The notes beneath the pieces are model-generated. The model was not told the DNA's origin. It worked only from the letters and a program-made list of their open reading frames with translations, and searched no databases. A stretch of DNA of 64,000 nt from an uncultured Thermoplasmatales archaeon (GTDB lineage: Archaea; Thermoplasmatota; E2; UBA202; DSCA01): assembly GCA_964514975.1 (NCBI GenBank), contig CAZESS010000003.1, positions 1 through 64,000 on the forward strand, written 5' to 3'. Both the position numbers and the translations under genes were made by a program. This document shows positions 1-64,000 of the stretch, piece by piece (position 1 is the first letter of the stretch; each line of letters begins with the position of its first letter).

Positions 1-55
1 CGCCGGCGGCGATGATTGCCGCCTACCATGGCAGCCCGGTGCTGAACATCGGCGA
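1..55. repeat. 55-bp perfect inverted repeat, copy 1 (copy 2 at 63497-63551)
   Basis: Bases 1-55 equal the reverse complement of 63497-63551, checked base by base. Confidence 0.9.
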
Positions 56-1313
56 AGCGCCGGATGCATACGACACGCTGGACAAGGCGATGGCCTGGCG
101 CGAATATTCCGGCGGCTGGTACCATGGCTGCCGCGCGCTTGGACATCTCCCGCAGATGCAACAGCCGTTCGAGGTGATACCCTCGCTGCGCGACCTGCTG
201 CAGAACCAGAGCATTCCCGAACCCGGCTTCGACATGAAGCTCCGGTGGTTCGGCGCCATCCATGACGGCGTCCACGGCATGATAGACGACTACGGCCTCG
301 ACCGCGACGGGCAGGAGGCATATCTTTTCGTGTCGCCGCGGGACACCGACATCCGGGACATGATATGCAGAGCCATGCTCGGAAACGACTCATATGCGGG
401 CCACATTCCCGTCGAGACGCCAGGGTTCTCATCGGCCATCATCGTCCGGGACATCCTGTACCCGGCCATCATCTATGCAAACCCCGGGCGCGATGTCACC
501 ACGTCGCAGATGATGAACTATCCCAACGGCTACCGCTGGCGGGCCAACGACGGCAACGAGTATCCCAACTATGCGACACAGGAAATCAAACAGATTTTTT
601 CCTCACACGGCCGCTTCTACGAGGGGCATACCATCTGGGACAACCTGCTGGAGCGCTACAACGCTGGCGCGGCTCTATCCTACTACTCGGGCCACGGCAC
701 CGGCGGCTCCGGCATATCGGCGCAGTACAAGTGCATCGCCGAGCAGTTCCCCGACTGCGACCTCCGGCACGAGGAGCTCAAGGACTTCGAATGGTGGGAC
801 GGCTGGCGGGGATACAGCGGCTACGACGACCAGCAGACAAAGACACCGCGCTGGGGCGGCGATTCGGGATACAGCGCCTCGGAGCCCGGGCTGTATGACA
901 TCATCCATTTCAAATGGGCTGACCAGGCGTTCGGGAACCTGCACAGCGAACTCGAGTTCTGGAGCTCCTGCACGACCGGGTCACATTTCGGGCCCATGGT
1001 GTACCTGGCGCATGGCTCGGCGCTCTGGCAGGGATGCTGTGGCTCCTCCTACGGCGTCCAGGACGACCTCCACAACAGCTGGATGTTCCATGATGTGCTG
1101 GTGCTCGGCCAGGGTGTCGGGGAGGCGCATTCCCGGTATCTGTGGCTGTTCAACCGGGATTTCACCACGATGGACCCGACGACGCTGTACGGCCGCTCGT
1201 CGCATTTCCAGTCCTCGATGGGCGGGCTCACCAACGTCAACGTGCTCTTCGGCGACCCCGCAATGACATGCTACAACCCGGGCTGGACGGAGCCGACACC
1301 GGTCAGCCCGTAA
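3..1313 (+). CDS. C-terminal part of a gingipain-like (peptidase C25 / clan CD) protein, 5'-truncated by the window edge
   Basis: Frame is open from base 3 (PAAMIAAYHG...). It has YYSGHG (His), WSSCTTG (Cys) and C-terminal LFGDP motifs typical of C25, and is a paralog of 62245-64000. Confidence 0.6.
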   Translation, partial: PAAMIAAYHGSPVLNIGEAPDAYDTLDKAMAWREYSGGWYHGCRALGHLPQMQQPFEVIPSLRDLLQNQSIPEPGFDMKLRWFGAIHDGVHGMIDDYGLDRDGQEAYLFVSPRDTDIRDMICRAMLGNDSYAGHIPVETPGFSSAIIVRDILYPAIIYANPGRDVTTSQMMNYPNGYRWRANDGNEYPNYATQEIKQIFSSHGRFYEGHTIWDNLLERYNAGAALSYYSGHGTGGSGISAQYKCIAEQFPDCDLRHEELKDFEWWDGWRGYSGYDDQQTKTPRWGGDSGYSASEPGLYDIIHFKWADQAFGNLHSELEFWSSCTTGSHFGPMVYLAHGSALWQGCCGSSYGVQDDLHNSWMFHDVLVLGQGVGEAHSRYLWLFNRDFTTMDPTTLYGRSSHFQSSMGGLTNVNVLFGDPAMTCYNPGWTEPTPVSP

Positions 1314-1340
1314 AAACCCCTTTTCCCTTCTCTTTTTTTC
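1314..1340 (+). terminator. Archaeal pyrimidine/oligo-T terminator
   Basis: CCCCTTTTCCCTTCTCTTTTTTTC immediately after the stop codon. Confidence 0.6.
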
Positions 1341-1496
1341 GTCGAACTATCATTCGTGGTAAACCTGTACGTCGCAGGGTCGACGAAAACTGTTTTATAG
1401 CATCTCTCGTTCATCGTATAATGCACGGCACACCTGGACGTCGCACCATCCGCTGTTGTTGAGCGTCCAGTAGCCATGCAGTTTTTGTGAGGTGAA

Positions 1497-2438
1497 ATGA
1501 AAATGAAGGAAACACCTATGAAACGGAGGTACGTTTGCCGGCTCCGTTCTGGACACCATCGGCTGTACGCCGCTGCTTGCACTGGCCGGCATCTACGCCA
1601 AGCTTGAAACGACGAATCCCACAGGCAGCATAAAGGACCGGCTTGCTCGATACCTGGTAGAGCGGGCCGAGGAACGCGGTGAACTGCGGCGGGGAGACAC
1701 CATTCTTTGAGGGTGACGAGCGGCAACACGGGCATCTCTCTGGCGATGGTGGCTGCCGTAAGGGGCTATCGGTTCGTGGCCGTGATGCCCCGCTCGACGA
1801 GTTCGGAGCGGAGAAAAATGATACGGGCCTTTGGCGGACACGTCATCCTGACGCCGGCGAAAGAGCACATGGAAGGGGCCATAAAACGATACGAGATATG
1901 TGCCGCAGCGCACGAGGACATGTGGCTGCCGCGACAATTCGATAACCCGGATAACATCGCCGCTCATCGTGACGGCATCGGCCGGGAAATAGCCCGGCAG
2001 ATGCAGCACGTGGACGCCGTCGTCGCCGGCGTCGGAACCGGCGGGACCCTGCTCGGGATTGCGCAGGCACTCGATGCGGGGGTACACATCGTAGCGGTGG
2101 AGCCTGCTGAGTCGGCGATACTGTCTGGCGGTCCGGCCGGCCACCACAGGATACAGGGTATCGGTGAGGGTTTCATTCCCGGCCTGATACAGAACAATCG
2201 GAACCTGATAGACGAAATCATACCAGTGAAAAGCGAAGAAGCTCTTGCAATGCAGCGACGGCTTGCTCGCCGCCATGGTCTGCTCGTCGGACCCAGTTCG
2301 GGGGCCAACATGCTGGCTGCACGGGAGGTAGCACAGGAGCATGAAACCGTCGTTACCGTCCTTCCCAACCGTGGAGAACGCTACATCAGCGGCTCCTCCA
2401 TTGAGGAATTCGCACAGACAGGTGATAAAAAGAGGTGA
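1497..2438 (+). pseudogene. cysK: Cysteine synthase (CysK/CysM-family PLP enzyme), frameshifted
   Basis: GAGGTG RBS then ATG at 1497. SVLDTIGCTP...KLETTNPTGSIKDR is in frame 1; TSGNTG, GVGTGGT and SSGAN are in frame 3. Three single-base insertions in short homopolymers (~1536, ~1707, ~1711) break the frame. Confidence 0.75.
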
Positions 2439-2479
2439 TGTGAGCGCTCCGCGATGCCGGGGGCAATTGCTGCCCCGGA

Positions 2480-2842
2480 TTACTCTGTCTCGGTCAGCCA
2501 GTCGACGAGTTGTGGTAAATCATCGCCCGTTATGGTGACGGTGATGTCGCCCAGGGGGTGGCCGACCTCGCTGAAGTTCACCGTGCTGGCGTAGGCCGCC
2601 TGCTTGTTCAACCGGAAGCACAGCCGGCCGTCGTCGATGCGCCGGTTGAGCAGCATCCGGGCCGTGTCCAGTATCTGGTGCCTAGCCAGCAATTCCCGCA
2701 GCTCGTCGAGCGACTGCGCCTCGCCGGTCACCCGGTCGTCTGATACCGAAAGCGCTGCATCCGGGAACACGGTATGGATGGCCTCGATGACCCGGTCGGG
2801 CTCCTCCGTGGCGGTGACCGGCGCCTCAACATGTATCTCCAT
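2480..2842 (-). CDS. UPF0201/DUF54 archaeal putative RNA-binding protein
   Basis: TEEPDRV...FP, ILDTAR, LNKQAA and PLGDI motifs. Confidence 0.8.
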   Translation of the reverse strand: MEIHVEAPVTATEEPDRVIEAIHTVFPDAALSVSDDRVTGEAQSLDELRELLARHQILDTARMLLNRRIDDGRLCFRLNKQAAYASTVNFSEVGHPLGDITVTITGDDLPQLVDWLTETE

Positions 2843-2906
2843 GGGTGCGCAATGCTGCATGGTTTAAAACCATAACCCTCATAAATGGGGACGCGATGCC
2901 CCCTCC

Positions 2907-3209
2907 ATGGAATACGCGATATTTGAAATCGAATCGGGCAAAGAAGACGACGCGAAGACGCTGGAAAAAGACGACCTGGTCAGCCGGCAGACCATCACCA
3001 TCCGCAACGCGAAGGCGCTCGGCATGGAGGGCGACAGCACTTACATAAAGATAGAGGGCAGCCAGGCGGCCATCGAGCGCGCCCTGGAGATCGTGGAGGA
3101 CAACGAGCTCGGCGAAAAGCTATCCAACGATGACGCAAAAGATATCTATGACAAGATCGCCGAGGAGGAGGAAAGCGCCAGCGAGGGCATGGGCATGATT
3201 TTCGACTAG
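2907..3209 (+). CDS. Small acidic hypothetical protein
   Basis: Clean 100-aa ORF with an AT-rich promoter upstream and an oligo-T terminator downstream. Confidence 0.75.
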   Translation: MEYAIFEIESGKEDDAKTLEKDDLVSRQTITIRNAKALGMEGDSTYIKIEGSQAAIERALEIVEDNELGEKLSNDDAKDIYDKIAEEEESASEGMGMIFD

Positions 3210-3215
3210 CCCGGC

Positions 3216-3250
3216 TCTTTTTTTCCCATTTTTCTTTTGTATCTCTTTTT
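3216..3250 (+). terminator. Oligo-T terminator
   Basis: Several T-runs follow the stop codon, between convergent genes. Confidence 0.55.
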
Positions 3251-3302
3251 GTATGCTACACTGACACAATGAACGGCTCGCTGTTTGCGGCCTCCTGGCC
3301 GT

Positions 3303-4358
3303 CTATACTTCCTGGAACAGGAACGGGTCCAGTACCTCTATCCGGTCCTGGTAGTCCTCCGGGTAGAGCAGATGCTCGATGGCTGTCACGGAGCTCAGCA
3401 ATGAGTTGCCGTCCTGTGGGGTGAAACAGAAGCCGAAGACCTCTTTGTCGTTGCGCACGAAGATGGTGGGCAGCACCATGACCGTCTGGTTGAGGATGCG
3501 GCCGTAGTGGCCGTGGTCGCGGCCGAACGAGAACACCAGGTTGGACATTTTCTTGTTGGTCACCGCCACCCTTGGGTCTGCGAGAAACCGGTTGATGACC
3601 TCCTCCTCGCTCGTCGGTTCGTTGACCTTGATGTCGAACCAGATGGAATGCATGTACTGCGTGTTGAGCTTCATGGCCGAGGAAAACACGTCCAGGTCCA
3701 AGTCGAGCGTGTTGTAGAGATGCCAGACGTCCTTGGCGTGATGGGTGCCCCGCTCGTCGTCGTGCCCGCCGACCTGCGGCGCCGGGATGAATTTTTCGTC
3801 CTGCGAGATGTCATTAGCCCGCCGGATGCAGACAAAGCGGCCGCTGTGGAAGTTGTCCCGTGAAACGTCGAGCGCGATGCTCTGGATGGCCACGGCGATG
3901 TTATGCGTGTTGCAGCTCACAATGTGGATGTACTTGTCCTGGTTGAGCGCGTCCTCGTTGATACCGGCCGCAAACATTTTACCGAAGCCGAACTCGGAGC
4001 CCTGTGCCAGGAATCCCTTGACCTCGTCCTCGTATTTTTTGTAGTAGTTTTCCTTGTTCTGCATGCCGATGCCGCTGGGCGTGCAGTCAACGACGACGCT
4101 GGCCCGCCGGATGGCCTCCTCCGCCTCGTATTCCGGCTCCAGGCCGAGCTCGCGGAACTGCTGTTTTTTCTTGTCCGAGGTGACCAGATGGCCGCCGCGG
4201 TCGAGCAGGCCCTTGACCTTGGGCCGGTCGGTGAGCACGGGGCTGTGCTTGTAAAACGTTACCTCGTCGATACCCAGCTGGGTACGCATGTCACACAAAA
4301 GACCGATGAGGGGTTCCCCGATGGTGCCGGTCCCCACAACATGCACGATGTTGGTCAT
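3303..4358 (-). CDS. gap: Divergent archaeal (type II) glyceraldehyde-3-phosphate dehydrogenase
   Basis: GTGTIG Rossmann motif, VVDCTP, catalytic VSCNT(H), RRAND; lies directly downstream of pgk. Confidence 0.7.
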   Translation of the reverse strand: MTNIVHVVGTGTIGEPLIGLLCDMRTQLGIDEVTFYKHSPVLTDRPKVKGLLDRGGHLVTSDKKKQQFRELGLEPEYEAEEAIRRASVVVDCTPSGIGMQNKENYYKKYEDEVKGFLAQGSEFGFGKMFAAGINEDALNQDKYIHIVSCNTHNIAVAIQSIALDVSRDNFHSGRFVCIRRANDISQDEKFIPAPQVGGHDDERGTHHAKDVWHLYNTLDLDLDVFSSAMKLNTQYMHSIWFDIKVNEPTSEEEVINRFLADPRVAVTNKKMSNLVFSFGRDHGHYGRILNQTVMVLPTIFVRNDKEVFGFCFTPQDGNSLLSSVTAIEHLLYPEDYQDRIEVLDPFLFQEV

Positions 4359-4388
4359 GCTATCGAGCCAAGTATGCCATAGCGATAT

Positions 4389-5558
4389 TTAACGTTTCGT
4401 GCACTCCTCGAGAGCTGCAACGGCGGGCAGCGTTTTGCCCATGAGGAAGCGCTCCAGCGAGCCGCCGCCTGTGGACACGTAGGAGAGGTCGTCTGCAAGC
4501 CCGAACTGCCGGGCGGCGGCGACGGTGTGACCGCCGCCAATGACCGTGAACGCATCGCACGTGGCCATGGCCTCGAGGACGTTTTTCGTTCCCGTGGCAA
4601 ACGCCTCTTCCTCGAACACGCCCATCGGGCCGGTGAGCAGCACCGTTGCCGCATCGGTGATGACCTCTTTGAAGCGAGAGATGGTGTCCGGGCCGATGTC
4701 CTTTACCATGTCAGGGTCGTCCACGTCGCCGAGTGAGACGGCTTTTCTGCCGTCGTCTACGGCGACGTCTGAGGGCAGCAGAATTGCATTGCCATGGTCA
4801 TCGAGGAGCGACATGATAGTCTCCTGTTCATCTGCCTCGACATCGGCGATGGCGGCGAACGCGTTGCCGGGCACACCGCCCAGCAGAATGGCGTCGGCGG
4901 CTTCGCGCTCCAGCAGGTTGCGGATGACGGGGATGGCGTTGCCGTATTTTGCGCCGCCGAAGACAAACACGCTCGGGCGGTCAGGCTGCTCCATTATCCG
5001 GGTGAGCATCCCGACCTCTTTTTCCATCAGCCGCCCGGCATAGGAGGGCAGCATCGCCGTGAAGCCGACCATGGAGCAATGGGAGCGATGCGCCGCCGCG
5101 AACGCGTCGTTGACAAAAAGGTCGGCCAGCGGATACAATGACCGCACGAGCTCGCTCTGCGCGTGCTCCCCCGGCGTTTTTTCGTCGCGCTCGCCGTCAA
5201 ACCTGCGGACGTTGCCGAGCATGAGCGCCTCGCCGTCCTGCAGCGACTCGATTGCCTGCCGTGTCTCCTCGCCGTAGACGTCGTCGACGTATCCAACTGC
5301 TCTGTCCAGCATGGTGGACAATGCTGCCGCGTGCTGCCCGAGGTCGGTGAAATCCCAGCCGCCGGGGCGGCCCTGATGCGCCATGATGACGACCCGGGCG
5401 TCCCGGTCGAGGAGCTCCCCCACCGTGGGCATGATGCGCTCGATGCGCGAGGCATCCAGAATATCGAGCGTGTCAGGATCAAGTGGGGCGTTGACGTCGA
5501 CGCGGAGGAGCACCGTTTGCCCTGCCACGTCGCAGTCGTCAAGGGTTGGCAGCTTCAT
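4389..5558 (-). CDS. pgk: Phosphoglycerate kinase
   Basis: RVDVNAP, HQGRP, NDAFAAAHR, GGAK, GPMGVFE and STGGG motifs. Confidence 0.95.
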   Translation of the reverse strand: MKLPTLDDCDVAGQTVLLRVDVNAPLDPDTLDILDASRIERIMPTVGELLDRDARVVIMAHQGRPGGWDFTDLGQHAAALSTMLDRAVGYVDDVYGEETRQAIESLQDGEALMLGNVRRFDGERDEKTPGEHAQSELVRSLYPLADLFVNDAFAAAHRSHCSMVGFTAMLPSYAGRLMEKEVGMLTRIMEQPDRPSVFVFGGAKYGNAIPVIRNLLEREAADAILLGGVPGNAFAAIADVEADEQETIMSLLDDHGNAILLPSDVAVDDGRKAVSLGDVDDPDMVKDIGPDTISRFKEVITDAATVLLTGPMGVFEEEAFATGTKNVLEAMATCDAFTVIGGGHTVAAARQFGLADDLSYVSTGGGSLERFLMGKTLPAVAALEECTKR

Positions 5559-5942
5559 GGACGGATATGCAAAAAGGCGTTAAATATCTTTGCGGGCATA
5601 CGGCCCCGTTTCATATCACCGTTCTCTTCCGGCTGCTCGGCTGATAAAATGCGCATCGGCAATGATACCGCAAACGGACCTAATGCCCAGACGGCCTGGT
5701 GCGATGCCGCTGCCGCTCGAGTTCCTGCAATATGAAACCGACCAGCCCGATGGTGCGAACCACATCCCCCATACCTGATTTAACCAATCGTTGTATTTAG
5801 GTTTGTTGCTTTTTCGCAGCATAAGGACATCGAGAGCGTAGTCACATACCGGCAGGCGAAACATGGTTCCTGCAGGCGAACATGCAGCGGGAACGTCCGA
5901 AAAAACGGATGGTGATGTGGTATTGTACGCTCGCTACATATG

Positions 5943-6824
5943 CTACATATCTTCGTGATCGGTTGCCGTGTCCGTCACCGTCTTCCTGAGAAACGTGAAC
6001 ATGTCATCCCGGAATTCGTCCCGCCGCAATGCCGCCTCTATGTTGGTGCGCAGCCAGTCGAGCTTGTTGCCCAGGTCGAAGCGCTGCCCGATGAACTCGT
6101 AGGCGTAGACCTCTCTGTCCCGGTTGTACATGCGGATGGCGTCGGTGAGCTGTATCTCGCCTCCCTTGCCCTCGCCTGTGCGGTCTATGTATTCGAATAT
6201 CTCCGGGGTGAACACGTAGCGGCCCATGATGGCCAGCCGGGATGGCGCCTCCGCCATCGATGGTTTTTCGACCATGTCATGGACGCGGTACAGGCGCTCC
6301 TCGATCTGTTCGGCGTCGACGATGCCGTAGCGGTGGACCGCCTCCCGGGATACCTGTCCGACGGCGATGACCGGCGCCCTGCATGACGTAAAGCGTTCGA
6401 CGAGCTGCCCGGTGCATGGCGTCTCCGAAAAGATGATGTCGTCGCCGAGGAGGACGACGAAGTCGTCGCCGTCGACATGTTTACGGGCGCAGTTGATGGC
6501 GTCGCCGAGCCCCCTGGGTTGTTTCTGCCGGATGTAGTGGATGTCGGCCATGTCGGCGATGCGCCGGATGGTGGCCAGGCGCTCGTGGTCGTTTCGCTGC
6601 CGGAGCGTGTGCTCGAGCTCGTAGGACATGTCGAAGTAGTCGGCGATGGAATGCTTGCCCCGCCCGGTGATGATGAGGATGTCGTCGATGCCTGCATCGA
6701 GGGCTTCCTCTACCACGTACTGGATGGCTGGCTTGTCGACGACGGGGAGCATTTCCTTGGGTGTGCTCTTGGTCGCCGGCAGAAACCTGGTGCCCAGGCC
6801 AGCGGCGGGGATGACAGCCTTCAT
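5943..6824 (-). CDS. galU: UTP-glucose-1-phosphate uridylyltransferase
   Basis: PAAGLGTRFLPATK..PKEMLP, LGDD, VEKP and GEIQLTDAI motifs. Confidence 0.93.
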   Translation of the reverse strand: MKAVIPAAGLGTRFLPATKSTPKEMLPVVDKPAIQYVVEEALDAGIDDILIITGRGKHSIADYFDMSYELEHTLRQRNDHERLATIRRIADMADIHYIRQKQPRGLGDAINCARKHVDGDDFVVLLGDDIIFSETPCTGQLVERFTSCRAPVIAVGQVSREAVHRYGIVDAEQIEERLYRVHDMVEKPSMAEAPSRLAIMGRYVFTPEIFEYIDRTGEGKGGEIQLTDAIRMYNRDREVYAYEFIGQRFDLGNKLDWLRTNIEAALRRDEFRDDMFTFLRKTVTDTATDHEDM

Positions 6825-6864
6825 GGCTCTGAAAGCATGCCGCGGCTTTTATTATTTGTGTTTT

Positions 6865-7608
6865 TCATTTTTTGCATGACGAAGAAGGCGGAGCCGTACC
6901 ATGCGCTGTAGCGGCGATACATATCCACCTCTCGCTGCTCCTGCGCCAGCACCGCCAGCGCGTCCGGGTCATCCGCATATTTTTCCTGGATGAGGTCGAT
7001 TCGTTGTTCGAGCGGCCCGTAGTATTCGTCCCACCATGCCTGCTCGGGCAGGGTGAAGTGTCCGAGAAGCCGGTAGCCTTGCCTCTGTATGCTCTCGACG
7101 CGCTCATCGACAGAGGCAATGTCTGGGCACATCTCCTGCCAGTAGTCATGTATCTCCGTAGCGGAGTCGGGCTGCAGCCAGACCACATCGTGGACAGCCA
7201 TGAACCCGCCGGGCCGGAGCAGCTGCCGCCATCCCCGGAGCCCGCGCTCGAAGCCGAGGATGTAGATGGATCCATCTGCCCATATGATATCGAATGACTC
7301 GTCGGGATAATCCATGTCGAGCGTTGACATATACCGGGTCTGCACGCGTCCTTGCAGCCCGCGCTGCTCGGCTTTTCTTTCGAGTTCATCCAGGTGGGGA
7401 CGATGCGTGTCTATGGCGATGATGGCACCGCCGGTGAGCTTCGCCAATTCGAACGTGGCGGGACCCGTACCGCAGCCGACGTCGAGAACGCGCGGTGCCT
7501 CCATCGCGGGAAGCATGTTGAAGGCCTGGCGGGTATAGTGAGCGCGGCCGGGGCTCTCGCGGGGAAGCTGGCTGTGCAGCTCGAAAAAGACGGGTGGCCC
7601 ATGTCCAT
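6865..7608 (-). pseudogene. Class I SAM-dependent methyltransferase, probably with indels at both ends
   Basis: VLDVGCGTG, FDIIW and LLRPGG motifs. The likely start MDMG is out of frame with the body (FFELH..LPRESPG). An A6 run near 6868-6873 skips a TGA and runs the ORF into galU. Confidence 0.55.
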
Positions 7609-7644
7609 GAGAGACATGTCGGTATTTTAAAGCATGGCTCGTGT

Positions 7645-9111
7645 TCAGAAGAACCCGTGGCCGGAGATAAGCGATCGGAGCAGCACCAGGATGGGGATAA
7701 TCTCGAGGCGGCCGATCCACATGTTGATGATGAGCATCGTCTTCGCGACGGGGCTCATGCCGATGTCCGTTATCCCGGTGGAGAGGCCGACGTTGCCCTG
7801 CGCGGAGCATACCTCAAAAATGGCGTTGTCCAGCCCGGGGTCGCCCAGGGTGACCAGCAGCACCATGAAGCCCACGAAGAGCAGGATGAGCCACATGAAG
7901 GACAGCACCGCAGCCTGGCTGAGCTCCTCGTTTGCCTGCTCCGCCGAAAGTGTCTTGCTGCCGAGCTTGTGGCCGAAGGTGCTCTTCGGCGGCAGAAATA
8001 TCTTCTTGATCTTCCAGCCGACACCCTTGGTAAACAGGACCGCCCGGAAGAGCTTGATACCCCCGGCGGTCGACCCAGCGGCACCGCCGATGATCATGGC
8101 GAGCGACAGCAGCATCTTGGCATCGGCGCCCCAGAGGCTCAGGTCGGCGGTGTTGAACCCGGTGCACGTCAGCGCCGAGGCGAACTGGAAGGCGGCATAT
8201 TTGAACGACTGCGCAAACGAGCTATACAGGTCCATGTTCAGCAGCGCGAGGACGACCATGCCGCTGAATACGAGGACGAGCAGCGCCAGCGTCTGCACGT
8301 CGGTGAAAAATTCTTTTATCCTGCCCCGCAAAAAGTCATAATGGGCGGCGAAGGAGATGGCGCCGGCCACCATGATGGGGATGAGCGCGATGTGGACAAA
8401 GGTGCCATAGGAGGTGATGCTGTCGTCCATGACCGAAAATCCGCCGGTCGTCAGCCCGGTCATGGCATGGTTGATGGCCTCCCAGAGCGGCATGCCGGCA
8501 ATGAACAGCACGGCGATGGCGATGAGCGTGTACAGCAGCAGTATCCACCACATGCTCTTCACCGTCGAGATGATGCTCGGATGGATTTTTTCCTCCCGGG
8601 CCTCGGAGCGGTACAGCGTGAAGGAGCCGGTGCCACGCCGCGCCAGGATGATGAGCGTGAGCACGATGACCCCGACCCCGCCGATCCACTGGATGAAGGT
8701 GCGCCAGAACTGCAAGGTATGCGGAAGCTTGGACTCATAGGCGACCATCGTGAGGCCGGTTCCCGTCCATCCGGCCATTGATTCAAAAAACGCCGATAAT
8801 GGATCCATGTATGCGAGGGTATCGAGGTTGTAGGGTATCTGCCAGAATGGGATGCTGCCGATGAGCGAGATGATGAGCCAGGATAGGGCTGCGATGACCA
8901 TCGCATGCTTGATCTTGGGTTCTCCGTCGCCTCGCCCGGTGAGCCAGAACAGGCCGCCGACCCCAAAGAACACGAGGGCGGTCACGATGATCCAGACCCC
9001 ATATGCATACTCCCCGTAGACCAGCGGCGGGATGACCGCGACGAGCGTGGCAAAGCCGACCGTCAGCAAAACCGCTCCCGTATCCCGGAAAATGAGTTTG
9101 AGGTCTTTCAT
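7645..9111 (-). CDS. trkH: Trk potassium uptake membrane subunit
   Basis: Polytopic membrane protein with P-loop motifs WTGTGLT, TTGGFS, TCTGF, GSTAGGIK and GNVGLS; C-terminal GRLEI. Confidence 0.93.
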   Translation of the reverse strand: MKDLKLIFRDTGAVLLTVGFATLVAVIPPLVYGEYAYGVWIIVTALVFFGVGGLFWLTGRGDGEPKIKHAMVIAALSWLIISLIGSIPFWQIPYNLDTLAYMDPLSAFFESMAGWTGTGLTMVAYESKLPHTLQFWRTFIQWIGGVGVIVLTLIILARRGTGSFTLYRSEAREEKIHPSIISTVKSMWWILLLYTLIAIAVLFIAGMPLWEAINHAMTGLTTGGFSVMDDSITSYGTFVHIALIPIMVAGAISFAAHYDFLRGRIKEFFTDVQTLALLVLVFSGMVVLALLNMDLYSSFAQSFKYAAFQFASALTCTGFNTADLSLWGADAKMLLSLAMIIGGAAGSTAGGIKLFRAVLFTKGVGWKIKKIFLPPKSTFGHKLGSKTLSAEQANEELSQAAVLSFMWLILLFVGFMVLLVTLGDPGLDNAIFEVCSAQGNVGLSTGITDIGMSPVAKTMLIINMWIGRLEIIPILVLLRSLISGHGFF

Positions 9112-9126
9112 AACATTCAGCCACGT

Positions 9127-9774
9127 TTAGGTGGAGAACAGTTCCATGGCCTTGTCTATCTTGTCCTCGCGGGCGAGGACGGTCACGGAGTCGCCGACCT
9201 TCAGCCGGGTGTCCTCGATGGGGATGATGATGTCGGAGTTCCGCTCGATGGCGATGATTGAGACGCGGCGCGGCAGCTTTACCTCTTTCAATGTTTTATC
9301 GGCTATCTTTGCTCCCTCCGGCAGCACGATTTTGAAAATCTCGGCGTGGCCTCCCAGGCTCATGAAATCACGTATCATGGGGCGCTTGACCGCCCGGTAG
9401 AGGTATTCCGCCATCAGCGCGTTTGGGTTGCCCACGACGTTGGCACCTTTTTCCCGGAACATGGTCTTGCTTTCCTCGTTGTTGACGACGGAGACGAGCG
9501 ACAGGACGCCTCGCTTCTGGGCGATGGAGATGACCATGAGGTTGGTGGCGTCGTCGGCGGTGGTGACGACGGCGTCGGCCCGCTCTATCTCCGCATCTTC
9601 CAATGTTTCCTGCTCGGTTGCGTCGGCGTTGACGATGACGGCATCGTATTTTTTGGAGAACTCGTCGCATTTTTCCTTGTCTCGTTCGATGACGACGACG
9701 TCGTCCTTGTGGTCGAGGGCGAACTCGGTGAGCTTCTGCCCGATACCCCCTGCCCCTACTATCAAGATGTACAT
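9127..9774 (-). CDS. trkA: Trk potassium uptake NAD-binding subunit (RCK_N + RCK_C)
   Basis: IVGAGGIG and DAT..L..A.I..AD motifs plus a C-terminal RCK_C domain; adjacent to trkH. Alternative start at 9798. Confidence 0.9.
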   Translation of the reverse strand: MYILIVGAGGIGQKLTEFALDHKDDVVVIERDKEKCDEFSKKYDAVIVNADATEQETLEDAEIERADAVVTTADDATNLMVISIAQKRGVLSLVSVVNNEESKTMFREKGANVVGNPNALMAEYLYRAVKRPMIRDFMSLGGHAEIFKIVLPEGAKIADKTLKEVKLPRRVSIIAIERNSDIIIPIEDTRLKVGDSVTVLAREDKIDKAMELFST

Positions 9775-9845
9775 GTTCTCCCTGGTGTAGGAGACCATAA
9801 ATTGCTCGGTGTTATTAAATCTTTCTCCGATGCTTCGAGAGACCT

Positions 9846-10853
9846 TCAGATGGGCGGGAGCTCCCCGGCGGGGACGCCTGCAACGTGGGCGGCACTCCGC
9901 CGGATGATCCACCAGTTGTATGCTTCCGGCAATTGCTCGCCGTTCTGCCAGGCGTAGACGTAGCGAGGTATGCCGTAGATGGTGGTGCCGAAGAACTCGT
10001 GGATGCTGCCGTTGCGCATGGGCGGTATCTCAGGGTGGTGACCGAAGAGTACCATGGTGCCGTCGCCGTGGGATGCCTCGACGCCTGCCCACTGGCCCCT
10101 GATGTCGGTGGGAACCACCCGTTTTTCGGTGCCGAGCAGGCTGTAGTAGTGCAGCGGCGCTACCGCCATGGGCTCCTCCAGGTAGGTTGCGATGGGCACC
10201 ACGTCCGTTTCGCCTGCGAGGTACATGCCGGGGCCGCCGCCGTAGACGATGTGGCGGGTGTCGCCGCCGTGGCTGGAAAAGACAGGGTGCGATGTATCGA
10301 TGCCGGTGAGCAGCGGGATGTGGTCCTCGCCGGTGTCCTTCCAGAGATATTGCCATTCCTCGCGCTGGCCGTCGTTGATGTAGACGTCGACGATGTCGAG
10401 CGACGCCGCATTTATGAACAGGTCGAATGGAACACGCGGCTGCTCGATACCCCGGGAGACGAGGTTTGCGCCGCCGCAGATGCCCAGGTAGCCGCCCCCG
10501 TCTGCGATGAACTGCCGCACCGCCGTACGCCATGCGGGCAGGAGCGCATGGAAATACTGGCGTCCGCTGGCACCGACGACCAGCACGTCGTAGCTGTCGA
10601 GGGAGCCGTCGATGACCTGCCGCCAGTCGATGAGGTCGACCTGGAGCGCATACGCCCGCGGTGCCTGCCAGCTGTAGTTGAGCGCCTCGGTGAGCTGCCG
10701 GACCGACGGGGAGATGGAATCATAGAGCGCCACATGTATGACCTGGGTTGTGGCTGCGCCGGCGTCCTGCTGCTGAACCTGGTGTGCCTCGAGCGACGTG
10801 GCGGCGGGGAGGATCAAAAGGGCGGTAACGAGCAACGCCTGTATGAATCTCAT
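9846..10853 (-). CDS. Secreted class I glutamine-amidotransferase-like (BPL-N-like) protein
   Basis: Signal peptide, GGGYLGICGGA nucleophile elbow and HPE motif. Confidence 0.65.
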   Translation of the reverse strand: MRFIQALLVTALLILPAATSLEAHQVQQQDAGAATTQVIHVALYDSISPSVRQLTEALNYSWQAPRAYALQVDLIDWRQVIDGSLDSYDVLVVGASGRQYFHALLPAWRTAVRQFIADGGGYLGICGGANLVSRGIEQPRVPFDLFINAASLDIVDVYINDGQREEWQYLWKDTGEDHIPLLTGIDTSHPVFSSHGGDTRHIVYGGGPGMYLAGETDVVPIATYLEEPMAVAPLHYYSLLGTEKRVVPTDIRGQWAGVEASHGDGTMVLFGHHPEIPPMRNGSIHEFFGTTIYGIPRYVYAWQNGEQLPEAYNWWIIRRSAAHVAGVPAGELPPI

Positions 10854-10888
10854 ACCAGTGTTAACAATTGTTGTATAAAAGCGTTGTG

Positions 10889-11914
10889 CTAGGGCGTGAT
10901 GCGCTTCAGCCGGATGTACTCGATGTCGTCGCCGACCCGGGCGAACACCATCTCCTTGCGCACCGAGTTGGCAAGGCGGACGGCGCGGCTGGCCTCAGTC
11001 CAGGTCGACGTGAAATCCTCCGGCAGAACATGGATGAGATAGGGTGCATGTCCCTCCCCGATGGGACGGCGATAGACGCGAAAATGGGAGCCGAACTTGA
11101 AGCCCGTCTTGGGAATGAGGCCCTTATCCCGCAGGCTTTTATAGGCACGCAGGCGGCGCTCGATGTCGGGCTGTATCTCCCGCGCATGCGCCATGAACGC
11201 CTCTCGTGACAGCTCCTCGCCGTTGCGGTGCAGCGTCGCACCCTTCTCGGCCACGTAGGCGGTTTCCATGAGCGATAATTGGACGACGGTGTCACCGAAC
11301 GTCCGGCCGACGTACTGCTCCTGGAGCTCTCGCGCCAGGGCGGCATCCCAGACCATGCTCCGGTCGCCCAGCAGCGTAATAACGCCCTGGTAGCCGTCAT
11401 GCTCCTCCAGAGTGCCCTGCATCCGGAAAAACTTGACATAGTAATAGGTAAGGTCGCCCTCCTCGTCCACGATGCCCACCATCAGCCGGCGACGCTGCAG
11501 CGCGTGGAGCAGCATCGCGATGGCGCGGATGGAAAACGGGGAGCGCTCCGAGAGCGCCTTGACCAGGAAATCGGGCTCGTGGGAATGCGGCGCACCACCC
11601 CGGGGGTACAGGTTCATTGCCTGCTGGCTGGTGTCGGCCACGTAGCCGCGCTGCCGCAAATCGCGATAGACAAGATAGCGTATCTCATATGCCGGGTCCT
11701 GCCGGATGCCGTGGAGCATGAGCTCCTGCAACGACTTAATAGCACCGTCCCGCAGCACCTCCAGTCGCTCTGACTCGACCAAAAACGCGGCCTCGATGAG
11801 GTCGAGATGCAGCGCGCCGTTCTCCATCCGGCCAAAATAGCCCTTGTTGTAATGCCGGGTGGCCTCTGACTGCTCGTCGACGACGACCTCGTTTCCCTGC
11901 AGATAGCCCGGCAT
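10889..11914 (-). CDS. endA: tRNA-intron endonuclease (two-unit, homodimeric type)
   Basis: Duplicated units (YLVYRDLRQRGY and YKSLRDKG); KTGFKFGSHFRVY, HAPYL and SVRK catalytic motifs. Confidence 0.92.
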   Translation of the reverse strand: MPGYLQGNEVVVDEQSEATRHYNKGYFGRMENGALHLDLIEAAFLVESERLEVLRDGAIKSLQELMLHGIRQDPAYEIRYLVYRDLRQRGYVADTSQQAMNLYPRGGAPHSHEPDFLVKALSERSPFSIRAIAMLLHALQRRRLMVGIVDEEGDLTYYYVKFFRMQGTLEEHDGYQGVITLLGDRSMVWDAALARELQEQYVGRTFGDTVVQLSLMETAYVAEKGATLHRNGEELSREAFMAHAREIQPDIERRLRAYKSLRDKGLIPKTGFKFGSHFRVYRRPIGEGHAPYLIHVLPEDFTSTWTEASRAVRLANSVRKEMVFARVGDDIEYIRLKRITP

Positions 11915-11916
11915 GG

Positions 11917-12702
11917 TTACAGCGTCCCGATGTAGTCAAGCATCGATTCGAACAGCGCCCGTCCGCCGGCCACGCCGTCGTCCTGATGCTGCCAGCTGTG
12001 GAAGGAGCGCTCAGGGTGCGGCATCATGCCCAGCACGTTGCCCGCAGGGGTGCACAGCCCGGCGATGTTGCCGATGGAGCCGTTGGGGTTCCAGGGATAG
12101 CCTTCAAGGGTGCCTCGGTCGTCCACGTAGTGGAACACGATACATCCCTCGTCCTCGAGCCGCTCCACGATGCGCTGCTCCCGTCCCTGCGGCAGCATGA
12201 GCTTGCCCTCCATGTGCGCCGAAGGAATCAGCCGGATGTCGCCCTCCGGGATACGCGAGGTGAGCGGGCAGGCATGGTCATGGCGAAGCAGCGTCGGCCG
12301 GCATTCAAACCGGTTTGAATCGTTGACGGCCAGGCATGCCTCGGGCGTCATGCTGATGCCGTCCAGGCCGGGCAGCAGCCCGAGCTCCATCAGCACCTGG
12401 AAGCCGTTGCAGACGCCCACCACGGGATAGCCATCGCCGACAAAGGAGCAGAGTTCTTCCCTGAGCAGCGCCTTGATGCGCGCGGCAAAAATCGCGCCCG
12501 CCCGGACGTAGTCGCCGGCTGAGAAGCCGCCCGGAATGAACACGCCCTGGTAGTCGAACAGCGATACATCACCGCGGCTGAACATGTTGAGATGCACGTA
12601 TTCGGGATGGGCGCCGAGCTCGGCGAACGCCCGGTATGATTCCTCCTCGCAGTTGGTACCCTCGATGCGAAGAATGGCGATACGGATGTCAGATGGATGC
12701 AC
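11917..12702 (-). CDS. purQ: Phosphoribosylformylglycinamidine synthase glutaminase subunit
   Basis: GTNCE, PGGFSAGDY, GVCNGFQ, NPNGS and MMPHPER motifs. Confidence 0.95.
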   Translation of the reverse strand: MHPSDIRIAILRIEGTNCEEESYRAFAELGAHPEYVHLNMFSRGDVSLFDYQGVFIPGGFSAGDYVRAGAIFAARIKALLREELCSFVGDGYPVVGVCNGFQVLMELGLLPGLDGISMTPEACLAVNDSNRFECRPTLLRHDHACPLTSRIPEGDIRLIPSAHMEGKLMLPQGREQRIVERLEDEGCIVFHYVDDRGTLEGYPWNPNGSIGNIAGLCTPAGNVLGMMPHPERSFHSWQHQDDGVAGGRALFESMLDYIGTL

Positions 12703-12731
12703 GGTGGTAATAAGGGCGGGGATATAAGAAA

Positions 12732-13061
12732 TTAGTCCCCTTCAAGCGTGGGAGGCTGTTCCCCCGTCGCAGGGACGTCCATGAGCGCCCTGATGAGGCT
12801 GACGACGTTGGCGGCTCCCTTCATAAACATGGTGTAGGTGGCATCCGCGGTGCACACCCGCAGTTTTTTGAAAATAAGACCCGTCGTCTCAACCGACTGG
12901 ATGTCACCCAGCCTGACGTCGACCTGCCGGGCGCCCCGCATCGGGCAAAACGACAGCCGCCACGTGGTCACATACAGGATACCGACCGACCTGCCACCCC
13001 TGATGCGGATGTTGGCACGACGCCGCAGGACGATGCCCTCATCGTCGTCGGTGGATAGCAC
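12732..13061 (-). CDS. Small PH/GRAM-like domain protein
   Basis: G.LYVT..RL.F...I..VE pattern typical of GRAM/bacterial PH folds. Confidence 0.45.
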   Translation of the reverse strand: MLSTDDDEGIVLRRRANIRIRGGRSVGILYVTTWRLSFCPMRGARQVDVRLGDIQSVETTGLIFKKLRVCTADATYTMFMKGAANVVSLIRALMDVPATGEQPPTLEGD

Positions 13062-13101
13062 ATGACACTATCCCCGGGTGCTTTAAATGATTACCGCAGC
13101 C

Positions 13102-15099
13102 TCACAGGAAGACCGGCAGGAACACCAGCGATACAATCGACATCAGCTTGATCAGGATGTTCAGCGACGGGCCCGAGGTATCCTTGCAGGGATCGCCCAC
13201 GGTGTCGCCGACCACGGCCGCCTTGTGCGCCTCGCTGTTCTTGCCCCCAAAATTGCCGGCCTCGATATACTTTTTGGCATTATCCCAGGCACCCCCCGCG
13301 TTGGCCAGAAAGATGGCGAGCAGGAACCCCGTAGCGGTAGCGCCAGCCAGCAGCCCGACCAGAGCGCCGACATCCCACAGGCCGACGGCTATCGGTGCGG
13401 CGATGGCGATGACAACGGGCAAAATCATCTCGACGAGGGCACCACGCGTCGCAATCTTGACGCAGCGCTGGTAGTCGGGATCGCCCCTGCCCTCGAGGAT
13501 GCCGAGCTCCCGGAACTGCCGGCGGACCTCGTCCACCATTTTCTGCGCCGTCCTGCCGACGGCGCCCATGGTCAGTGCCGAAAACAGGAATGGAAGCATT
13601 GCGCCGATGAACAGGCCGGCCATGACCGCCGGCCGGTCGAGCGCAATGATAACGTCCGTGTCCACCGACTTCACGAAGGTGAAAACGAGCGCAAGGGCGG
13701 TGATGGCCGCCGAGCCAATGGCAAAGCCCTTGCCCATCGCCGCCGTGGTGTTGCCGACTGCATCGAGCCCTTCCGCCTTCTCCCGGATGTCGGAGCCCAT
13801 GTCCGCCATCTCGGCGATGCCGGCCGCGTTGTCGGCCACCGGGCCGTAGCAGTCGTTGGCCAGCGACATCCCCAGCGTCGAGAGCATGCCAACCGCCGCC
13901 AGGGCAACGCCGTAAAAATCGGCGAAATGATAGGCCAGTACCATGGCCACGGCGGTGGCGATGATGGGGATGACGACGCTCAGCATGCCGACGGACATAC
14001 CCCTGATGATGTTCGTGGCGGGGCCGGTCTGCGCCGCCTCTGCAATGGACTGGGTCGGCCGCCGCTCGTCCGAGGTGAAGTACTCCGTGGCAAGCCCGAT
14101 AATGATGCCGTCGACGAGGCCAACCAGGATGGCGTAATACGGCTCCATGTTTTTGTCGAGCATGAAATAGGTGGCGATGAAGGCAACGACGGCGAAGATG
14201 ACAGCCGAGCCAAACAGTCCGTTGCGCAATGCAGCATAGGCGTTCTTGCCCCGCACGAAGAGCATCGCAGCGATAGAGGACAACACGCCGAGGCCCACGA
14301 TGACGAGCGGATAGAGTTCCTCTGACGCAGAGAGACTGAGCAGCAGGGCCAGCGAAATGGCAGCTATGATTGAGTCCACATATGACTCGAACAAATCGGC
14401 GCCCATGCCCGCCACGTCGCCAACGTTGTCACCGACGTTGTCCGCGATGGCAGCGGGATTGCGCGGGTCGTCCTCGGGGATGCCCTCCTCGACCTTGCCG
14501 ACGATGTCCGCGCCGACGTCGGCCGACTTGGTGTAGATGCCGCCGCCGACCCTGGCAAAGAGCGCGATGCTGCTGGCGCCGAAGCCAAAGCTGAACAGGA
14601 TGCTGCGGAGCGCCTCCCCGCTCACGTTCAGCCAGGTACCGAATGCCCAGTAGAAGAGGGAGACGCCGATGATGCCCAGGCCAACGACGGAAAGACCCAT
14701 GACGGCGCCGGACGAAAACGCGATGCGGAGCCCCTCCATGAAATGGCCTTTCACGGCTTCGGCCGTCCGGGCGTTGGAACGCGTGGCGATACGCATGCCG
14801 ATGTTGCCAGCCAGCGCCGAAAAAATCGCGCCGACAAGGAACGAAAGCGAGCTCTCCCATGGCAAATCGCCGGTGATCTGCGAGATGGCCAGCAGGATGC
14901 CCATAACCACCACGACGAAGACGGCGATGGTCCGGTATTCCTCGTTGAGAAACGTCATCGCACCCCGATAGATGCTGTCGGACAGCTCCTGCATCCGGTC
15001 GGTACCGACGGGCTTCGCCAGGATGTAGTAGACGAGATAGGCCGCCGTGGCGATAGCGGCAGCGCCTGCAATCGGTGGTATAATCTCTATGCCAATCAT
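13102..15099 (-). CDS. hppA: Membrane-bound ion-translocating pyrophosphatase, K+-dependent, likely Na+-pumping
   Basis: DVGADIVGKVE, EDDPRN, DNVGDNVGD, GNTTAA (Ala marks the K+-dependent type), DLFESY and GDTVGDP.KD motifs. Confidence 0.93.
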   Translation of the reverse strand: MIGIEIIPPIAGAAAIATAAYLVYYILAKPVGTDRMQELSDSIYRGAMTFLNEEYRTIAVFVVVVMGILLAISQITGDLPWESSLSFLVGAIFSALAGNIGMRIATRSNARTAEAVKGHFMEGLRIAFSSGAVMGLSVVGLGIIGVSLFYWAFGTWLNVSGEALRSILFSFGFGASSIALFARVGGGIYTKSADVGADIVGKVEEGIPEDDPRNPAAIADNVGDNVGDVAGMGADLFESYVDSIIAAISLALLLSLSASEELYPLVIVGLGVLSSIAAMLFVRGKNAYAALRNGLFGSAVIFAVVAFIATYFMLDKNMEPYYAILVGLVDGIIIGLATEYFTSDERRPTQSIAEAAQTGPATNIIRGMSVGMLSVVIPIIATAVAMVLAYHFADFYGVALAAVGMLSTLGMSLANDCYGPVADNAAGIAEMADMGSDIREKAEGLDAVGNTTAAMGKGFAIGSAAITALALVFTFVKSVDTDVIIALDRPAVMAGLFIGAMLPFLFSALTMGAVGRTAQKMVDEVRRQFRELGILEGRGDPDYQRCVKIATRGALVEMILPVVIAIAAPIAVGLWDVGALVGLLAGATATGFLLAIFLANAGGAWDNAKKYIEAGNFGGKNSEAHKAAVVGDTVGDPCKDTSGPSLNILIKLMSIVSLVFLPVFL

Positions 15100-15292
15100 G
15101 AGGGGGGAAAGAGCGAATGATATTTAAATATTGGGCAGACGAACCAGAGGCTGACAGAGGAAAAGCGCTGCGACAGCATCCGGCCTGAGCGTCACGCACA
15201 ACGCCCATGGGATATCACCCGCCTGCCATACAAAGCCACTCATGCCACACCCAGCGGCGATAGTGATATATAAAGACACGTGGTTTAGTAAC

Positions 15293-17269
15293 ATGTGCCC
15301 CAGCGGGCATCACACGGACCAAACGGGCGGCCACGACCGTCAGCCGGGCGCGGAGCAAACGGGCACCGGGCGGCAGTCCGCCGGACGAGCCAGTGACAAC
15401 GAGAACATGTACCGGCGCCTCTTCGAGCGGATGCGCGACCCATTGTACATCAGCACCCGGGACGGCGCCTTCATCGAGGTGAACCGGGCGATGGTTGACC
15501 TGCTCGGCTACGACGGCGCGGAGGAGCTCTGCGCCATCGACATCGCCCATGAATTTTATGCCAGCCCCGAGGAGCGGGAGCGGCTGCTCCAGGAGATCGC
15601 GCAACGGGGCTACGCGCAGGACTACGAGGTCACCATCAAAAAGAAGGACGGCACGGTGCTCACCGTGCTCGAGACCTGCCATGAGCAGTATGACAACAAT
15701 GGCATGGTCACCGGGTACGAGGGTATCATCCGGAACGTCACCCGGCAGAAGCGGGAGGAAAACATCCGCGGCGCGCTCTACCGCATCTCCGAGGCGACCC
15801 ATGCCACGAGAGATTTCAGCGACCTGCTCCGGACCATCCACGAAATCATAGACGGGCTGATGCCAGCGCGGAATTTTTTTATCGCGCTGTACGACGAGGG
15901 CAGCGGGTACAGCCTCCCCTATTTTGTGGATGCATACGGCGAGCGTCCACCGCCGGAGCGCCTGCGGGACGGCATGACGGGCTACGTGCGCCGCACCGGG
16001 CAGTCGTTGCTCGCTACGCCCGAGAAAGCGGCGGAGCTCATCGCCCATGGGGACATCGAGCGCATCAGCACGCCGTCGGTCTGCTGGCTGGGCGTCCCGC
16101 TACGCAGCCATGATGCCATCATCGGCGTCCTGGCGACGCAGAGCTACACCCCCGGGATGGTCTACGACGAGGCGGACCGGGAGGTGCTCGAGTTCGTGTC
16201 GATCCAGGTTGCCATGGCCATCGAGCGGAAGAAAACCGAGGAGGAGCTCCGCATGTCCGAGAAAAGCTACCGGGAGCTGTTCGATAGCGGCACCGACGCC
16301 ATCTACATCCAGGACCGGGAGGGACGGTTCGTGGACGTCAACCGGGGCGCCGCGGAGATGTACGGCTATCCCCGCAGCGCTTTTATCGGCAGGACGCCCG
16401 AGATGCTGGCAGCCCCGGGCAAAAACGACATGGAGAGAACGCTGGAGCGCGTCGAGCAGGCGTTCGACGGGGTTCCGCAGCAGTTCGAGTTCTGGGGCCA
16501 ACGCAGCAACGGCGAGGTGTTCCCCAAGGACGTCCGCCTGTCCAGAGGGCGTTTTTTCGGCCAGGACGTCGTGTTCGCCTTCGCCCGGGATGTCACCGAG
16601 CGGATGCGGCGGGAGGAGGGCATCAGGCAGCTCAACGAGGTGCTCGGGCTGACGAACAAGATACTGCGGCACGACATCCTCAACGACCTCAATGTCATCA
16701 GAGGGGCAGCGGAGCTTTACACGGAGGACAACGACCCCGCGATGCTGAACCGTGTGTTCACGCGGATTGACAAGAGCGTCCGGCTGATCCGGCGGATGAA
16801 GGACCTGGAGGCGCTCATCGTGTCACAGGGAACGCCGGAGGTGCACGACGCCCGGGACGAGATACGGGAGGTGCTGGACGCCTATGACGTCGCCGCTGCC
16901 ATACATGGAGATGGCCGGGTCTGCGCGGATGATGCCTTCCACTCGGTCATCGACAACATCGTGCGGAACGCCGTCGTCCACGGCGGCACCGACCATATCG
17001 ACGTCGGCATCAGCGATGACGGCCAATGCGTGATACGTATCGCCGACGAGGGCACGGGCATCCCCGACGACATCAAGGAGCGGGTGTTCGAGGAACGGTT
17101 CAGCCACGGCGTCCATGGGGGGTCAGGCCTCGGCCTATACATCGTCAAAAAAACCGTGGAGCGCTACGGCGGCTCCATAGCCATCGAGGACAACGAGCCA
17201 CAGGGCACCATTGTGGTATTGCGGCTGCCGTCTGCCCCCGGGGCGGCTACCCCGCCAGGATGTCGCTGA
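15293..17269 (+). CDS. Cytoplasmic PAS-GAF-PAS sensor histidine kinase
   Basis: Two PAS/PAC domains and a GAF domain, H-box RHDILNDL, N-box NIVRNA, DEGTGIP and GSGLGL. A TATA box at ~15266-15273 supports a start at 15293. Confidence 0.9.
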   Translation: MCPSGHHTDQTGGHDRQPGAEQTGTGRQSAGRASDNENMYRRLFERMRDPLYISTRDGAFIEVNRAMVDLLGYDGAEELCAIDIAHEFYASPEERERLLQEIAQRGYAQDYEVTIKKKDGTVLTVLETCHEQYDNNGMVTGYEGIIRNVTRQKREENIRGALYRISEATHATRDFSDLLRTIHEIIDGLMPARNFFIALYDEGSGYSLPYFVDAYGERPPPERLRDGMTGYVRRTGQSLLATPEKAAELIAHGDIERISTPSVCWLGVPLRSHDAIIGVLATQSYTPGMVYDEADREVLEFVSIQVAMAIERKKTEEELRMSEKSYRELFDSGTDAIYIQDREGRFVDVNRGAAEMYGYPRSAFIGRTPEMLAAPGKNDMERTLERVEQAFDGVPQQFEFWGQRSNGEVFPKDVRLSRGRFFGQDVVFAFARDVTERMRREEGIRQLNEVLGLTNKILRHDILNDLNVIRGAAELYTEDNDPAMLNRVFTRIDKSVRLIRRMKDLEALIVSQGTPEVHDARDEIREVLDAYDVAAAIHGDGRVCADDAFHSVIDNIVRNAVVHGGTDHIDVGISDDGQCVIRIADEGTGIPDDIKERVFEERFSHGVHGGSGLGLYIVKKTVERYGGSIAIEDNEPQGTIVVLRLPSAPGAATPPGCR

Positions 17270-18536
17270 TTTTTTTCATGAGCTTGGGCAGCGGCATCGT
17301 TTTATCGATGACGTCGACGGCGCCGGCCTCGCAGAGCCGCTGCACCCAGGAAGTATTGCACCAGCTGGTGTACCCGTAGACGGTGGCATCGGGGTCGATG
17401 TCCAGGAACTTCCCGGTGACGGCAACGCCATCGAGGGAGCTGCCGCTTCCGGGGAAACGAAGGTCAACCAGGACGAGATCCGGAGAGCGGTTGCTGTGCT
17501 GCAGCATCCGATACCGGGTGATCGCTTCCTCGCCGTCGAAGGCCTGGTAGGTGGTGATGGATTCGTGAAGCGATGCTATGTGCTGCGACAGCATGTCCAC
17601 GATGGCCTCGTCGGCGTTGACGAGCAGCACGACACGGTCCGACATGTCCCCGGGAATGGTCGAAGATTGCGGCGCAGCGGGGCGCTGTTCCTCCTCCCTC
17701 TCGGTGCCCCGCAGCATGGTGGTCACCGAATGCTCGATGCGCTTGACGGCCCGGCGCATCTTCCAGATGGTCTGCTTGACCCGCGGGGAGATGTCCTCCT
17801 CGAGTATGAGGTAGTCCATGTACCCCCGCGCGATGCACAGGGGGTTGATGTACCGGTGGGCGACCGCTCTGCGGAGACCATGTTCTTTTTGCAGCGCCGC
17901 CTCCCGTTCCTGGAACGCCTTCATCATGCGGTGCTCCGCCTTTTTTTGCCGGGTGATGTCTTCGAGGAACCCGTCGATGGAGATGGGAACGCCGTTTTTT
18001 TCAATGAGGCGGGCGGTCATGTTGACCCAGATGGACGTGCCGTCCTTCCGCTGCATCTCGAACAGGCGACCGGAGATGTATCCCTGCTCGTGGAGGGCGC
18101 TGAAGAACGCGTCGGCGTCCTCCTCCCGGAACAGCACGGCAGGTGGCGTGTCGATGAACTCCTGCTTGTCCGCGTATCCAAATATTTCCATCATCGCCCT
18201 GTTCGCCTCCGTGAATGCCGGGGCATCGGTGGCGGTGATACGGAAGATGCCGGCGCTGATGTTTTCGACCAGCGTCCGGTATTTTTCCTCGCTTTCCCGC
18301 AGCTCCCTGGTTCGCTCCTCGACCGTGTCGTCGAGCGTCCGCTTGAGGTGCACGAGCCGCTCGTACAGGTAGGCGATGGCCAGCAGGGCTGGTAGCGGCA
18401 GGAGCCCCATGAAGGAAACGAGCTCGAAATCGCCGTAGAGGTATTGATGGAAAAGATACAGGCCGGTGGTCACGAAGCCGAGATAGGCCAGCAGGATGCC
18501 CCATGCATACTTCACCAGAATCGGTTTTGGGTTCAT
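17247..18536 (-). CDS. Membrane PAS + HisKA-like + receiver protein lacking an ATPase domain
   Basis: Two TM helices, PAS/PAC, AHRYINPL (H-box-like) and a receiver (PDLVLVDLRFP...DG...K); no G-box motifs. Confidence 0.75.
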   Translation of the reverse strand: MNPKPILVKYAWGILLAYLGFVTTGLYLFHQYLYGDFELVSFMGLLPLPALLAIAYLYERLVHLKRTLDDTVEERTRELRESEEKYRTLVENISAGIFRITATDAPAFTEANRAMMEIFGYADKQEFIDTPPAVLFREEDADAFFSALHEQGYISGRLFEMQRKDGTSIWVNMTARLIEKNGVPISIDGFLEDITRQKKAEHRMMKAFQEREAALQKEHGLRRAVAHRYINPLCIARGYMDYLILEEDISPRVKQTIWKMRRAVKRIEHSVTTMLRGTEREEEQRPAAPQSSTIPGDMSDRVVLLVNADEAIVDMLSQHIASLHESITTYQAFDGEEAITRYRMLQHSNRSPDLVLVDLRFPGSGSSLDGVAVTGKFLDIDPDATVYGYTSWCNTSWVQRLCEAGAVDVIDKTMPLPKLMKKISDILAG

Positions 18537-18658
18537 GGCCCCGGATACCCCTCCACAACCAGGCGTTTTATTTAAATGGTTTGGAATGCAGGATGTCCCA
18601 CAGCAATGGGCAGCACATTTAAAACAGCGACGCCGTTTATATCATGGAGGTACGGAAC

Positions 18659-20473
18659 ATGGTAGATACACCACAGGCCGGAGGCATCCTGCTCGCAATA
18701 TTGTTGATACTGTCCGCATGCACGGCCATCGCGCCGGTGGCGGAGGCCCATCCCCCGTCGGAGATGGAGCTCTCCTATGACCTGGAAAATCAGACGCTTA
18801 CCGTCACCGTAACCCATGTCACCATCGAGCCGCAGTCACACCGCGTCTATCTGGTGGAGATGGAAAAAAACGGCGAGCTGTATCTTGACCGGGGATACGA
18901 CGAGCAGCCGGACAACACATTTACAGACACATACAATGTGGAAGCACAGGTCGGCGACGTGCTGACTGTCACCGCCTACTGCAGCCTCTACGGCTCCGTT
19001 ACAAAGTCGCTGAGCGTGAGCGGCGGCGAGCCCGACGTCCGCATCGAAGATGTCAGCGGCGGCATCGGGGTCAGCGTTTCCATTGCCAACATCGGCGACG
19101 GCGACGCCCGTACCATCGACTGGAGCATCGAGGTGCAGGGAGGGCTGCTCGGCCGGGTAAACCGCAGCACCGGGGGAACCATCGACACCCTGCCCGGCGG
19201 CAGCACGACAACGGTCCGCCTCGGCCCCATCATCGGCTTCGGCCCGTTCACCATCACGGTGCGGGTCGACGACGTCGAGCGCTCCTACCGCGCCTTTGTT
19301 TTGCTGTTCTACACCATCATGCTGCCCGAGGTATCCATCGGCCTGGAGACGGTGGCGGAGGGCTTTACCGCCCCCGTGACAATGGCAGACCCCCCGGACG
19401 GCGAAACACGGTTTTATGTGGCGGAGCAGGATGGCGTCATCTCGGTCGTCGAAAACGGCGAGGTGCTGGACGAGCGCTTCCTCGACCTGTCCGACAGGCT
19501 CGTCGACCTCAACCAGGCCTACGACGAGCGCGGTCTCCTCGGCCTGGCCTTCCATCCTCGCTATCCCGATGACAGGCGCTTCTATGTCTATTACAGCGCT
19601 CCATCCGACATGGAGGACATGGACCATGAGAGCGTCCTGGCAGAATACCGGGTTTCGGATGACCCTGCAAAGGCTGACCCTGCCTCTGAGCGGATACTGC
19701 TCCGCATCGGGGAGCCGGAGGGCAATCACAACGGCGGCCAGCTCGCCTTCGGCCCCGACAGCTATCTCTATGTCGGCGTCGGCGACGGCGGCGGTGCCGG
19801 AGATAAACACGGTGACATCGGCAACAGGCAGAACGTTTCCACGTTGCTCGGCTCGGTGCTGCGCATCGACGTCGACGGCGACCCCTATGATATTCCTGCC
19901 GATAATCCATTTGTGGGCAGCGAGGGACGCGACGAAATCTATGCCTACGGCCTCCGGAATCCCTGGCGGTTTTCGTTTGACCCTGCAACGGAGCGGCTGT
20001 TTCTCGCCGACGTCGGCCAGGACAAATGGGAGGAGGTCGACATCGTGGAAAAGGGCGGCAACTATGGCTGGCGCATCATGGAGGGCACCCACATGTACGA
20101 TGCAGCCTTGGCCGACGAGCTCGGCATCAACATCTCCGAGCTCGAAATGCCCATCAACGAGTACAGCCACGAGGTCGGCCGGAGCGTCACCGGCGGCTAC
20201 GTGTACCGTGGCAGCGCGCTGCCGGACCTCTATGGCACCTATGTGTTCGGGGACTGGAGCAGCAGCTTCGTTCCGCCCCGTGGCTCCCTGTTCTATCTCG
20301 AGGAACGGGAGCCCGGACGGTGGGAGCGCTTCACGCTGGAGCCGGCGGAGCCGTTTAACCGATACCTGCTCGGCTTCGGCCAGGACGAAAACGGGGAGCT
20401 GTACGTGCTGAGCAGCACCTCGCTCGGCCCCGCAGGAACCTCGGGTGACCTTCAGCGCATCGTGGCGCCGTAG
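18659..20473 (+). CDS. Secreted multidomain PQQ-dependent (GSDH-type) sugar dehydrogenase
   Basis: GGAGGT RBS and signal peptide; ERGLLGLAFHP, NHNGG.LAFGPD, YAYGLRNPWR and DVGQ..WEEV motifs; two extra N-terminal domains. Confidence 0.85.
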   Translation: MVDTPQAGGILLAILLILSACTAIAPVAEAHPPSEMELSYDLENQTLTVTVTHVTIEPQSHRVYLVEMEKNGELYLDRGYDEQPDNTFTDTYNVEAQVGDVLTVTAYCSLYGSVTKSLSVSGGEPDVRIEDVSGGIGVSVSIANIGDGDARTIDWSIEVQGGLLGRVNRSTGGTIDTLPGGSTTTVRLGPIIGFGPFTITVRVDDVERSYRAFVLLFYTIMLPEVSIGLETVAEGFTAPVTMADPPDGETRFYVAEQDGVISVVENGEVLDERFLDLSDRLVDLNQAYDERGLLGLAFHPRYPDDRRFYVYYSAPSDMEDMDHESVLAEYRVSDDPAKADPASERILLRIGEPEGNHNGGQLAFGPDSYLYVGVGDGGGAGDKHGDIGNRQNVSTLLGSVLRIDVDGDPYDIPADNPFVGSEGRDEIYAYGLRNPWRFSFDPATERLFLADVGQDKWEEVDIVEKGGNYGWRIMEGTHMYDAALADELGINISELEMPINEYSHEVGRSVTGGYVYRGSALPDLYGTYVFGDWSSSFVPPRGSLFYLEEREPGRWERFTLEPAEPFNRYLLGFGQDENGELYVLSSTSLGPAGTSGDLQRIVAP

Positions 20474-21475
20474 CTATTCCTCGATTAGGTAGTTGATGAC
20501 GTATTCTCCCAGGTCTGCAGCGTATTCACCGACGCGGCGGATGCTCTCGCCGATGTAGCCGATGGAGACAGCTACGGCCCCTTGTTTTTCCAGGGCGATG
20601 GCCTCGATGTCCTCGCACATGTCCTTGAGCCGGCTGACCGACTCGATGTTTTTGTTCGCCGCCGCGATGTCCTTGTTGAAGAAGGCCTCGATGCTCTCGG
20701 AGAACATGTCAAGGGCGACGTTGCCCGCAGTGGTGATGGTGTCGATGGCCTTTGGCTCGAGGTCGTCGTCGACGAGCGCCAGGTTGTTGGACGCGATGGT
20801 GACCGCGTGGTCGCCGATGCGCTCGATGGTCCGGCTGATGAGCGAGTAGTTGGCGCCGTGCTCGGTGTCGAAGCCGAGCGTGTCCGCCAGCAGGACGTCG
20901 CGGGAGACAACGTTGTACTGCCGGGAGATGAGCCAGTGCAGCCGGTCGACGTCGGTGTCCCGGGCGATGACATCCCTGGACATTTCCTCGTCGCTGTAGG
21001 AGAGCGCGAACAGCGCGTCCTTGTGCATGTTGATGACGAGGGAGGTGATGCGCTTGATGGCCTTGTCGAACGGCATCTCGGCGGGGTCGAGCAAATCCTT
21101 GATGGTGAGCGAGGTCGAGGTTTCCTCGATGATTTCGAGGCCGATGGCGTCGCGGATGAAGGCGCGCAGCGTTTCCCGGACCGAGGGCGGGATGCGCTTG
21201 TCCGAGGTGACGATGAAGACGTTGTAGCCCCGGATGTAGGCGCCGAGGAGCATTCTGAACAGGCAGGTGGTGTCGTCGATGCTGCTGACGTCGAATTCCC
21301 TGGTGCGCTGCGCCTGTTCACCGGATATTTTGGTGGTGATGAGCAGGGTCCCGTCCTGCCGGGGGATGACGCCGACCTGGTCGTTTTTTTGGAGGTGTTG
21401 TGTGCGCGCCCAGCTCTTGGGCAGGGAGACGATGAACGATGCGCCGCCGGTTACCTGTACTTTTCGTGTTTCCAT
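20474..21475 (-). CDS. phoU: AbrB-PhoU phosphate uptake regulator
   Basis: N-terminal RKVQVTGG.SFIVSLPK.W (AbrB-like) plus PhoU repeats (D.DVDR, ERIGDHA); divergent from the pst operon. Confidence 0.88.
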   Translation of the reverse strand: METRKVQVTGGASFIVSLPKSWARTQHLQKNDQVGVIPRQDGTLLITTKISGEQAQRTREFDVSSIDDTTCLFRMLLGAYIRGYNVFIVTSDKRIPPSVRETLRAFIRDAIGLEIIEETSTSLTIKDLLDPAEMPFDKAIKRITSLVINMHKDALFALSYSDEEMSRDVIARDTDVDRLHWLISRQYNVVSRDVLLADTLGFDTEHGANYSLISRTIERIGDHAVTIASNNLALVDDDLEPKAIDTITTAGNVALDMFSESIEAFFNKDIAAANKNIESVSRLKDMCEDIEAIALEKQGAVAVSIGYIGESIRRVGEYAADLGEYVINYLIEE

Positions 21476-21489
21476 GTATGGCAATCGGC

Positions 21490-21812
21490 GATATATTTTT
21501 TAATTTTTCTATACTTTTTGTTTTCAAATAGATATACCAATGGAAAGTATATAGGATTATATACCTCTGTCGGCTTTTTTTCTCGGAGTGGCATGGCGAC
21601 ATCTACGATATTGTGACGGATGGTATAGAGCGCTATGGCGTGGTATAGTGGCGTTCCGTCCGCCGAGAGCGGCTGCGCGGAGCATCTCCCCATTGCATCA
21701 CTATGGAGGCAAGGGGGGAACGATTGCCGGCCGCACCGGCACGTGACAGCCATATGTAAAAAGTATATATTAAATATAGAAATATATATGTTATGGCGGC
21801 AAGATATATATG
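21490..21812. promoter_or_regulatory. Divergent promoter region with AT-rich repeats (candidate phosphate-response operators)
   Basis: Palindrome GTATATA-GGAT-TATATAC at 21547-21564; AAAGTATA at 21544, at 21760 and reversed at 21510-21517. Confidence 0.55.
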
Positions 21813-21845
21813 GCGGAAACTTTTACGGGGCATGGTGACTCACTC

Positions 21846-22709
21846 ATGTGGGAAAAAAACCGAAACAAAATAGGAAAAGCAGCGATAGCAATTATAGCAC
21901 TGACGATGTTGACAACGGCATTTGCCGGCTGTCTGGGGGGAGACGACACGACGACCGTCAAGATACAGGGCTCATCAACGGTCTTCCCCATAGCCGACCG
22001 ATGCGCCGAGATATTCAACCAGGAACACGACGACATCCAGGTACAGGTCGGCGCCCCGCCCGTCGGGTCCGGCGGCGGCATCGGCATGCTCGGACAGGGA
22101 CAGGTACACATCGGCGATGCATCAAGAGCAATCAAGCAAAGCGAACGAGATGAATACCCCGACGTCGACTTCACCGACAACCCCGTTGCCGCTGACGGCG
22201 TCGCCGTCATCGTCAGCATGGAGGTCTACGAGACAGGCGTCGAAGGACTGACCTCGGAAGAAGTGAAACAGATATATGATCGCACCGTAACCAACTGGCA
22301 GGCGTTCGGCGGCCCCGACATGGGCATCGCCGTCTACGAGAGAGAAGAAGGCTCCGGCACCCGTGACACCTTCATGGAGGCCATCTACGGCGACGACGAC
22401 ATGACCACCAACGCCACCGCCGCCTACACCAGCAACGCAGAGGTCCAGTCAGCGGTCGGCGAATCAGACAACGGCATCGGCTACGTCGGTCTCGGCTACG
22501 TCGATGACACCAGCACGCCCGCCGTCAAGCTCGATGACGTAGAGCCGACAGAAGACACGATAAAGGACGGAAACTATCCTATCAACCGGCAGCTGCACAT
22601 GTACACCGACGGCGAGCCCAGCGGAGCGGTCAAAACGTTCATCGACTTCGTGAAAAGCGACCGGGGACAGGAAATCGTCGCAGACGAAGGATTCATTCCG
22701 CTGTACTAA
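21846..22709 (+). CDS. pstS: Phosphate ABC transporter substrate-binding lipoprotein
   Basis: Lipobox FAGC; GSSTV.P, GSGGG, ASR and REEGSGTR motifs. Confidence 0.93.
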   Translation: MWEKNRNKIGKAAIAIIALTMLTTAFAGCLGGDDTTTVKIQGSSTVFPIADRCAEIFNQEHDDIQVQVGAPPVGSGGGIGMLGQGQVHIGDASRAIKQSERDEYPDVDFTDNPVAADGVAVIVSMEVYETGVEGLTSEEVKQIYDRTVTNWQAFGGPDMGIAVYEREEGSGTRDTFMEAIYGDDDMTTNATAAYTSNAEVQSAVGESDNGIGYVGLGYVDDTSTPAVKLDDVEPTEDTIKDGNYPINRQLHMYTDGEPSGAVKTFIDFVKSDRGQEIVADEGFIPLY

Positions 22710-22721
22710 AGGGCCTGACCC

Positions 22722-23603
22722 ATGAACCCAACGCTGTCCAGAGAGAATGTCATAAAGTACATGCTCCTAGCGGCAGCATCTTTTTCCGTTTTTATTATTT
22801 TCCTCATCTTCATATATCTCTTCCAGAAAAGCATCCCCGCATTCCAGGAACTCGGCTGGAGCATCCTCAGCCGCAAATACTCGCCGGCCTCAGGCAAATA
22901 CGGCCTCGGCGGTGCCATCGCCGGGTCATTGCTCGTCACCGCCGGCGCACTGACCATCTCCTACCCGCTCGGCATCGGCGGCGGCATATTCCTGTCGGAG
23001 ATAGCCCCGGCCTGGGTGCGCCGCATGCTGAAGCCAATTATCGAAGTGCTCGCAGGCATCCCATCAGTCATCTACGGCTTCCTGGGCGCCGTCCTGCTCG
23101 TGCCGTTCGCCTACAACGCCTTCGACATGCTGCAGGGACAGTCATACTTCGCCGGCGGCATCATCCTCGGCGTGATGACCCTTCCCATCATCATCTCAAT
23201 CAGCGACGACTCGCTCAAGGCCGTGCCCCGGGACATCAAGGACGCCTCCCTGGCGCTGGGCGCCACCCGCTGGACGACCACCAAAAAAATCACGTTTCCA
23301 GCCGCCTCGTCTGGCATCTTCGCCGCGGCGACGCTCGGCGTGGGCAAGGCCATCGGGGAGACCATGGCCGTGCTCATGATCATCAGCGCCACCACCAACG
23401 CACCGATGCCCTGGTTCGACTTCTTTCAGGCGGGCCCCACGCTCACCGCGCTCATCGCCGGGCACATGGGCGAATCAGCCCCCGGCGTGGCGCGGAGCGC
23501 GCTGTTCGCCGCCGGCGTCTTCCTCTTTCTCATCGTGGGGACACTGGCCATCATCACCGACATCATGCAGCAGCGAGTGATAAAGAAGTTCAAGGGGCAG
23601 TAA
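22722..23603 (+). CDS. pstC: Phosphate ABC transporter permease
   Basis: LAGIPSVIYG, ASLALGAT and GETMAV motifs. Confidence 0.93.
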   Translation: MNPTLSRENVIKYMLLAAASFSVFIIFLIFIYLFQKSIPAFQELGWSILSRKYSPASGKYGLGGAIAGSLLVTAGALTISYPLGIGGGIFLSEIAPAWVRRMLKPIIEVLAGIPSVIYGFLGAVLLVPFAYNAFDMLQGQSYFAGGIILGVMTLPIIISISDDSLKAVPRDIKDASLALGATRWTTTKKITFPAASSGIFAAATLGVGKAIGETMAVLMIISATTNAPMPWFDFFQAGPTLTALIAGHMGESAPGVARSALFAAGVFLFLIVGTLAIITDIMQQRVIKKFKGQ

Positions 23604-23605
23604 CC

Positions 23606-24892
23606 ATGGATGACAGGGATATGACAGCGGTACACCGGCGGCTGCGCAGCGGCATCAGACAGGTGCAACCGTCGCAGATACCCTCGCTGGCGGCGCTGCT
23701 GGTCTCCATCGCCGCCGCAGCCGTCGGCTTCACCGCGCTGGCAAAAACCATCGAGCTGGACCCCATCATAGCAGCGGGCTTTTTCCTCACGATGGGCATC
23801 CTGTTTGTCATGGAGGAAATACGGCTGTTTCTCATCGACAGGCGGAAGAGCGTGCGGTTGCTGCTGTACGCCATCACCATGCTGGTGCTCGCATATATGG
23901 TAACGGGGCTCCCGGCTGTCATCGACCTCCGGCATCTCGGCTTTACCGCGGGGCTCACCCGGTTCATCGTCATAAGCGTGGGGCTCATCCTGTTCGGCAT
24001 CGTCGGCGGCGCACTGGCCATCTGCGCGTTCCACAACTTCCGGCCCATCGGCAACCAGCAGGGCGCCTACCTCGTATTGCTGTTCTGCCTGTTCCTGGTG
24101 CTCTACCCGCTCGCCGTCATCATCGGCGAGGTTGTCGTCAACGGGGCACCCGGTCTCTCCTGGGAGTTCATAACCCAGGACATCCGCGACCTGGGCACCA
24201 AGGGCGGCGCGCTGTCGGGCATCATCGGCACGCTGCTGCTCATCACCCTCATCTTCCTCATCGCCGTGCCATTGGGCGTCTGCGCCGCCATCTACCTGCA
24301 GGAATACGCGGGCAAACATTTTCTCACCCGTATCATCAACACCGCGGTGACCGTCCTCCGGGGCGTGCCCTCCATCGTGTTCGGCCTGTTCGCCTTCGCG
24401 GTTTTCGAGCCGATTTTCGGCGCCTCGTTTTTCACCGGCGGGCTCATCCTGAGCGTCTACGCACTGCCCATGATAATCAGGGCGTCAGTCGAAGCCCTGA
24501 AAGGCGTCCCGGAGGAACTGCGTGAGGGAAGCCTCGCGCTTGGAGCATCAAAATGGCAGACCATCCGCCGCGTGGTACTGCCGCCGTCGCTGCCCGGTAT
24601 CATCACCGGCGTGGTGCTCGGCGTCGGCGAGGCAGCCGGGGAGACAGCACCCATCATGTTCTTCGCCACCCTCCGCCTTTCACGGATGCCCCCCAACCCG
24701 CTGACGGATTCGATTACCTCGCTGCAGACCCATCTCTACACGCTGTTCGGGATGCGAGGGCTCGGCGGCGCCGCTGACAAGGCAGCCCGGATGCAGAACG
24801 CATGGTCGATAGCCCTGGTGTTGCTCATCATCATTCTCACCATGAACATCGTCGCGCTCTTCATCAGAGAAAAATACAGACAGGAGTTTTAA
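23606..24892 (+). CDS. pstA: Phosphate ABC transporter permease with N-terminal membrane extension
   Basis: [25 protein letters not shown] and GETAP motifs. Confidence 0.9.
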
Positions 24893-24893
24893 C

Positions 24894-25649
24894 ATGGACA
24901 GGAAGGTAGCAACCGAAAACCTCAGCCTGTGGTACGGCACAACGCAGGCGCTCGATGACATCACCATGGAGGTGCCGCAGAACCAGGTGACCGCGCTCAT
25001 CGGGCCGTCGGGATGCGGAAAGTCCACGCTGCTCCGGTGCTTCAACCGGATGAACGACGTTATCCCCAAGTGCCGCATCGAGGGCACCGTCTACTTCGAC
25101 GGGGAGAACATATACTACCAGGGCGTCGACCCGGTGGAAATACGAAAACGCGTCGGCATGGTGTTCCAGAAGCCCAACCCGTTTCCCAAGTCAATCTACG
25201 AAAACATCGCCTACGGCCCCAAAATCCATGGCATCAAAAAAAAGGATGCGCTGGACGGCATCGTCGAGCAGAGCCTCAGGGATGCGGCGCTGTGGACAGA
25301 GGTCAGCGACCGACTGGAAGACAGCGCCATGGGGCTCTCCGGCGGCCAGCAGCAGCGCCTGTGCATCGCCCGGGCCCTAGCCATCGAACCCGAGGTCATC
25401 CTGATGGACGAGCCCTGCTCCGCCCTGGACCCCATCGCGACGGCGAAGATAGAAGACCTGATAAACGAGCTGAAGGTTAACTACACCGTGATCATCGTGA
25501 CCCACAACATGCAGCAGGCGGCCCGGGTGAGCGACCACACGGGCTTCATGTACCTGGGCCGGCTCGTCGAGTTCGGCGACACCGACCAGATATTCGAAAA
25601 CCCTGCAGAGGCACTCACAGAGGAATACATCACGGGACGGTTTGGATAG
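24894..25649 (+). CDS. pstB: Phosphate ABC transporter ATPase
   Basis: [26 protein letters not shown] and YITGRFG motifs. Confidence 0.96.
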
Positions 25650-25657
25650 GAGATAAA

Positions 25658-26308
25658 ATGGTAGAAAAATTTCATGATGAACTGGACGAACTCAAGCGAC
25701 AGGTGCTCGACATGGGACACCTGGCAAAGGACATGCTCCACGACGGCGTCGCCTCGCTAAAGCAGCAGGACGTCGAGCTGGCCAATGACGTCTACGGGCG
25801 GAAATACAGGCTGGCGGAGATGGACGAGACCATCGAGGAGGACGCGCTGCGGCTCATCGCGCTCTACCAGCCCATGGCCAAGGACATGCGGAGCATCGGC
25901 TGCTGCCTGAAAATGATAACATATCTGACACGCATCGGCCGCTACGGCAAGGACATCAGCAACATCGCCAAGCAGCTCGCCAATGTCGACCATGTCTCAA
26001 AGCTGGTCAGCCTCCCATACATGGAACAGAAGGCCTGCGGGATGGTCGAGGACGCGCTGCAGGCGTTCAAAACCGAAAACCTGGAGATCATCGAGGATTT
26101 CGAGGACCGCGACGACGACGTCGACGCGCTCCGCTACTCCATCTTCCGGGAATGCATCTCCTACATGGTCGAGGACGCCAAATACATCACCAGGTGCGCC
26201 CATTACATCATGGTTTCCCGGTACATCGAACGCTGCGCCGACCATGCCTGTAAGATAGCCGAAAAGGTTCACTACATGGTCACCGGCGAACGCATAGAGG
26301 TAAGCTAA
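25658..26308 (+). CDS. phoU: Phosphate transport accessory protein PhoU
   Basis: QPMAKDMR, DDDVD and ERCADHA motifs; last gene of the pst operon. Confidence 0.92.
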   Translation: MVEKFHDELDELKRQVLDMGHLAKDMLHDGVASLKQQDVELANDVYGRKYRLAEMDETIEEDALRLIALYQPMAKDMRSIGCCLKMITYLTRIGRYGKDISNIAKQLANVDHVSKLVSLPYMEQKACGMVEDALQAFKTENLEIIEDFEDRDDDVDALRYSIFRECISYMVEDAKYITRCAHYIMVSRYIERCADHACKIAEKVHYMVTGERIEVS

Positions 26309-27976
26309 CTACTCCATCCCGGGGCATTCCCTTGCTACCCCGGTGGCGATGTTTTTGTCGCCGTAGGCGCTGCGATAGTGCTCGGCAAAATCATTGGCGA
26401 TGGCCTGGGCGCGCTCGTCGTAGGCCGCCTTGTCCTTCCAGGTGTTTTTCGGCCACAATAGGTCGTCGGGAACACCGGGGCAGCTTTTGGGTACCATGAC
26501 CTTGAAATAGGGATGCTTCCGGCATGGCACGTCCTCCAGGGTGCCGTCGAGCGCGGCGTCGACCATGCTGCGTGTGTAGTCGATGTCGATGCGGTGGCCC
26601 TCGCCATAGGGCCCGCCGGTCCAGCCGGTGTTGATGAGATACACGTTGGTGCCGTGCTGTTCCATCTTGTCACCGAGCATCTCCGCGTAGGTGTCGGGGT
26701 TGCGGGGCATGAACGGCTCGCCGAAAAACCGGGAGAATACGGATACGGGTTCGTCGATACCGGTTTCGGTGCCGGCGAGCTTGCTGGTATACCCCATCAG
26801 GAACCAGAGCATCGCCTGATGGCGGGTGAGCTTCGCAACGGGAGGCATCACGCCGTTTGCGTCCGCCGTCAGAAACAAAATCGTCGAGGGATGCCCCGCG
26901 GTTGATGAATGCTTGATGTTGGAGAGATAGGTGAGCGGGTAGGATGCCCGGGAGTTCTTGGTAAACCGGTCATCGTTGAAGTCGAAGGTGCCGTCGGGAT
27001 ACACCATGGCGTTTTCCACGATGGAGCCATGCCGGCGGTAGTCGTCGTGGTGCATCACCGCATCATAGATTTCGGGCTCCTTCCCGGGGTCGATGTCTAT
27101 CATCTTCGCGTAGCACCCGTTTTCAAAGTTGGCGACGCCGTCGTCGCTCCATCCGTGTTCGTCGTCGCCGAGCAACGCACGCGATGGGTCGGCGGACAGC
27201 GTGGTCTTGCCCGTGCCCGACAGCCCGAGCAGCAATGCCGCGTCACCAGCAGCGCCCTCGTTGGCGGAGCAGTGCAACGGCAAAATACCCTCGCCGGGCA
27301 GCAGGTAGTTCATCACGGTAAACATGAGTTTTTTGACGGAGCCCATGTAGGCGGAGCCGTAGACCAGGCCGATACGGTTGTCCATGTCCATCGCCACCAG
27401 CATGCCCGATGTGCGACCGTCCTCAAGCGTGCGGAGCTGCCCCTGGTAGCGCTCCCGCGGCAGCTTGTCGTAGGGCAGCGCGATGAACGTGAACGGCTGG
27501 TCAGCGAAGACGCTCTCGTCGATGTCCCCGGGCGTTGGGCGGAACATGTTGTCGGTGAACAGCGCCGTCAGCGCTCTATCCGTGATAGTGGTGACGGGCA
27601 GCGTCCAAGATGACTCGGCGCCGATGGCCCGGTCGGTGACATATACCTGTTCCTTGTCCTCCAGGGTTTGGAGGGCGTCGTGGAGCGCCATCTCGAATGT
27701 CTCGGGGTCGAGCGGGATGTTGTTGGGTGAATCCCAGTCGATGGTGTCCTGGCTCTCTGGCCGACGGACGATCATGGTGTCCTTGGGGCTGCGCCCGGTT
27801 GACTCGGGCGGCGTCCAGGTGGCCAGCGCGCCGCTCTCGCTTATGATCGCCTCGCGTTGGTCGACCGCGTCCTCGATGAGCTGCCGACGGGCGGCGTTGC
27901 GGTACACCTTGGCATGGCCGTCCAGCGTTGCATCCAGGCGGTCTCGCAGGTCATGCGGTGATACTTTTGTGGTCAT
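26309..27976 (-). CDS. pckA: Phosphoenolpyruvate carboxykinase (ATP)
   Basis: TGRSPKD, HCSAN, GLSGTGKTTLS, DDEHGW, NFENGCYAK and NTGWTGG motifs. Confidence 0.95.
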   Translation of the reverse strand: MTTKVSPHDLRDRLDATLDGHAKVYRNAARRQLIEDAVDQREAIISESGALATWTPPESTGRSPKDTMIVRRPESQDTIDWDSPNNIPLDPETFEMALHDALQTLEDKEQVYVTDRAIGAESSWTLPVTTITDRALTALFTDNMFRPTPGDIDESVFADQPFTFIALPYDKLPRERYQGQLRTLEDGRTSGMLVAMDMDNRIGLVYGSAYMGSVKKLMFTVMNYLLPGEGILPLHCSANEGAAGDAALLLGLSGTGKTTLSADPSRALLGDDEHGWSDDGVANFENGCYAKMIDIDPGKEPEIYDAVMHHDDYRRHGSIVENAMVYPDGTFDFNDDRFTKNSRASYPLTYLSNIKHSSTAGHPSTILFLTADANGVMPPVAKLTRHQAMLWFLMGYTSKLAGTETGIDEPVSVFSRFFGEPFMPRNPDTYAEMLGDKMEQHGTNVYLINTGWTGGPYGEGHRIDIDYTRSMVDAALDGTLEDVPCRKHPYFKVMVPKSCPGVPDDLLWPKNTWKDKAAYDERAQAIANDFAEHYRSAYGDKNIATGVARECPGME

Positions 27977-28004
27977 GTGAACACGACGGATGGGAATATG
28001 ATGT

Positions 28005-28043
28005 TTGTATAAAAACTTGTATAAAAAAAGGGAGAGAGGAGAG
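28005..28043 (-). promoter_or_regulatory. icd terminator abutting tandem TATA-like boxes of pckA
   Basis: TTGTATAAAAA occurs at 28005-28015 and 28017-28027; a minus-strand pyrimidine run follows the icd stop. Confidence 0.5.
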
Positions 28044-28046
28044 CTA

Positions 28047-29243
28047 TCATCGGTAGCTCTGCCACGCTTCTTGCAAATCCTCTCGCTGGATGGTGTCCAT
28101 CACGTAGTCGGCGAACTCGGCGCCGGTGGCCCCGTCGGAGCGGCCGGTGCACACGTGTTTTTTCTCGTACTGGCTGCAGATGTCGAGTGCCATGTCCAGC
28201 TTGCGAGCTTTTTCCTTGTATCCCAGATGGTTGAGCAGCATCGACGCGGCCTTCATGATGCTCGTGGGGTCGGCATACTGCGCCCGGTCCTCGTCGACCA
28301 TTCTGGGCGCGGAGCCGTGGATGGCCTCAAACATCGCGTATCGCTTTCCGATGTTGGCGCTGCCGGCGGTGCCGACGCCGCCCTGTATCTGCGCTGCCTC
28401 GTCGGTGAGGATGTCGCCGAACAGGTTGGGCATGACGATGACGCGGAACTGGCTTCGCCGGGCTGGGTCGATGAGCTTGGCGGCCATGATGTCCACGAAC
28501 CAGTCGTCCCAGTCGATGTCGGGGTATTCCCTGGCGATTTCCTCCGCGATGCTGAGGAACGTGCCGTCGGTGGTCTTGACCACGTTGGCCTTGGTAACGA
28601 CGGTGACGCGGTCGATGTCGTTTTTCTTTGCGTGCTCGAAGGCAAGGCGGATGATGCGCTCAGATCCCGGCGAGGTCGTCACGGCGAAGTCGAAGGCGAG
28701 GTCGTCGTCTGCCAGGGTGATGCCCTTGCGGCCCAGGGTGTAGGCGCCCTCGGTGTTCTCCCGGAAGAACACCCAGTCGATGTTTTTGGATGGTACCTTG
28801 ACGGGCCGGACGTTGGCGAACAGGTCGAGCTCGCGGCGCATGACCACGTTTGCGCTCTCGATGTTCGGCCACTTATCGCCTTTTTTCGGGGTCGTCGTCG
28901 GTCCCTTGAGCAGGACGTGACATTGCTTTATCTTTTCCATGACGTCGTCGGGGATGGCCTGCAATGCTTCCGCACGGTTTTCTATGGTCAGGCCTTCGAT
29001 GTTTCTGAACTCGATTTTGCCCTGTTCGACTTCGTCCTGCAACAGGAATCGGAGGACGCGCTCTGCCTCCTTACATATGTAGGGGCCGATGCCGTCGCCG
29101 CCCACGATGCCGATTTTTATGGGCGTGAGCTGGCCGTAGTCTATCCAGTCCTCCTCCGTGCGGAGGCGCTGCAGTCGCTCTATCTGTTCTTCGGCGATGG
29201 TGCCGAAGTGTTCTCGTGCCTGTTCTATATCTTTTTCATACAT
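28047..29243 (-). CDS. icd: Isocitrate dehydrogenase (IDH/IPMDH family)
   Basis: GDGIGP, KGPTTTP, SANVVMRR (isocitrate-type S-x-N), RENTEG, NLFGDILTD and HGSAP motifs; in an operon with aconitase. Confidence 0.85.
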   Translation of the reverse strand: MYEKDIEQAREHFGTIAEEQIERLQRLRTEEDWIDYGQLTPIKIGIVGGDGIGPYICKEAERVLRFLLQDEVEQGKIEFRNIEGLTIENRAEALQAIPDDVMEKIKQCHVLLKGPTTTPKKGDKWPNIESANVVMRRELDLFANVRPVKVPSKNIDWVFFRENTEGAYTLGRKGITLADDDLAFDFAVTTSPGSERIIRLAFEHAKKNDIDRVTVVTKANVVKTTDGTFLSIAEEIAREYPDIDWDDWFVDIMAAKLIDPARRSQFRVIVMPNLFGDILTDEAAQIQGGVGTAGSANIGKRYAMFEAIHGSAPRMVDEDRAQYADPTSIMKAASMLLNHLGYKEKARKLDMALDICSQYEKKHVCTGRSDGATGAEFADYVMDTIQREDLQEAWQSYR

Positions 29244-29267
29244 GGTTTTTTCACCTTGTGGTGAGAT

Positions 29268-30821
29268 TTATGTCACGCGGGGCACCACGTCGATGATGGT
29301 GCCGTCGCGGTATTCCACCAGCGCCGCCAGGTCGTCGCCCCAGTCTGGTTCTTTTTGCTCTGTTATACCTGCACGGCTGTAGGCCAGGTTTTTGAGGTCT
29401 TCGATGTCCACCAGTGTGAGGTCTGTCTGCTTCAGCCTGTCGTGCAGGTCGTCCCTCGCGGGATTCACGGCGATGCCGTACTCCGTCACTACTGCATCGA
29501 CGGTCTCGCCGGGCGTGGTGACCGTGGTGACGTCGTCGACGACGATGGGCAGCCGGCCGCGCATCAACGGTGCCGTGATGATGGTCAGGGCGGCGCCGGC
29601 AGCCGTGTCCTGATGGCCGCCGATGGGATGGGCGAGAACGCCATTTGAAAAGGTGACGGTGTTGACGTTGAAGCTCGTGTCTACCTCGGTGGCGCCGAGC
29701 ACCACCACGTCCAGATTGTTGACCAGGCAGCCTTTGCCGTGCACATTGCTATAATGATCGATGCCCACGATGTGGTGGTCGTCGTCCTCCTGCAGCGACT
29801 GTATCGCGGCGGGATCAAACGCCTGCCCGGTCAGCAATTGTTTGACCCGTTTTTTGTGCAGGATGTCGACGATGTATTCCGTGGTGCCGCCCATGGCCCA
29901 TGAGGCAACGTGGTCCTCGTTTTCCAGCAGCTCGCCCAGAAACTTGGTGAACGCGAGCGATATACCACCGGCGCCCGCCTGGAACGATGAACCGTCGTAA
30001 ATGGCACCGGCTGTATGGGCAAGCTGAACCGCGTCGCGTGCAATCTTGAGACGGGTCGGCGAGCGGGTGATGCGCAACGTACCGCTCACGATGTGCTCGG
30101 GGTCGCCGATCCGGTCGACCATCGCCACCGCATCGACGTGCTGCTCGCTTATCTCAGCGGGCATACATGGATATTCGACGAGATTGTCGGTCACCACCAC
30201 GGCTTTTTCTCCATAGAGCGCGTCGGGCACGCTGTACTGGATGCAGCCGCAGGCGTTGGGGCCGAAGCGGCCGGTGCAGTTGCCCGCATAGTCGGATGAC
30301 GGAGCGCCGATGAATGCCACATCGACGTGGATGTCGCCGGCGGTCACGGCGCGGGCGCGTCCCCCGTGGCTGCGCACCCGGACGGGCTCGTCGAACACGC
30401 CATCTGAGACGGCCTCGCCGATTTTGCCGCGGTAGGAGCCGCCCTCTATGTAGCCCACGGTGCCGTCCCGGATGCTCCTGAGCAGCATATCCTCCTGGCA
30501 GGGAAATGTCGACGACGGCGCCAGCGTCAGGTTTTTCAGGCCGAGCTCGTGGGCTGCCTCGAGCACCAGGTTCATGACCCGGTCGCCGTTGCGGAAATGG
30601 TGATGGAACGAGATGGTCATGCCATCTTCCAGGTCGACCTGCTGCATCGCCTTTTTGACGGCCTTCACGGTCTTGTTCCGCCGGCCGGGCGAGGCCACGT
30701 AGCCGAGACGGGGCGCGGCTTTGCATCCCGACGGCGTATGGGCAAACGCGCCCTGGAAGGGCTGCAGCGTCTGGCCGCCGGCTTTTTCGGGGATATCTCG
30801 TCCAACTGCGTTTTCTGGCAT
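29268..30821 (-). CDS. citF: Citrate lyase alpha subunit / citrate CoA-transferase
   Basis: DGMTISFHHHFRNGD, RSHGGRARA, FQAGAGG, GGHQDTAAGA and EYRDGT motifs. Confidence 0.93.
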   Translation of the reverse strand: MPENAVGRDIPEKAGGQTLQPFQGAFAHTPSGCKAAPRLGYVASPGRRNKTVKAVKKAMQQVDLEDGMTISFHHHFRNGDRVMNLVLEAAHELGLKNLTLAPSSTFPCQEDMLLRSIRDGTVGYIEGGSYRGKIGEAVSDGVFDEPVRVRSHGGRARAVTAGDIHVDVAFIGAPSSDYAGNCTGRFGPNACGCIQYSVPDALYGEKAVVVTDNLVEYPCMPAEISEQHVDAVAMVDRIGDPEHIVSGTLRITRSPTRLKIARDAVQLAHTAGAIYDGSSFQAGAGGISLAFTKFLGELLENEDHVASWAMGGTTEYIVDILHKKRVKQLLTGQAFDPAAIQSLQEDDDHHIVGIDHYSNVHGKGCLVNNLDVVVLGATEVDTSFNVNTVTFSNGVLAHPIGGHQDTAAGAALTIITAPLMRGRLPIVVDDVTTVTTPGETVDAVVTEYGIAVNPARDDLHDRLKQTDLTLVDIEDLKNLAYSRAGITEQKEPDWGDDLAALVEYRDGTIIDVVPRVT

Positions 30822-30824
30822 GGT

Positions 30825-31739
30825 TTACATCTCCTCCACGATGTCGGGAATCTTTTCTGCGTCTATCAGGCCGCCGAGCCGCGCTATCATGAGGGTGCGC
30901 TGTGCCCGCTCGACGACGGGCTTGTCGATCATTTTTCTGCCCAGGGAGGCGACGCCGCTTCCCCTGGCCCTGGCCTCCTCGATGGCCTGCATGACCTTTA
31001 GGGCGTGCTCGATTTCCTCCCGGGTGGGGTTGAAGGCTCGATGGATTGCGTCGACCTGGTTGGGATGGATGGCGGCTTTGCCGTCGAAGCCAAGCTGGCG
31101 CATCTTGACGGCCTGCCTGTGCAACCCCTCGAGGTCCTGCACGTCGCTGTAAACGGTGTCGAGCGCCTGTTTGCCGGCTGCCTTCGCTGCGGCGATGAGC
31201 CGCTGCCGGGGCCACGCAAGCTCTTCCTCGGTGCTGCTTTTTTCGCCGCCGACGTCGCGGGTGTAGTCCTCGCCGCCGAACGACAGGGCAACGATGCGGT
31301 CGCCGGACAGCGCGATGTCGTAGGCATGGATGATACCCCTGGCGCTTTCGATGAGCGGCACGACCGATGTTTGGGTGTCAAGGTCGTGCTCTGCCTCCAC
31401 CTGGTCGAGCAGCGAGGCGAGCTGGACAACCTGCTGCGGCGTCTCCGCCTTGGGGAGGTAAATACCGTCGACGGCGCCGGTAGCAACGACTGTTTTGACA
31501 TCATCTTCGCCCCAGGGGGTGTCGAGCGCGTTGACCCTGACGGTTATCTCTGACTCGCCGAGGTCGAGGTCGCGGAGCGCCTCGGTAACCAGCCAGCGAG
31601 CCGCCACCTTCTGGTCGGGGGCGACGCTGTCCTCGAGGTCGAGCGTGATGACGTCGGCGCCGAACAACGCACACGTGGACAGCATCCGGGGAACGTTTCC
31701 TGGCACGTATATCCGGCTGCGCCGGAGCCTGTATGTCAT
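30825..31739 (-). CDS. citE: Citrate lyase beta subunit / citryl-CoA lyase
   Basis: LRRS..YVPG, DLEDSV, VRVN, GGEDY, GFDGK..IHP and MIDKP motifs. Confidence 0.93.
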   Translation of the reverse strand: MTYRLRRSRIYVPGNVPRMLSTCALFGADVITLDLEDSVAPDQKVAARWLVTEALRDLDLGESEITVRVNALDTPWGEDDVKTVVATGAVDGIYLPKAETPQQVVQLASLLDQVEAEHDLDTQTSVVPLIESARGIIHAYDIALSGDRIVALSFGGEDYTRDVGGEKSSTEEELAWPRQRLIAAAKAAGKQALDTVYSDVQDLEGLHRQAVKMRQLGFDGKAAIHPNQVDAIHRAFNPTREEIEHALKVMQAIEEARARGSGVASLGRKMIDKPVVERAQRTLMIARLGGLIDAEKIPDIVEEM

Positions 31740-32014
31740 TGTTCCTCCCTCGCCTCTAACACGGCGGCCTTGGTTCGAGCGCGGATGGTGAAATCATAGG
31801 CCCAGTTGTCCTGCACCGTGACGGCTGCATCCTGGACGTCCATCTCGTCGAGCGCTGCCCGGACGGCTGCCTCGATTTCCTCGCCGAACTGCCGGGCGCC
31901 CTTGCCCGTGACCTCGACCGAGATGCCGCTGCCCGCCGGTGCGGGCGATAGCGTGACGGCGGCGTCTTCTTTGCTGTCGGTGCCGACCATGACCTCTCTT
32001 TTTATTTCGGTCAT
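31736..32014 (-). CDS. citD: Citrate lyase gamma (acyl carrier) subunit, atypical attachment motif
   Basis: 92 aa with QFGEEI and AYDFTIRAR; sits before citE. Motif is GTDSKED instead of canonical GTLES(S/G)D. Confidence 0.85.
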   Translation of the reverse strand: MTEIKREVMVGTDSKEDAAVTLSPAPAGSGISVEVTGKGARQFGEEIEAAVRAALDEMDVQDAAVTVQDNWAYDFTIRARTKAAVLEAREEQ

Positions 32015-32023
32015 ATTGTTACC

Positions 32024-33940
32024 TCATTCTTTTTTGTGCTTTATCCAGGGGAGCAGGCCGCCGGTGAGCATGACGTCCCGTTCCTCCTGGCCCAGGTCGT
32101 GTTGCAGCTCGTATGTTTCGTCCTTGCTGTGGTTTGTGAGCGTGATGTCTCCGGTGAACCGGCCGATGTGCAGCTCGAGTTCGTCACCCTGGTCGATACG
32201 GTCGTAACCGTCTGGCTCGGCGAACGTCAGGGGGACGATACCGAAGTTGATGAGGTTGGCGCGGTGGATGCGGGCAAAGGATTTCGCGATGACGGCTTTG
32301 ACGCCCAGGTATTTTGGTGCGATGGCGGCATGCTCGCGGCTGGAGCCCTGCCCGTAGTTTTCGCCGCCGATGATGAAGCCGCCGTCCTGTGCCGTGGCGC
32401 GCTCGTAGAAATCTGGGTCCATGCCGGAGAAGACATATTTGGATATCTCAGGGATGTTGCTCCTGAGCGGCAGGATTTTTGCGCCGGCGGGCATGATGTG
32501 GTCGGTGGTGATGTTGTCGCCGACCTTGATGAGCACGTCTCCCTCCAGCGTCTGCGGCAGCGGCGGAAAGTCGGGCAATGGCTGGATGTTGGGACCGCGC
32601 TGCACTTCAACGTGTGACGCTTCCTCGGGCGGCAGCGGCGGGATGATGAGGTTGTCGTTGATGATAAAATGGTCGGGCATCTCGATGACCGGCTGCTCGC
32701 CCATGCTCCGGGGGTCGGTCAGCTCGCCCTGGATGGCCGTCGCGGCTGCGACCTCGGGGCTGACGAGGAAGATGTCAGCGTCGGCGGTGCCGCTCCGTCC
32801 TTCGAAGTTCCGGTTGTATGTGCGCACCGTCGCCGACGCGCTCGGGGGCGCACCGCCCATGCCGATGCAGGGGCCGCAGGCATTTTCGATGATGCGCGCA
32901 CCCGCGTCGACCAGATGAGTGTATTCGCCGCTCTGCACCAGATGCTCGACGACCTGACGGGAGCCGGGGTTGACAAGCAGCGCGAGGTTCGCTGCAACGG
33001 TGTTATCCTTCAAAATCTGCGCGGCCATTTTCATGTCCCGCAGCGATGAGTTGGTGCAGGAGCCAATGGCGACCTGCTCCACCTCCATGCCCTCAACTTC
33101 TTTGACGGGTTTGACGTTGCCGGGGCTGTGCGGCAGGGCGATGAGCGGCTCGAGCTCGCTGAGATTGATTTCGATGACCTTGTCGTACTCTGCATTTTCG
33201 TCTGCCTGCAACGGCTGCCATTCGTCGAGGCGGTCCTGCGCCCTGAACCATTGCTTCGTTATCTCATCGCTGGGGAAGATGCTCGTCGTAGCGCCTGTCT
33301 CGGTGCCCATGTTGGTGATCGTCGCGCGCTCCGGAACGCTCAGCGTCTGCACGCCGGGACCATAGTATTCGAAGACCCTGCCGACGCCGCCCTTGACGTC
33401 GACGCGGCGCAGCAGCTCCAGGATGACGTCCTTTGCGGACACCCAGTCGGGGAGCTCGCCGGTGAGCCTGACGCCGACGACCTCGGGGCATTTCAGGGTG
33501 AACGGTTCACCTGCCATCGCTGCGGCGACGTTCAACCCGCCGGCGCCGATGGCCAGCGAGCCGACGCCGCCCGCCGTCGGAGTGTGGCTGTCGCTGCCCA
33601 GCAATGTTTTGCCGGGCTGCGCGAATCGCTCGAGATGAAGCTGATGGCAGATGCCGTTGCCCGGCCTGGAGAAATACAGGCCGTAGCGCTGCGCTATAGA
33701 CTGGAGGTAGCGGTGGTCGTCGGCGTTGCGGAAGTCGGTCTGCAGCGTGTTGTGGTCGACGTAGCTGACTGATCGCTCGGTTTGCACGCGGTCGACGCCC
33801 ATTGCCTCGAATTCGAGGTATGCCATGGTGCCCGTCGCGTCCTGGGTCAGCGTTTGGTCGATGGTGATGGCGATATCGTCGCCCGTGTTCAGCTCTCCAT
33901 CCACGAAATGTTCCCTCAATATTTTGCGTGTCAGGTTCAT
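32024..33940 (-). CDS. acn: Aconitate hydratase (short ~640-aa type)
   Basis: QDATG, DHN, GICHQ, DSHT, GSCTN, CGPCIG, NRNF, TTDHI.PAG and GSSREHAA motifs. Confidence 0.92.
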   Translation of the reverse strand: MNLTRKILREHFVDGELNTGDDIAITIDQTLTQDATGTMAYLEFEAMGVDRVQTERSVSYVDHNTLQTDFRNADDHRYLQSIAQRYGLYFSRPGNGICHQLHLERFAQPGKTLLGSDSHTPTAGGVGSLAIGAGGLNVAAAMAGEPFTLKCPEVVGVRLTGELPDWVSAKDVILELLRRVDVKGGVGRVFEYYGPGVQTLSVPERATITNMGTETGATTSIFPSDEITKQWFRAQDRLDEWQPLQADENAEYDKVIEINLSELEPLIALPHSPGNVKPVKEVEGMEVEQVAIGSCTNSSLRDMKMAAQILKDNTVAANLALLVNPGSRQVVEHLVQSGEYTHLVDAGARIIENACGPCIGMGGAPPSASATVRTYNRNFEGRSGTADADIFLVSPEVAAATAIQGELTDPRSMGEQPVIEMPDHFIINDNLIIPPLPPEEASHVEVQRGPNIQPLPDFPPLPQTLEGDVLIKVGDNITTDHIMPAGAKILPLRSNIPEISKYVFSGMDPDFYERATAQDGGFIIGGENYGQGSSREHAAIAPKYLGVKAVIAKSFARIHRANLINFGIVPLTFAEPDGYDRIDQGDELELHIGRFTGDITLTNHSKDETYELQHDLGQEERDVMLTGGLLPWIKHKKE

Positions 33941-33962
33941 CTGGTCGGCGAATAGGACATGC

Positions 33963-34057
33963 CATATAAAAAGTTTTTTATCAAATAATAAAAAAAACTG
34001 TAAATAATAATATTTTGTTAAAAAAATACAAAATATATTTTACAATTTAACAAAAAA
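33963..34057. promoter_or_regulatory. AT-rich promoter/operator of the acn-citDEF-icd operon
   Basis: Minus-strand TATA at 33963-33972; inverted repeats ATATTTTGT-N9-ACAAAATAT (34010-34036) and TTTTGTTAAA-N23-TTTAACAAAA (34013-34055). Confidence 0.6.
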
Positions 34058-34305
34058 TGTCCGTCAATCAACGCATGGAGCGTCAACCGGCCATCGATGG
34101 CCGCACTGCTCACACTGCAGATACAGATGCTGCTCCGGTACCATGCCGTTCGTCGACCAGGGAACACGCGCCACGACAGCCAGCTCGTCGCTGCCGCATC
34201 GCGGACAGCCCGCTCGCCGGCCCATACCTCATACCCTGCGACGATAACAACCGCGCGCACGATGCGAGGGCAAAACGTTTAACCACGGCGGCGCATTACC
34301 CGGCG

Positions 34306-34878
34306 ATGAAAACTGTCAAGCTGGCTCGCTTTCCCAAGATAAAACACCTGCAGGGCGCAGGGCCGTGCTGCGTCCCGGCATCCATCGAAAACGTGGTCCG
34401 GTATCACGGCGGCGACGTATCGCAGCAGGACATACGAGCATGGTGCACCGAACGGTATGGCGACACCGACGACATCGACCTCAACATGGCCAGACAGGTC
34501 ATGGAAGACACCTACGGCGACGGCTTCTCCTACCATGTAAAAAACGTGCGGAACTGTCCCGCCATATCGAGCGAAAAAGACATGCTGGCGATCATCCAGG
34601 AAGCGATAGACCTCGACATTCCGGTCATCGTGCAGATGAACTTTCCATCCTGCCTCTATCTGCCGTCATACAGCACGACGAGCGAGCAATATGTGCTCAC
34701 CGTGCTCGGCGCCTCGGAAAACCACGTGCTGATATGGGACACCAACCCCGGCGTGCTGGCGCTCCCCGTCGTGGTCTCCAGAGAATGGATGACCGACCAC
34801 ATGGCATCGAGCTGCACCAGCCTCTGGATTATACCAGAGGGCAAAGAAAACGAGGCCGAGGCACTGTTCACGGCATAG
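34306..34878 (+). CDS. Peptidase C39-like fold protein, possibly inactive
   Basis: Q..G..CVPAS...V.RY.G.DVSQ.DI, PVIV, YVLTVLG and IWD motifs; the His expected before the beta-strand is absent. Confidence 0.5.
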   Translation: MKTVKLARFPKIKHLQGAGPCCVPASIENVVRYHGGDVSQQDIRAWCTERYGDTDDIDLNMARQVMEDTYGDGFSYHVKNVRNCPAISSEKDMLAIIQEAIDLDIPVIVQMNFPSCLYLPSYSTTSEQYVLTVLGASENHVLIWDTNPGVLALPVVVSREWMTDHMASSCTSLWIIPEGKENEAEALFTA

Positions 34879-34884
34879 CTACCG

Positions 34885-35325
34885 TCATAGCTCCGACAGC
34901 ACCATGTCGACGGCGTGGGGCACCACCCCGGCAATGACGGGGCTCAGCTGCTCCGACAGCTCACAGTCTCCTATCACCACACCAATGACCACGATGTCGG
35001 GCAGCCCACCGCTGATTTTTTTGAAGTATTCCAGCGCGGTTCCGAAATCGATGCCGTGGGGATGCGAGTCCGAGGCAGATGCGAATGCGTCGGGGGTCAG
35101 CCGGCAGATGTCGCCTCTCTCTGCCTCGCCATCCCGGATGGAGTCGACGATGACCGCTCGGTCGTAGCCGGCCAGGCGTTCAACCAGGGGCAGCCCGCCG
35201 GTCATGGCCTCCTCGACGTCCACGCCGGGGTCGTCAATCCGCTGCCGGAGCATCCGTACCACATGCAGCCCGACGGCGTCGTCGCCGCAGATGGGGTTGC
35301 CCACCCCGACCACAATCGTTGCCAC
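34885..35325 (-). CDS. [NiFe]-hydrogenase maturation protease
   Basis: GVGN..CGDDAVG, IVDS and HPH motifs; MvhA carries a cleavable tail after its L2 motif. Confidence 0.88.
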   Translation of the reverse strand: MATIVVGVGNPICGDDAVGLHVVRMLRQRIDDPGVDVEEAMTGGLPLVERLAGYDRAVIVDSIRDGEAERGDICRLTPDAFASASDSHPHGIDFGTALEYFKKISGGLPDIVVIGVVIGDCELSEQLSPVIAGVVPHAVDMVLSEL

Positions 35326-35402
35326 GGACCAGCAGCACGGAGGATGCATAAAAACGTTGTGCGGGCGAACCATTTAAGAATAGATGGCACATCAGCATAT
35401 CC

Positions 35403-36272
35403 ATGGGAATCTATGTAAACCAGGACACCAGGGTCGTCGTCCAGGGCATCACCGGCGGCCAGGGTCGCACGCATGCCAGGTTCATGCAGGACTACGGCAC
35501 CGATATCGTTGCAGGCGTCACCCCGGGCAAGGGCGGCAGCGAGGTGCACGACGTCCCCGTCTTCAACACCGTCCGGCAGGCACGGGAGGAAACCGGATGC
35601 AACGCATCAATCATCTTCGTGCCCGCCCGGTTTGCCAAAGATGCAACAATCGAGGCCATCGAGGCGGACATGGACCCCGTGGTCGTCATAACCGAGAGCA
35701 TCCCCGTGCATGACAGCACCACCATCATGCACATCGCCGGGCAGCACGGAACCACCATCATCGGCCCGAACACGCCGGGCATCATCACCCCCGGCGAGAC
35801 GAAACTCGGCATCATGCCAAACCACATTTTCAGGCCCGGCCACATCGGACTGGTATCACGCTCCGGGACGCTGACCTACGAAATCGTCAACGCCATCGTC
35901 CGTCACGGCTACGGCCAGTCGACCGCGCTGGGATTAGGAGGCGACCCCATCGTCGGCCTTGACTTCATCGACGTTCTCCAGCAGTTCAACGACGACGATG
36001 CAACAGAAGCGATTATCATGGTTGGCGAAATCGGCGGCTCAGCCGAAGAAAACGCCGCAGCGTATATAGAGCAGCAGGTGGACAAGCCCGTGGTCGCCTA
36101 CATCGCCGGGCGGACCGCCCCCAAGGGCAAACGGATGGGGCATGCCGGCGCCATCGTCTCCAAAAGCGGGACGGGCACCGCGGAATCCAAGATGCAGGCG
36201 CTCAAGCAGGCCGGCGTTTCTGTTGCGAGGATGCCGACGGAGCTCGGCGAGCTGCTGGACGACGTGCGCTAA
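35403..36272 (+). CDS. sucD: Succinyl-CoA synthetase alpha subunit
   Basis: VQGITG, GVTPGKGG, IGPNTPG, SRSGTLTYE, GEIGG and RMGHAGA (phospho-His) motifs. Confidence 0.93.
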   Translation: MGIYVNQDTRVVVQGITGGQGRTHARFMQDYGTDIVAGVTPGKGGSEVHDVPVFNTVRQAREETGCNASIIFVPARFAKDATIEAIEADMDPVVVITESIPVHDSTTIMHIAGQHGTTIIGPNTPGIITPGETKLGIMPNHIFRPGHIGLVSRSGTLTYEIVNAIVRHGYGQSTALGLGGDPIVGLDFIDVLQQFNDDDATEAIIMVGEIGGSAEENAAAYIEQQVDKPVVAYIAGRTAPKGKRMGHAGAIVSKSGTGTAESKMQALKQAGVSVARMPTELGELLDDVR

Positions 36273-36290
36273 CGGGCCGGCAGTTCTTTT

Positions 36291-38720
36291 TTATCCCTGC
36301 CCGGTCCACGTGCCCGGCGAGGTGACGTAGACGAACACACCCATACCCTGCTCGACGGTGAAGCCCGGCGGCGGCGTCACACCCACCGTATACGATTCAA
36401 ACGTGCTGCTCGAGGCATTCCAGTAGGCGGCGATGCTACAATTTGGCACCGCAGACGCGAGCGAGTTCGCGTTCGTCGCATCGGCGTCGAACCACCCGAT
36501 GGTGTTCCAGCCCTGGTACAAGTCGACGGCGACGGCCGACAATGGAGCGCCGGTTACCGAAAACGACGATGACGCGTTCACATATACGAAGTAGCCGACG
36601 CCGTCCGCGATAGCGAAACCAGAGCCAGGTGTCACACCCACGACATAGGACTCAAACATCCCCGCCGAGGCGTTCCAGTAGGCCACAATCTCACAGTTCG
36701 GGATCGCCGCGCCAAGCGAGCTCGCGTTGAACCCATTGGCGACGGGCACCGTGAGAAGGTTCCAGCCGCTCTGCAGGGTCTTGCTGGCCGACACGGCATG
36801 GGTTGCACCCGATACGACCATCGAAAAATCCTGCGCTGGGTCGGCGGCCGGCTCCGGAACGTTGGCACCGATGACCCGTATCTGGTACTGCCCGGGAGCG
36901 GGATGCTGTATGAAAACGTTCTCTACGTTGTTGGCATGGTCTTCGGTTCCGCCCGGGGATGACCATCGTGAGGAGGTCAGATTGTGGTTTCCCCAGTAGA
37001 CGGTGTTGTTCGGCCCGATGACTTTGAGGGACAGGTCGTTTTTCAGGTGTTTGCTCGCCGAGGGCGCCCCCGGCACGTCCGTCCAGACGAGCGAGGCTTT
37101 CATGGGCTTGCTGCCGTTTGAGGTCAGATTCCATTCGACTGACTCGCCGGTGGACAGGCTGTGGTTTCCGTCCACGATGAAATCGCTCTCGTTCTGATAG
37201 ATGGCCTGCACGTCGGGGTATCCCCAGCCCTGCTGGTAGCGTGTCGCCTGGCTGAAAGGGTACTGGTAGGCATGGTTGATGAGCAGCGCCTTCACCGTGG
37301 CTGCGTGCGGCATCGAGCCGTTGGGGTTGTTGCCATAGTGGTTGTCCCCGTAGAGCTGGTACACCAGACCGGCGGCTCCCGCAGCGACCGGTGTTGCGGC
37401 GCTCGTTCCTCCGAAGGAAGCATAGTAGTCGCCGTTTGTGTATCCGCCTGCCCCGACGATATCGGTCGTGTACACGTGGTCGTATGGCCCGGTGAGGTCG
37501 GGCTTGATGCGGCCGTCGGCAGCCGGTCCGTAGCAGGAGGCGCCGTTCCATTCGTCGTCGCCTCTGTCCTGGGTGTCGTAATGGTAGATTCCGCCGACGC
37601 TAATCACGTTTTTTGCCGCTGATAGCGTGGTGATGTAGTCGCCGTAGTCTCTGTTACCGGCGGCGTAGAACACGGTGGCATCCATGTCGTAGACGGCCTG
37701 GTCGCTTTGCTCGGACTCCGTTTCGTATTCACCGGTTTCGCTGAAAGTGTACCCCCATGAGTTGCTCTGGAAGACGCCGTTCCAGCTGTTGACCAGGTTT
37801 TGCACGGAGGCATAGATGGGAACGTTCCAGTCACAGAACACGCCCTGGGCGCCGGGCAGCATGCCCATTGCCTGCTGGTCGATGCCGCTGGCGAAGACGA
37901 TGCCGAAGGTGCTCGTTCCATGGGATTCCTGTGTAACGATCCCGTCCTCGGCGAGTATCTGTCCGGCGAACTCCGGGTGGCTGCTGTCGTAGCCGTTGTC
38001 TTTGACCTCTCCGACGATGCCAGTGCCGTTGTAACCCTCCAGGTGCAGCGCGCTGGCACCGGTGGTCACCCGTATGGTGTCCATCATCGAATATTTTTCC
38101 CGGGTTCGCTCCATGAAGGCAACCTGCGGGATGCGGGCCACCTCGGGAAGCAGAGCGGCGTCGACGGCTCCCGTGAGCATTGCTGCGTGTACGTCAACCG
38201 AATGTATTTGTCCGCCGAGGCGCTGCAGTGCGAGTGCTGCCTCGTTTATGGCGCCGGGCTGCTCAAATGTCTTCACGGTGATGTTGGTGGTACCGTGCGA
38301 TCCGGCGAGGTCGCCGGCATGTTTGTACCCGGGGTGATATGGCCCCGTCCATGTGATGAAGGGGAGCTGCTGTATGGCTGCCAGCGTTGCCGGGTCGATA
38401 TGTGCGACGTATGCATATTCGGGGATGTAGTCGACGGGGGTGGCTCCCGCCGTCTGGAGTGCCTGTATCTCGTCGGGGTGCACGGGTCCGTCGAGCTGGA
38501 TGATGAAATACTGGCTTTGGTCGGCTGTTATCATATCGGCCGGGTCTAGAGGCGGTGCCTCCTGACCGGGGACGAATGTGGCTGCCTTGAGGTACAGTGG
38601 ATGCCCCGCCGTGGTGTCTTCCTCCGGATATGGCGGCTGCACTGCGGCGGCCAGCGGGCCGATGGCCAGTATGAAGGCCAGTATGACGGTAAACGCGAGT
38701 GATGTGGCGGGTTTGTACAT
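36291..38720 (-). CDS. Secreted subtilisin-family (S8) serine protease with C-terminal beta domains
   Basis: Signal peptide and propeptide; catalytic triad motifs KDNG, HGT and GTSAATP; DGRIKPD; two C-terminal L..GWN...AYWN..S..FESY repeats. Confidence 0.92.
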   Translation of the reverse strand: MYKPATSLAFTVILAFILAIGPLAAAVQPPYPEEDTTAGHPLYLKAATFVPGQEAPPLDPADMITADQSQYFIIQLDGPVHPDEIQALQTAGATPVDYIPEYAYVAHIDPATLAAIQQLPFITWTGPYHPGYKHAGDLAGSHGTTNITVKTFEQPGAINEAALALQRLGGQIHSVDVHAAMLTGAVDAALLPEVARIPQVAFMERTREKYSMMDTIRVTTGASALHLEGYNGTGIVGEVKDNGYDSSHPEFAGQILAEDGIVTQESHGTSTFGIVFASGIDQQAMGMLPGAQGVFCDWNVPIYASVQNLVNSWNGVFQSNSWGYTFSETGEYETESEQSDQAVYDMDATVFYAAGNRDYGDYITTLSAAKNVISVGGIYHYDTQDRGDDEWNGASCYGPAADGRIKPDLTGPYDHVYTTDIVGAGGYTNGDYYASFGGTSAATPVAAGAAGLVYQLYGDNHYGNNPNGSMPHAATVKALLINHAYQYPFSQATRYQQGWGYPDVQAIYQNESDFIVDGNHSLSTGESVEWNLTSNGSKPMKASLVWTDVPGAPSASKHLKNDLSLKVIGPNNTVYWGNHNLTSSRWSSPGGTEDHANNVENVFIQHPAPGQYQIRVIGANVPEPAADPAQDFSMVVSGATHAVSASKTLQSGWNLLTVPVANGFNASSLGAAIPNCEIVAYWNASAGMFESYVVGVTPGSGFAIADGVGYFVYVNASSSFSVTGAPLSAVAVDLYQGWNTIGWFDADATNANSLASAVPNCSIAAYWNASSSTFESYTVGVTPPPGFTVEQGMGVFVYVTSPGTWTGQG

Positions 38721-38807
38721 ATGCTACCAACTCGCCGCCATATATAAAATTAACTATTGTTAATATGCCGGGGGTGCCAGCATGTATTACCAGTCCCAGG
38801 GGTATGA

Positions 38808-38826
38808 GAAAAAAAGAGAAGAGAGC
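38808..38826 (-). terminator. Pyrimidine-run terminator after fumarase beta
   Basis: Minus strand reads CTCTCTTCTCTTTTTT after the stop. Confidence 0.5.
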
Positions 38827-38831
38827 CCTCT

Positions 38832-39416
38832 TTACAGCTCCTCTTTCAGCTGCTCCAGGTTTTTTTGCACCCTGGCCGCGACGTCGGCATGGATGCTGTT
38901 TCCCGCGGAGTCCATGGTCACCAGGAACGGCCCTGCCTCGTTGACCCGGAACATCCAGAAGGCCTCGGGGATGCCCAGTTCGTCGAGGGAGTAGACATCC
39001 TCGACCTGTTCTATCGCGTTGGCCATCAGCGCGCCCGCGCCGCCGGTGTACTGCGCATACACCGCACCATGTTTTTGCAGCGCTTTGAGCGTCCGGTCGC
39101 CCATGCCGCCCTTGCCGATGATGATCTTTGTGCCGAAGCGCTCGATGAACTCGTCCTCGAATATCTCCATGCGAATGCTCGTCGTCGGACCTGCGGAGAC
39201 GACCTGCCATTCGCCGTCAACCTTGTGGATGGCCGGGCCGCAGTGGAACATCGCATATTTTGAGGGGTCGAAGGGCACCTCGCTGTCGTCGAGCCCGAGG
39301 AGTTTTTCGTGGGCTGCATCCCTCGCCGTAAAAATGATGCCGGTGATGTAGAAGGCGTCACCGACGCGGAGTCTCTTGACCGCTTCGGGGTCTATCGGCG
39401 TCTCGAGAGTCTTCAT
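38832..39416 (-). CDS. Fe-S fumarate hydratase class I, beta subunit
   Basis: TARDAAH, GPTTSIRM and IGKGG motifs. Confidence 0.88.
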   Translation of the reverse strand: MKTLETPIDPEAVKRLRVGDAFYITGIIFTARDAAHEKLLGLDDSEVPFDPSKYAMFHCGPAIHKVDGEWQVVSAGPTTSIRMEIFEDEFIERFGTKIIIGKGGMGDRTLKALQKHGAVYAQYTGGAGALMANAIEQVEDVYSLDELGIPEAFWMFRVNEAGPFLVTMDSAGNSIHADVAARVQKNLEQLKEEL

Positions 39417-40279
39417 TGTGTCACCTCCGCCTTTCCGTCGGGGTCAACGTGCACCGTGGTCTGCCGGTTGGCCCAGCACTGCGGGACGATGCCCACCGGG
39501 AATGATGCAGGATGGCGATGCGCATATTCTATTTTGACGTCCATGACGGTGGTGGCACCGCCGACGCCCATGGGGCCGACGCCGAGCCGGTTGATTTTTT
39601 CCAGCAGTTCTTCTTCCATCGCTGCTACCTGTTGCTCGGGATGTCGCTGGCCGACGGGGCGGAGCAGTGCCTTTTTGGCGAGTTCGAGAGCCAGGTCGGA
39701 GCCGCCGCCGAGGCCGATGCCGATGATGGTCGGGGGGCAGGCTTTGCCCTCCATGGCCGCGACGTGTTCGAGCACGATTTCTTTGACGCCTTTGATGCCC
39801 CGCCCGGGTGTCATCATGACGAGCTTGCTCATGTTTTCGCTGCCGCCGCCCTTTGGGATGACGTGGATGGTCGCCTCGTCGCCGTCGACGATATCCCAGT
39901 GGATGACAGGAACGTGGCGGCCGGTGTTGTCGTTGCTGTTTTCGTGGGTGATGGGATCGACTGCGTTGGGGCGGAGGGGCACTTCTTTGGTGGCTCGTCG
40001 GACCGCGCCGGTTATCGTGTTGCGGAGCTGGCCGAGCAGGGGGAAGTCGCTGCCCGCCTGGATGAAAAAGGTCGGGGTTCCGGTGTCCTGGCAGATTGGC
40101 CTGCTTTCCTCTCTGCCGACGTCGATGTTTTCGAGGATGGCGTTGAGCTGCACCCTGGATGCATCGCTTGTTTCGGTGTCGACCGCTGCCCTGAGCCGCT
40201 CCTGCGTTTCTGGGGTCACGCTGGTGACGGCCTGCTTGATGGCCGCAACAAGCTGGTTTTCGAGCGATGTGTTGCTCAT
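39413..40279 (-). CDS. Fe-S fumarate hydratase class I, alpha subunit
   Basis: PICQDTG, KGGGSEN, ACPP, HPAS and QCWA.R motifs; TATA at 40307-40315. Confidence 0.88.
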   Translation of the reverse strand: MSNTSLENQLVAAIKQAVTSVTPETQERLRAAVDTETSDASRVQLNAILENIDVGREESRPICQDTGTPTFFIQAGSDFPLLGQLRNTITGAVRRATKEVPLRPNAVDPITHENSNDNTGRHVPVIHWDIVDGDEATIHVIPKGGGSENMSKLVMMTPGRGIKGVKEIVLEHVAAMEGKACPPTIIGIGLGGGSDLALELAKKALLRPVGQRHPEQQVAAMEEELLEKINRLGVGPMGVGGATTVMDVKIEYAHRHPASFPVGIVPQCWANRQTTVHVDPDGKAEVTQ

Positions 40280-40373
40280 GCTATCAGCGCTGGAAGCCGG
40301 TATGGCCATATAAACATTTGGCCCTCGGCGTGGCTGGATGGCCGCAGCGTGAACGAGTCGCCGAAAAACGCAA

Positions 40374-40524
40374 TTTTTATATATCATTAAGATTTATATC
40401 GTAAAAAATAACAAAAAACCGGCAATATTTGGATATATTGTTAAATATATATTATTTTTTTAACCTTTTAATCAATTATCCCGCCGTTTGTATACGAACA
40501 CGTCACACGAATAGTATTTATATC
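40374..40524. promoter_or_regulatory. AT-rich divergent control region between the fumarase and hdrA operons
   Basis: Very AT-rich; shares AATAA.AAAAAAC.G..AATA...ATAT.TTGTTAAA with 33983-34022; TATA at ~40515-40523. Confidence 0.55.
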
Positions 40525-40574
40525 ACCTTTGACATGAGAGCAACACGTTTCCCAATCGCACCCGCATGAATACC

Positions 40575-43574
40575 ATGAAAAAAGATGTTTTAGTCATCGG
40601 CGGAGGGATCACCGGCGTGCAGACAGCGCTGGATTTGGCCGATAAAGGATACGAGGTTGTTATCGTCGACCGGAAGCCGTCCATCGGCGGCAACATGGTC
40701 AAGCTCGACAAAACGTTCCCCACCAACGACTGCTCCATCTGCATCTCGGCGCCCAAGATGGTGGAGACCAGCCGGCACGAAAACATCGACCTGCTCACCT
40801 ACTCCGAGGTCAAGGAGGTCAAGGGCAACGCCGGCGGCTTCGAGGTCACCATCTGGAAGCGCACGAAATACGTCGACCCCGGCGAGTGCACGGGATGTGG
40901 CGACTGCGAGGAGGCTTGTCCGGTCGAGGTGCCCAACGAGTTCGATGAATCGCTGTCCAGCCGGAAGGCCATCTACGTCGAATACCCGCAGTCCGTCCCG
41001 CTCACATACACCATTGACTACGAAAACTGCGTGGGCTGCGGCGCCTGCGAGCGCGTCTGCGACGCAGGGGCCATCCAGTTCCTCGAAAAATCAGAGGAAT
41101 ACCACATAGAAGTGGGCAGCATCGTCGTCGCAACGGGCTTCGAGATGATGGAGCCCGACGTCTGGCGGGAGGAATACGGCTACGGCGAATACGACGACGT
41201 GGTCACCGCGCTGGAATACGAGCGCCTGCTGTCTTCGTCGGGACCCACGGAGGGCACGGTCAGGAAGCCATCCGACGGTGAGGAACCCGAAAGCGTGGCA
41301 TGGATACAGTGCGTGGGCTCCCGCTGCAAGCAGAAGGGCATGCCGTATTGCTCCAGGGTGTGCTGCATGTACGCCACCAAGGAAGCATCGATTACCGTGG
41401 GGGACAACCCCGACATCGAGACATATATTCATTACATGGATTTGCGCGCGTATGGCAAGGACTTCCAGCAATACTACGACCAGGCGAAAAAGAAAGGCGT
41501 GACCTACCTACGGGGCCGGCCGTCCCGCGTGTACAAAACCGGGGAGAACAAGCTCGCCGTCGAGTACGAGGACACGGAGCGCGGCGAGGTGACCACCAAC
41601 GAGGTCGACATGGTCGTGCTCTCCGCAGCAATCGTTCCCGCCTCGGGCAACCGGCAGCTCGCCGACATTTTGGGCGTCGAACTCGACGAAAACGGCTTCT
41701 TCAAGTCACGGGACAGCCTGACGGCACCCATGGAGTCGACCCGCGATGGTATCTACCTGGCCGGCTGCTCACAGTCCCCCAAGGACATCCCGGACAGCGT
41801 CGCGCAGGGCAGCGGCGCCGCAGCCAGGGCGCTCATGCCCATCAGGAACCGTCCCCGGAAGGGCCGGCCGGAGAAGCCCGCAGAGCGCGACGTCTCCGGG
41901 GAGGAACCCCGCATCGGCGTGTTCGTCTGCCACTGCGGGAAAAACATCGCCAACTACCTGGATGTGCCGGGTGTGGCCGACGCGGTGAAAAACATGCCCA
42001 ACGTTGTCCACGTTGACGATACCATGTTCGCCTGCTCCGAGGACGCCCAGGCCAAAATAAAGGATGCCATCAAGGAGCATGGGCTCAACCGTATCGTGGT
42101 CGCGGCCTGCTCGCCGCGCACCCATGCCAACCTGTTCCAGGACACCATGGAAGAGATGGGGCTCAACCGCTACCTGTTCGAGATGGCCAACATCCGCAAC
42201 CAGTGCAGCTGGGTTCACAGCGACGATGCAGAGCGGGCGACCGAGAAAGCCAAGCTGCTCACCAAAATGGCCGTGGCGAAAGCGGCGCGGCTGGCAGCAT
42301 TGCAGGAACACGAGATAGACGTCGGCGACCACACGCTCGTTGTCGGCGGCGGCCCGGCGGGCATGCAGACCTCTTTGAGCCTGGCCCGGGCGGGGCAGCA
42401 TGTCACCCTGGTTGAACGCGAAGATGAGCTCGGCGGCAAGCTGCTCAGGCTTAACACGCTCTTCCCGACAGATATCAATGCGCGGGAGCTGGCCGAGCGG
42501 CTGGCACGCGACGTCATGGACGAGGAAAACATCACGGTTATGACCTCCGCCGAGATACAGGATGTGGAGGGCTACATCGGCAACTACGAGGTCTCCATCG
42601 ACGGCGAGATACATCATTTTGATACCATCGTCCTGGCCACGGGCTTCCAGGAAATCGACCCGGGCGAGTGGTACGGCTACGACGGCGAGCGGGTGATGAC
42701 GCAGCTCGAGCTCGACGAAGCGCTGGCCAGAGATGACCTGGAAGACCCTGAAACCGTTGTTTTCATCAACTGCGTCGGCGCCATGGAGGAGGAACGTCCC
42801 TGGTGCTGCCGGGTTGGCTGCGGCAACTCGCTGAAGAACGCCAAGGCCGTCAAGCAGCGCTACCCCGATGCAGACGTCTACATTTTGTACAAGGACCTGC
42901 GGGTCTTCGGCAAGGACGAGGAGGAATACTACATGGAGGTCGAGGGCGAAGACGGCGTTATCTTCCTTCGCTATTCCACCGATAACAAGCCCGTGGTGAC
43001 CCATGAGGACGGAAAGCTGCACGTTGCGGTGCATGACAACCTGCTGGACGACGACGTGGAAATCGATGCTAACTACGTCGTCCTGGCCATGCAGTTGCAG
43101 GGCGACAGCAGCGCTGCCAGGCTCAAAAAGATGCTGAAGGTCTCGGCTGACCCTGCCGGCTTTTTCATGGAAGCGCATGCCAAGCTCCGGCCGCTTGAGT
43201 TTCCATCTGAGGGCGTCTATCTGGCCGGCGGTGCTCATTACCCCAAGAACGTGGCGGACATGTTCGCGCAGGCGGACGGCGCTGCTTCGAAGGCGGCTAT
43301 CCCCATGATGCGGGGCTACGCGCGGAGCGAGGGCATCATCGCCGAGATAGACAGCGACGTCTGCTCGGGCTGCAAGATGTGCATCGCCGTCTGCCCCTAT
43401 GGCGCCATCGATTTCAACGAGGAGGACGGCGTCGCCGAGGTCACCGACGTGTTGTGCAAGGGCTGCGGCTCCTGCGCCTCGGTCTGCCCCGTCGGTGCTA
43501 TCACCCAGAAGGGCTACGAGGACGACCAGTTGACGGCGATGATAAAAACGGCGCTGCTCGAGGGGGTGGCCTGA
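40575..43574 (+). CDS. hdrA: Heterodisulfide reductase subunit A-like flavoprotein, large form with two FAD domains
   Basis: GGGITG, DKTFPTNDC, 2x[4Fe-4S], CVGSR..CSRVCC, PKDIP, internal RIGVFVCHCG, second GGGPAG domain and a C-terminal ferredoxin. Confidence 0.93.
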   Translation: MKKDVLVIGGGITGVQTALDLADKGYEVVIVDRKPSIGGNMVKLDKTFPTNDCSICISAPKMVETSRHENIDLLTYSEVKEVKGNAGGFEVTIWKRTKYVDPGECTGCGDCEEACPVEVPNEFDESLSSRKAIYVEYPQSVPLTYTIDYENCVGCGACERVCDAGAIQFLEKSEEYHIEVGSIVVATGFEMMEPDVWREEYGYGEYDDVVTALEYERLLSSSGPTEGTVRKPSDGEEPESVAWIQCVGSRCKQKGMPYCSRVCCMYATKEASITVGDNPDIETYIHYMDLRAYGKDFQQYYDQAKKKGVTYLRGRPSRVYKTGENKLAVEYEDTERGEVTTNEVDMVVLSAAIVPASGNRQLADILGVELDENGFFKSRDSLTAPMESTRDGIYLAGCSQSPKDIPDSVAQGSGAAARALMPIRNRPRKGRPEKPAERDVSGEEPRIGVFVCHCGKNIANYLDVPGVADAVKNMPNVVHVDDTMFACSEDAQAKIKDAIKEHGLNRIVVAACSPRTHANLFQDTMEEMGLNRYLFEMANIRNQCSWVHSDDAERATEKAKLLTKMAVAKAARLAALQEHEIDVGDHTLVVGGGPAGMQTSLSLARAGQHVTLVEREDELGGKLLRLNTLFPTDINARELAERLARDVMDEENITVMTSAEIQDVEGYIGNYEVSIDGEIHHFDTIVLATGFQEIDPGEWYGYDGERVMTQLELDEALARDDLEDPETVVFINCVGAMEEERPWCCRVGCGNSLKNAKAVKQRYPDADVYILYKDLRVFGKDEEEYYMEVEGEDGVIFLRYSTDNKPVVTHEDGKLHVAVHDNLLDDDVEIDANYVVLAMQLQGDSSAARLKKMLKVSADPAGFFMEAHAKLRPLEFPSEGVYLAGGAHYPKNVADMFAQADGAASKAAIPMMRGYARSEGIIAEIDSDVCSGCKMCIAVCPYGAIDFNEEDGVAEVTDVLCKGCGSCASVCPVGAITQKGYEDDQLTAMIKTALLEGVA

Positions 43575-43996
43575 TGGCGGATTTTGAGCCACGCATCATC
43601 GCGTTTCTGTGCAACTGGTGCAGCTATGCGGGCGCAGACCTGGCGGGCGTGAACCGGCAGCAGTATCCATCCAACATTTTGAATATCAAGGTTATGTGTT
43701 CGTCGCGGGTGTCCCCGGAGCACGTGTTTGAGGCGCTGCAGGACGGCGCCGACGGCGTGCTCATCGCTGGATGCCATCCCGGCGACTGTCATTACATCGA
43801 CGGCAACTACAAGACCGTCAGAAAGGTCGACCTGCTGCACCGGATGCTCGAGGACATGGGCATCAATCCGCGGCGGCTCCGCCTGGAATGGATTTCGTCG
43901 GCGGAGGGCGGCAAGTTTGCAGAGGTGATGCAGGCGATGACCGACGACATCCTGGAGCTGGGTCCGCTCGACCTTGAAGGGGAGGTGTCTGAATGA
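43574..43996 (+). CDS. mvhD: [2Fe-2S] adaptor subunit MvhD
   Basis: FLCNWCSYAGAD, MCSSRV and GCHPGDCHY motifs. Confidence 0.95.
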   Translation: MADFEPRIIAFLCNWCSYAGADLAGVNRQQYPSNILNIKVMCSSRVSPEHVFEALQDGADGVLIAGCHPGDCHYIDGNYKTVRKVDLLHRMLEDMGINPRRLRLEWISSAEGGKFAEVMQAMTDDILELGPLDLEGEVSE

Positions 43997-44958
43997 GCAA
44001 GGCGAAGATTGGGTTTTACTGGTGCGGTGCCTGCGGCGGTTGCGAAATCGCCGTGCTGGACATCGATGAGATGCTGCTCGACGTGGCCGAACAGGCGGAC
44101 ATCGTGTTCTGGCCATGCGCAATGGACCCAAAGTATGAGGACCTGAAGAAGATGGAGGACGACAGCATCGACTTCATGTTCATCAACGGCTCCGTCCGGA
44201 ACGAGGAAAACCGCGAGATGGTCCGGTTGCTGCGGCGCAAAGCCAAGAACATCGTGGCCTTCGGCTCCTGCAGCAGCATCGGCGGGCTCTTCGGGCTCGG
44301 CAACCTGTATACGAAGGAGCAATTGCTGGATACGGCCTATCATACCCGGTCGACCGACGGAGACGTGACGCCGCAAAAAGAAAGCCAGGTCGACGAGGGC
44401 ACGCTAGAGCTGCCCGATTTGCTGCATCACGTGGTCCGGCTGGACGAGGTCATCGACGTCGACTACTACATCCCCGGCTGCCCGCCATTGCCCAACCAGC
44501 TTGAGGAAGCCTTTCCGGCGCTGCTGGACGGCAGCGCAGAGAAATATGATTTTATCTCACGGAAAAGCGTCTGCGACGTATGCCCGCTGGAGCGGGAGGA
44601 GAAGCGCATCAAGCGGCTCCGGCCCATCCAGGAGGTCGAGCTGGACCCCGACCGATGCATCCTGGACCAGGGTGTACTCTGCATGGGCCCCGCGACGGCG
44701 GGCATGTGCGAGGCGGCCTGCCCCTCGGTCGGCTATCCCTGCATCGGCTGCAACGGCCCCGTCCGCGGTGTGAAGGACCAGGGAGCTCGGATGGCCTCCG
44801 CCCTTGCATCGGTCATCGGCATCGAGGGCGAGGGGCGCAAGACCGAGGAGGAAATCCGGGAGGCGATGGCGTCGGTGCTGGACCCCACGGGCGCGTTTTA
44901 CCGGTTTTCGCTGCCCAGCAGCATGCTTCGCTACCGGCGAGGTGATATAGATGACTGA
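43993..44958 (+). CDS. mvhG: [NiFe]-hydrogenase small subunit (group 3c)
   Basis: CGGC, GSC, PGCPP, CDVC, CMGP.T..MC...CP and CIGC motifs. Confidence 0.92.
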   Translation: MSKAKIGFYWCGACGGCEIAVLDIDEMLLDVAEQADIVFWPCAMDPKYEDLKKMEDDSIDFMFINGSVRNEENREMVRLLRRKAKNIVAFGSCSSIGGLFGLGNLYTKEQLLDTAYHTRSTDGDVTPQKESQVDEGTLELPDLLHHVVRLDEVIDVDYYIPGCPPLPNQLEEAFPALLDGSAEKYDFISRKSVCDVCPLEREEKRIKRLRPIQEVELDPDRCILDQGVLCMGPATAGMCEAACPSVGYPCIGCNGPVRGVKDQGARMASALASVIGIEGEGRKTEEEIREAMASVLDPTGAFYRFSLPSSMLRYRRGDIDD

Positions 44959-46408
44959 AAAAATAACGATTGACCCGATAACCAGACTGGAGGGCCACGG
45001 CAAAATCGAGATATTTCTCGACGACGACAGGGAGGTCGAAAACGCCTACCTGCAGGTCCCCGAGTTCAAGGGCTTCGAGCAGTTCTGCCGCGGCAGGCGA
45101 GCCGAGGACATGCCCACGATAACGAGCCGCATCTGCGGCGTCTGCCCCGTCGCTCACCATTTAGCATCCACCAAGGCGCTCGACGACGCCTTCAATGTCA
45201 CGCCGCCCGAGCCGGCCGTGAAGCTCCGGGAGTTGTTCTACAACGCCTACATCTACGCGGACCATCTCCTTCACTTTTACTACCTGGCCAGCCCGGATTT
45301 CATCGTTGGCGTGGACGCGCCGCGGGAGACCCGGAACATCCTGGGTGTCATCGAACAGGTCGGCCTGGACATCGGCAAAAAGGTCATCCGGCAGCGGGGC
45401 AACGGGCAGCGCATCATCAGGATGCTCGGCGGCAAAGCCGTGCATCCGTCGTTCGGCATCGCCGGCGGCGTGAGTAAATCATTGTCAGATGAGGAGCGCA
45501 CCGAGGTGGTCAAGCTGGCGGACGGCATGGTCGACTTCGCTTCGTTTACGCTCGACGTGTTCAAGGAGCAGGTGCTCGCCAACTACGAGGACGTCATCAC
45601 TGCAGATGCGCTGGAAACGTACAGCATGGGGCTCACCGAGGACGGCAACGTCAGCCACACCGGCGGCGTGGTCAACGTGGTCGACCCTGACGGCAGCGAC
45701 TTCGCGTCGTTCAGCGGCCTGGATTACATGGACGTCATCCGGGAGCACGTGGAACCGTGGAGCTACATGAAGTTCCCCTATCTAAAGGAGGTCGGCTGGC
45801 AGGGCTTCACCGACGGCCCGGACAGCGGCGTCTACCGCGTCGGTCCGCTCGGACGGCTCAACGCGGCCCGGGGCATGAAAACAGAGCTGGCACAACAGCA
45901 CTACGACGAGATGTACGAGACGCTCGGACGGCCGGTACATTCAACGCTGGCCTACCACTGGGCCCGCCTGATAGAGGTCATGCAGTCCGCGGAGCTCATC
46001 CGGCAGCTTGCACACGATGAAGCGCTGGAAAGCGACGACATCCGCGCCGAGGTCGGCGAGCCCGGCAACGGCGTCGGCATCGTCGAAGCCGCCCGGGGCA
46101 CCCTCATCCACGACTACGAGCTCAACGAAAAGGGGCTGATGGAAAACGTCAACCTCATCGTCGCGACGGTGCACAACGCCGCCCCGATATCGATGAGTGT
46201 CAGAGATGCTGCCCGGAAATACGTGGACGGCGGCGACGTCAAGCCCGGCATGCTGAACAGCGTCGAGCGGGCCTTCCGCGCCTACGACCCCTGCCTTGCC
46301 TGTGCAACGCACTCGCTCACCGGGGAGACACCGCTCAAAATCAACATCTATGACACAAATCACAGGAAGATACGGGAGGTCAGCCAGAACCTGGGAGGTA
46401 CACCATGA
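44951..46408 (+). CDS. mvhA: [NiFe]-hydrogenase large subunit (group 3c)
   Basis: TRLEGH, L1 RICGVC, EAARG.L.H and L2 YDPCLACATH followed by a C-terminal extension. Confidence 0.95.
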   Translation: MTEKITIDPITRLEGHGKIEIFLDDDREVENAYLQVPEFKGFEQFCRGRRAEDMPTITSRICGVCPVAHHLASTKALDDAFNVTPPEPAVKLRELFYNAYIYADHLLHFYYLASPDFIVGVDAPRETRNILGVIEQVGLDIGKKVIRQRGNGQRIIRMLGGKAVHPSFGIAGGVSKSLSDEERTEVVKLADGMVDFASFTLDVFKEQVLANYEDVITADALETYSMGLTEDGNVSHTGGVVNVVDPDGSDFASFSGLDYMDVIREHVEPWSYMKFPYLKEVGWQGFTDGPDSGVYRVGPLGRLNAARGMKTELAQQHYDEMYETLGRPVHSTLAYHWARLIEVMQSAELIRQLAHDEALESDDIRAEVGEPGNGVGIVEAARGTLIHDYELNEKGLMENVNLIVATVHNAAPISMSVRDAARKYVDGGDVKPGMLNSVERAFRAYDPCLACATHSLTGETPLKINIYDTNHRKIREVSQNLGGTP

Positions 46409-46800
46409 AGGTCAGGCGCGGAGCAAAGGAGCGCGCCTTCATAGACAAGGTGGAGGAGCTCTCCGAGCAGTCGGTCAACGCCTGCATCAGGTGCGGCACC
46501 TGCTCGGCCGGCTGCCCCTTCGTGCAGGACATGGACGAGCTGCCCGAGCGGATTTTCAAACGCATCATCCTCGGCGACACGGAGGGCATCCTCAAGCAGA
46601 ACACGATGTGGATATGTGCCGCCTGCTACACCTGCAGCGTGCGCTGCCCCCGGGACATCGACATCGCCAAGATTATGGAGGCCGTCCGGCAGACCGTGCT
46701 CAGGGAAAATGTCGACATGGTGGACGTGGAACACGTCGAACATATCAAGGACCTGCCACAGCTGGCCGTGGTGGGCTGCTTCAGGAAGGAGACGGGATAA
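46405..46800 (+). CDS. hdrC: Heterodisulfide reductase subunit C-like 2x[4Fe-4S] protein
   Basis: CIRCGTCSAGCP and WICAACYTCSVRCP motifs. Confidence 0.9.
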   Translation: MKVRRGAKERAFIDKVEELSEQSVNACIRCGTCSAGCPFVQDMDELPERIFKRIILGDTEGILKQNTMWICAACYTCSVRCPRDIDIAKIMEAVRQTVLRENVDMVDVEHVEHIKDLPQLAVVGCFRKETG

Positions 46801-46801
46801 C

Positions 46802-47653
46802 ATGGACGGCTACCTCTACTACCCGGGCTGCACCCTGAAGACCAAGGCGTCCGACTACGAGGAGAGCGCCATGGCAGTCATGGAGGCGCTCGACACGCCG
46901 TTGATGGAGATGGACGACTGGTACTGCTGCGGCGCCGTCCAAAGCCTGACGGCGGACGACATCATGCACCAGATTGCGCCCATCCGGACGCTCATCTGCG
47001 CGCAGGAACAAAACGAGCGGCAAGTGGTAACGCTCTGCGACATGTGCTACAACGTGCTGAAGCGTGCCAACCTGTGGATGCGGGAGCATCCCGATGACCT
47101 GGAGACGATGAACGAGTTCCTCGACGAGGACCCCGACTACGAGGGGAACGTCGAGGTCTACCACCTGTTCGAGATTCTGCGGGAGCGAAAGGATGACGTC
47201 AAAAAGCGGGTGAAACACAAGCTGGATGGCCTGACCGTCGCTCCCTATTACGGCTGCATGCTGCTCCGCCCGAGCGAGGTCGCCATCGACGACACCGAGA
47301 ACCCCAGCATTATGGAAGGATTGCTGGAAAACATCGGCGCCGACGTGCTCGACAACCCCAAGCGGACCGAGTGCTGTGGCTCCTACCACGTCGTCAACCG
47401 ACCGGACATCGTGGAGCGGCGCATTGAAGAGCTGGTGTCGCGCATGGGCGAGATGGGCGCCGACGTCATCGCGCTGTCCTGCCCGCTCTGCCAGTACAAT
47501 CTTGATTCCTATCAGCGCTCGACGGGATACGACATCCCCGTGTTGTATCTCACCGAGCTCATCGCGCTGGCCTTCGGACTGGAGGCCGGCCTGCACAAGC
47601 ATCGGGTTGACCCCGGCATTATGTTAAAAGAACGAGGTGTTTTGGAGAGATAA
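46802..47653 (+). CDS. hdrB: Heterodisulfide reductase subunit B-like (two CCG domains)
   Basis: YYPGC..CCG..CDMC and YYGC..CCG..CPLC motifs. Confidence 0.92.
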   Translation: MDGYLYYPGCTLKTKASDYEESAMAVMEALDTPLMEMDDWYCCGAVQSLTADDIMHQIAPIRTLICAQEQNERQVVTLCDMCYNVLKRANLWMREHPDDLETMNEFLDEDPDYEGNVEVYHLFEILRERKDDVKKRVKHKLDGLTVAPYYGCMLLRPSEVAIDDTENPSIMEGLLENIGADVLDNPKRTECCGSYHVVNRPDIVERRIEELVSRMGEMGADVIALSCPLCQYNLDSYQRSTGYDIPVLYLTELIALAFGLEAGLHKHRVDPGIMLKERGVLER

Positions 47654-47654
47654 T

Positions 47655-48353
47655 ATGGGAGAAAAAGAAGAGCAGGAGATGATCGAGATATACGTGATGG
47701 GCAAAAAATACGAGGTGCCCAAGGGCCTCACCATCATGACCGCGCTGGAATATGCGGGCTACAAGTTCACCCGTGGCTGCGGCTGCCGCGGCGGGTTCTG
47801 CGGCGCCTGTCCAACGGTGTACCGGAAAAAGGATGACTACAAGCTCCGGATGGACCTGGCCTGCCAGACCGCGGTGGAGGACGGCATGTACCTGGTGCAG
47901 CTGCCCTTTGTGCCCGCGGTGCGCGAGGAATACGACCTGGAGGAGATGGACCCGGCAGACAATGACAACATCCTGCTGGAATACTATCCCGCCATCGCCC
48001 GGTGCGTGTCCTGTAACACGTGCACCAAGTCGTGTCCGCAGGAGCTCGAGGTCATGGATTTCGTGCAGGCCGCCCTGCGCGGCGACGTGCAGCGCTGCGC
48101 CGAGCTGTCGTTCGACTGCATCCAGTGCGGATTGTGCAGCATGCGCTGCCCCGCCGACATCAAGCACTATCATCTGGCACAGCTGGCCCGGCGCATCTAC
48201 GGCCGCTATCAGCAGGACAAGAGCGACACGCTCACGAAGCGTGTTGAGGAGGTCGAAAAGGGCGCGTATGACGAGGAGCTGCAAAAGCTGGTCGAGATGG
48301 ACGAGGAATCACTGAAAGAGCGCTATGAGAAGCGCGACATCACGGAGGGATAA
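47655..48353 (+). CDS. Fumarate reductase Fe-S subunit (FrdB/TfrB-like, no CCG domains)
   Basis: [2Fe-2S] motif GCRGGFCGAC...LACQ plus two CxxCxxCxxxCP motifs. Confidence 0.8.
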   Translation: MGEKEEQEMIEIYVMGKKYEVPKGLTIMTALEYAGYKFTRGCGCRGGFCGACPTVYRKKDDYKLRMDLACQTAVEDGMYLVQLPFVPAVREEYDLEEMDPADNDNILLEYYPAIARCVSCNTCTKSCPQELEVMDFVQAALRGDVQRCAELSFDCIQCGLCSMRCPADIKHYHLAQLARRIYGRYQQDKSDTLTKRVEEVEKGAYDEELQKLVEMDEESLKERYEKRDITEG

Positions 48354-48356
48354 ATC

Positions 48357-50009
48357 ATGAGCGAAGGCTACCCCGAGTATATGAAAAAATCTATCGAAAA
48401 GGTCGAGGCGACCCGCGCGCAGCGCGTCGAGGAGACCTATGAGCGGATGAACCTGGATGAGGCGGACGAGGTGCTCAACAACTATCATCCCGACTATCGC
48501 CCCGAGGGCAAGCGGGAGATACCCGTGGGCCCGAGCAAGGGCGAAAAAGCGCCGATGGAGTTCGTGGAGCAGCTCCTGGCCCGGGGGCTCGTCTCGCCGG
48601 AGGACATCGACCTCGGCACCATCGACTACGACGTCGATATCCTGATTATCGGCGGCGGCGGGGCCGGCACCGTCGCAGCATTATGGGCCGTCCGTGAGGG
48701 CATCACGCCCGAAAATATTCTCATTTCGACGAAGCTCCGCCATGGCGATGCGAACAGCATGATGGCGCAGGGCGGCATCCAGGCCGCCGACAAGGAGGAC
48801 GACTCGCCCGTCAAGCATTATCTCGACGCCATCGGCGGTGGGCATTTCACCAACAAACCGGAGCTCGTCAAAGCGCTGACCATGGACGCCCCCGAAATCA
48901 TCCGGTGGCACGAGAAGCTCGGCGTCATGTACGACCGGGAAAAAGACGGCGACTTCGTCGAGCTGCCCGGCGGCGGCACCTCCCGCTTCCGGCTGCATGC
49001 GGCCGGCGACTACACCGGTATGGAGCTGATGCGGGTCATCCGTGACGAAGCACGCAACATGGACATCCCGGTGCTCGAGTTCACGCCGGCGATCGAGCTG
49101 CTGAAGGACGACAACGGCAACGTGGCCGGGGCGCTGCTCATGAACCTGGAAACCAATGAATACTACGTGGTCCGGGCAAAGTCGACCATCATGGCGACCG
49201 GCGGCTTCGGACGATTGCACATCCAGTCGTATCCGACGACCAATCATTACGGGGCGACGGCGGACGGCCTCATCATGGGCTACCGCGCCGGCGTACCCCT
49301 GCGGGACATGGACTCGGTGCAGTATCATCCCACCGGCGCCGCATACCCGGAGCAAATCGTCGGGCTGCTGGTGACCGAAAAGGTCAGGAGTCTGGGAGCC
49401 CAGCCGGTGAACCGCGATGGGGAGCTCTTCGTCAATCCGCTGGAGCCCCGCGACGTCGAAGCCGCCTCGATCATCCGGGAATGCTACGGCCGGGACAACG
49501 GCGTGGAGACGCTGACCGGCATGAAGGGCGTCTGGCTGGACTCGCCGCTCATCGAGGAGAAAAAAGGCGAGGGTACAATCGAAAAACGGCTGCCCGCCAT
49601 GGTCAGGCAGTACCAGCGGTTCGGCATCGACATCACCGAGCAGCCCATCCTCGTGTTTCCGACGCTGCACTACCAGAACGGCGGGCTGGTCATCAATCCC
49701 GATGGCTCGACGCCCGTCAAAGGCCTCTACGCCGGCGGCGAGGTCAGCGGCGGCGTCCACGGCAAAAACCGGCTGATGGGTAACTCGTTGCTCGACTACA
49801 ACGTCTTCGGCAGGCGGGCGGGTGTCGCCGCGGCGCGGCATGCCAAAAAAGCGTCCGTCGGCACGCTCACGCTTGACCACATCACCACATATGAAAAACA
49901 GCTTCGCGAGGCGGGTGTCGACATCGAGCGGAGGGCGCCGCTGCTGCTGCCCGAATACCGCGGCAAAAAAGTGCTGGAGCGGCACCTCGACGTCGAGGTC
50001 ACGCTGTAG
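48357..50009 (+). CDS. Soluble fumarate reductase flavoprotein (TfrA/FrdA-like)
   Basis: GGGGAG, NSMMAQGG, QYHPT, TEKVR, PRD, HYQNGG and HGKNRLMGNSL catalytic set. Confidence 0.82.
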   Translation: MSEGYPEYMKKSIEKVEATRAQRVEETYERMNLDEADEVLNNYHPDYRPEGKREIPVGPSKGEKAPMEFVEQLLARGLVSPEDIDLGTIDYDVDILIIGGGGAGTVAALWAVREGITPENILISTKLRHGDANSMMAQGGIQAADKEDDSPVKHYLDAIGGGHFTNKPELVKALTMDAPEIIRWHEKLGVMYDREKDGDFVELPGGGTSRFRLHAAGDYTGMELMRVIRDEARNMDIPVLEFTPAIELLKDDNGNVAGALLMNLETNEYYVVRAKSTIMATGGFGRLHIQSYPTTNHYGATADGLIMGYRAGVPLRDMDSVQYHPTGAAYPEQIVGLLVTEKVRSLGAQPVNRDGELFVNPLEPRDVEAASIIRECYGRDNGVETLTGMKGVWLDSPLIEEKKGEGTIEKRLPAMVRQYQRFGIDITEQPILVFPTLHYQNGGLVINPDGSTPVKGLYAGGEVSGGVHGKNRLMGNSLLDYNVFGRRAGVAAARHAKKASVGTLTLDHITTYEKQLREAGVDIERRAPLLLPEYRGKKVLERHLDVEVTL

Positions 50010-50020
50010 GGTGGACCAGG

Positions 50021-50236
50021 ATGATAGAAGTAAACGAGACATACTGCAAGGGCTGCAACCTCTGCATCGAGTTCTGCCCCAGAGATGCGCTGGAGCCAGC
50101 CGAGGAAATCAACGAAAAAGGCGTGCATCCACCCGTCGAGGTGGAGGGCAGATGCAACAACTGCCGGCTCTGCGAGCAGATATGCCCCGACTTCGCCATC
50201 GTCATCATAGAGGACGAGGAGGAAAACGATGAATGA
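50021..50236 (+). CDS. korD: 2-oxoacid:ferredoxin oxidoreductase delta (ferredoxin) subunit
   Basis: CKGCNLCIEFCP and CNNCRLCEQICPDFAI motifs. Confidence 0.88.
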   Translation: MIEVNETYCKGCNLCIEFCPRDALEPAEEINEKGVHPPVEVEGRCNNCRLCEQICPDFAIVIIEDEEENDE

Positions 50237-51383
50237 AGATTTCAAGCGAGCGAAAAAGGTCATCGGGTCATCCAAGCAGTTCATACATGGCGACACGGCC
50301 GTGTCATACGGCGCGTTGCTGGCCGGCTGCCGGTTTTTCGGCGGCTACCCCATCACACCTGCGTCGGAAATCGCGGAGCAGATGTCACGGCTGCTGCCCA
50401 GGGTGGGAGGCACCTACATCCAGATGGAGGACGAGCTGGCGAGCATCGCCGCCGTCATCGGCTCATCATGGACAGGCGCCAAAGCCATGACCGCCACCTC
50501 GGGCCCCGGCTTCTCGCTGATGCAGGAAAACCTGGGCTTCGCGGCCATGTCAGAGACACCATTGGTGCTGGCCAACGTGCAGCGCTCCGGCCCCTCGACG
50601 GGGCAGCCGACGCTGGGTGCGCAGGGAGACATGATGCAGGCCCGGTACGGCAGCCACGGCGACTACCATCCCATCGTGCTGTCCCCGAACACCATTCAAG
50701 AAACATTGGAGCTGACCATCCGGTCGTTCAACCTGGCGGAGGAATACCGCTGTCCCGTCTTCCTGATGATATGCGCCGACCTCGGCCACATGCGGGAGAT
50801 GGTCGAGATACCGCAGCAGGTCGACCTCTTCGAGCGCAAAAAGCCGAAGGTACCGCGCGATGAATACGTGCCCTTCGGCGAAGGCACCTATGGCAAAAAA
50901 AAGGTGCCCGAGATGGCGACCTTCGGCACCGGCTACCATACCTATGTAACGGGGCTAACCCACGACGAGATGGGCTTCCCGGCCACCGACGACCAGGAGG
51001 ACCACGATCGGTTGATACGGCGGCAGATAGAAAAAATCACCGACGACAGGGAAGCACTGACAGACATCGAGATGCGGAACATCGACGACGCCGACGTCGC
51101 CATCGTATCATACGGCATCGCCAGCCGGAGCGCGCTGGAGGCGATGCGGAAGGCCCGCGAGCAGGGCAAAAAGGTCGGCTATTTCAGGCTCAGGACCATC
51201 TGGCCGTTTCCCAGCCACGCCATCGAGAAGCTGTCCGGGCAGGTTGACCGGATCGTGGTCGCGGAGATGAACCTCGGCCAGCTGTACCACAAGGTAAACG
51301 AGTATGCCAGCTGCCCGGTAACGCTGGCCAGCAAAATCGGCGGGGAGATCCATACCCCGAACGAAATCCTCGCGGAGGTATAA
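50229..51383 (+). CDS. korA: 2-oxoglutarate:ferredoxin oxidoreductase alpha subunit
   Basis: YPITPASE, QMEDE, TSGPG.SLMQE and QRSGPSTG.PT motifs. Confidence 0.88.
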   Translation: MNEDFKRAKKVIGSSKQFIHGDTAVSYGALLAGCRFFGGYPITPASEIAEQMSRLLPRVGGTYIQMEDELASIAAVIGSSWTGAKAMTATSGPGFSLMQENLGFAAMSETPLVLANVQRSGPSTGQPTLGAQGDMMQARYGSHGDYHPIVLSPNTIQETLELTIRSFNLAEEYRCPVFLMICADLGHMREMVEIPQQVDLFERKKPKVPRDEYVPFGEGTYGKKKVPEMATFGTGYHTYVTGLTHDEMGFPATDDQEDHDRLIRRQIEKITDDREALTDIEMRNIDDADVAIVSYGIASRSALEAMRKAREQGKKVGYFRLRTIWPFPSHAIEKLSGQVDRIVVAEMNLGQLYHKVNEYASCPVTLASKIGGEIHTPNEILAEV

Positions 51384-51385
51384 CA

Positions 51386-52252
51386 ATGGAACAGGATAGC
51401 GTGGACGTGATAGACGGCAAAAAAATACAGGAAAAATATCTGCGCGAAGAGATGATGCCCACCATCTTCTGCGACGGCTGCGGCATCGGCAATGTGCTGG
51501 ACTACACCCTGTGGGCGCTCGAGCGGGAAAACATCGACATGGACAACACCGTGTTCCTGTCCGGTATCGGCTGCTCATCCCGGCTGCCCGGCTACGTCGA
51601 CGTCGACGCACTGCACACCACGCACGGCCGGGCGCTGGCCTTCGCCACCGGGGTCAAGCTGACCAACCCCGACCTGCACGTGGTGGTGTTCACCGGTGAC
51701 GGCGACGGCATCGGCATCGGCGGCAACCATTTCATCCACGCCTGCCGGCGCAACCTTGATGTTACCGTGGTCTGCGTCAACAACTTCATCTACGGTATGA
51801 CCGGCGGGCAGGTGGCCCCGACGACGCCCGAGTCCAGGAAGGCGACGACGGCGCCCTATGGCAACATCGAGCCGCCGTTCGACATGAGCAAGATGGCGAT
51901 AGCGTCGGGCGCATCCTATGTCGCCCGGTGGCCGATAAACAAGCCCTCGATGCCCATCAACTCCATCCGTGAGGGGCTCAGGAATCAAGGCTTCAGCTTC
52001 ATAGAGATGCTGTCGCCCTGCCCGACCGCCTTCGGACGGCGGAACAAGTTCCGGAAGATAGAAGAGATGTGGGGATGGTACGCCGAGCACACCATGCTCA
52101 TCGAGGACTACGAAATGATACAGAAATACGGCAGCGAGGAGGAAAAAGCCCGGCTGCGGGACATCATCACCATGGGCGTCCTCCACCGGGAGGACAAGCT
52201 CCCGTTGAACCAGCGCATCAAGCGGCTCATCGCGGAGGTGATGGAAAAATGA
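51386..52252 (+). CDS. korB: 2-oxoglutarate:ferredoxin oxidoreductase beta (TPP) subunit
   Basis: CDGCG, GIGCS, HTTHGRA and GDGD...NN.IYGMTGGQ motifs. Confidence 0.88.
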   Translation: MEQDSVDVIDGKKIQEKYLREEMMPTIFCDGCGIGNVLDYTLWALERENIDMDNTVFLSGIGCSSRLPGYVDVDALHTTHGRALAFATGVKLTNPDLHVVVFTGDGDGIGIGGNHFIHACRRNLDVTVVCVNNFIYGMTGGQVAPTTPESRKATTAPYGNIEPPFDMSKMAIASGASYVARWPINKPSMPINSIREGLRNQGFSFIEMLSPCPTAFGRRNKFRKIEEMWGWYAEHTMLIEDYEMIQKYGSEEEKARLRDIITMGVLHREDKLPLNQRIKRLIAEVMEK

Positions 52253-52779
52253 GAATCAACCTTCGACTGTGCGGCAAGGGCGGCCAGGGCATCATGCTCT
52301 CCGGCTACATCCTGGGCAAGGCCGCCAGCGTGTTCCACGACTACAACGCGGTGCAGACCCAGAGCTACGGCCCCGAGGCGAGGGGCGGCGCCGCACGCTC
52401 CGAGGTCATCATCGCCGACGAGGAAATCGGGTACTGCGGCATCGAAGCCGCGGATGGCATGATGGTGCTGTCGCAGGAGGCGTACACCAAGTACAGCGAC
52501 GACCTCAAGGAGGACTGCATCGTGGTCGCCGATCCCGACCTGGTGAAAAGCATCGAGCACGGCAACGTCGTCCCCGTGCCGGGCACCCGCATCGCCGAGG
52601 ATCTCGGCAACAAGATCGTGGCGAACATCGTCATGCTCGGCGCGTTCAACCAGGCCGGCGCGTTCGTGCCCCAGAAGGCGCTGGAGCAGGCGGTGGAGGA
52701 CAGCGTGCCATCGCGCTTCACCGAGCTCAACCTCAAGGCGTTGAACGAAGGCATCCGGCGGGCGAAGGAACAGGAATAG
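52249..52779 (+). CDS. korC: 2-oxoacid:ferredoxin oxidoreductase gamma subunit
   Basis: G.GGQG, QSYGPEARGG and NIVMLGA motifs. Confidence 0.88.
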   Translation: MRINLRLCGKGGQGIMLSGYILGKAASVFHDYNAVQTQSYGPEARGGAARSEVIIADEEIGYCGIEAADGMMVLSQEAYTKYSDDLKEDCIVVADPDLVKSIEHGNVVPVPGTRIAEDLGNKIVANIVMLGAFNQAGAFVPQKALEQAVEDSVPSRFTELNLKALNEGIRRAKEQE

Positions 52780-52780
52780 C

Positions 52781-52794
52781 TTTTCCTCTTTTTT
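52781..52794 (+). terminator. Oligo-T terminator ending the hdrA-kor operon
   Basis: TTTTCCTCTTTTTT right after the stop. Confidence 0.6.
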
Positions 52795-52889
52795 GGTTAT
52801 CCGGCCGGACATGTGGTTATCCCACGGTTTCGTCTATCTTCCGGAGATGTTTCGTCCGTGTTATAACGAAAAGAAGAAGGGGAAGAGAG

Positions 52890-53093
52890 CTACCATTCCT
52901 GGCCGCTTCGCTGCCGCATGTCTTCGCCGGGAGCGTCATCGTCGTCGTAGGGATTGTTGTTGTTTTCCTCATAGTGGTCGTCTTCGCCGTTGGTGTTGTG
53001 GTTGTGGTCCTGGGAGTTCGCCACCACCGGGGCAACGATTGCCGCAGCGAGGATAACGCAGGCCACCGCTGCCACCAAAATGCGGGTTTTCAT
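52890..53093 (-). CDS. Small secreted Asn/Asp/His-rich peptide
   Basis: Signal peptide (MKTR + hydrophobic helix) followed by NSQDHNHNTNGEDDHYEENNNNPYDDDD; pyrimidine terminator at 52868-52889. Confidence 0.6.
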   Translation of the reverse strand: MKTRILVAAVACVILAAAIVAPVVANSQDHNHNTNGEDDHYEENNNNPYDDDDAPGEDMRQRSGQEW

Positions 53094-53199
53094 GCCATGC
53101 TATCCCGGGGAATGTATCAAGCCCTTGCCGCCCTTACAGCACACCCCTGCCAGTGCCATATCTATTTATACAGTTGTTTCATCCAGATGTGAGGATATC

Positions 53200-54552
53200 A
53201 TGTCCGAGAAAAAGGTCACCAAGGAGGAATTGTTGGAGAAAGCGAAGGAGCCCGCCAAGAAAGCCATGAAATGGCATCCATTCTATCGGGGAAAAATCGA
53301 GGTGGCTCCCAAGGTGCAGGTGAAAAGCTTCGACGACTTCGGCGTCTGGTACACGCCCGGAGTCGCGGAGCCATGCCGGGACATCCACCAGAATCCGGAC
53401 AAGGTCTACGAGCATACCAACAAGTGGAACAACGTGGCGGTGGTCAGCGACGGCAGCAGGGTGCTCGGCCTGGGCGACATCGGCCCCATGGCGGGCATGC
53501 CCGTCATGGAGGGCAAGGGCCTGCTGTTCAAGTATCTGGGCGGCGTCGACGCGTTCCCCATCTGCCTGGATGCGCATGACCCGGAGGACATCGTGCAGGC
53601 GACCAAGTGGATAGCGCCGTCGTTCGGCGGCATCAACCTGGAGGACATCTCGAAGCCCAAGTGCTTTTACGTGCTGGAGCGGCTGCGGGAGGAGCTCGAC
53701 ATCCCGGTATGGCATGACGACCAGCAGGGCACCGCCGCTATCACGCTGGCCGGCATCATCAACGGGCTCAAGGTCGTCGGCAAAAAGCTCGAGGATGTGG
53801 ACATCGGCCTGGTGGGCAGCGGCGCCGCCAACCTGTGCCTCGCCCGCACATTGCTCAAAGCCGGCGTGCCCGCCAAACATCTCTGGCTGGCCGACTCGAC
53901 CGGTCTGCTCCACCCGGGGCGGGATGACCTCAGCCCGGAAAAAGACCCGGAGAAATACAAGTTCGCCCAGAAAACCAACCTCGAGCAAAAGGAGGGTGGA
54001 CTCCCCGAGCTCATCGCCGGCAAGGACGTCGTCGTCGCCGCGTCGAAACCAGGCCCGGACACCATCAAAAAGGAATGGCTTCGGCGCATGAACGACGACG
54101 CCATTTTGTTCGCCGAGGCCAACCCCATCCCCGAGATATGGCCCTGGGAAGCGAAAGAGGCAGGCGTCCGCATCGTGGGCACCGGCCGCTCGGATTTCCC
54201 CAACCAGGTCAACAACTCCATCGGCTTTCCCGGTATCTTCCGCGGCGCCCTCGACGTCCGCGCCAAAACCATATCCGACGAGATGCACATCGAGGCAGCC
54301 TATGCAATCGCCGAGGTCGCCGAGGAGGCAGGGCTCGACGAGGAACATCTCGTGCCGACGATGGAGAACACCGAGGTCTACATCCGGCAGGCCGTCCGCG
54401 TCGCCCTCAAGGCCATCGAGCAGGGCCTCGCCCGGGTCAAGCTCAGCGAGCAGGAGCTCCGAGAAAAAGCCGAAGCGATCATCATGTCAAGCCGCAAGAA
54501 AACGCAGCACATGATGGAGGCTGGCTACATCGAGGACGCCCCGCCGCTGTGA
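53200..54552 (+). CDS. Malic enzyme (NAD(P)-dependent, decarboxylating)
   Basis: YTPGVA, VLGLGDIG, MEGK, INLEDI, HDDQQGTA and TGRSDFPNQVNN motifs. Confidence 0.93.
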   Translation: MSEKKVTKEELLEKAKEPAKKAMKWHPFYRGKIEVAPKVQVKSFDDFGVWYTPGVAEPCRDIHQNPDKVYEHTNKWNNVAVVSDGSRVLGLGDIGPMAGMPVMEGKGLLFKYLGGVDAFPICLDAHDPEDIVQATKWIAPSFGGINLEDISKPKCFYVLERLREELDIPVWHDDQQGTAAITLAGIINGLKVVGKKLEDVDIGLVGSGAANLCLARTLLKAGVPAKHLWLADSTGLLHPGRDDLSPEKDPEKYKFAQKTNLEQKEGGLPELIAGKDVVVAASKPGPDTIKKEWLRRMNDDAILFAEANPIPEIWPWEAKEAGVRIVGTGRSDFPNQVNNSIGFPGIFRGALDVRAKTISDEMHIEAAYAIAEVAEEAGLDEEHLVPTMENTEVYIRQAVRVALKAIEQGLARVKLSEQELREKAEAIIMSSRKKTQHMMEAGYIEDAPPL

Positions 54553-54559
54553 GGCAACG

Positions 54560-55657
54560 ATGAAGCTCCAGGAATACCAGGCAGCCGATATCTTCCGGCA
54601 GGCAGGCATCCCGGTCGCCGAGGGCTACCTCGTCACCGCTCCCGAGGAGATACGCGACGTCACCCGGCCCGTGGTTTTGAAGGCGCAGGTTCGCGTCGGA
54701 AAACGCGGCAAACACGGCGGCATCATGTTCGCCGACAGCCGGGAAGAGGCGATGAACAAGGCAGCAAAGCTGTTCGACATGCAGATACAGGGGCTCGACG
54801 TCAACGAGGTCTTGGTGGCGGAAAAAGCAGACGTGCAGCATGAGTACTACGTCGGCATGGTCATGGACCGCGAAACAAAGCGGCCGGTGCTCATTATGAC
54901 CAGCGAAGGCGGCATGGACATCGAGGAGGTGGCAGCAGAGCATTCCGACCGCATCGCAAAATATCCCGTCGACCCGGTCATGGGATTGCGCCGCTACGAG
55001 GCCATGTACCTCGCCGAAAAAATCGGGTTGCAGGGCAACAAGATGAAACAGATGGCAGGCATCGCCGTGAAACTTTACCAGGCATTCGACGCATACGACG
55101 GCGAGCTCGCCGAAATCAATCCCCTGGTCGCGACGCCCGACGGGCTGCTGGCCATCGACGCCGTGTTCAACATCGACGACAACGCTCTCTACCGCCAGGA
55201 CTTCGACAAAGAGAAAAGCCCGCTTGTCACCGAGCGGGAGAAAAAGGCCAGCGAGCATGGCCTCGCCTATGTCGACCTCGACGGCGAGGTTGCCATCATC
55301 GGCTGCGGCGCCGGCCTGGTCATGGCGACGCTGGACGCCGTGGCAGAATACGGCGGCAGCCCGGCCTGTTTCCTCGACCTGGGCGGCGGCGCCACCGCTG
55401 AAGACACGAGGCATGCGCTGGACATCGTCCAGATGAAGGACTCCGTTGCCACCATTTACCTGAACATCTTCGGCGGTATCACGCAATGCGACAAGATAGC
55501 GGAGGGCATCATCGAGGCCGCGCCGCACAAGCCGACAGTGATACGGATGCTGGGCACCAACGAGGAACAGGGCAAGGAGATGCTCCGCCAGGAAGGCTAC
55601 GAGGTCGTCGACGATATGACCGAGGGTGCCAGGAAGGCCGTGGAGCTCCTCGGATAG
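54560..55657 (+). CDS. sucC: Succinyl-CoA synthetase beta subunit
   Basis: MKLQEYQA, KAQV..GKRGK.GG, EGGMDIE, EINPL, GAGLVMATLD and NIFGGIT motifs. Confidence 0.9.
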   Translation: MKLQEYQAADIFRQAGIPVAEGYLVTAPEEIRDVTRPVVLKAQVRVGKRGKHGGIMFADSREEAMNKAAKLFDMQIQGLDVNEVLVAEKADVQHEYYVGMVMDRETKRPVLIMTSEGGMDIEEVAAEHSDRIAKYPVDPVMGLRRYEAMYLAEKIGLQGNKMKQMAGIAVKLYQAFDAYDGELAEINPLVATPDGLLAIDAVFNIDDNALYRQDFDKEKSPLVTEREKKASEHGLAYVDLDGEVAIIGCGAGLVMATLDAVAEYGGSPACFLDLGGGATAEDTRHALDIVQMKDSVATIYLNIFGGITQCDKIAEGIIEAAPHKPTVIRMLGTNEEQGKEMLRQEGYEVVDDMTEGARKAVELLG

Positions 55658-55658
55658 C

Positions 55659-55683
55659 TTTTTCCTTTTTTGTTTTCTTTTTT
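55659..55683 (+). terminator. Oligo-T terminator
   Basis: T-runs immediately after the sucC stop. Confidence 0.6.
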
Positions 55684-55691
55684 ACGAGGGG

Positions 55692-56057
55692 CTATTTGAG
55701 CAGCCAGTCGAGCGCGTCGTCCTTTGCCGCGAACACCGACAGCTTGGCTTCGGTCTTGCCTGCGATCGCGTCGAACAACTGTTTTTGTGTGTCGGAACTG
55801 GCGACAACTGCTATTTTGATACCACGAGCTGCAGGAAACGTCCGTGCAATGTGATGGCCGATAAACTGTGTTTCAGAACGAGAAATGGAATCGATGTCGA
55901 AGTCCGTCGTATCAACCAGGATACCTGAAAGGTCATGCTGCCGGCATTCATCAAGTACCTGATGTGATATGGGGAACACCTCATCGCGGGTGTAGACGCC
56001 GTGTGGTGTCACCTGGAGGTATGTGTCTCTCTGTTCTACATCGAGCTCAATGGTCAT
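55692..56057 (-). CDS. Hypothetical protein, SpoIIAA/STAS-like
   Basis: ILVD, KIAVV and VF...DDALDWL patterns. Confidence 0.5.
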   Translation of the reverse strand: MTIELDVEQRDTYLQVTPHGVYTRDEVFPISHQVLDECRQHDLSGILVDTTDFDIDSISRSETQFIGHHIARTFPAARGIKIAVVASSDTQKQLFDAIAGKTEAKLSVFAAKDDALDWLLK

Positions 56058-56336
56058 GGACCCTGGATGATAATAACACGCTGCATGCTATATACTTTAT
56101 TATTTTACGTGCAGCAGACCCCGGGGCATCCGACGGCGCCGTTCCGGTATGGATACGGGAAAGAAAGAAATGGACCGGACGGGATTTTCAAGTGCGGCAC
56201 CGGCCATGCCAGCATCGCTGTTTTTGAACCCGTGGCCTCTTCCTTGCGAAGGAAGCGATCTTCCGCTGATCTACCGGCCCATCTGAATCTGGAAATAGCA
56301 GCCCCCATTTTAAATTTGCGCTGCACGGGGAGGAGG

Positions 56337-58748
56337 CTATTCTATCTCGACGTGTGAGATGCCCTGCTCGTCCTCGTAGGTGCGGATGACGTACTCCATG
56401 CTGTCCTTGATTTCCTCGATGTGGGTGATGAGCAAGACCTGCTGGAACTGGCTGGAGAGCTCCCCAAGCGTGTTCAGCACGTTTGTGCGGCGCTCCCGGT
56501 CCTGCGACCCGAATATCTCGTCGAGGACGATGAAATGGAAGTCAACGCCGCCTGCCCGCTCGGCGATGACCTGGGAGATGGCGAGTCGGAGCGAAAGATT
56601 GGCGAGGTCTTCCTCGCCGCCTGAGAAGCGCTCGATGCCGAACTGTTCGCCCTCGTCATAGATAAAAATGTCGTAGTTGTCGTCGACCTCTATCTGGCTG
56701 TATTTGCCGGCGGTGAACACGCTGAAGAAATGGGATGCATAATGGGACAGCATGGGACCGATGCGCGATATCAGGTAGTGCTTGAACTCGTTGAGGAGAC
56801 CTGAGTCGCGTGGCCCGGCCAGCCGTTCGAGCTGCCGCATCGTTTGCCTGTACATTTCGATGTCCTCCCGTTTTTCTTTTTGCTCCGCTATCTCGGCTTT
56901 GAGTCGTTCAATCTCCCGGTCGACCTGTTCCTGCCGGGCGGTGAGCTGGATGCGTCGCTCCCGCATGTCCTGGAGCTGCTCCCGTTTCTGCTCATAGGTT
57001 TCCTCGAGCTGTCGGTAGCGCTCCCGGTCGAAATCCAGCGCTTCGACGGCGTCGTTGAGCTGCTCGAGCTGCTGCCGGGCCTGCTGGATGCCGTTGGTGG
57101 TCTGCTCGAGCTGCTCCTGCAGGGTGTCAAAGCGTTTGACCTCGCTGCGGAGCCCGATGATTGTTTCCCTGGTGTCCTGCAGTTTTGTGAGCTCCTCGGC
57201 CATCTGTTTGTAGCGTTCCTCGTCGAAGGCTACCTCGCCGATTTCCTGGATGCGGTGCCGTTTTTCCTGCAGCTTCTCCTGTTTGTCCGTTATCTGCTCC
57301 TGCAGGTGGCTGTGGCGCTGCGCTTTTTGCTTGAGCTGCTCGTACCGCTGCTCGAGTTCCTGTTTTTTGTCCCGGAGCTGCCGGAGCTGCTCGTCGAGCT
57401 CGCTTTGCTTCTCTTGGAGCTTTTCCCTGTGTTCCTCCAGCGTGTCTATTCGGTCCTGCAGCTCGGTGGCTTTGCCCCGGTAGTCCTGGAGTATGTCCTC
57501 GTAGCTTTCGCCGAGCTGGCGGCCGCAGGTCGGGCAGTCGCTTTCGGGACCCCGCTGCTCGATGGTGGAGCGATGTTTCTGCACCTCTTCCAGCTTGTCA
57601 TGGGCTGAAGCGAGCTTCGTCTCGGTGACCTTCAGGGAGCTGGTGGTCTCGCTGCGGCGCTCCCGCTGCTGCTCGAGCTGCCCGGCAACCCTGTCCAGTT
57701 GCTCCTTCACGGTCTCCCTGTCAGCGAGCGCCTCCTTGAGCGATGAGGTGGTCTCCCGCAGCTCCGCTATCTCTTTCTTGATTTCAGTGACGTCCTCCTG
57801 CAGCTGCTGGCGGGTGCGATGGCGCTCCCGCTGCTGCTCCATCTCCTCCTTTTTTTGTTTGATTTCCTCGTAGCGTTCCATTTTGGGCTGGAGCTCCTGG
57901 AGACGACGGCGTTTTTTTTGCAGCTCCTCTTTTTCATCCTGTTTTTGTTCCATCTGCTGCCGCCTGGACTGAAGGCGCTCCTCCACCGTGCTCTTCTGTT
58001 TCTGGAGCTCGTTGTACCGCTCATGTTTCTGTTTTTCCTCGTTGCGCTGCTCTTTGAGCCTGTCGACCCGGCTGGTGAGCGATGACAGCGCGCTCCGGGT
58101 TGCTTTCAGCCGGCTGTCGACGTCTTCCTTTGCCTGTCTCTGCTCTTTGCGTTGCTCTTTGAGCTCGTCGATGTCCTTGAGGGCGGATCGAAGCGCCTCG
58201 ACCTGCTGGCGTGTGTCGCGCCTGTCCTGCCGGACCCGCTTGACGGCTTCCTCTATTGCGTCGATGCCGAGCATCCGGAGCATGCTCCGCTTGCGCTCCC
58301 CGGGGGTCTTGCTGGAGAGCGCGTTGATTTCTTTTTGCCGGGCGACCAGCGAGGTATAAAAGGCGTCGTGGTCCATGCCCAGCTTTTTTTCGATGAGCTC
58401 GGTGGCGCCGCTTGCCGACGAGGCAGATACGAGCCCGTTGACCTTGACCGTCGCATCTGTGGACAGCGAGCTGCCGGTCATGATGCGCGTTATCTCGTAG
58501 TCGTCGTCGCCCAGCGAAAACGCGAGAGTGACATAGCATTCCTCGGCCGGCGGGGCGTCCTGGCGCTTGATGTTTTCCTTGTTTGTCCGGGCGACCCGGC
58601 TGCCGTAGAGCGCCCAGCCGACGGCCTCGATTATTGTGGACTTGCCGGTGCCGTTGTTGCCGATGATGGCGGTGATGCCCTCGGGAAACTCGATTTCTTC
58701 ATGCTGGAAAGCACGGTAGTTGTGCAGGACGATACGGCGGAGCTTCAC
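56337..58748 (-). CDS. rad50: Rad50/SbcC SMC-like ATPase
   Basis: Walker A GNNGTGKS, coiled coils, zinc hook CPTCG, signature SGGE, Walker B LDE and H-loop ITH. Confidence 0.93.
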   Translation of the reverse strand: MKLRRIVLHNYRAFQHEEIEFPEGITAIIGNNGTGKSTIIEAVGWALYGSRVARTNKENIKRQDAPPAEECYVTLAFSLGDDDYEITRIMTGSSLSTDATVKVNGLVSASSASGATELIEKKLGMDHDAFYTSLVARQKEINALSSKTPGERKRSMLRMLGIDAIEEAVKRVRQDRRDTRQQVEALRSALKDIDELKEQRKEQRQAKEDVDSRLKATRSALSSLTSRVDRLKEQRNEEKQKHERYNELQKQKSTVEERLQSRRQQMEQKQDEKEELQKKRRRLQELQPKMERYEEIKQKKEEMEQQRERHRTRQQLQEDVTEIKKEIAELRETTSSLKEALADRETVKEQLDRVAGQLEQQRERRSETTSSLKVTETKLASAHDKLEEVQKHRSTIEQRGPESDCPTCGRQLGESYEDILQDYRGKATELQDRIDTLEEHREKLQEKQSELDEQLRQLRDKKQELEQRYEQLKQKAQRHSHLQEQITDKQEKLQEKRHRIQEIGEVAFDEERYKQMAEELTKLQDTRETIIGLRSEVKRFDTLQEQLEQTTNGIQQARQQLEQLNDAVEALDFDRERYRQLEETYEQKREQLQDMRERRIQLTARQEQVDREIERLKAEIAEQKEKREDIEMYRQTMRQLERLAGPRDSGLLNEFKHYLISRIGPMLSHYASHFFSVFTAGKYSQIEVDDNYDIFIYDEGEQFGIERFSGGEEDLANLSLRLAISQVIAERAGGVDFHFIVLDEIFGSQDRERRTNVLNTLGELSSQFQQVLLITHIEEIKDSMEYVIRTYEDEQGISHVEIE

Positions 58749-59848
58749 TGGCTCACCTCCGCCAGGTATGATAGGGCGAGGTCACGGAGTTCTTCTTTGT
58801 CGTCTTCGATGGCGACATTGGACATATATTGTTTCCATTCCTCGGCCAGGGAGCCCAGGCGCCCCTGCCGGATGAGCTCCTGCTCCGCCTCCGCCATGTC
58901 ATAGGAAAGGTCGAAGTGTAACGCCTCAGAGGCAGCGCTGCGTATCGCATGGAAATCAAGGCTCCGGTACTCGGGACGGCTGATGTCACGGAGCACGACC
59001 CGGATGATGCATCCCTCAACAACGGAGTCATGCAGGGTGTCGATGACCTCGCGGGTTATCTCGTTGGCGTCACAGTCGCCGCAGTCGATGGCGCCGGCGT
59101 TTATCATGGACCGCGTTTCAACAGGCAGGGAGCGTATCTCGCCGGTGTCGGTGTCAAGCTCGAGCATGCCCTTGTCCTCGCCCGCCTCGGCGAAGGAGAG
59201 ATGCTCGGCGGAGCCCGCATACCAGGCGTTGTCGGTCACCCTGGTCTGCCGATGGTAGTGGCCCAGGGCGATGTAGTCCGCCTCCGACGGCAACGAGCCG
59301 GTGGGAACAACCTGCTCGTTGAAGTCCCCGGTCCGGAACTCCTTGATGCCGGACACGCCGACATGGAGCATCAGGAGATTGTATGCATCATCCTCGGGGG
59401 AAAAAGCGGCGAGGTTGTCCCGCAGCATGTCACCCGTCGAGCAATGGGGAATGCAGTGCACCAGAACGTTGTCGAAGCGGTGCTGCTCATATTGCCCGCG
59501 GTAGACGGGATACACGTTGTCGAGGTGCTCGAACACCCGGAAGACGCTGCCGGTCTCCCGGAGCTTCGGCGTTTCATGGTTGCCCGATATGAGCACCACG
59601 GGGATATCGGCCCTGGACAGGCGGATGAGCTGCTGCAGCGCGACGTTTAGCGCCCGGTTGGTCGGCCGCACCGTGTCGAACAGGTCGCCCCCGTGGACGA
59701 CCAGGTCGGGCTTTGCCTCTATGGCGTAGTCGATGCAACGCTCGAAGGCGTCGTAGACGTCGACCTCCCGCTGGTTGAGCCCGTTGTCCGCTGTTTTGTA
59801 GTATGCAGAGTAGCCGAGATGGGTGTCCGCCATGTGGAGAATATGCAT
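58745..59848 (-). CDS. mre11: Mre11/SbcD nuclease
   Basis: DTHLG, GDLFD, GNHE, ALGHYH and YAGS motifs; overlaps the rad50 start. Confidence 0.93.
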   Translation of the reverse strand: MHILHMADTHLGYSAYYKTADNGLNQREVDVYDAFERCIDYAIEAKPDLVVHGGDLFDTVRPTNRALNVALQQLIRLSRADIPVVLISGNHETPKLRETGSVFRVFEHLDNVYPVYRGQYEQHRFDNVLVHCIPHCSTGDMLRDNLAAFSPEDDAYNLLMLHVGVSGIKEFRTGDFNEQVVPTGSLPSEADYIALGHYHRQTRVTDNAWYAGSAEHLSFAEAGEDKGMLELDTDTGEIRSLPVETRSMINAGAIDCGDCDANEITREVIDTLHDSVVEGCIIRVVLRDISRPEYRSLDFHAIRSAASEALHFDLSYDMAEAEQELIRQGRLGSLAEEWKQYMSNVAIEDDKEELRDLALSYLAEVSQ

Positions 59849-59926
59849 CCATCATGGCAATGCACCAGGCGTTATAAGGATTTTCGACAGCGGAAACGAT
59901 TTGTAGGGCCAGCGGTATGCATGTCC

Positions 59927-60337
59927 ATGCGCAACCCCCGCCTGACGGTCGACGGCGTCATCGTTCGTGGCAGCAAGCTGTTGCTCATCCGCCGCGGCAA
60001 CCCGCCCTTCAAAAATACCTGGGCGCTCCCCGGCGGCTTCGTCGAATATGGAGAGACCGTGGAGAGAGCCGTCAGGCGGGAGGTCAGAGAGGAAACCTGC
60101 CTTGATACATCCATCAGACGATTGGTTGGCGTCTACAGCGACCCGGACCGTGACCCCCGGGGCCATACCGTTTCTGTCGTGTTTTTGCTCACCGTGGAGA
60201 GCGGCAGCCCGCAGGGCGGCGACGACGCCGCCGAGGCACGATGGTTCGACATCGCTGCTTTGCCGGAGCTGGCCTTTGACCATGCAAAGATTATAAGGGA
60301 TGCACTGGCTTTATGGCATGCAATGCAAACAGGATGA
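59927..60337 (+). CDS. NUDIX hydrolase (ADP-ribose pyrophosphatase-like)
   Basis: Nudix box PGGFVEYGETVERAVRREVREET; RDPRGH; LAFDH. Confidence 0.9.
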   Translation: MRNPRLTVDGVIVRGSKLLLIRRGNPPFKNTWALPGGFVEYGETVERAVRREVREETCLDTSIRRLVGVYSDPDRDPRGHTVSVVFLLTVESGSPQGGDDAAEARWFDIAALPELAFDHAKIIRDALALWHAMQTG

Positions 60338-60509
60338 CAACCTGGAGCGATGCAACTGCACATGGGAGGGCTGCCCGCGAAAGGGAAAATGCTGCGACTG
60401 CCTGCAACATCACTGGCAGAACCGGGAGCTGCCCGCCTGCCTGTTCCCCGACGACGTCGAACAATCCTACGACCGCTCGCTTGAGCGATTCATCGAACTA
60501 TACAGCTAG
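60318..60509 (+). CDS. Small Cys-rich protein (DUF6485-like)
   Basis: CNCT..GCPRKGKCCDC..HH...ELPAC.F pattern. Confidence 0.65.
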   Translation: MQCKQDDNLERCNCTWEGCPRKGKCCDCLQHHWQNRELPACLFPDDVEQSYDRSLERFIELYS

Positions 60510-61264
60510 AGCGGCACCTTCCGGCCCGACGGCGCCCGCCTGCGATGGCCGAAGTCATCCAGCCCGGCGAGCACGTCGCCGGTGAACACGGGTCCGTCAC
60601 GGCAGACATGATAGCCGTCGATGGCGCAGGAGTCGCACAATCCAATCCCGCATTTCATGTACCGTTCAAGGCTGGCCTGCAATGCCACGCCATGTTTTTG
60701 CGACCAGTCCAGGACTTTTTTCATCATCGGCTCCGGCCCGCACGTGTAGACCACGTCATGCTGCCCTATCTCGTCGAGCAGGTCGGTGACATAGCCATGG
60801 TGGCCCCGGGTGCCGTCATCGGTCGCTATCTGCACATCGGCTATGCCCGATAGTTGCCCGGGAAACAGGAGCCGGTCTGCGGTCTGCGCGCCGAGCAACA
60901 CCGTGGCATCGCTGCTCTGCTGTACCAATGGCAGGAGCGGTGCCGTACCAGTCCCGCCTGCAACATACAGATGCCGTGTGCCCTCCAGCGTGAAGCCCTG
61001 GCCGTAGGGGCCCCGGACGCCAATCCTGTCGCCGGGCTGCATGTCATGCAGCACCCGGGTTGCCTCGCCCTTTGCTTCGACGGTTATCGCCTGCCTGGCC
61101 TCGATGAGCGACAGCGACATGGGTATCTCGTCGACGGCCGGGATCCATACCATGACGAACTGGCCGGGCCGGGCACGACTGCACTGCTCGTCGGAAAAAA
61201 AGAAGGTTTTATGCAATGCTGTGTTGGTCTCGACGGTCTCGATGGCGTGGATGCGTGGAGCCAT
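60506..61264 (-). CDS. pyrK: Dihydroorotate dehydrogenase electron-transfer subunit (FAD, [2Fe-2S])
   Basis: PGQFVMVW, RGPYG, AGGTG, CGPEPM and CGIGLCDSC...C.DGPVF motifs. Confidence 0.85.
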   Translation of the reverse strand: MAPRIHAIETVETNTALHKTFFFSDEQCSRARPGQFVMVWIPAVDEIPMSLSLIEARQAITVEAKGEATRVLHDMQPGDRIGVRGPYGQGFTLEGTRHLYVAGGTGTAPLLPLVQQSSDATVLLGAQTADRLLFPGQLSGIADVQIATDDGTRGHHGYVTDLLDEIGQHDVVYTCGPEPMMKKVLDWSQKHGVALQASLERYMKCGIGLCDSCAIDGYHVCRDGPVFTGDVLAGLDDFGHRRRAPSGRKVPL

Positions 61265-61302
61265 AGATTGCAATGCGGCATTGCTACATATTGATTGCTG
61301 TG

Positions 61303-62169
61303 TTAGTCGAACAATGCCTCGTATTCGGGGACGACGTCGTCGACGAAGCGCTGCATCCCCTCCATGCTCTTGTAATGGGTGAGCATCTGTTTGATGACGT
61401 GGAAGGGCAGCGTGGCGATGTCGACGCCCATCTCCGCCACTTCTCGAGCCTGCCGGGCGTTGCGGATGCTGGCCGCGATGATCTCCGTCGGGAAATCATA
61501 GGCGGCGTAGATGGCGATGATGCTCGCCGCGAGCTCCACGCCGCTGTAGATGCCGTTGTCGTGCATGGCAGCGTTTTGCATGGCCTTGTAGAGCTCGCCG
61601 GGGTCGCCGTTCCATGTCCCGGTAGCGAGATGCTCCTCGATGGTCTGCATGAGCCATGCGTCGTGGTAGTCGCCCTTGTCAAACGCCACGCTCAGTTGCT
61701 TGCGGATGTAGTCGTCGATGCGGCCGAGGAACGGGCTGGCATAGGATGCGCCGGCCTTTGCGGCCATCAGCGCCTGCTCCGGGGTCATGACCAGTGTTGC
61801 GTTGGTGGGAATATCCTGGTCTGCGAGGCGGCGGATGGCCCGGAGGCCTTCGACGTTGCTGTCATCGTCCTGCATGGCGGTGTTGACGGGCACCTTGACG
61901 ACGACGTTGCCGTTGACCGGGTTGAACAGGTCGTAGAGCGTTTCTGCCTCACACACGATGTCGTCGGCCATGGTGCCCTTGACCTCGAGGCTGACCGGGC
62001 CGTCCACCTCGCGGCAGATATCCTGGATGTATTCCTCCATGTCGATGTCGCCGTGCTTCGCGACGGCTTTTTTGATGAGCGACGGGTTGGTGGTGACGCC
62101 GTCGACGATACCCCACGAACATGCCTCGCATATCTCGTCCAGGTCGGCGGTGTCGATAAAGACTTTCAT
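61303..62169 (-). CDS. tal: Transaldolase (TalC/MipB-type) with insertions
   Basis: FIDTAD, GVTTNPSL, SLEV (Glu), VVKVP (Schiff-base Lys), SPF.GR and AASIR motifs. Confidence 0.85.
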   Translation of the reverse strand: MKVFIDTADLDEICEACSWGIVDGVTTNPSLIKKAVAKHGDIDMEEYIQDICREVDGPVSLEVKGTMADDIVCEAETLYDLFNPVNGNVVVKVPVNTAMQDDDSNVEGLRAIRRLADQDIPTNATLVMTPEQALMAAKAGASYASPFLGRIDDYIRKQLSVAFDKGDYHDAWLMQTIEEHLATGTWNGDPGELYKAMQNAAMHDNGIYSGVELAASIIAIYAAYDFPTEIIAASIRNARQAREVAEMGVDIATLPFHVIKQMLTHYKSMEGMQRFVDDVVPEYEALFD

Positions 62170-62218
62170 GGTATCCGTCAATATGCTCAGGGTATATAGC
62201 CCTTTTCCGGCGGGACAA

Positions 62219-62244
62219 CAAAAGAAAAAAAAGAGGGGAAAAGG
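62219..62244 (-). terminator. Pyrimidine/oligo-T terminator
   Basis: Minus strand reads CCTTTTCCCCTCTTTTTTTTCTTTT after the stop, similar to the terminator of the paralog at 1314. Confidence 0.6.
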
Positions 62245-64000
62245 TTACGCCGTTATCGGCGTGGGCTCGGTCCACCCGGGGCTGTAGACCGTCATCGTCG
62301 GGTCGCCGAAGATGACCTGCACATGGCTGATGTAGGTCGACGACCATCCATAGAGCGATGCGGGATCATCAGTCGTGTAATCCCGGTAGATGAGCCATGC
62401 ATGTTTCGAATATGCCTCGCCGATGCTGGCCCCGTTGACCATGACCTCATGCAATGCCACGTCGTCCAGGTAGTCCGCAGGTGGACAGCTCCCCGTGCCC
62501 GCGTTGCCGTACCACAGCGCGGCCCCATGTTCAAGGTAGACGTTGGGGCCGAAATGCTGGCCGGTGGTGCAGCTCATCCAGAGCTCGAAAATGCTGTGCA
62601 GGTTGTCCAGCTCCCTGTCCACCCATTTGAAATGGACGAGGTCGTAGAGCCCGGGCTCCTGCGCGTTGTACCAGGACGTGCCACCCCATCGGGGATACGA
62701 GGCGTCGTCGGTGTGCTGGCCGTCGTAGCCGCTGTAGCCGCGCCAGGAGTCCCACCATTCCCGGTAGGGAGTGCTGACATAGTGCTCCGCGGGCGGGAAC
62801 TGGTCGGCCACGCACTTGTACTGCGCCGATATGCCGGAGCCGCCGGTGCCATGGCCGGCATAGTAGTTGACCGATGCGCCCGCATTGTAGCGCTCCAGCA
62901 GGTTGTCCCAGATGCAGTGCCCCTCATAGAAGCGGTCATGGGACGAAAAGCTCTCCTTGGTCGACCGGGACGAGTACACGTACACGGTTTCGCCGTTGTT
63001 GAGATTCCACTGGGAATAGCGCGTCCCATCGGGATAGTTCATCAGCTGCGACGTGGTGACATCACGCCCGGGGTTGGCGTAGATGATGGCCGGGTACAGG
63101 ATGTCGCGGCAGATGAGATTGGTGTCCATCGCCGGCGTGTCAAAGGGTATCTGCCCGGCATAGGACTCGTTGCCTGACAGGGAGCGCATCACCAGATGGC
63201 TTATGTCGTTCTCGCGGTCGGCGACGAACATGTATGCCTCCTGGCCCTCGCCGTGGAGGCCGTAGCCACCGGTCCATGCCTCGATGGCCTCCTGGATGCC
63301 GCCGTACCATCGCTGGTGCATGTCGAAGCCCGGGTCGGGCACGCTGCCCTCGAAAATGCCCCTGAGCATCTCGCCCAGGTCGAACGGCTCGGCCATCATG
63401 TGGAGATATCCCTGCGCTCGCATGCCATGGTACCAGCCGCCGGCGTATTGACGGTAGGCGGTGGCCTTGTCGAGGAGGTCATAGGCGCCGGGTATCTCGC
63501 CGATGTTCAGCACCGGGCTGCCATGGTAGGCGGCAATCATCGCCGCCGGCGCAAAGTAGCCGCCGCCGGACGCCAGCGAGGTCACCGTGATATAGTTTTC
63601 GGATGCAGCGCTGCTCTTAACAGCGTCGATAATCTCCTGCATGGTCGTGTACTCGGTCGCTCCGCTGACGGATGCACTGCTCACTCCGCCGAGGTTGACA
63701 TAGATGATATCCGAGGTGCCAAGGCTGTCCAGGGCATTTTGCGTCGCCGCCGGTATCTCATCCGCAGCGACATAGAGCAATGGGGCATGGCTGAGCGATG
63801 CGAGGACGGCGCCGTTGGCCGCCGACAGCGCGGCGTTGCTCCGCTGCTCGCTGTGCTCCCTGAGCGTTGCAGTGATATGGTAGGGGATGCTGTCGCTGGT
63901 TTTCTCCTCGCCATAGGGATAATGCGGCGCGACGATGACCGCCCACCGACCTTCCATTGGGTGGTGCACCTCGACAGTATGCTCTCTGGCGGGGACGGGC
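62245..64000 (-). CDS. Gingipain-like (C25 / clan CD) protein, paralog of 3-1313, 5'-truncated by the window edge
   Basis: Frame is open to the window end; YYAGHG, WMSCTTG and IFGDP motifs; collinear with the first ORF. Confidence 0.6.
   Translation of the reverse strand, partial: PVPAREHTVEVHHPMEGRWAVIVAPHYPYGEEKTSDSIPYHITATLREHSEQRSNAALSAANGAVLASLSHAPLLYVAADEIPAATQNALDSLGTSDIIYVNLGGVSSASVSGATEYTTMQEIIDAVKSSAASENYITVTSLASGGGYFAPAAMIAAYHGSPVLNIGEIPGAYDLLDKATAYRQYAGGWYHGMRAQGYLHMMAEPFDLGEMLRGIFEGSVPDPGFDMHQRWYGGIQEAIEAWTGGYGLHGEGQEAYMFVADRENDISHLVMRSLSGNESYAGQIPFDTPAMDTNLICRDILYPAIIYANPGRDVTTSQLMNYPDGTRYSQWNLNNGETVYVYSSRSTKESFSSHDRFYEGHCIWDNLLERYNAGASVNYYAGHGTGGSGISAQYKCVADQFPPAEHYVSTPYREWWDSWRGYSGYDGQHTDDASYPRWGGTSWYNAQEPGLYDLVHFKWVDRELDNLHSIFELWMSCTTGQHFGPNVYLEHGAALWYGNAGTGSCPPADYLDDVALHEVMVNGASIGEAYSKHAWLIYRDYTTDDPASLYGWSSTYISHVQVIFGDPTMTVYSPGWTEPTPITA
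63497..63551. repeat. 55-bp perfect inverted repeat, copy 2
   Basis: Reverse complement of bases 1-55. Confidence 0.9.

Follow-up and report, generated by a model that had tools for sequence, protein, structure and literature searches.

Two gene modules for a possible H2-linked, reductive-direction TCA route in an uncultured Thermoplasmatales archaeon

Earlier publications already describe a fumarate reductase that is Hdr-linked and driven by NADH, as well as a partial reductive TCA (rTCA) cycle from glutamate. A precedent is the 'succinate operon', in which fumarate reductase is linked to Flx-Hdr, as described in sections of PMC7282089. In the MAG literature, passages of PMC11287216 read these archaea as fermentative heterotrophs. 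The host here is a salt-loving, peptide-degrading anaerobic archaeon.

The window is a stretch of 64,000 nucleotides, and a 29-kb part of it (26309-55657) carries nearly every gene of a citric acid cycle running backwards. Each gene named in the original prediction was found by Pfam and NCBIfam searches where it had been placed. The claimed absence of citrate synthase and ATP-citrate lyase (ACL) extends to the whole 98.9%-complete genome, in which neither the citrate synthase/ACL/CCL domain PF00285, nor the AclB citrate-binding domain, nor the Wood-Ljungdahl acetyl-CoA synthase CdhC was found. The ORFs scanned in 26309-55657 all have other assignments than 2-oxoglutarate dehydrogenase or a membrane anchor of SDH. 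At gene level, the hdr-mvh-frd-kor unit and the acn-citDEF-icd-pckA operon support a reductive, H2-linked TCA route. We see about an even chance that these two modules together form a TCA gene island of reductive direction, which closes an rTCA-type cycle and is used mixotrophically.

The hdr-mvh-frd-kor unit and its neighbors

The first module, hdrA-mvhDGA-hdrCB-frdBA-korDABG, is a tightly packed 12-gene unit on the plus strand, and lies beside fumAB, maeA-sucC and sucD:

34885..35373, minus strand: [NiFe]-hydrogenase maturation endopeptidase; PF01750; TIGR00072, 105.2 bits (cut-off 47.45)
35403..36272, plus strand: sucD, succinyl-CoA synthetase alpha; NF004230, 431.5 bits (cut-off 336)
38832-39416, minus strand: class I Fe-S fumarate hydratase beta; PF05683, 144.8 bits
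39413-40387, minus strand: class I Fe-S fumarate hydratase alpha; PF05681, 331.2 bits
40388..40565, no strand: AT-rich divergent promoter region, fumA/hdrA; TATA-like TTTATAT boxes on both sides
40566..43574, plus strand: hdrA, 1002 aa, tandem or permuted form; NCBIfam HdrA2, 1048.7 bits (cut-off 1100, not reached)
43574..43996, plus strand: mvhD, [2Fe-2S] adaptor subunit; PF02662, 179 bits
43993..44958, plus strand: mvhG, [NiFe] hydrogenase small subunit; PF01058; best NCBIfam match VhuG, 214 bits, below cut-off
44951..46408, plus strand: mvhA, group-3c-like [NiFe] hydrogenase large subunit; PF00374; best NCBIfam match VhuA, 405 bits, below 800
46405..46800, plus strand: hdrC-like, two [4Fe-4S] clusters; Fer4_8 and Fer4_17; TIGR03290, 69 bits, below cut-off
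46802..47653, plus strand: hdrB-like, two CCG domains; PF02754 in two stretches
47655..48353, plus strand: frdB, iron-sulfur subunit, [2Fe-2S] and two four-Cys [4Fe-4S] clusters; Fer2_4 and Fer4 families
48357..50009, plus strand: frdA, TfrA-like fumarate reductase flavoprotein; PF00890, 238.5 bits, the only strong family
50021..50236, plus strand: korD; two CxxCxxCxxxCP motifs, and orthologues at that position
50229..51383, plus strand: korA; PRK08659, 544.5 bits (cut-off 411)
51386..52252, plus strand: korB; best match 2-oxoglutarate ferredoxin oxidoreductase beta, 270 bits, below 364
52249..52779, plus strand: korG; NCBIfam PRK08537, 194.5 bits
53200..54552, plus strand: malic enzyme; PF00390, PF03949; NF009501, 326 bits, below cut-off
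54560..55657, plus strand: sucC, succinyl-CoA synthetase beta; TIGR01016, 403.6 bits (cut-off 375.55)

With corrected starts, gaps and overlaps between hdrA and korG are at most 17 nt (the ATG of mvhD, at 43574, overlaps the stop codon of hdrA), and an oligo-T run occurs only 3' of korG, at 52789. The fumarase genes (38832-40387) are divergent from hdrA, the malic enzyme gene has its own TATA-like box, and strong T-runs lie 3' of sucC at 55659-55683. Each unit thus has TATA-like boxes and T-runs of its own, so that co-regulation of the cluster, as originally proposed, is at most an inference. HycI-like genes, comparable to the maturation endopeptidase gene here, are present in several related loci. 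Two peptidase genes interrupt the cluster (C39, 34057-34878; S8, 36291-38720).

HdrA consists of two internal modules, the first a FAD domain with an inserted ferredoxin domain, and the second an N-terminal domain, a FAD domain without the insert and a C-terminal ferredoxin domain. When aligned with HdrA from the PDB, residues 8-371 correspond to 154-517, 441-601 to 5-165 and 853-999 to 511-655; a further match to the FAD domain, at residues 574-860, skips the insert. MvhA has intact RICGVC and DPCLAC motifs. The ten Cys of both HdrB CCG motifs are all invariant among 17 sequences, as are the twelve Cys of FrdB across 22, and HdrB fits the HdrB family (141.9 bits) and type-E SdhE (141 bits) equally well. 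FrdA has a conserved N-terminal extension of ~90 aa and lacks the PF02910 C-terminal domain. Its His, Arg, Thr and Glu residues for substrate binding and catalysis align with those of E. coli SdhA, with an Asn at the position of the covalent-FAD His. The best NCBIfam match of FrdA is TfrA (343 bits vs a cut-off of 718, profile positions 6-426 of 546), and FrdB, HdrC and HdrB match the fused TfrB model in consecutive stretches, one stretch each. None of HdrA, HdrB, HdrC, MvhA and FrdA reaches an NCBIfam equivalog cut-off. The korDABG genes encode a 2-oxoglutarate:ferredoxin oxidoreductase. No paralogues of hdrA, hdrB, hdrC, mvhD, frdA or frdB were found in the genome (tblastn, E<=1e-5), so this Hdr is the only one in it.

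Judged from its gene content, the 12-gene unit most likely encodes a fumarate reductase that depends on H2, bifurcates electrons and would also make reduced ferredoxin for 2-oxoglutarate synthase. In the predicted soluble complex, electrons from H2 would pass from the [NiFe] hydrogenase MvhAG through MvhD to the HdrA flavin. The flavin would bifurcate them, downhill via HdrC, HdrB and FrdB to FrdA, where fumarate would be reduced to succinate, and uphill to ferredoxin. The one reduced ferredoxin expected per succinate would equal the need of KOR in converting succinyl-CoA (from SucCD) to 2-oxoglutarate. The reaction 2 H2 + fumarate + Fd(ox) -> succinate + Fd(red) amounts to about -70 kJ/mol from standard potentials.

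The same genes also fit oxidation of 2-oxoglutarate to pyruvate. Glutamate-derived 2-oxoglutarate would then pass through KOR, SucCD, FrdAB acting as Sdh, fumarase and malic enzyme, while Hdr-Mvh in reverse would confurcate electrons from succinate and KOR-reduced ferredoxin to form H2. Instead of an MDH the cluster encodes a malic enzyme, and it contains exactly the enzymes of this route; the match of one ferredoxin per succinate is equally valid in reverse, GDH is encoded, and an equivalent route is proposed for Culexarchaeia in parts of PMC9723716. Under standard conditions, however, this direction is calculated to cost about +70 kJ/mol; to be feasible it would need H2 close to about 1 Pa or lower, it is made worse by alkaline pH, and it leaves ACL/CitDEF, acn and icd beside the module unexplained. 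We consider it unlikely.

Conservation of gene order

Conserved synteny had been set beforehand as a test, and the hdrCB-frdB-frdA core was recovered in 63 of the 69 loci from archaeal and bacterial phyla with enough flank to be examined (frdB in 69/69, hdrB and hdrC each in 63/69). Around this core, hdrA is present in 46/53 loci, mvhDGA in 35/55 (singly, mvhD in 44/55 and mvhG and mvhA each in 36/55) and korA somewhere in 53/80. The synteny spans Thermoplasmatota, Methanofastidiosa-like, Theionarchaea, Bathyarchaeia, Asgard and Bipolaricaulota-like MAGs, the last with the order korG-hdrA-mvhDGA-hdrCB-frdBA-korDAB-maeA-fumAB-sucCD. Several loci carry hdrA-mvhD-hdrCB-frdBA without mvhGA, which indicates that H2 is not the universal donor. 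The acn operon likewise adjoins kor-hdr-frd in G010, a relative from another genus. Even within the genus the modules separate, G003 having the cit operon without a FrdA match and G004 having neither, which counts against the proposed cycle.

It is also conceivable that FrdAB and HdrBC form a thiol:fumarate reductase whose disulfide product is re-reduced by HdrA-Mvh, with a hypothetical low-molecular-weight or protein dithiol in place of CoM/CoB. TfrA being the best FrdA family and the invariance of the CCG motifs, which bind the disulfide-reducing clusters, agree with this, and portions of PMC9635834 read Tfr syntenic with Hdr in this way in Mnemosynellales. Each operon, however, has a single HdrBC, so that one site must both form and break the disulfide, and the module also occurs in bacteria. 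McrA and ComA were not found in the genome, the latter being weak evidence since the ComA control misses Methanosarcina too. We regard such a shuttle as quite improbable.

The acn-citDEF-icd-pckA operon and citrate cleavage

The second module lies on the minus strand:

26309..27976, minus strand: pckA, ATP-dependent PEP carboxykinase; PF01293, 553.7 bits
28047..29243, minus strand: icd-like, isocitrate dehydrogenase-like (Iso_dh family); PF00180, 231.7 bits
29268..30821, minus strand: citF, citrate lyase alpha subunit / citrate CoA-transferase; PF04223, 506.3 bits
30825..31739, minus strand: citE, citryl-thioester lyase beta subunit; PF03328, 194.5 bits; PF15617
31736..32014, minus strand: citD, ACP-like gamma subunit; PF06857, 72.7 bits
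32024..33940, minus strand: acn, aconitate hydratase; PF00330, PF00694

The acn-citDEF-icd operon begins with acn, whose product scores 978.8 bits against NCBIfam PRK07229 (cut-off 612). pckA comes last, after icd, in the same position in G001-G003, and has its own TATA-like box, the intergenic region also containing T-runs. The icd product reaches no equivalog cut-off, its best NCBIfam match being NADP-ICDH (264 bits vs 509). This module would take 2-oxoglutarate on to isocitrate and then citrate, split citrate into oxaloacetate and a C2 unit, and could drain oxaloacetate to PEP.

CitF is 42-44% identical to annotated bacterial CitF and has two paralogues elsewhere in the genome. In the alignment CitD lacks the canonical prosthetic-group serine, with archaeal GTDSKED, GTDNKED or GTEERED opposite bacterial G[TS]LESSD; searches found no CitC in this genome and neither CitX nor CitG in any of 41. 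The substrates of CitDEF are therefore probably free CoA thioesters; CitF would be the CoA-transferase and CitE the citryl-CoA lyase.

AclB is present in 13 of the 41 genomes and in 0/5 within the genus. All 13 have acn-aclB-aclA, followed in nine by an icd orthologue (67-75% identity to the one here). The order acn-citDEF-icd occurs in G000-G003 and G016, and G007 alone carries both, as citDEF-aclBA-icd. In gene order, then, ATP-citrate lyase has been displaced by CitDEF in the same operon slot, and the series acn-aclBA-icd, citDEF-aclBA-icd, acn-citDEF-icd backs CitDEF as the citrate-cleaving step. Of the original interpretation, which is supported in part, this step and the conserved synteny are borne out.

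Genes for a Na+-pumping oxaloacetate decarboxylase (OAD) follow the ACL/Cit operon of three relatives (G005, G007 and G008), a linkage that looks catabolic, as in citrate or glutamate fermentation. CitDEF might alternatively cleave imported citrate, with acn and icd merely supplying 2-oxoglutarate. Similar bacterial citDEF operons occur with OAD and a CitMHS transporter, oadAB adjoins the operon in G007, and the citrate transporter to be looked for may be a CitMHS-family permease gene on contig C5. That gene, however, is outside the cluster and its family is unspecific, with matches in 13/14 control genomes. The genome has no OAD beta subunit, the missing CitC, CitX and CitG do not fit, and CitDEF stands in for ACL, an enzyme that does not belong to citrate fermentation. 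External citrate fermentation is therefore highly improbable.

Use of the route and comparison with known systems

Elsewhere in the genome are four further 2-oxoacid:ferredoxin oxidoreductase loci, an MDH/LDH-like gene that is not firmly typed, and PpsA, PPDK and three ACD-like genes. GDH is present, and secreted peptidases are encoded in large number. Together with the MDH/LDH-like gene, the two modules would close an rTCA-type cycle. In the mixotrophic role that we propose, H2 would be used to interconvert C4 acids, 2-oxoglutarate/glutamate and acetate, with assimilation of some CO2 and not obligate autotrophy.

Full autotrophy would have H2 as sole reductant for CO2 fixation, with CitDEF and ADP-forming acetyl-CoA synthetase replacing ACL. 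All steps are encoded by the window genes and those just listed, CdhC and citrate synthase are absent, and ACL-type rTCA has been predicted for related Thermoplasmatota (PMC11216029 and, in part of its text, PMC11287216). By stoichiometry, however, the cycle costs ATP and yields none, and an energy-yielding pathway of H2 oxidation was not identified. The abundant secreted peptidases with GDH and ACD, the separate modules in close relatives and the coupling of the operon to OAD in relatives also make autotrophy doubtful, and we assign it a low probability.

Among FrdA-bearing genomes (24, including G000), 16 lack both ACL and window-type CitF, so module 1 needs no full cycle. Such relatives, having module 1 without any citrate cleavage, would suit a soluble fumarate respiration in which the bifurcating complex serves mainly energy conservation. 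Fumarate from aspartate, malate or PEP carboxylation (PckA) would be reduced by H2 to succinate as end product, and ferredoxin re-oxidized by an ion-pumping membrane group-4 hydrogenase. A group-4 [NiFe] hydrogenase large subunit (RICGIC and DPCMSC motifs) on contig C8, an H+-pyrophosphatase encoded within the window and the analogous scheme assumed for P. thermosuccinogenes favor this. Yet korDABG lies in one apparent transcription unit with frdA, and clusters that combine kor, suc and mae recur in many lineages, which points to carbon flow via succinyl-CoA and not succinate excretion; a succinate exporter was not identified. We consider a soluble fumarate respiration unlikely.

The mixotrophic, reductive-direction reading would draw on parts familiar from methanogens, namely Mvh-Hdr, thiol:fumarate reductase and KOR. 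Here these appear to be short-circuited, such that the CoM/CoB heterodisulfide would be unneeded.

Gene content and operon layout

The genome that holds the window (G000, with the window as C3:1-64000) is assembled at 1.96 Mb in 66 contigs and rated 98.9% complete; G+C is about 60%. Judged by FrdA, Thermoplasmatota MAGs are its nearest public relatives (among the best 80 of 275), and many of these have hypersaline labels. Pfam and NCBIfam searches bear out all the genes of the original prediction, in identity and in position. The main features are the following.

26309-33940 (-): module 2, acn-citDEF-icd-pckA
40566-52779 (+): module 1, hdrA-mvhDGA-hdrCB-frdBA-korDABG, with fumAB, maeA-sucC and sucD beside it
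36291-38720: S8 subtilase
52890-53093 (-): 67-aa ORF between korG and maeA; the start resembles a signal peptide, and the tail is very acidic and rich in Asn/Asp
4389-5558: phosphoglycerate kinase
7645-9111: TrkH
13102-15099: H+-pyrophosphatase
15242-18536: PAS/GAF histidine kinase and response regulator
21810-26308: pst-phoU phosphate uptake cluster, directly abutting pckA

Module 1 has twelve genes from hdrA to korG that, read by eye, overlap or are spaced by at most 17 nt (starts: mvhD 43574, hdrB 46802, frdB 47655), and the sole oligo-T run of the unit lies 3' of korG. The korG gene was assigned by its NCBIfam profile, and korD was identified by two cluster motifs and by orthologues at the same position in other loci. 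Also by eye, a 420-nt gap with a TATA-like box precedes maeA-sucC and strong T-runs follow it, and fumAB and hdrA diverge from an AT-rich 178-nt spacer. The acn-citD-citE-citF-icd unit is equally compact; a spacer of 70 nt, in which T-runs and a TATA-like box are seen, separates it from pckA. The C39 and S8 peptidase genes inside the interval belong to other transcription units. Co-regulation of the units is our inference, because the promoters and terminators were read by eye and the scanning method does not cover archaeal promoters. A motif search over six promoter regions returned a single shared item, an A-rich 12-mer in the acn and fum/hdr regions, which is too low in complexity to be counted as a regulatory motif.

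The acn promoter (34014-34030) and the fumA/hdrA promoter (40452-40464) have GTTAAAAAAATA in common, in opposite orientation, with TTGTTAAA nearby in both regions; this sharing may be due to chance. A C-terminal stretch of ~170 residues in the S8 subtilase is repeated at the ends of many ORFs (35-84% identity, more than 20 places in G000), and is probably a common surface-anchor or secretion domain.

The hydrogenase-Hdr-fumarate reductase operon

FrdA belongs to the FAD_binding_2 family, and among NCBIfam models TfrA scores best, at 343 bits against a cut-off of 718. The match reaches no further than position 426 of the 546 in the model, and the C-terminal ~120 residues are absent. Alignment to E. 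coli SdhA shows that the HPTG His, the Thr-Glu pair, the catalytic Arg and a second His and Arg are retained, with Asn in place of the covalent-FAD His. An N-terminal extension of ~90 aa is kept family-wide, with matches that begin at residues 1-5 in almost every one of the 80 loci (best 80 of 275). L-aspartate oxidase was considered as an identity for FrdA and rejected, since NadB scores 265 bits to the 343 of TfrA and the operon context is against it. The sites in FrdB for one [2Fe-2S] cluster and for two [4Fe-4S] clusters of four Cys each are conserved without exception in 22 sequences; the same set of clusters is described for TfrB (PMC11223495). FrdB, HdrC and HdrB are three genes that match consecutive parts of the fused TfrB model (NCBIfam).

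The six subunit types of MvhAGD-HdrABC are all encoded, including the flavin and Fe-S domains of HdrA (Pfam, NCBIfam and alignment to HdrA in the PDB). MvhA has the NiFe ligands (RICGVC and DPCLAC), the ten Cys of the two CCG motifs of HdrB are invariant in 17 aligned sequences, and MvhD, MvhG, HdrC and HdrB each match their own family. Scores of all the subunits fall below the NCBIfam equivalog cut-offs, as for HdrA2 (1048.7 against 1100 bits), HdrB (141.9 against 345), HdrC (69 against 160) and VhuA (405 against 800), and HdrB scores equally as HdrB and as SdhE, the CCG subunit of type-E fumarate reductases. HdrA is 1002 aa long and consists of a FAD domain with a ferredoxin insert, an N-terminal domain, a second HdrA-type FAD domain lacking the insert, and a C-terminal ferredoxin domain, so arranged that it looks like a fused, asymmetric counterpart of the HdrA dimer. 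Among the best 80 of 275 relatives, this tandem, permuted form is confined to the 17 closest, halophile-labelled loci (within L013-L034), and loci of other lineages have a ~650-aa hdrA at the same place.

No second hdrA, hdrB, hdrC, mvhD, frdA or frdB was found in G000 by tblastn, and thus the sole Hdr of this genome is the one wired to FrdBA. McrA was not found in G000, nor was ComA, for which the test is weak. Since frdBA come right after hdrCB, fumarate, and not CoM-S-S-CoB, is the most likely acceptor at the high-potential end. A complex prediction for paired HdrB (17-row alignment) and FrdB (22-row alignment) scored 0.26 against a mark of 0.32, which is evidence for neither side.

The simplest reading of the operon is a single complex that takes electrons from H2 and, by bifurcation at HdrA, delivers them to both fumarate and ferredoxin. 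The high-potential path would run from HdrA through HdrC, HdrB, FrdB and FrdA to fumarate, and the low-potential path from HdrA to ferredoxin, giving one reduced ferredoxin per succinate for subsequent use by KOR (2-oxoglutarate:ferredoxin oxidoreductase). From standard potentials, H2-driven reduction of fumarate and ferredoxin yields about -70 kJ/mol, and is estimated to near equilibrium at 0.1-10 Pa H2; therefore the complex may also work in the reverse, H2-evolving direction. Together, maeA, fumAB, frdBA, sucCD and kor account for precisely the five steps that lead from pyruvate to 2-oxoglutarate. Methanogens use the same reductive branch, with Mvh-Hdr, Tfr and KOR as separate systems.

Module 1 was followed into other genomes with an FrdA pattern scan, which matched 290 stretches, 275 of them encoding a relative; the best 80 (61-92% identity) were analysed, and gene presence was counted solely in loci with enough flank. 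The gene order is conserved across lineages, most strictly for frdB, hdrB and hdrC.

Genes of module 1 in examinable loci (among the best 80 of 275 FrdA relatives)
Gene: loci with gene/examinable loci
frdB: 69/69
hdrB: 63/69
hdrC: 63/69
mvhD: 44/55
mvhG: 36/55
mvhA: 36/55
hdrA: 46/53
korA directly downstream: 28/60
four kor genes all directly downstream: 17/60

Among these 80, the module occurs in loci with labels of Thermoplasmatota, Methanofastidiosum, Theionarchaea, Bathyarchaeia, Heimdall- and Njordarchaeota, Mnemosynella, Bipolaricaulota/Acetothermia and a few other bacteria. The Bipolaricaulota-like loci read korG-hdrA-mvhDGA-hdrCB-frdBA-korDAB-maeA-fumAB-sucC-sucD. Exceptions include six loci in which hdrCB is not directly upstream (L065, L080, L082, L090, L091, L092) and some from which mvhGA is missing (e.g. 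L060, L066 and the related genome G010). A korA gene lies somewhere in the locus in 53 of the 80.

Predicted citrate cleavage and the remaining carbon pathway

Some relatives have the operon acn-aclB-aclA, with the genes for ATP-citrate lyase (ACL). AclB occurs in 13 of 41 genomes (G000 and 40 relatives, G001-G040) and in none of the five in the genus of G000. The acn-aclB-aclA order holds in all 13, with icd next in nine (G005, G007, G008, G009, G010, G014, G015, G021, G028); after aclA the contig ends in G011 and G032, and there is no icd in G039 and G040. In G010 and G007 the presence of ACL domains was confirmed. G000-G003 and G016 have acn-citD-citE-citF-icd, and G007 has both systems together, as citDEF-aclB-aclA-icd. 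From these orders it follows that CitDEF took over the ACL slot. The takeover supports a citrate-cleaving role for CitDEF, which would act in the direction from 2-oxoglutarate to citrate; the product should be acetate, or acetyl-CoA via a CoA-transferase, with no direct use of ATP. In G010 the ACL operon lies 2 kb from korDABG-hdrA-mvhD-hdrCB-frdBA, so that the two modules adjoin in a second genus. CitDEF has been hypothesised to close an engineered rTCA cycle in E. coli, with cleavage at +4.4 kJ/mol (PMC9967407). A literature search exclusive of supplementary tables found no published description of CitDEF replacing ACL in archaea.

CitDEF comprises the alpha, beta and gamma families of citrate lyase (EC 4.1.3.6; PF04223, PF03328, PF06857) in one operon. 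CitC, CitX and CitG were not found in G000, and CitX and CitG are each found in 0 of the 41 genomes; CitF-family genes are present in 39. Two annotated bacterial CitD proteins read G[TS]LESSD, and five archaeal ones read GTD[SN]KED, GTEERED or GTDNKRD. The serine of the bacterial ESSD motif, Ser14, is presumably the attachment site of the prosthetic group, and in the alignment all five archaeal sequences have Lys or Arg at its position. We infer that the archaeal CitDEF would act on free CoA esters, for which the CoA donor may be acetyl-CoA, with acetate as product, or a different thioester.

Other cit genes occur in these genomes. G000 has two more, stand-alone citF paralogues and one fused citD-citE (L098-L100; C19:36164-37693, C25:18786-20321, C1:87591-88688), the fused gene adjoining those for an HD-domain protein and an aldehyde dehydrogenase. 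The C19-type citF is in nearly all 41 genomes, though CitX and CitG are in none. With the Fe-S hydratase, the extra CitF/CitDE paralogues could constitute a methylaspartate/citramalate-lyase route for glutamate. A further citF paralogue lies directly beside a ~347-aa citrate-synthase-like gene (L122, G016:C24:40000-52000; also G028:C109 and G039:C16), flanked by aconitase-like and Iso_dh-like paralogues, and the two could be a CoA-transferase plus citryl-CoA-lyase-type pair. At two loci, genes for the alpha and beta subunits of a Na+-translocating oxaloacetate decarboxylase follow the ACL/icd operon (L120, G007:C23, 621-3696; L130, G008:C21, 497-3470), where G000 has pckA.

Fumarate reductase and a ferredoxin-dependent KOR, both needed for the rTCA cycle, are present by homology. 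The cycle likewise needs a citrate-cleaving system of a known type (ACL, CCS/CCL or reversible citrate synthase), which is lacking in G000: the absence of citrate synthase and ACL first noted for the window extends to the whole genome, in which neither the citrate synthase/ACL/CCL domain PF00285 nor AclB (PF16114) was found. For the Wood-Ljungdahl pathway, no CdhC was found in G000. One MDH/LDH-like gene lies elsewhere and fits MDH and LDH indistinguishably, and four further POR_N/OFOR (2-oxoacid:ferredoxin oxidoreductase) loci may include the pyruvate synthase that assimilation would require; PpsA and PPDK, for making PEP, are encoded too. Elsewhere G000 also encodes three ACD-like proteins, GDH, a group-4 [NiFe] hydrogenase and one permease of the CitMHS family, which is unspecific as a sign of citrate transport; no oxaloacetate decarboxylase beta subunit was found in it. 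A second, more divergent sucCD operon (L101, G000:C10:59485-61394) adjoins nadA and a class-V aminotransferase gene. Its SucC may activate another acid, because it scores below the succinyl-CoA synthetase cut-offs. The nadA gene is present (L101, 8884-9795), yet with FrdA as query no further FAD_binding_2/NadB-like gene of G000 was matched.

The whole interval 26309-55657 had been read as an H2-driven variant rTCA cycle with citrate cleavage by CitEF. This interpretation is supported in part: at gene level, its rTCA-like, H2-linked side has the backing of the gene content, the conserved module 1 and the ACL slot of CitDEF, but several observations count against a dedicated autotrophic cycle. 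A full-length FrdA orthologue is found in 24 of the 41 genomes (G000 included), only four of which have ACL (G010, G021, G028, G032) and only three a full-length citF of the window type (G000-G002; partial in G033), leaving 16 with neither. G003 has module 2 and no FrdA match, and G004 has neither (92% and 88% complete). Na+-oxaloacetate decarboxylase genes lie 3' of the operon in G005, G007 and G008, as in bacterial citrate fermentation. In PMC11287216 these archaea are read as fermentative heterotrophs, and for other Thermoplasmatota a partial rTCA from glutamate to acetyl-CoA is proposed in PMC12220078. It is unlikely that a halophilic Thermoplasmatota archaeon fixes CO2 by a complete, H2-run rTCA cycle that dispenses with quinones and ACL, in which a soluble Mvh-HdrA-HdrBC-FrdAB supercomplex would split H2 electrons between fumarate and ferredoxin for KOR, and a prosthetic-group-free CitDEF, acting on free CoA esters, would add a fourth to the natural routes of citrate cleavage; its donor might be succinyl-CoA, in which case acetyl-CoA would be released.

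Significance and relation to known systems

ACL or CCL serve as rTCA markers in metagenomes. An in-place swap of ACL for a CitDEF devoid of ACP chemistry is relevant to the scoring of rTCA potential there, and to the catalogue of citrate-cleaving routes. The bifurcating complex, if real, would be the first in which H2 drives fumarate-dependent electron bifurcation. Such a complex would account for the role of the group 3c hydrogenase/Hdr in many non-methanogenic archaea and Bipolaricaulota, and be a source of low-potential ferredoxin for 2-oxoglutarate synthesis that needs no energy-converting hydrogenase at that step. PMC11287216 calls the role of group 3c hydrogenase/Hdr in close relatives 'not clear', and in PMC9635834 the Tfr of Mnemosynellales is syntenic with an Hdr-like complex. 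No published description of an H2-driven Mvh-Hdr-Frd-Kor operon as a bifurcating H2:fumarate reductase was found in a literature search exclusive of supplementary tables, which may list the genes.

CitDEF shares the three subunit families and the D-E-F order with its bacterial counterpart (annotated operons L128 and L129), with CitF 42-44% identical, but it is encoded in a TCA operon and the bacterial genes in the context of a citrate carrier. The acn-X-icd operon frame and the partner enzymes are those of the ACL-type, in part incomplete, rTCA of Thermoplasmatota (PMC11287216, PMC12220078). The ACL-bearing relatives among G005-G040 have true AclA and AclB, whereas X is CitDEF in the genus of G000 and in G016.

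MvhAGD-HdrABC of hydrogenotrophic methanogens (5odc, 8rvu) has the same six subunit types and electron-carrier order as module 1. HdrA matches the solved structures at E about 1e-204 to 1e-209, and the MvhA NiFe and HdrB CCG motifs are intact here too. The operon differs in its rearranged HdrA domain order and in its non-methanogenic context, McrA not being found in G000.

TfrAB of Methanothermobacter (Heim et al. 1998, as given in PMC11223495) supplies, in TfrA, the best-scoring family for FrdA. The single-polypeptide TfrB, with Fe-S and CCG domains, is here split into frdB, hdrC and hdrB; in FrdA the last ~120 residues of the TfrA model are missing, and the ~90-aa N-terminal extension is present. 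TfrAB depends on free CoM-SH and CoB-SH, whereas the enzyme here is genetically joined to a hydrogenase/HdrA module.

The 'succinate operon' of Pseudoclostridium thermosuccinogenes resembles module 1 in its makeup, both joining fumarate hydratase, an Hdr complex and a soluble fumarate reductase, and a bifurcating coupling of fumarate to ferredoxin is proposed there as here (PMC7282089). In that organism the Hdr-linked, possibly bifurcating fumarate reductase is assumed to take electrons from NADH through the dehydrogenase FlxABCD, whereas the donor here would be a [NiFe] hydrogenase. By Pfam and NCBIfam no FlxABCD lies between hdrA and frdA, where the genes are those for MvhD, MvhG, MvhA, HdrC and HdrB. 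The operon here also differs in continuing directly into korDABG.

Follow-up and report, generated by a model that had tools for sequence, protein, structure and literature searches.

The closest described counterparts of the locus reported here are the MvhADG-HdrABC complex of methanogens, the TfrAB enzyme of Methanothermobacter, whose TfrB uses CoM-SH and CoB-SH, and the SdhE/MfrE enzymes, which are membrane-associated and quinone-linked. Bifurcating Hdr-based complexes that feed a soluble fumarate reductase together with OGOR, with kor genes interspersed, have been proposed in three reports (PMC6315080, PMC11636981, PMC7282089), the carriers described there being rTCA clusters with FlxABCD-HdrABC, tfrAB and korABCD in tubeworm symbionts and in Thioflavicoccus, together with the 'succinate operon' of Pseudoclostridium thermosuccinogenes. 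The first-pass annotation of our locus had allowed that related Hdr-linked flavoprotein clusters may exist in anaerobic bacteria, and clusters of this kind do occur in bacteria; since the Flx/NADH version is already in print, the novelty of an Mvh version is less than first hoped. In the literature searched, we found no biochemical proof for either the Mvh or the Flx version. Direct wiring of a bifurcating Hdr to a ferredoxin-consuming, CO2-fixing enzyme is described for the Hdr-Vhu-Fwd and Fdh-Hdr-Fmd super-assemblies of methanogens (PMC13518236).

The window analysed here is a stretch of 64,000 nucleotides from the genome (98.91% complete) of a non-methanogenic salt-lake archaeon. Its plus strand carries at 40566-52779 one operon of 12 tightly packed ORFs, encoding in order a tandem HdrA, MvhD, MvhG, MvhA, HdrC, HdrB, a 2Fe-2S/2x4Fe-4S protein, a 550-aa flavoprotein of the fumarate reductase type and KorDABG. 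We read these 12 genes, with a probability of about 0.5, as encoding a soluble, H2-dependent bifurcating fumarate reductase that supplies the KOR with reduced ferredoxin, a reading which suggests that fumarate, and not a methanogen coenzyme, is the acceptor of the host's Hdr-type electron splitter.

Organization of the operon

The 12 genes are co-directional, and their ends overlap or nearly abut, as initially described (junctions, in operon order, of -1, -4, -8, -4, +1, +1, +3, +11, -8, +2 and -4 bases); all 12 products could be named by Pfam and NCBIfam searches. The start first given for the operon, 40575, corresponds to the in-frame Met4, but the first ATG is at 40566. Motifs resembling GGAGG/GAGG (SD-like) precede all 11 internal genes and are missing before hdrA, where the only TATA-like box noted for the operon, tttatata, stands about 40 nt upstream of the ATG. 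The AT-rich spacer of 178 nt between fumA (minus strand) and hdrA (plus strand), at 40388-40565, is a putative divergent promoter.

Directly after the korG stop begins an oligo-T tract, cttttcctcttttttgg (52780-52797, plus strand), with a T6 run at 52789-52794; within the operon, T5 runs occur only at 43161 and 50334. Archaeal termination uses oligo-T, and the tract is likely an archaeal terminator. The single terminator that the first-pass annotation placed at 52781 is thereby retained as an oligo-T tract, although a bacterial hairpin scan found no hairpin at the korG 3' end. On the Kyte-Doolittle scale, none of the 12 proteins has a 19-residue window above 1.6 (the highest value is 1.56), so that no membrane anchor is seen, again in agreement with the original description.

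Subunits

HdrA (40566-43574, plus strand, as are all genes of the operon) is a tandem protein of 1002 aa that scores 1048.7 bits with NCBIfam HdrA2, below the cut-off of 1100, and matches PDB chain 8rvu_a in three stretches (E 1.6e-209). It comprises an FAD/TrxR domain with an inserted ferredoxin (8-~430), the HdrA N-terminal domain (441-601), a second FAD domain and a C-terminal ferredoxin domain (853-999). MvhD (43574-43996, 140 aa) reaches 180.6 bits with Pfam FlpD (cut-off 22.3). The [NiFe] hydrogenase is represented by its small subunit MvhG (43993-44958, 321 aa; VhuG 214 bits, below the NCBIfam cut-off; Pfam Oxidored_q6) and its large subunit MvhA (44951-46408, 485 aa; VhuA 405 bits, likewise below; Pfam NiFeSe_Hases), whose translation contains RICGVC and DPCLAC motifs. 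The HdrC-like protein (46405-46800, 131 aa) was recognised by Pfam/NCBIfam and has two 4Fe-4S motifs with eight Cys invariant in an alignment of 38 sequences. The HdrB-like protein (46802-47653, 283 aa) has two Pfam CCG domains and scores almost alike with the NCBIfam HdrB (142.8 bits) and MFR SdhE (142 bits) models, below the cut-off of each; its five PDB matches are all HdrB (E 9e-31 to 2e-27). All ten of its Cys are invariant among 38 aligned sequences, and the disulfide-reducing site retains its full set of ten, as would be expected no less if the protein still turned over a thiol/disulfide. Two further CCG proteins are encoded in the host genome, beside GlcD/Dld-like and GlpA-like flavoenzymes.

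The Fe-S subunit (47655-48353, 232 aa) begins after a single intervening base, near-abutting hdrB as first reported. It matches Pfam Fer2_4 (2Fe-2S) and an HdrC-like dicluster domain; the Pfam/NCBIfam searches found no CCG domain in it, which bears out the earlier claim to that effect. The flavoprotein (48357-50009) matches Pfam FAD_binding_2 at 94-478, has a conserved N-terminal extension of 90 aa and gave no match to Pfam Succ_DH_flav_C. Its top NCBIfam match is TfrA, at 343 bits against a cut-off of 718, it falls below every other NCBIfam cut-off as well, and its top PDB matches are SdhA/FrdA. The fumarate-site residues H324, T340, E341, R344, R365, H438 and R472 are invariant across 81 sequences, as is N133, which aligns with the FAD-linking His of E. 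coli SdhA. In E. coli FrdA, such a replacement abolishes succinate oxidation and not fumarate reduction.

KorD (50021-50236), KorA (50229-51383), KorB (51386-52252) and KorG (52249-52779) form a four-subunit 2-oxoacid:ferredoxin oxidoreductase (KOR) closest to 2-oxoglutarate enzymes. KorA exceeds the PRK08659 cut-off (544.5 against 411 bits), and KorA, KorB and KorD score below the cut-offs of their 2-oxoglutarate-specific models. Because these scores and those of the flavoprotein lie below their cut-offs, both substrates are assigned from context.

Proposed electron path and the modelled Hdr to fumarate reductase contact

We infer bifurcation, a reaction running reductively, the two substrates (fumarate and 2-oxoglutarate) and a direct wire from Hdr to the fumarate reductase pair. 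H2 would be oxidised by MvhAG and its electrons passed via MvhD to the FAD of the tandem, pseudo-dimeric HdrA, where the pair would be split. The high-potential electron would travel by way of HdrC and then HdrB, with its non-cubane clusters, to the Fe-S subunit, cross the dicluster and 2Fe-2S centres there and arrive at the non-covalently bound FAD of the flavoprotein, reducing fumarate to succinate; with HdrB handing over directly to the Fe-S subunit, a free thiol/disulfide would be unnecessary. The low-potential electron would exit by the HdrA ferredoxin domains to ferredoxin, and the co-transcribed KOR would spend Fd(red) in carboxylating succinyl-CoA to 2-oxoglutarate. The overall reaction would be 2 H2 + fumarate + Fd(ox) -> succinate + Fd(red), in which one Fd(red) per succinate matches the requirement of the KOR, an argument already made in the first-pass annotation and sound by analogy with Mvh-Hdr.

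The heterodisulfide couple has an E0' of about -140 mV. That of fumarate/succinate, +33 mV (PMC5861303), is more positive, which we count in favour of fumarate as acceptor. The H2-driven Hdr-to-fumarate/KOR scheme also gains from synteny, the presence of a sole Hdr, the failure to find mcrA, ComA and DsrC, the TCA flank, the invariant fumarate-site residues and docking. A fusion precedent favours it as well, the TfrB model being covered piecewise by the Fe-S subunit (18-85), HdrC (127-225) and HdrB (266-485, all model positions). Counted against it is Endoriftia, where tfrAB and the remainder of the Flx-Hdr-Kor cluster did not co-vary (PMC11636981).

Of the HdrBC-FrdB/FrdA assembly envisaged at first, the part made up of HdrC, HdrB and the Fe-S subunit (FrdB) docks in a complex model, with a score of 0.86 against 0.00 for the best of three controls. 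In a calibration made on chain pairs, 58 of 80 solved complexes scored at least this high, as did 2 of 110 mismatched pairs; the present model has three chains and user-supplied alignments. Runs agreed in at least 95% of contacts, with a partner pLDDT of at least 79. The predicted interface involves HdrB residues 9-15, 41-44 and 55-62 (first CCG domain), the C-terminal tail of HdrC (108-130) and residues 103-121, 138-144 and 166 of the Fe-S subunit; the model thus places the first 4Fe-4S region of the latter directly on the first CCG domain of HdrB.

An unlikely alternative is that HdrC, HdrB, the Fe-S subunit and the flavoprotein act as a split thiol:fumarate reductase, and that HdrABC-Mvh re-reduces the disulfide with bifurcation. 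The thiol could be of low molecular weight or a protein, and fumarate would be the ultimate acceptor through a diffusible couple. The retention of all ten CCG Cys and the restriction of PDB matches to true HdrB chains fit this scheme, as does methanogen TfrB, a fused equivalent; the two extra CCG proteins could feed the same thiol pool. However, HdrA, MvhD, HdrB, HdrC, the Fe-S subunit and the flavoprotein each occur in one copy, all within the operon (genome tblastn, E<=1e-5), and with this sole Hdr a disulfide would be produced and consumed at one site. A check for mcr and CoM/CoB biosynthesis, proposed in the first-pass annotation, recovered neither mcrA nor ComA from the host genome, and DsrC was not found there either. 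The modelled contact between the Fe-S subunit and HdrB also argues for the direct wire.

Gene neighbourhood and direction of the reaction

The operon lies within an island of TCA-cycle genes. Divergent from it are the class I fumarase genes FumB (38832-39416) and FumA (39413-40387) on the minus strand; malic enzyme (53200-54552), SucC (54560-55657) and SucD (35403-36272) are on the plus strand, and PEPCK (26309-27976), an IDH-like gene (28047-29243), CitF (29268-30821), CitE (30825-31739) and aconitase (32024-33940) on the minus strand. Subtilase and peptidase genes also adjoin the operon.

The 1:1 stoichiometry is valid either way, and it is conceivable, but quite unlikely, that the system runs in reverse as a confurcating enzyme, the KOR oxidising 2-oxoglutarate from glutamate or peptide fermentation and Fd(red) plus succinate oxidation yielding 2 H2, after which fumarase and malic enzyme would take the carbon on to pyruvate. 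The operon has malic enzyme, SucCD and a subtilase as neighbours, and malic enzyme and peptidases at this position would also suit an oxidative route; exactly such a route is drawn for Culexarchaeia in PMC9723716, and relatives are described in PMC11287216 as fermentative heterotrophs. Set against this are the invariant Asn in place of the FAD-linking His and the presence of PEPCK and the divergent fumarase, equally consistent with a reductive branch. The potentials of H2 and ferredoxin are -414 mV and about -500 mV. Taken with +33 mV for fumarate/succinate, they put the reverse reaction at about +70 kJ/mol under standard conditions, which would require H2 below about 1e-6 atm.

Conservation across genomes

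At least 593 species genomes, from both domains, carry the Fe-S/flavoprotein pair (593 confirmed of the 594 pattern matches listed). From a survey in which 80 loci were kept, the 38 best covered were used for gene-content counts. The Fe-S gene is directly upstream of the flavoprotein gene at all 73 loci with at least 800 nt of upstream sequence, and adjacent to it in 38/38 best-covered loci. Among these 38, HdrA and HdrB are each present in 33 (both together in 33), hdrB immediately precedes the Fe-S gene in 24, from both domains, and MvhD is found in 31, KorA in 23, MvhA in 17, FumA in 9 and FlxA in 6, MvhA and FlxA never sharing a locus (0/38). Of the 31 loci with both korA and korG, 5 have kor genes on either side of the Hdr-Mvh-Frd genes. 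Eleven changes of the donor label (Mvh/Flx) are needed on the flavoprotein tree, and the Hdr-Frd core is kept while the donor module swaps between loci. The neighbourhood survey called for in the first-pass annotation thus ties the pair by synteny to HdrABC/MvhD and in many cases also to Mvh and Kor.

The pair does not always come with Hdr: four of the 38 well-covered loci hold stand-alone pairs without any Hdr, Mvh or Kor within 10 kb. In addition, 2 matches among 459 candidates carry the Fe-S subunit and a FlxA-like NAD(P)H module as a fusion, an architecture which suggests a non-bifurcating route in some organisms.

In a phylum sample of 301 genomes (MvhA threshold E<=1e-80), the flavoprotein was found in 48, MvhA in 114 and McrA in 42, the flavoprotein and McrA never together (0/42 McrA-positive genomes). 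The flavoprotein is present in 36 of 73 genomes with MvhA and without McrA, as against 12 of 186 with neither, and in 20 of those 36 its gene and that of MvhA lie within about 10 kb on the same contig. Conversely, MvhA is absent at this threshold from 12 of the 48 flavoprotein-positive genomes, and the other 37 of the 73 MvhA-positive, McrA-negative genomes are without the flavoprotein, so that fumarate cannot be the general acceptor.

The stand-alone pairs and FlxA-like fusions bear on a further explanation, that the enzymes are separate and only co-regulated, with Mvh-HdrABC acting on some disulfide, the Fe-S/flavoprotein pair drawing on a different donor (for instance ferredoxin or NAD(P)H) and the KOR independent; gene adjacency is by itself weak evidence of binding. 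We nevertheless consider this very unlikely, given hdrC-hdrB directly upstream of the Fe-S gene in the 24 loci, the exchange of the donor module around a retained Hdr-Frd core, the absence of the flavoprotein from all McrA-positive genomes of the phylum sample, and the docking result relative to its controls. That the flavoprotein is instead an L-aspartate oxidase (NadB-like) or a reductase of another enoate is highly improbable, for although NadB models score 265 bits against 276 for Sdh/Frd models, the active-site residues are common to NadB and every family cut-off is missed, the host has NadA (two copies) and L-aspartate dehydrogenase, making NadB unnecessary, the Fe-S partner gene is always adjacent (73/73 loci), and the neighbourhoods repeatedly contain fumarase, SucCD and KOR.

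Comparison with known systems

The operon has all six subunit types of methanogen MvhADG-HdrABC, the H2:CoB-CoM heterodisulfide,ferredoxin reductase (PDB 5odc, 8rvu): HdrA (E 1.6e-209) and HdrB (~1e-27 to 1e-31) match PDB chains, MvhD, MvhG and MvhA are recognised, and the HdrB and HdrC cluster ligands are retained, although all Mvh/Hdr subunits score below the NCBIfam equivalog cut-offs. It differs in the 1002-aa tandem HdrA, the short HdrC, a fumarate reductase pair encoded after hdrB and docked in the model on the first CCG domain of HdrB, and a host in which mcrA and ComA were not found.

Like TfrAB, it would supply a soluble fumarate reductase that has no membrane anchor, and TfrA is the top NCBIfam model for the flavoprotein. 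Both cubane motifs of the Fe-S subunit have four Cys, as do those of TfrB. In contrast to TfrAB, the CCG domains are encoded by hdrB as a gene of its own, a further dicluster domain is present, the flavoprotein carries the N-terminal extension, lacks a Succ_DH_flav_C match and scores far below the TfrA cut-off, and CoM/CoB are not expected in the host. In type E succinate:quinone reductase and 8-methylmenaquinol:fumarate reductase (SdhE/MfrE), a CCG protein likewise partners an SdhAB-like pair, and the host HdrB fits the MFR SdhE and HdrB models about equally; here, however, the set also includes HdrA, MvhD and a hydrogenase, and the proteins show no hydrophobic segment.

The Hdr super-assemblies, two structures of which (PDB 7bkb and 9sw6) are among the matches of the operon proteins, offer a precedent for direct Hdr-to-CO2-fixing-enzyme wiring. 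The low-potential consumer here would instead be the KOR via KorD, and the operon has no polyferredoxin gene; direct channelling from Hdr to the KOR is speculation. The logic is that of the Flx-Hdr-tfrAB-kor cluster, proposed for NADH in the reports cited above, its tfrAB being likened to our pair by published description. Flx-type versions of the host cluster occur among our surveyed loci (L021, L035, L071). The present operon differs from the published clusters in that the donor would be H2 via MvhAGD, not NADH via FlxABC, and in that its host is a non-methanogenic archaeon.

Architecture of the operon

Twelve open reading frames occupy positions 40566-52779 of the forward strand and are joined by junctions of -1, -4, -8, -4, +1, +1, +3, +11, -8, +2 and -4 bases. 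A GGAGG- or GAGG-like motif is found 5' of every internal gene and is absent before the first, and between the operon and the divergent fumA lie 178 nt of AT-rich sequence that contain a TATA-like box. The oligo-T tract cttttcctcttttttgg directly follows the last stop codon, and only two T5 runs occur within the operon; a bacterial hairpin scan, a type of scan unsuited to an archaeon, gave nothing at the operon end. The products, named with Pfam and NCBIfam, are a HdrA of tandem form (1002 aa), MvhD (140 aa), MvhG (321 aa), MvhA (485 aa, with RICGVC and DPCLAC seen in the translation), an HdrC-like protein (131 aa), an HdrB-like protein with two CCG domains (283 aa), an Fe-S protein with a 2Fe-2S domain and two CxxCxxCxxxCP motifs (232 aa), a flavoprotein with FAD_binding_2 at residues 94-478 (550 aa) and, from the last four genes, KorD, KorA, KorB and KorG. 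All twelve are acidic, D+E exceeding K+R.

The first-pass annotation had described one twelve-gene operon, and the reading frames, their junctions and the Pfam and NCBIfam names bear this out. Its boundaries required correction: the start moves from 40575 to the ATG at 40566, and the gap between hdrB and the Fe-S gene, put at two bases, is one base. Two further claims stand, namely that the Fe-S subunit lacks CCG domains (the Pfam search found no CCG match in it, and these domains sit in the separate HdrB) and that there is no membrane anchor (no hydrophobic segment fit for a membrane helix was found in any of the twelve proteins). Between korG and the malic enzyme gene, on the reverse strand at 52890-53093, lies a small ORF of 67 aa, whose N-terminus resembles a signal peptide and whose tail is very acidic and rich in Asn/Asp; it may or may not be a real gene.

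A candidate route from hydrogen to fumarate

Mvh-Hdr occurs without CoM-S-S-CoB in many non-methanogenic archaea and bacteria. Our best reading of the operon, to which we give a probability of about one half, is an H2-driven Mvh-Hdr bifurcation with fumarate as the high-potential acceptor and ferredoxin delivered to KOR. MvhAG would oxidise H2, and the electrons would pass via MvhD to the FAD of HdrA and bifurcate there. The high-potential branch would run through HdrC, HdrB, the Fe-S subunit and the FAD of the flavoprotein to fumarate, and the low-potential branch would reduce ferredoxin and then feed KOR. One reduced ferredoxin would be formed per succinate, which would fit the KOR step that follows; in this proposal its electrons would go into the carboxylation after next. 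Fumarate is a better acceptor than the heterodisulfide, whose couple lies near -140 mV. The fumarate/succinate couple is given as +33 mV in PMC5861303.

The link between HdrB and the Fe-S subunit was modelled by folding HdrC, HdrB and the Fe-S subunit together, with a 38-row alignment for each and the Fe-S subunit as the scored partner. The complex scored 0.86 and the best of three controls 0.00; in a calibration on chain pairs with the tool's own alignments, 58 of 80 solved complexes attained the score mark, as did 2 of 110 mismatched pairs. The model runs had at least 95% of contacts in common, with a partner pLDDT of at least 79. On the Fe-S side the confident part of the modelled interface comprises residues 103-121, 138-144 and 166, the region of the first 4Fe-4S motif, where C117, C120, N121, G143 and P166 are invariant. 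The partner side is formed by the C-terminal tail of HdrC (108-130) and by HdrB residues 9-15, 41-44 and 55-62. These HdrB contacts fall within the first CCG domain, and G9, C10, C42, G44 and R62 among them are invariant. This structure-model check supports binding of the Fe-S subunit to HdrBC and, because the predicted interface joins the first 4Fe-4S region to the first CCG domain of HdrB, favours a direct cluster-to-cluster wire from HdrB to the fumarate reductase over a diffusible thiol.

A division of labour in which a Tfr-type enzyme and Hdr would communicate through a thiol is unlikely. Besides the docking model, it has against it that the genome contains a single HdrBC and that neither the CoM-synthesis gene ComA nor DsrC was found. 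HdrA, MvhD, HdrB, HdrC, the Fe-S protein and the flavoprotein have their sole genomic copies in the operon (tblastn with the twelve proteins, E<=1e-5), and at other places in the genome the same search turned up two [NiFe] hydrogenases of more distant relation and further 2-oxoacid oxidoreductases. mcrA, ComA, DsrC and citrate synthase (PF00285) were not found in the genome, which is 98.91% complete; the check for CoM-S-S-CoB supply covered mcrA and ComA. [quoted passage not shown]

The Fe-S subunit, the flavoprotein and KOR

The Fe-S subunit, whose 4+8 Cys are invariant in 38 sequences, bears only a distant likeness to SdhB and TfrB. Positions 18-85 of the TfrB model are matched by its 2Fe-2S part, whereas its dicluster part and HdrC are paralogues (27% over 95 residues, E 1e-7). 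A search for fusions of the Fe-S subunit returned no close CCG fusion and only two of FlxA type. These are metagenomic proteins of 516-521 aa (P0121 and P0122), in which the Fe-S subunit is fused to an FlxA-like FNR module (PF00175, PF00970, PF10418), and they hint that some organisms have a simple soluble fumarate reductase dependent on NAD(P)H. The corresponding search with the flavoprotein gave one odd protein of 1122 aa.

The flavoprotein scored 343 bits against TfrA (cut-off 718), matching only model positions 6-426 of 546; the next-best NCBIfam models were Sdh/Frd (276) and NadB (265), and the top PDB matches were SdhA and FrdA. It carries a conserved 90-residue N-terminal extension and has no Pfam match to Succ_DH_flav_C, with only 72 residues after FAD_binding_2. 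Invariant in 81 flavoproteins are H324 (QYHPTG), T340-E341, R344, R365-D366 (PRD), H438 (HYQNGG) and R472 (HGKNRL). Aligned to SdhA, the dicarboxylate-site set of two His, two Arg and a Thr-Glu hinge is kept as H324, H438, R365, R472 and T340/E341. HMMER placed R365 ambiguously, and we assigned it from its invariance and its PRD motif. The FAD-linking His of E. coli SdhA (SHT motif) aligns with N133, an Asn invariant in the 81 sequences, and this replacement argues for a non-covalently bound FAD. Variants of FrdA His44 hold FAD non-covalently, reduce fumarate and oxidise succinate poorly. By analogy, the flavoprotein would reduce fumarate but oxidise succinate poorly.

This Asn also speaks against the reverse direction, an H2-evolving confurcation during glutamate fermentation, which would in addition cost about +70 kJ/mol at standard conditions by our estimate from redox potentials; we hold it to be quite unlikely. 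Fumarate reduction with ferredoxin-driven KOR remains the preferred reading. The four-subunit KOR is present: KorA passed the general model PRK08659 (544.5 bits, cut-off 411), and the 2-oxoglutarate models were all under their cut-offs (KorA 363 against 579, KorB 270 against 364, KorD 72 against 125). We infer specificity for 2-oxoglutarate from the SucCD, Fum and Frd context.

Conservation of the gene linkage

A pattern scan with one genome per species gave at least 594 matches, at least 593 of them confirmed, and the best 80 loci were kept; these are the closest relatives rather than a random sample. They come from Thermoplasmatota, Theionarchaea, Methanofastidiosum, Heimdall-, Bathy- and Culexarchaeota as well as from Bipolaricaulota, Thermotogota, Chloroflexota, Bacillota, Spirochaetota and others. 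The Fe-S gene lies directly upstream of the flavoprotein gene in all 73 of the best 80 loci that have at least 800 nt upstream. Neighbouring genes were identified by tblastn with the proteins of the window, and 38 of the best 80 loci extended 8 kb or more upstream and 3 kb or more downstream. Among these 38, HdrA and HdrB were each found in 33, HdrC in 32, MvhD in 31, KorA in 23, MvhA in 17, FumA in 9 and SucC in 6. HdrB is directly upstream of the Fe-S gene in 24/38, HdrA, HdrB, MvhA and KorA occur together in 12, and four loci lack any Hdr, Mvh or Kor gene. FlxA is the donor in six loci, no locus has both MvhA and FlxA, and 15 have neither. This gene-neighbourhood survey, like the structure model and the genome check for mcr and CoM synthesis, had been proposed in the first-pass annotation, and the results are compatible with its reading.

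Where Mvh is missing, its slot is often taken by FlxC-, FlxB- and FlxA-like genes (Pfam on loci L021, L035 and L071), and in Heimdallarchaeota both the Mvh and the Flx version were found. In loci L028, L029, L043, L064 and L072 a FlxC/FrhB-like gene stands alone between mvhD and hdrC, with hydrogenase and FlxA absent; such clusters may represent a third donor type. Among the 31 loci with both korA and korG, 16 have the kor genes downstream and 10 have them upstream, and in the other 5 they enclose the Hdr-Mvh-Frd genes. On a FastTree phylogeny of 81 flavoproteins the Archaea/Bacteria label requires seven changes, at least four of them forced by well-supported branches, and the donor label requires 11. 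From the locus counts and the tree we conclude that HdrABC/MvhD and the Fe-S/flavoprotein pair form a constant core, that the donor is exchangeable and that KOR is a frequent passenger. One contig labelled Spirochaetaceae (L006) is nearly identical to a Thermoplasmatota cluster (L005), with flavoprotein-tree branches of 0.009 and 0.013, and was probably binned to the wrong genome.

That the genes are merely co-regulated, their products sharing no electron path, is improbable given an adjacency conserved across both domains and the predicted docking.

The host genome and its TCA-related island

The genome that contains the window (on contig C3) measures 1.96 Mb in 66 contigs and is 2.92% contaminated. 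The closest named relatives of the flavoprotein among the matches listed are from Thermoplasmata MAGs, Ca. Natronoplasma (81% identity) and Ca. Haladaptatiplasma (75%), which makes the host a halophilic member of the Thermoplasmatota.

The operon sits within an island of TCA-related genes. On the reverse strand are PEPCK (26309-27976), an IDH-like gene (28047-29243), CitF (29268-30821), CitE (30825-31739), aconitase (32024-33940), FumB (38832-39416) and FumA (39413-40387), and on the forward strand SucD (35403-36272), malic enzyme (53200-54552) and SucC (54560-55657). With this list, the enzymes of the reductive branch from PEP/pyruvate to 2-oxoglutarate all lie within 30 kb except malate dehydrogenase; one Ldh/Mdh-family gene is found on contig C10. 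PEPCK, the IDH-like protein, CitF, CitE, aconitase, SucD, malic enzyme and SucC would permit either a complete reductive TCA cycle, with citrate lyase as the closing step, or a citrate fermentation. The sucD and sucC genes are not adjacent, flanking the operon about 18 kb apart. Downstream, at 56337-59848 on the reverse strand, are genes for a Rad50/SbcC-like ATPase and a Mre11-like phosphoesterase, and elsewhere in the window are genes for PGK, TrkH, a PAS/GAF histidine kinase and a phosphate-type ABC transporter.

A different substrate for the flavoprotein is very improbable in view of this TCA context, of the Fe-S partner gene that is always adjacent, and of the presence in the genome of NadA (two copies) and aspartate dehydrogenase, by which a NadB role is not needed and was rejected.

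Distribution in the phylum

Our phylum sample held 301 genomes including the host and was searched at E<=1e-100 for the flavoprotein and E<=1e-80 for MvhA. The flavoprotein was found in 48 genomes, MvhA in 114 and McrA in 42, and the flavoprotein and McrA never occur together (0/301). It is present in 36 of the 73 genomes with MvhA and no McrA, and in 12 of the 186 that lack both; in 20 of the 36, its gene and that of MvhA lie within about 10 kb on one contig. Since relatedness makes the genomes non-independent, we report counts without a significance test. Mvh-Hdr shows a complementary pattern: it occurs with Mcr in methanogens and with the fumarate reductase in about half of the Mvh-bearing non-methanogens; the remaining 37 of the 73 must use another acceptor. 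Within the genus of the window, one of three other genomes (G292) has both flavoprotein and MvhA, and neither gene was found in G259 (92% complete) or G298 (88% complete), so that the distribution is patchy even among close relatives.

Relation to previous work and significance

The feature is real, ordered and widely conserved, and the mechanism put forward in the first-pass annotation is the best-supported reading, at even odds. Its novelty survives in part. The NADH-driven (Flx) form was anticipated in print, with a model by Rubin-Blum et al. (PMC6315080). Mitchell et al. give co-expression support for a Flx-version cluster, tfrAB excepted (PMC11636981), and the 'succinate operon' of Koendjbiharie et al. 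comprises fumarase, Flx-Hdr and fumarate reductase (PMC7282089). In Thiomargarita, frdA/sdhA adjoin hdrA and mvhD (PMC4914600), and a preprint on HdrA lists STRING associations of HdrA with Sdh flavoproteins. Tfr/Sdh and Mvh-Hdr are listed separately in MAG papers on Asgard archaea, Culexarchaeia, WOR-3 and Thermoplasmatota, and for the close relative Ca. Natronoplasma the group 3c hydrogenase is said to have a role that 'is not clear' (PMC11287216). We found no description of the H2-driven Mvh-Hdr-Frd-Kor operon, nor a biochemical test of the Mvh or Flx version, in a search of open-access article texts.

The main value of the operon and its conserved relatives is a concrete, testable acceptor for Mvh-Hdr in non-methanogens, fumarate reached via a pair predicted to dock on HdrB, together with a specific modelled HdrB/Fe-S-subunit interface. 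If true, the proposal would explain how quinone-free anaerobes manage the fumarate step in a reductive TCA branch or cycle, how these organisms pay for 2-oxoglutarate synthesis, and why the donor module, for H2 or NAD(P)H, can be swapped around a constant Hdr-Frd core; it would also give HdrABC enzymes a second natural substrate class. A bolder extension, which we offer tentatively and regard as doubtful, is a single soluble super-assembly made up of Mvh, Hdr, the fumarate reductase pair and KOR. In it, HdrB's non-cubane clusters would have given up disulfide chemistry to act purely as an electron relay, and both bifurcation outputs would be channelled into two reductive-TCA steps without a free thiol and perhaps without free ferredoxin. 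More broadly, in a large part of the non-methanogenic archaea and bacteria the long-sought physiological high-potential acceptor of Mvh/Flx-Hdr would then be fumarate; about half of the MvhA-bearing, McrA-lacking genomes in the 301-genome sample carry the pair.

Comparison with MvhADG-HdrABC and thiol:fumarate reductase

As in the MvhADG-HdrABC complex of methanogens, all six subunit types are contiguous in the operon, but the subunits miss the NCBIfam equivalog cut-offs: HdrA scores 1048.7 bits against HdrA2 (cut-off 1100), the HdrB-like protein 142.8 against HdrB (345), the HdrC-like protein 69 against HdrC (160), MvhA 405 against VhuA (800) and MvhG 214 against VhuG (450). HdrA matches the solved HdrA chain 8rvu_a (E 1.6e-209) in three stretches, its permuted tandem order being an FAD domain with an inserted ferredoxin domain, the HdrA N-terminal domain, a second FAD domain and a C-terminal ferredoxin domain. 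A tandem HdrA of about 1000 aa is found in 16 of the 53 related loci with a HdrA match; locus L058 has three tandem HdrA genes and locus L026 two. For HdrB, all five PDB matches are true HdrB chains, aligned over the full length (E 9e-31 to 2e-27), and in NCBIfam the HdrB model and the model for the methylmenaquinol:fumarate reductase 'anchor' SdhE give it equal scores, both below cut-off. All ten Cys of its two CCG motifs, and all eight of the two 4Fe-4S motifs of HdrC, are invariant in 38 sequences.

Thiol:fumarate reductase differs in that TfrB has fused CCG domains, whereas in the window these reside in a separate HdrB and the Fe-S subunit has none. The Fe-S protein, HdrC and HdrB each cover one of three stretches of the NCBIfam TfrB model, and TfrB thus acts as a natural fusion that links these modules.
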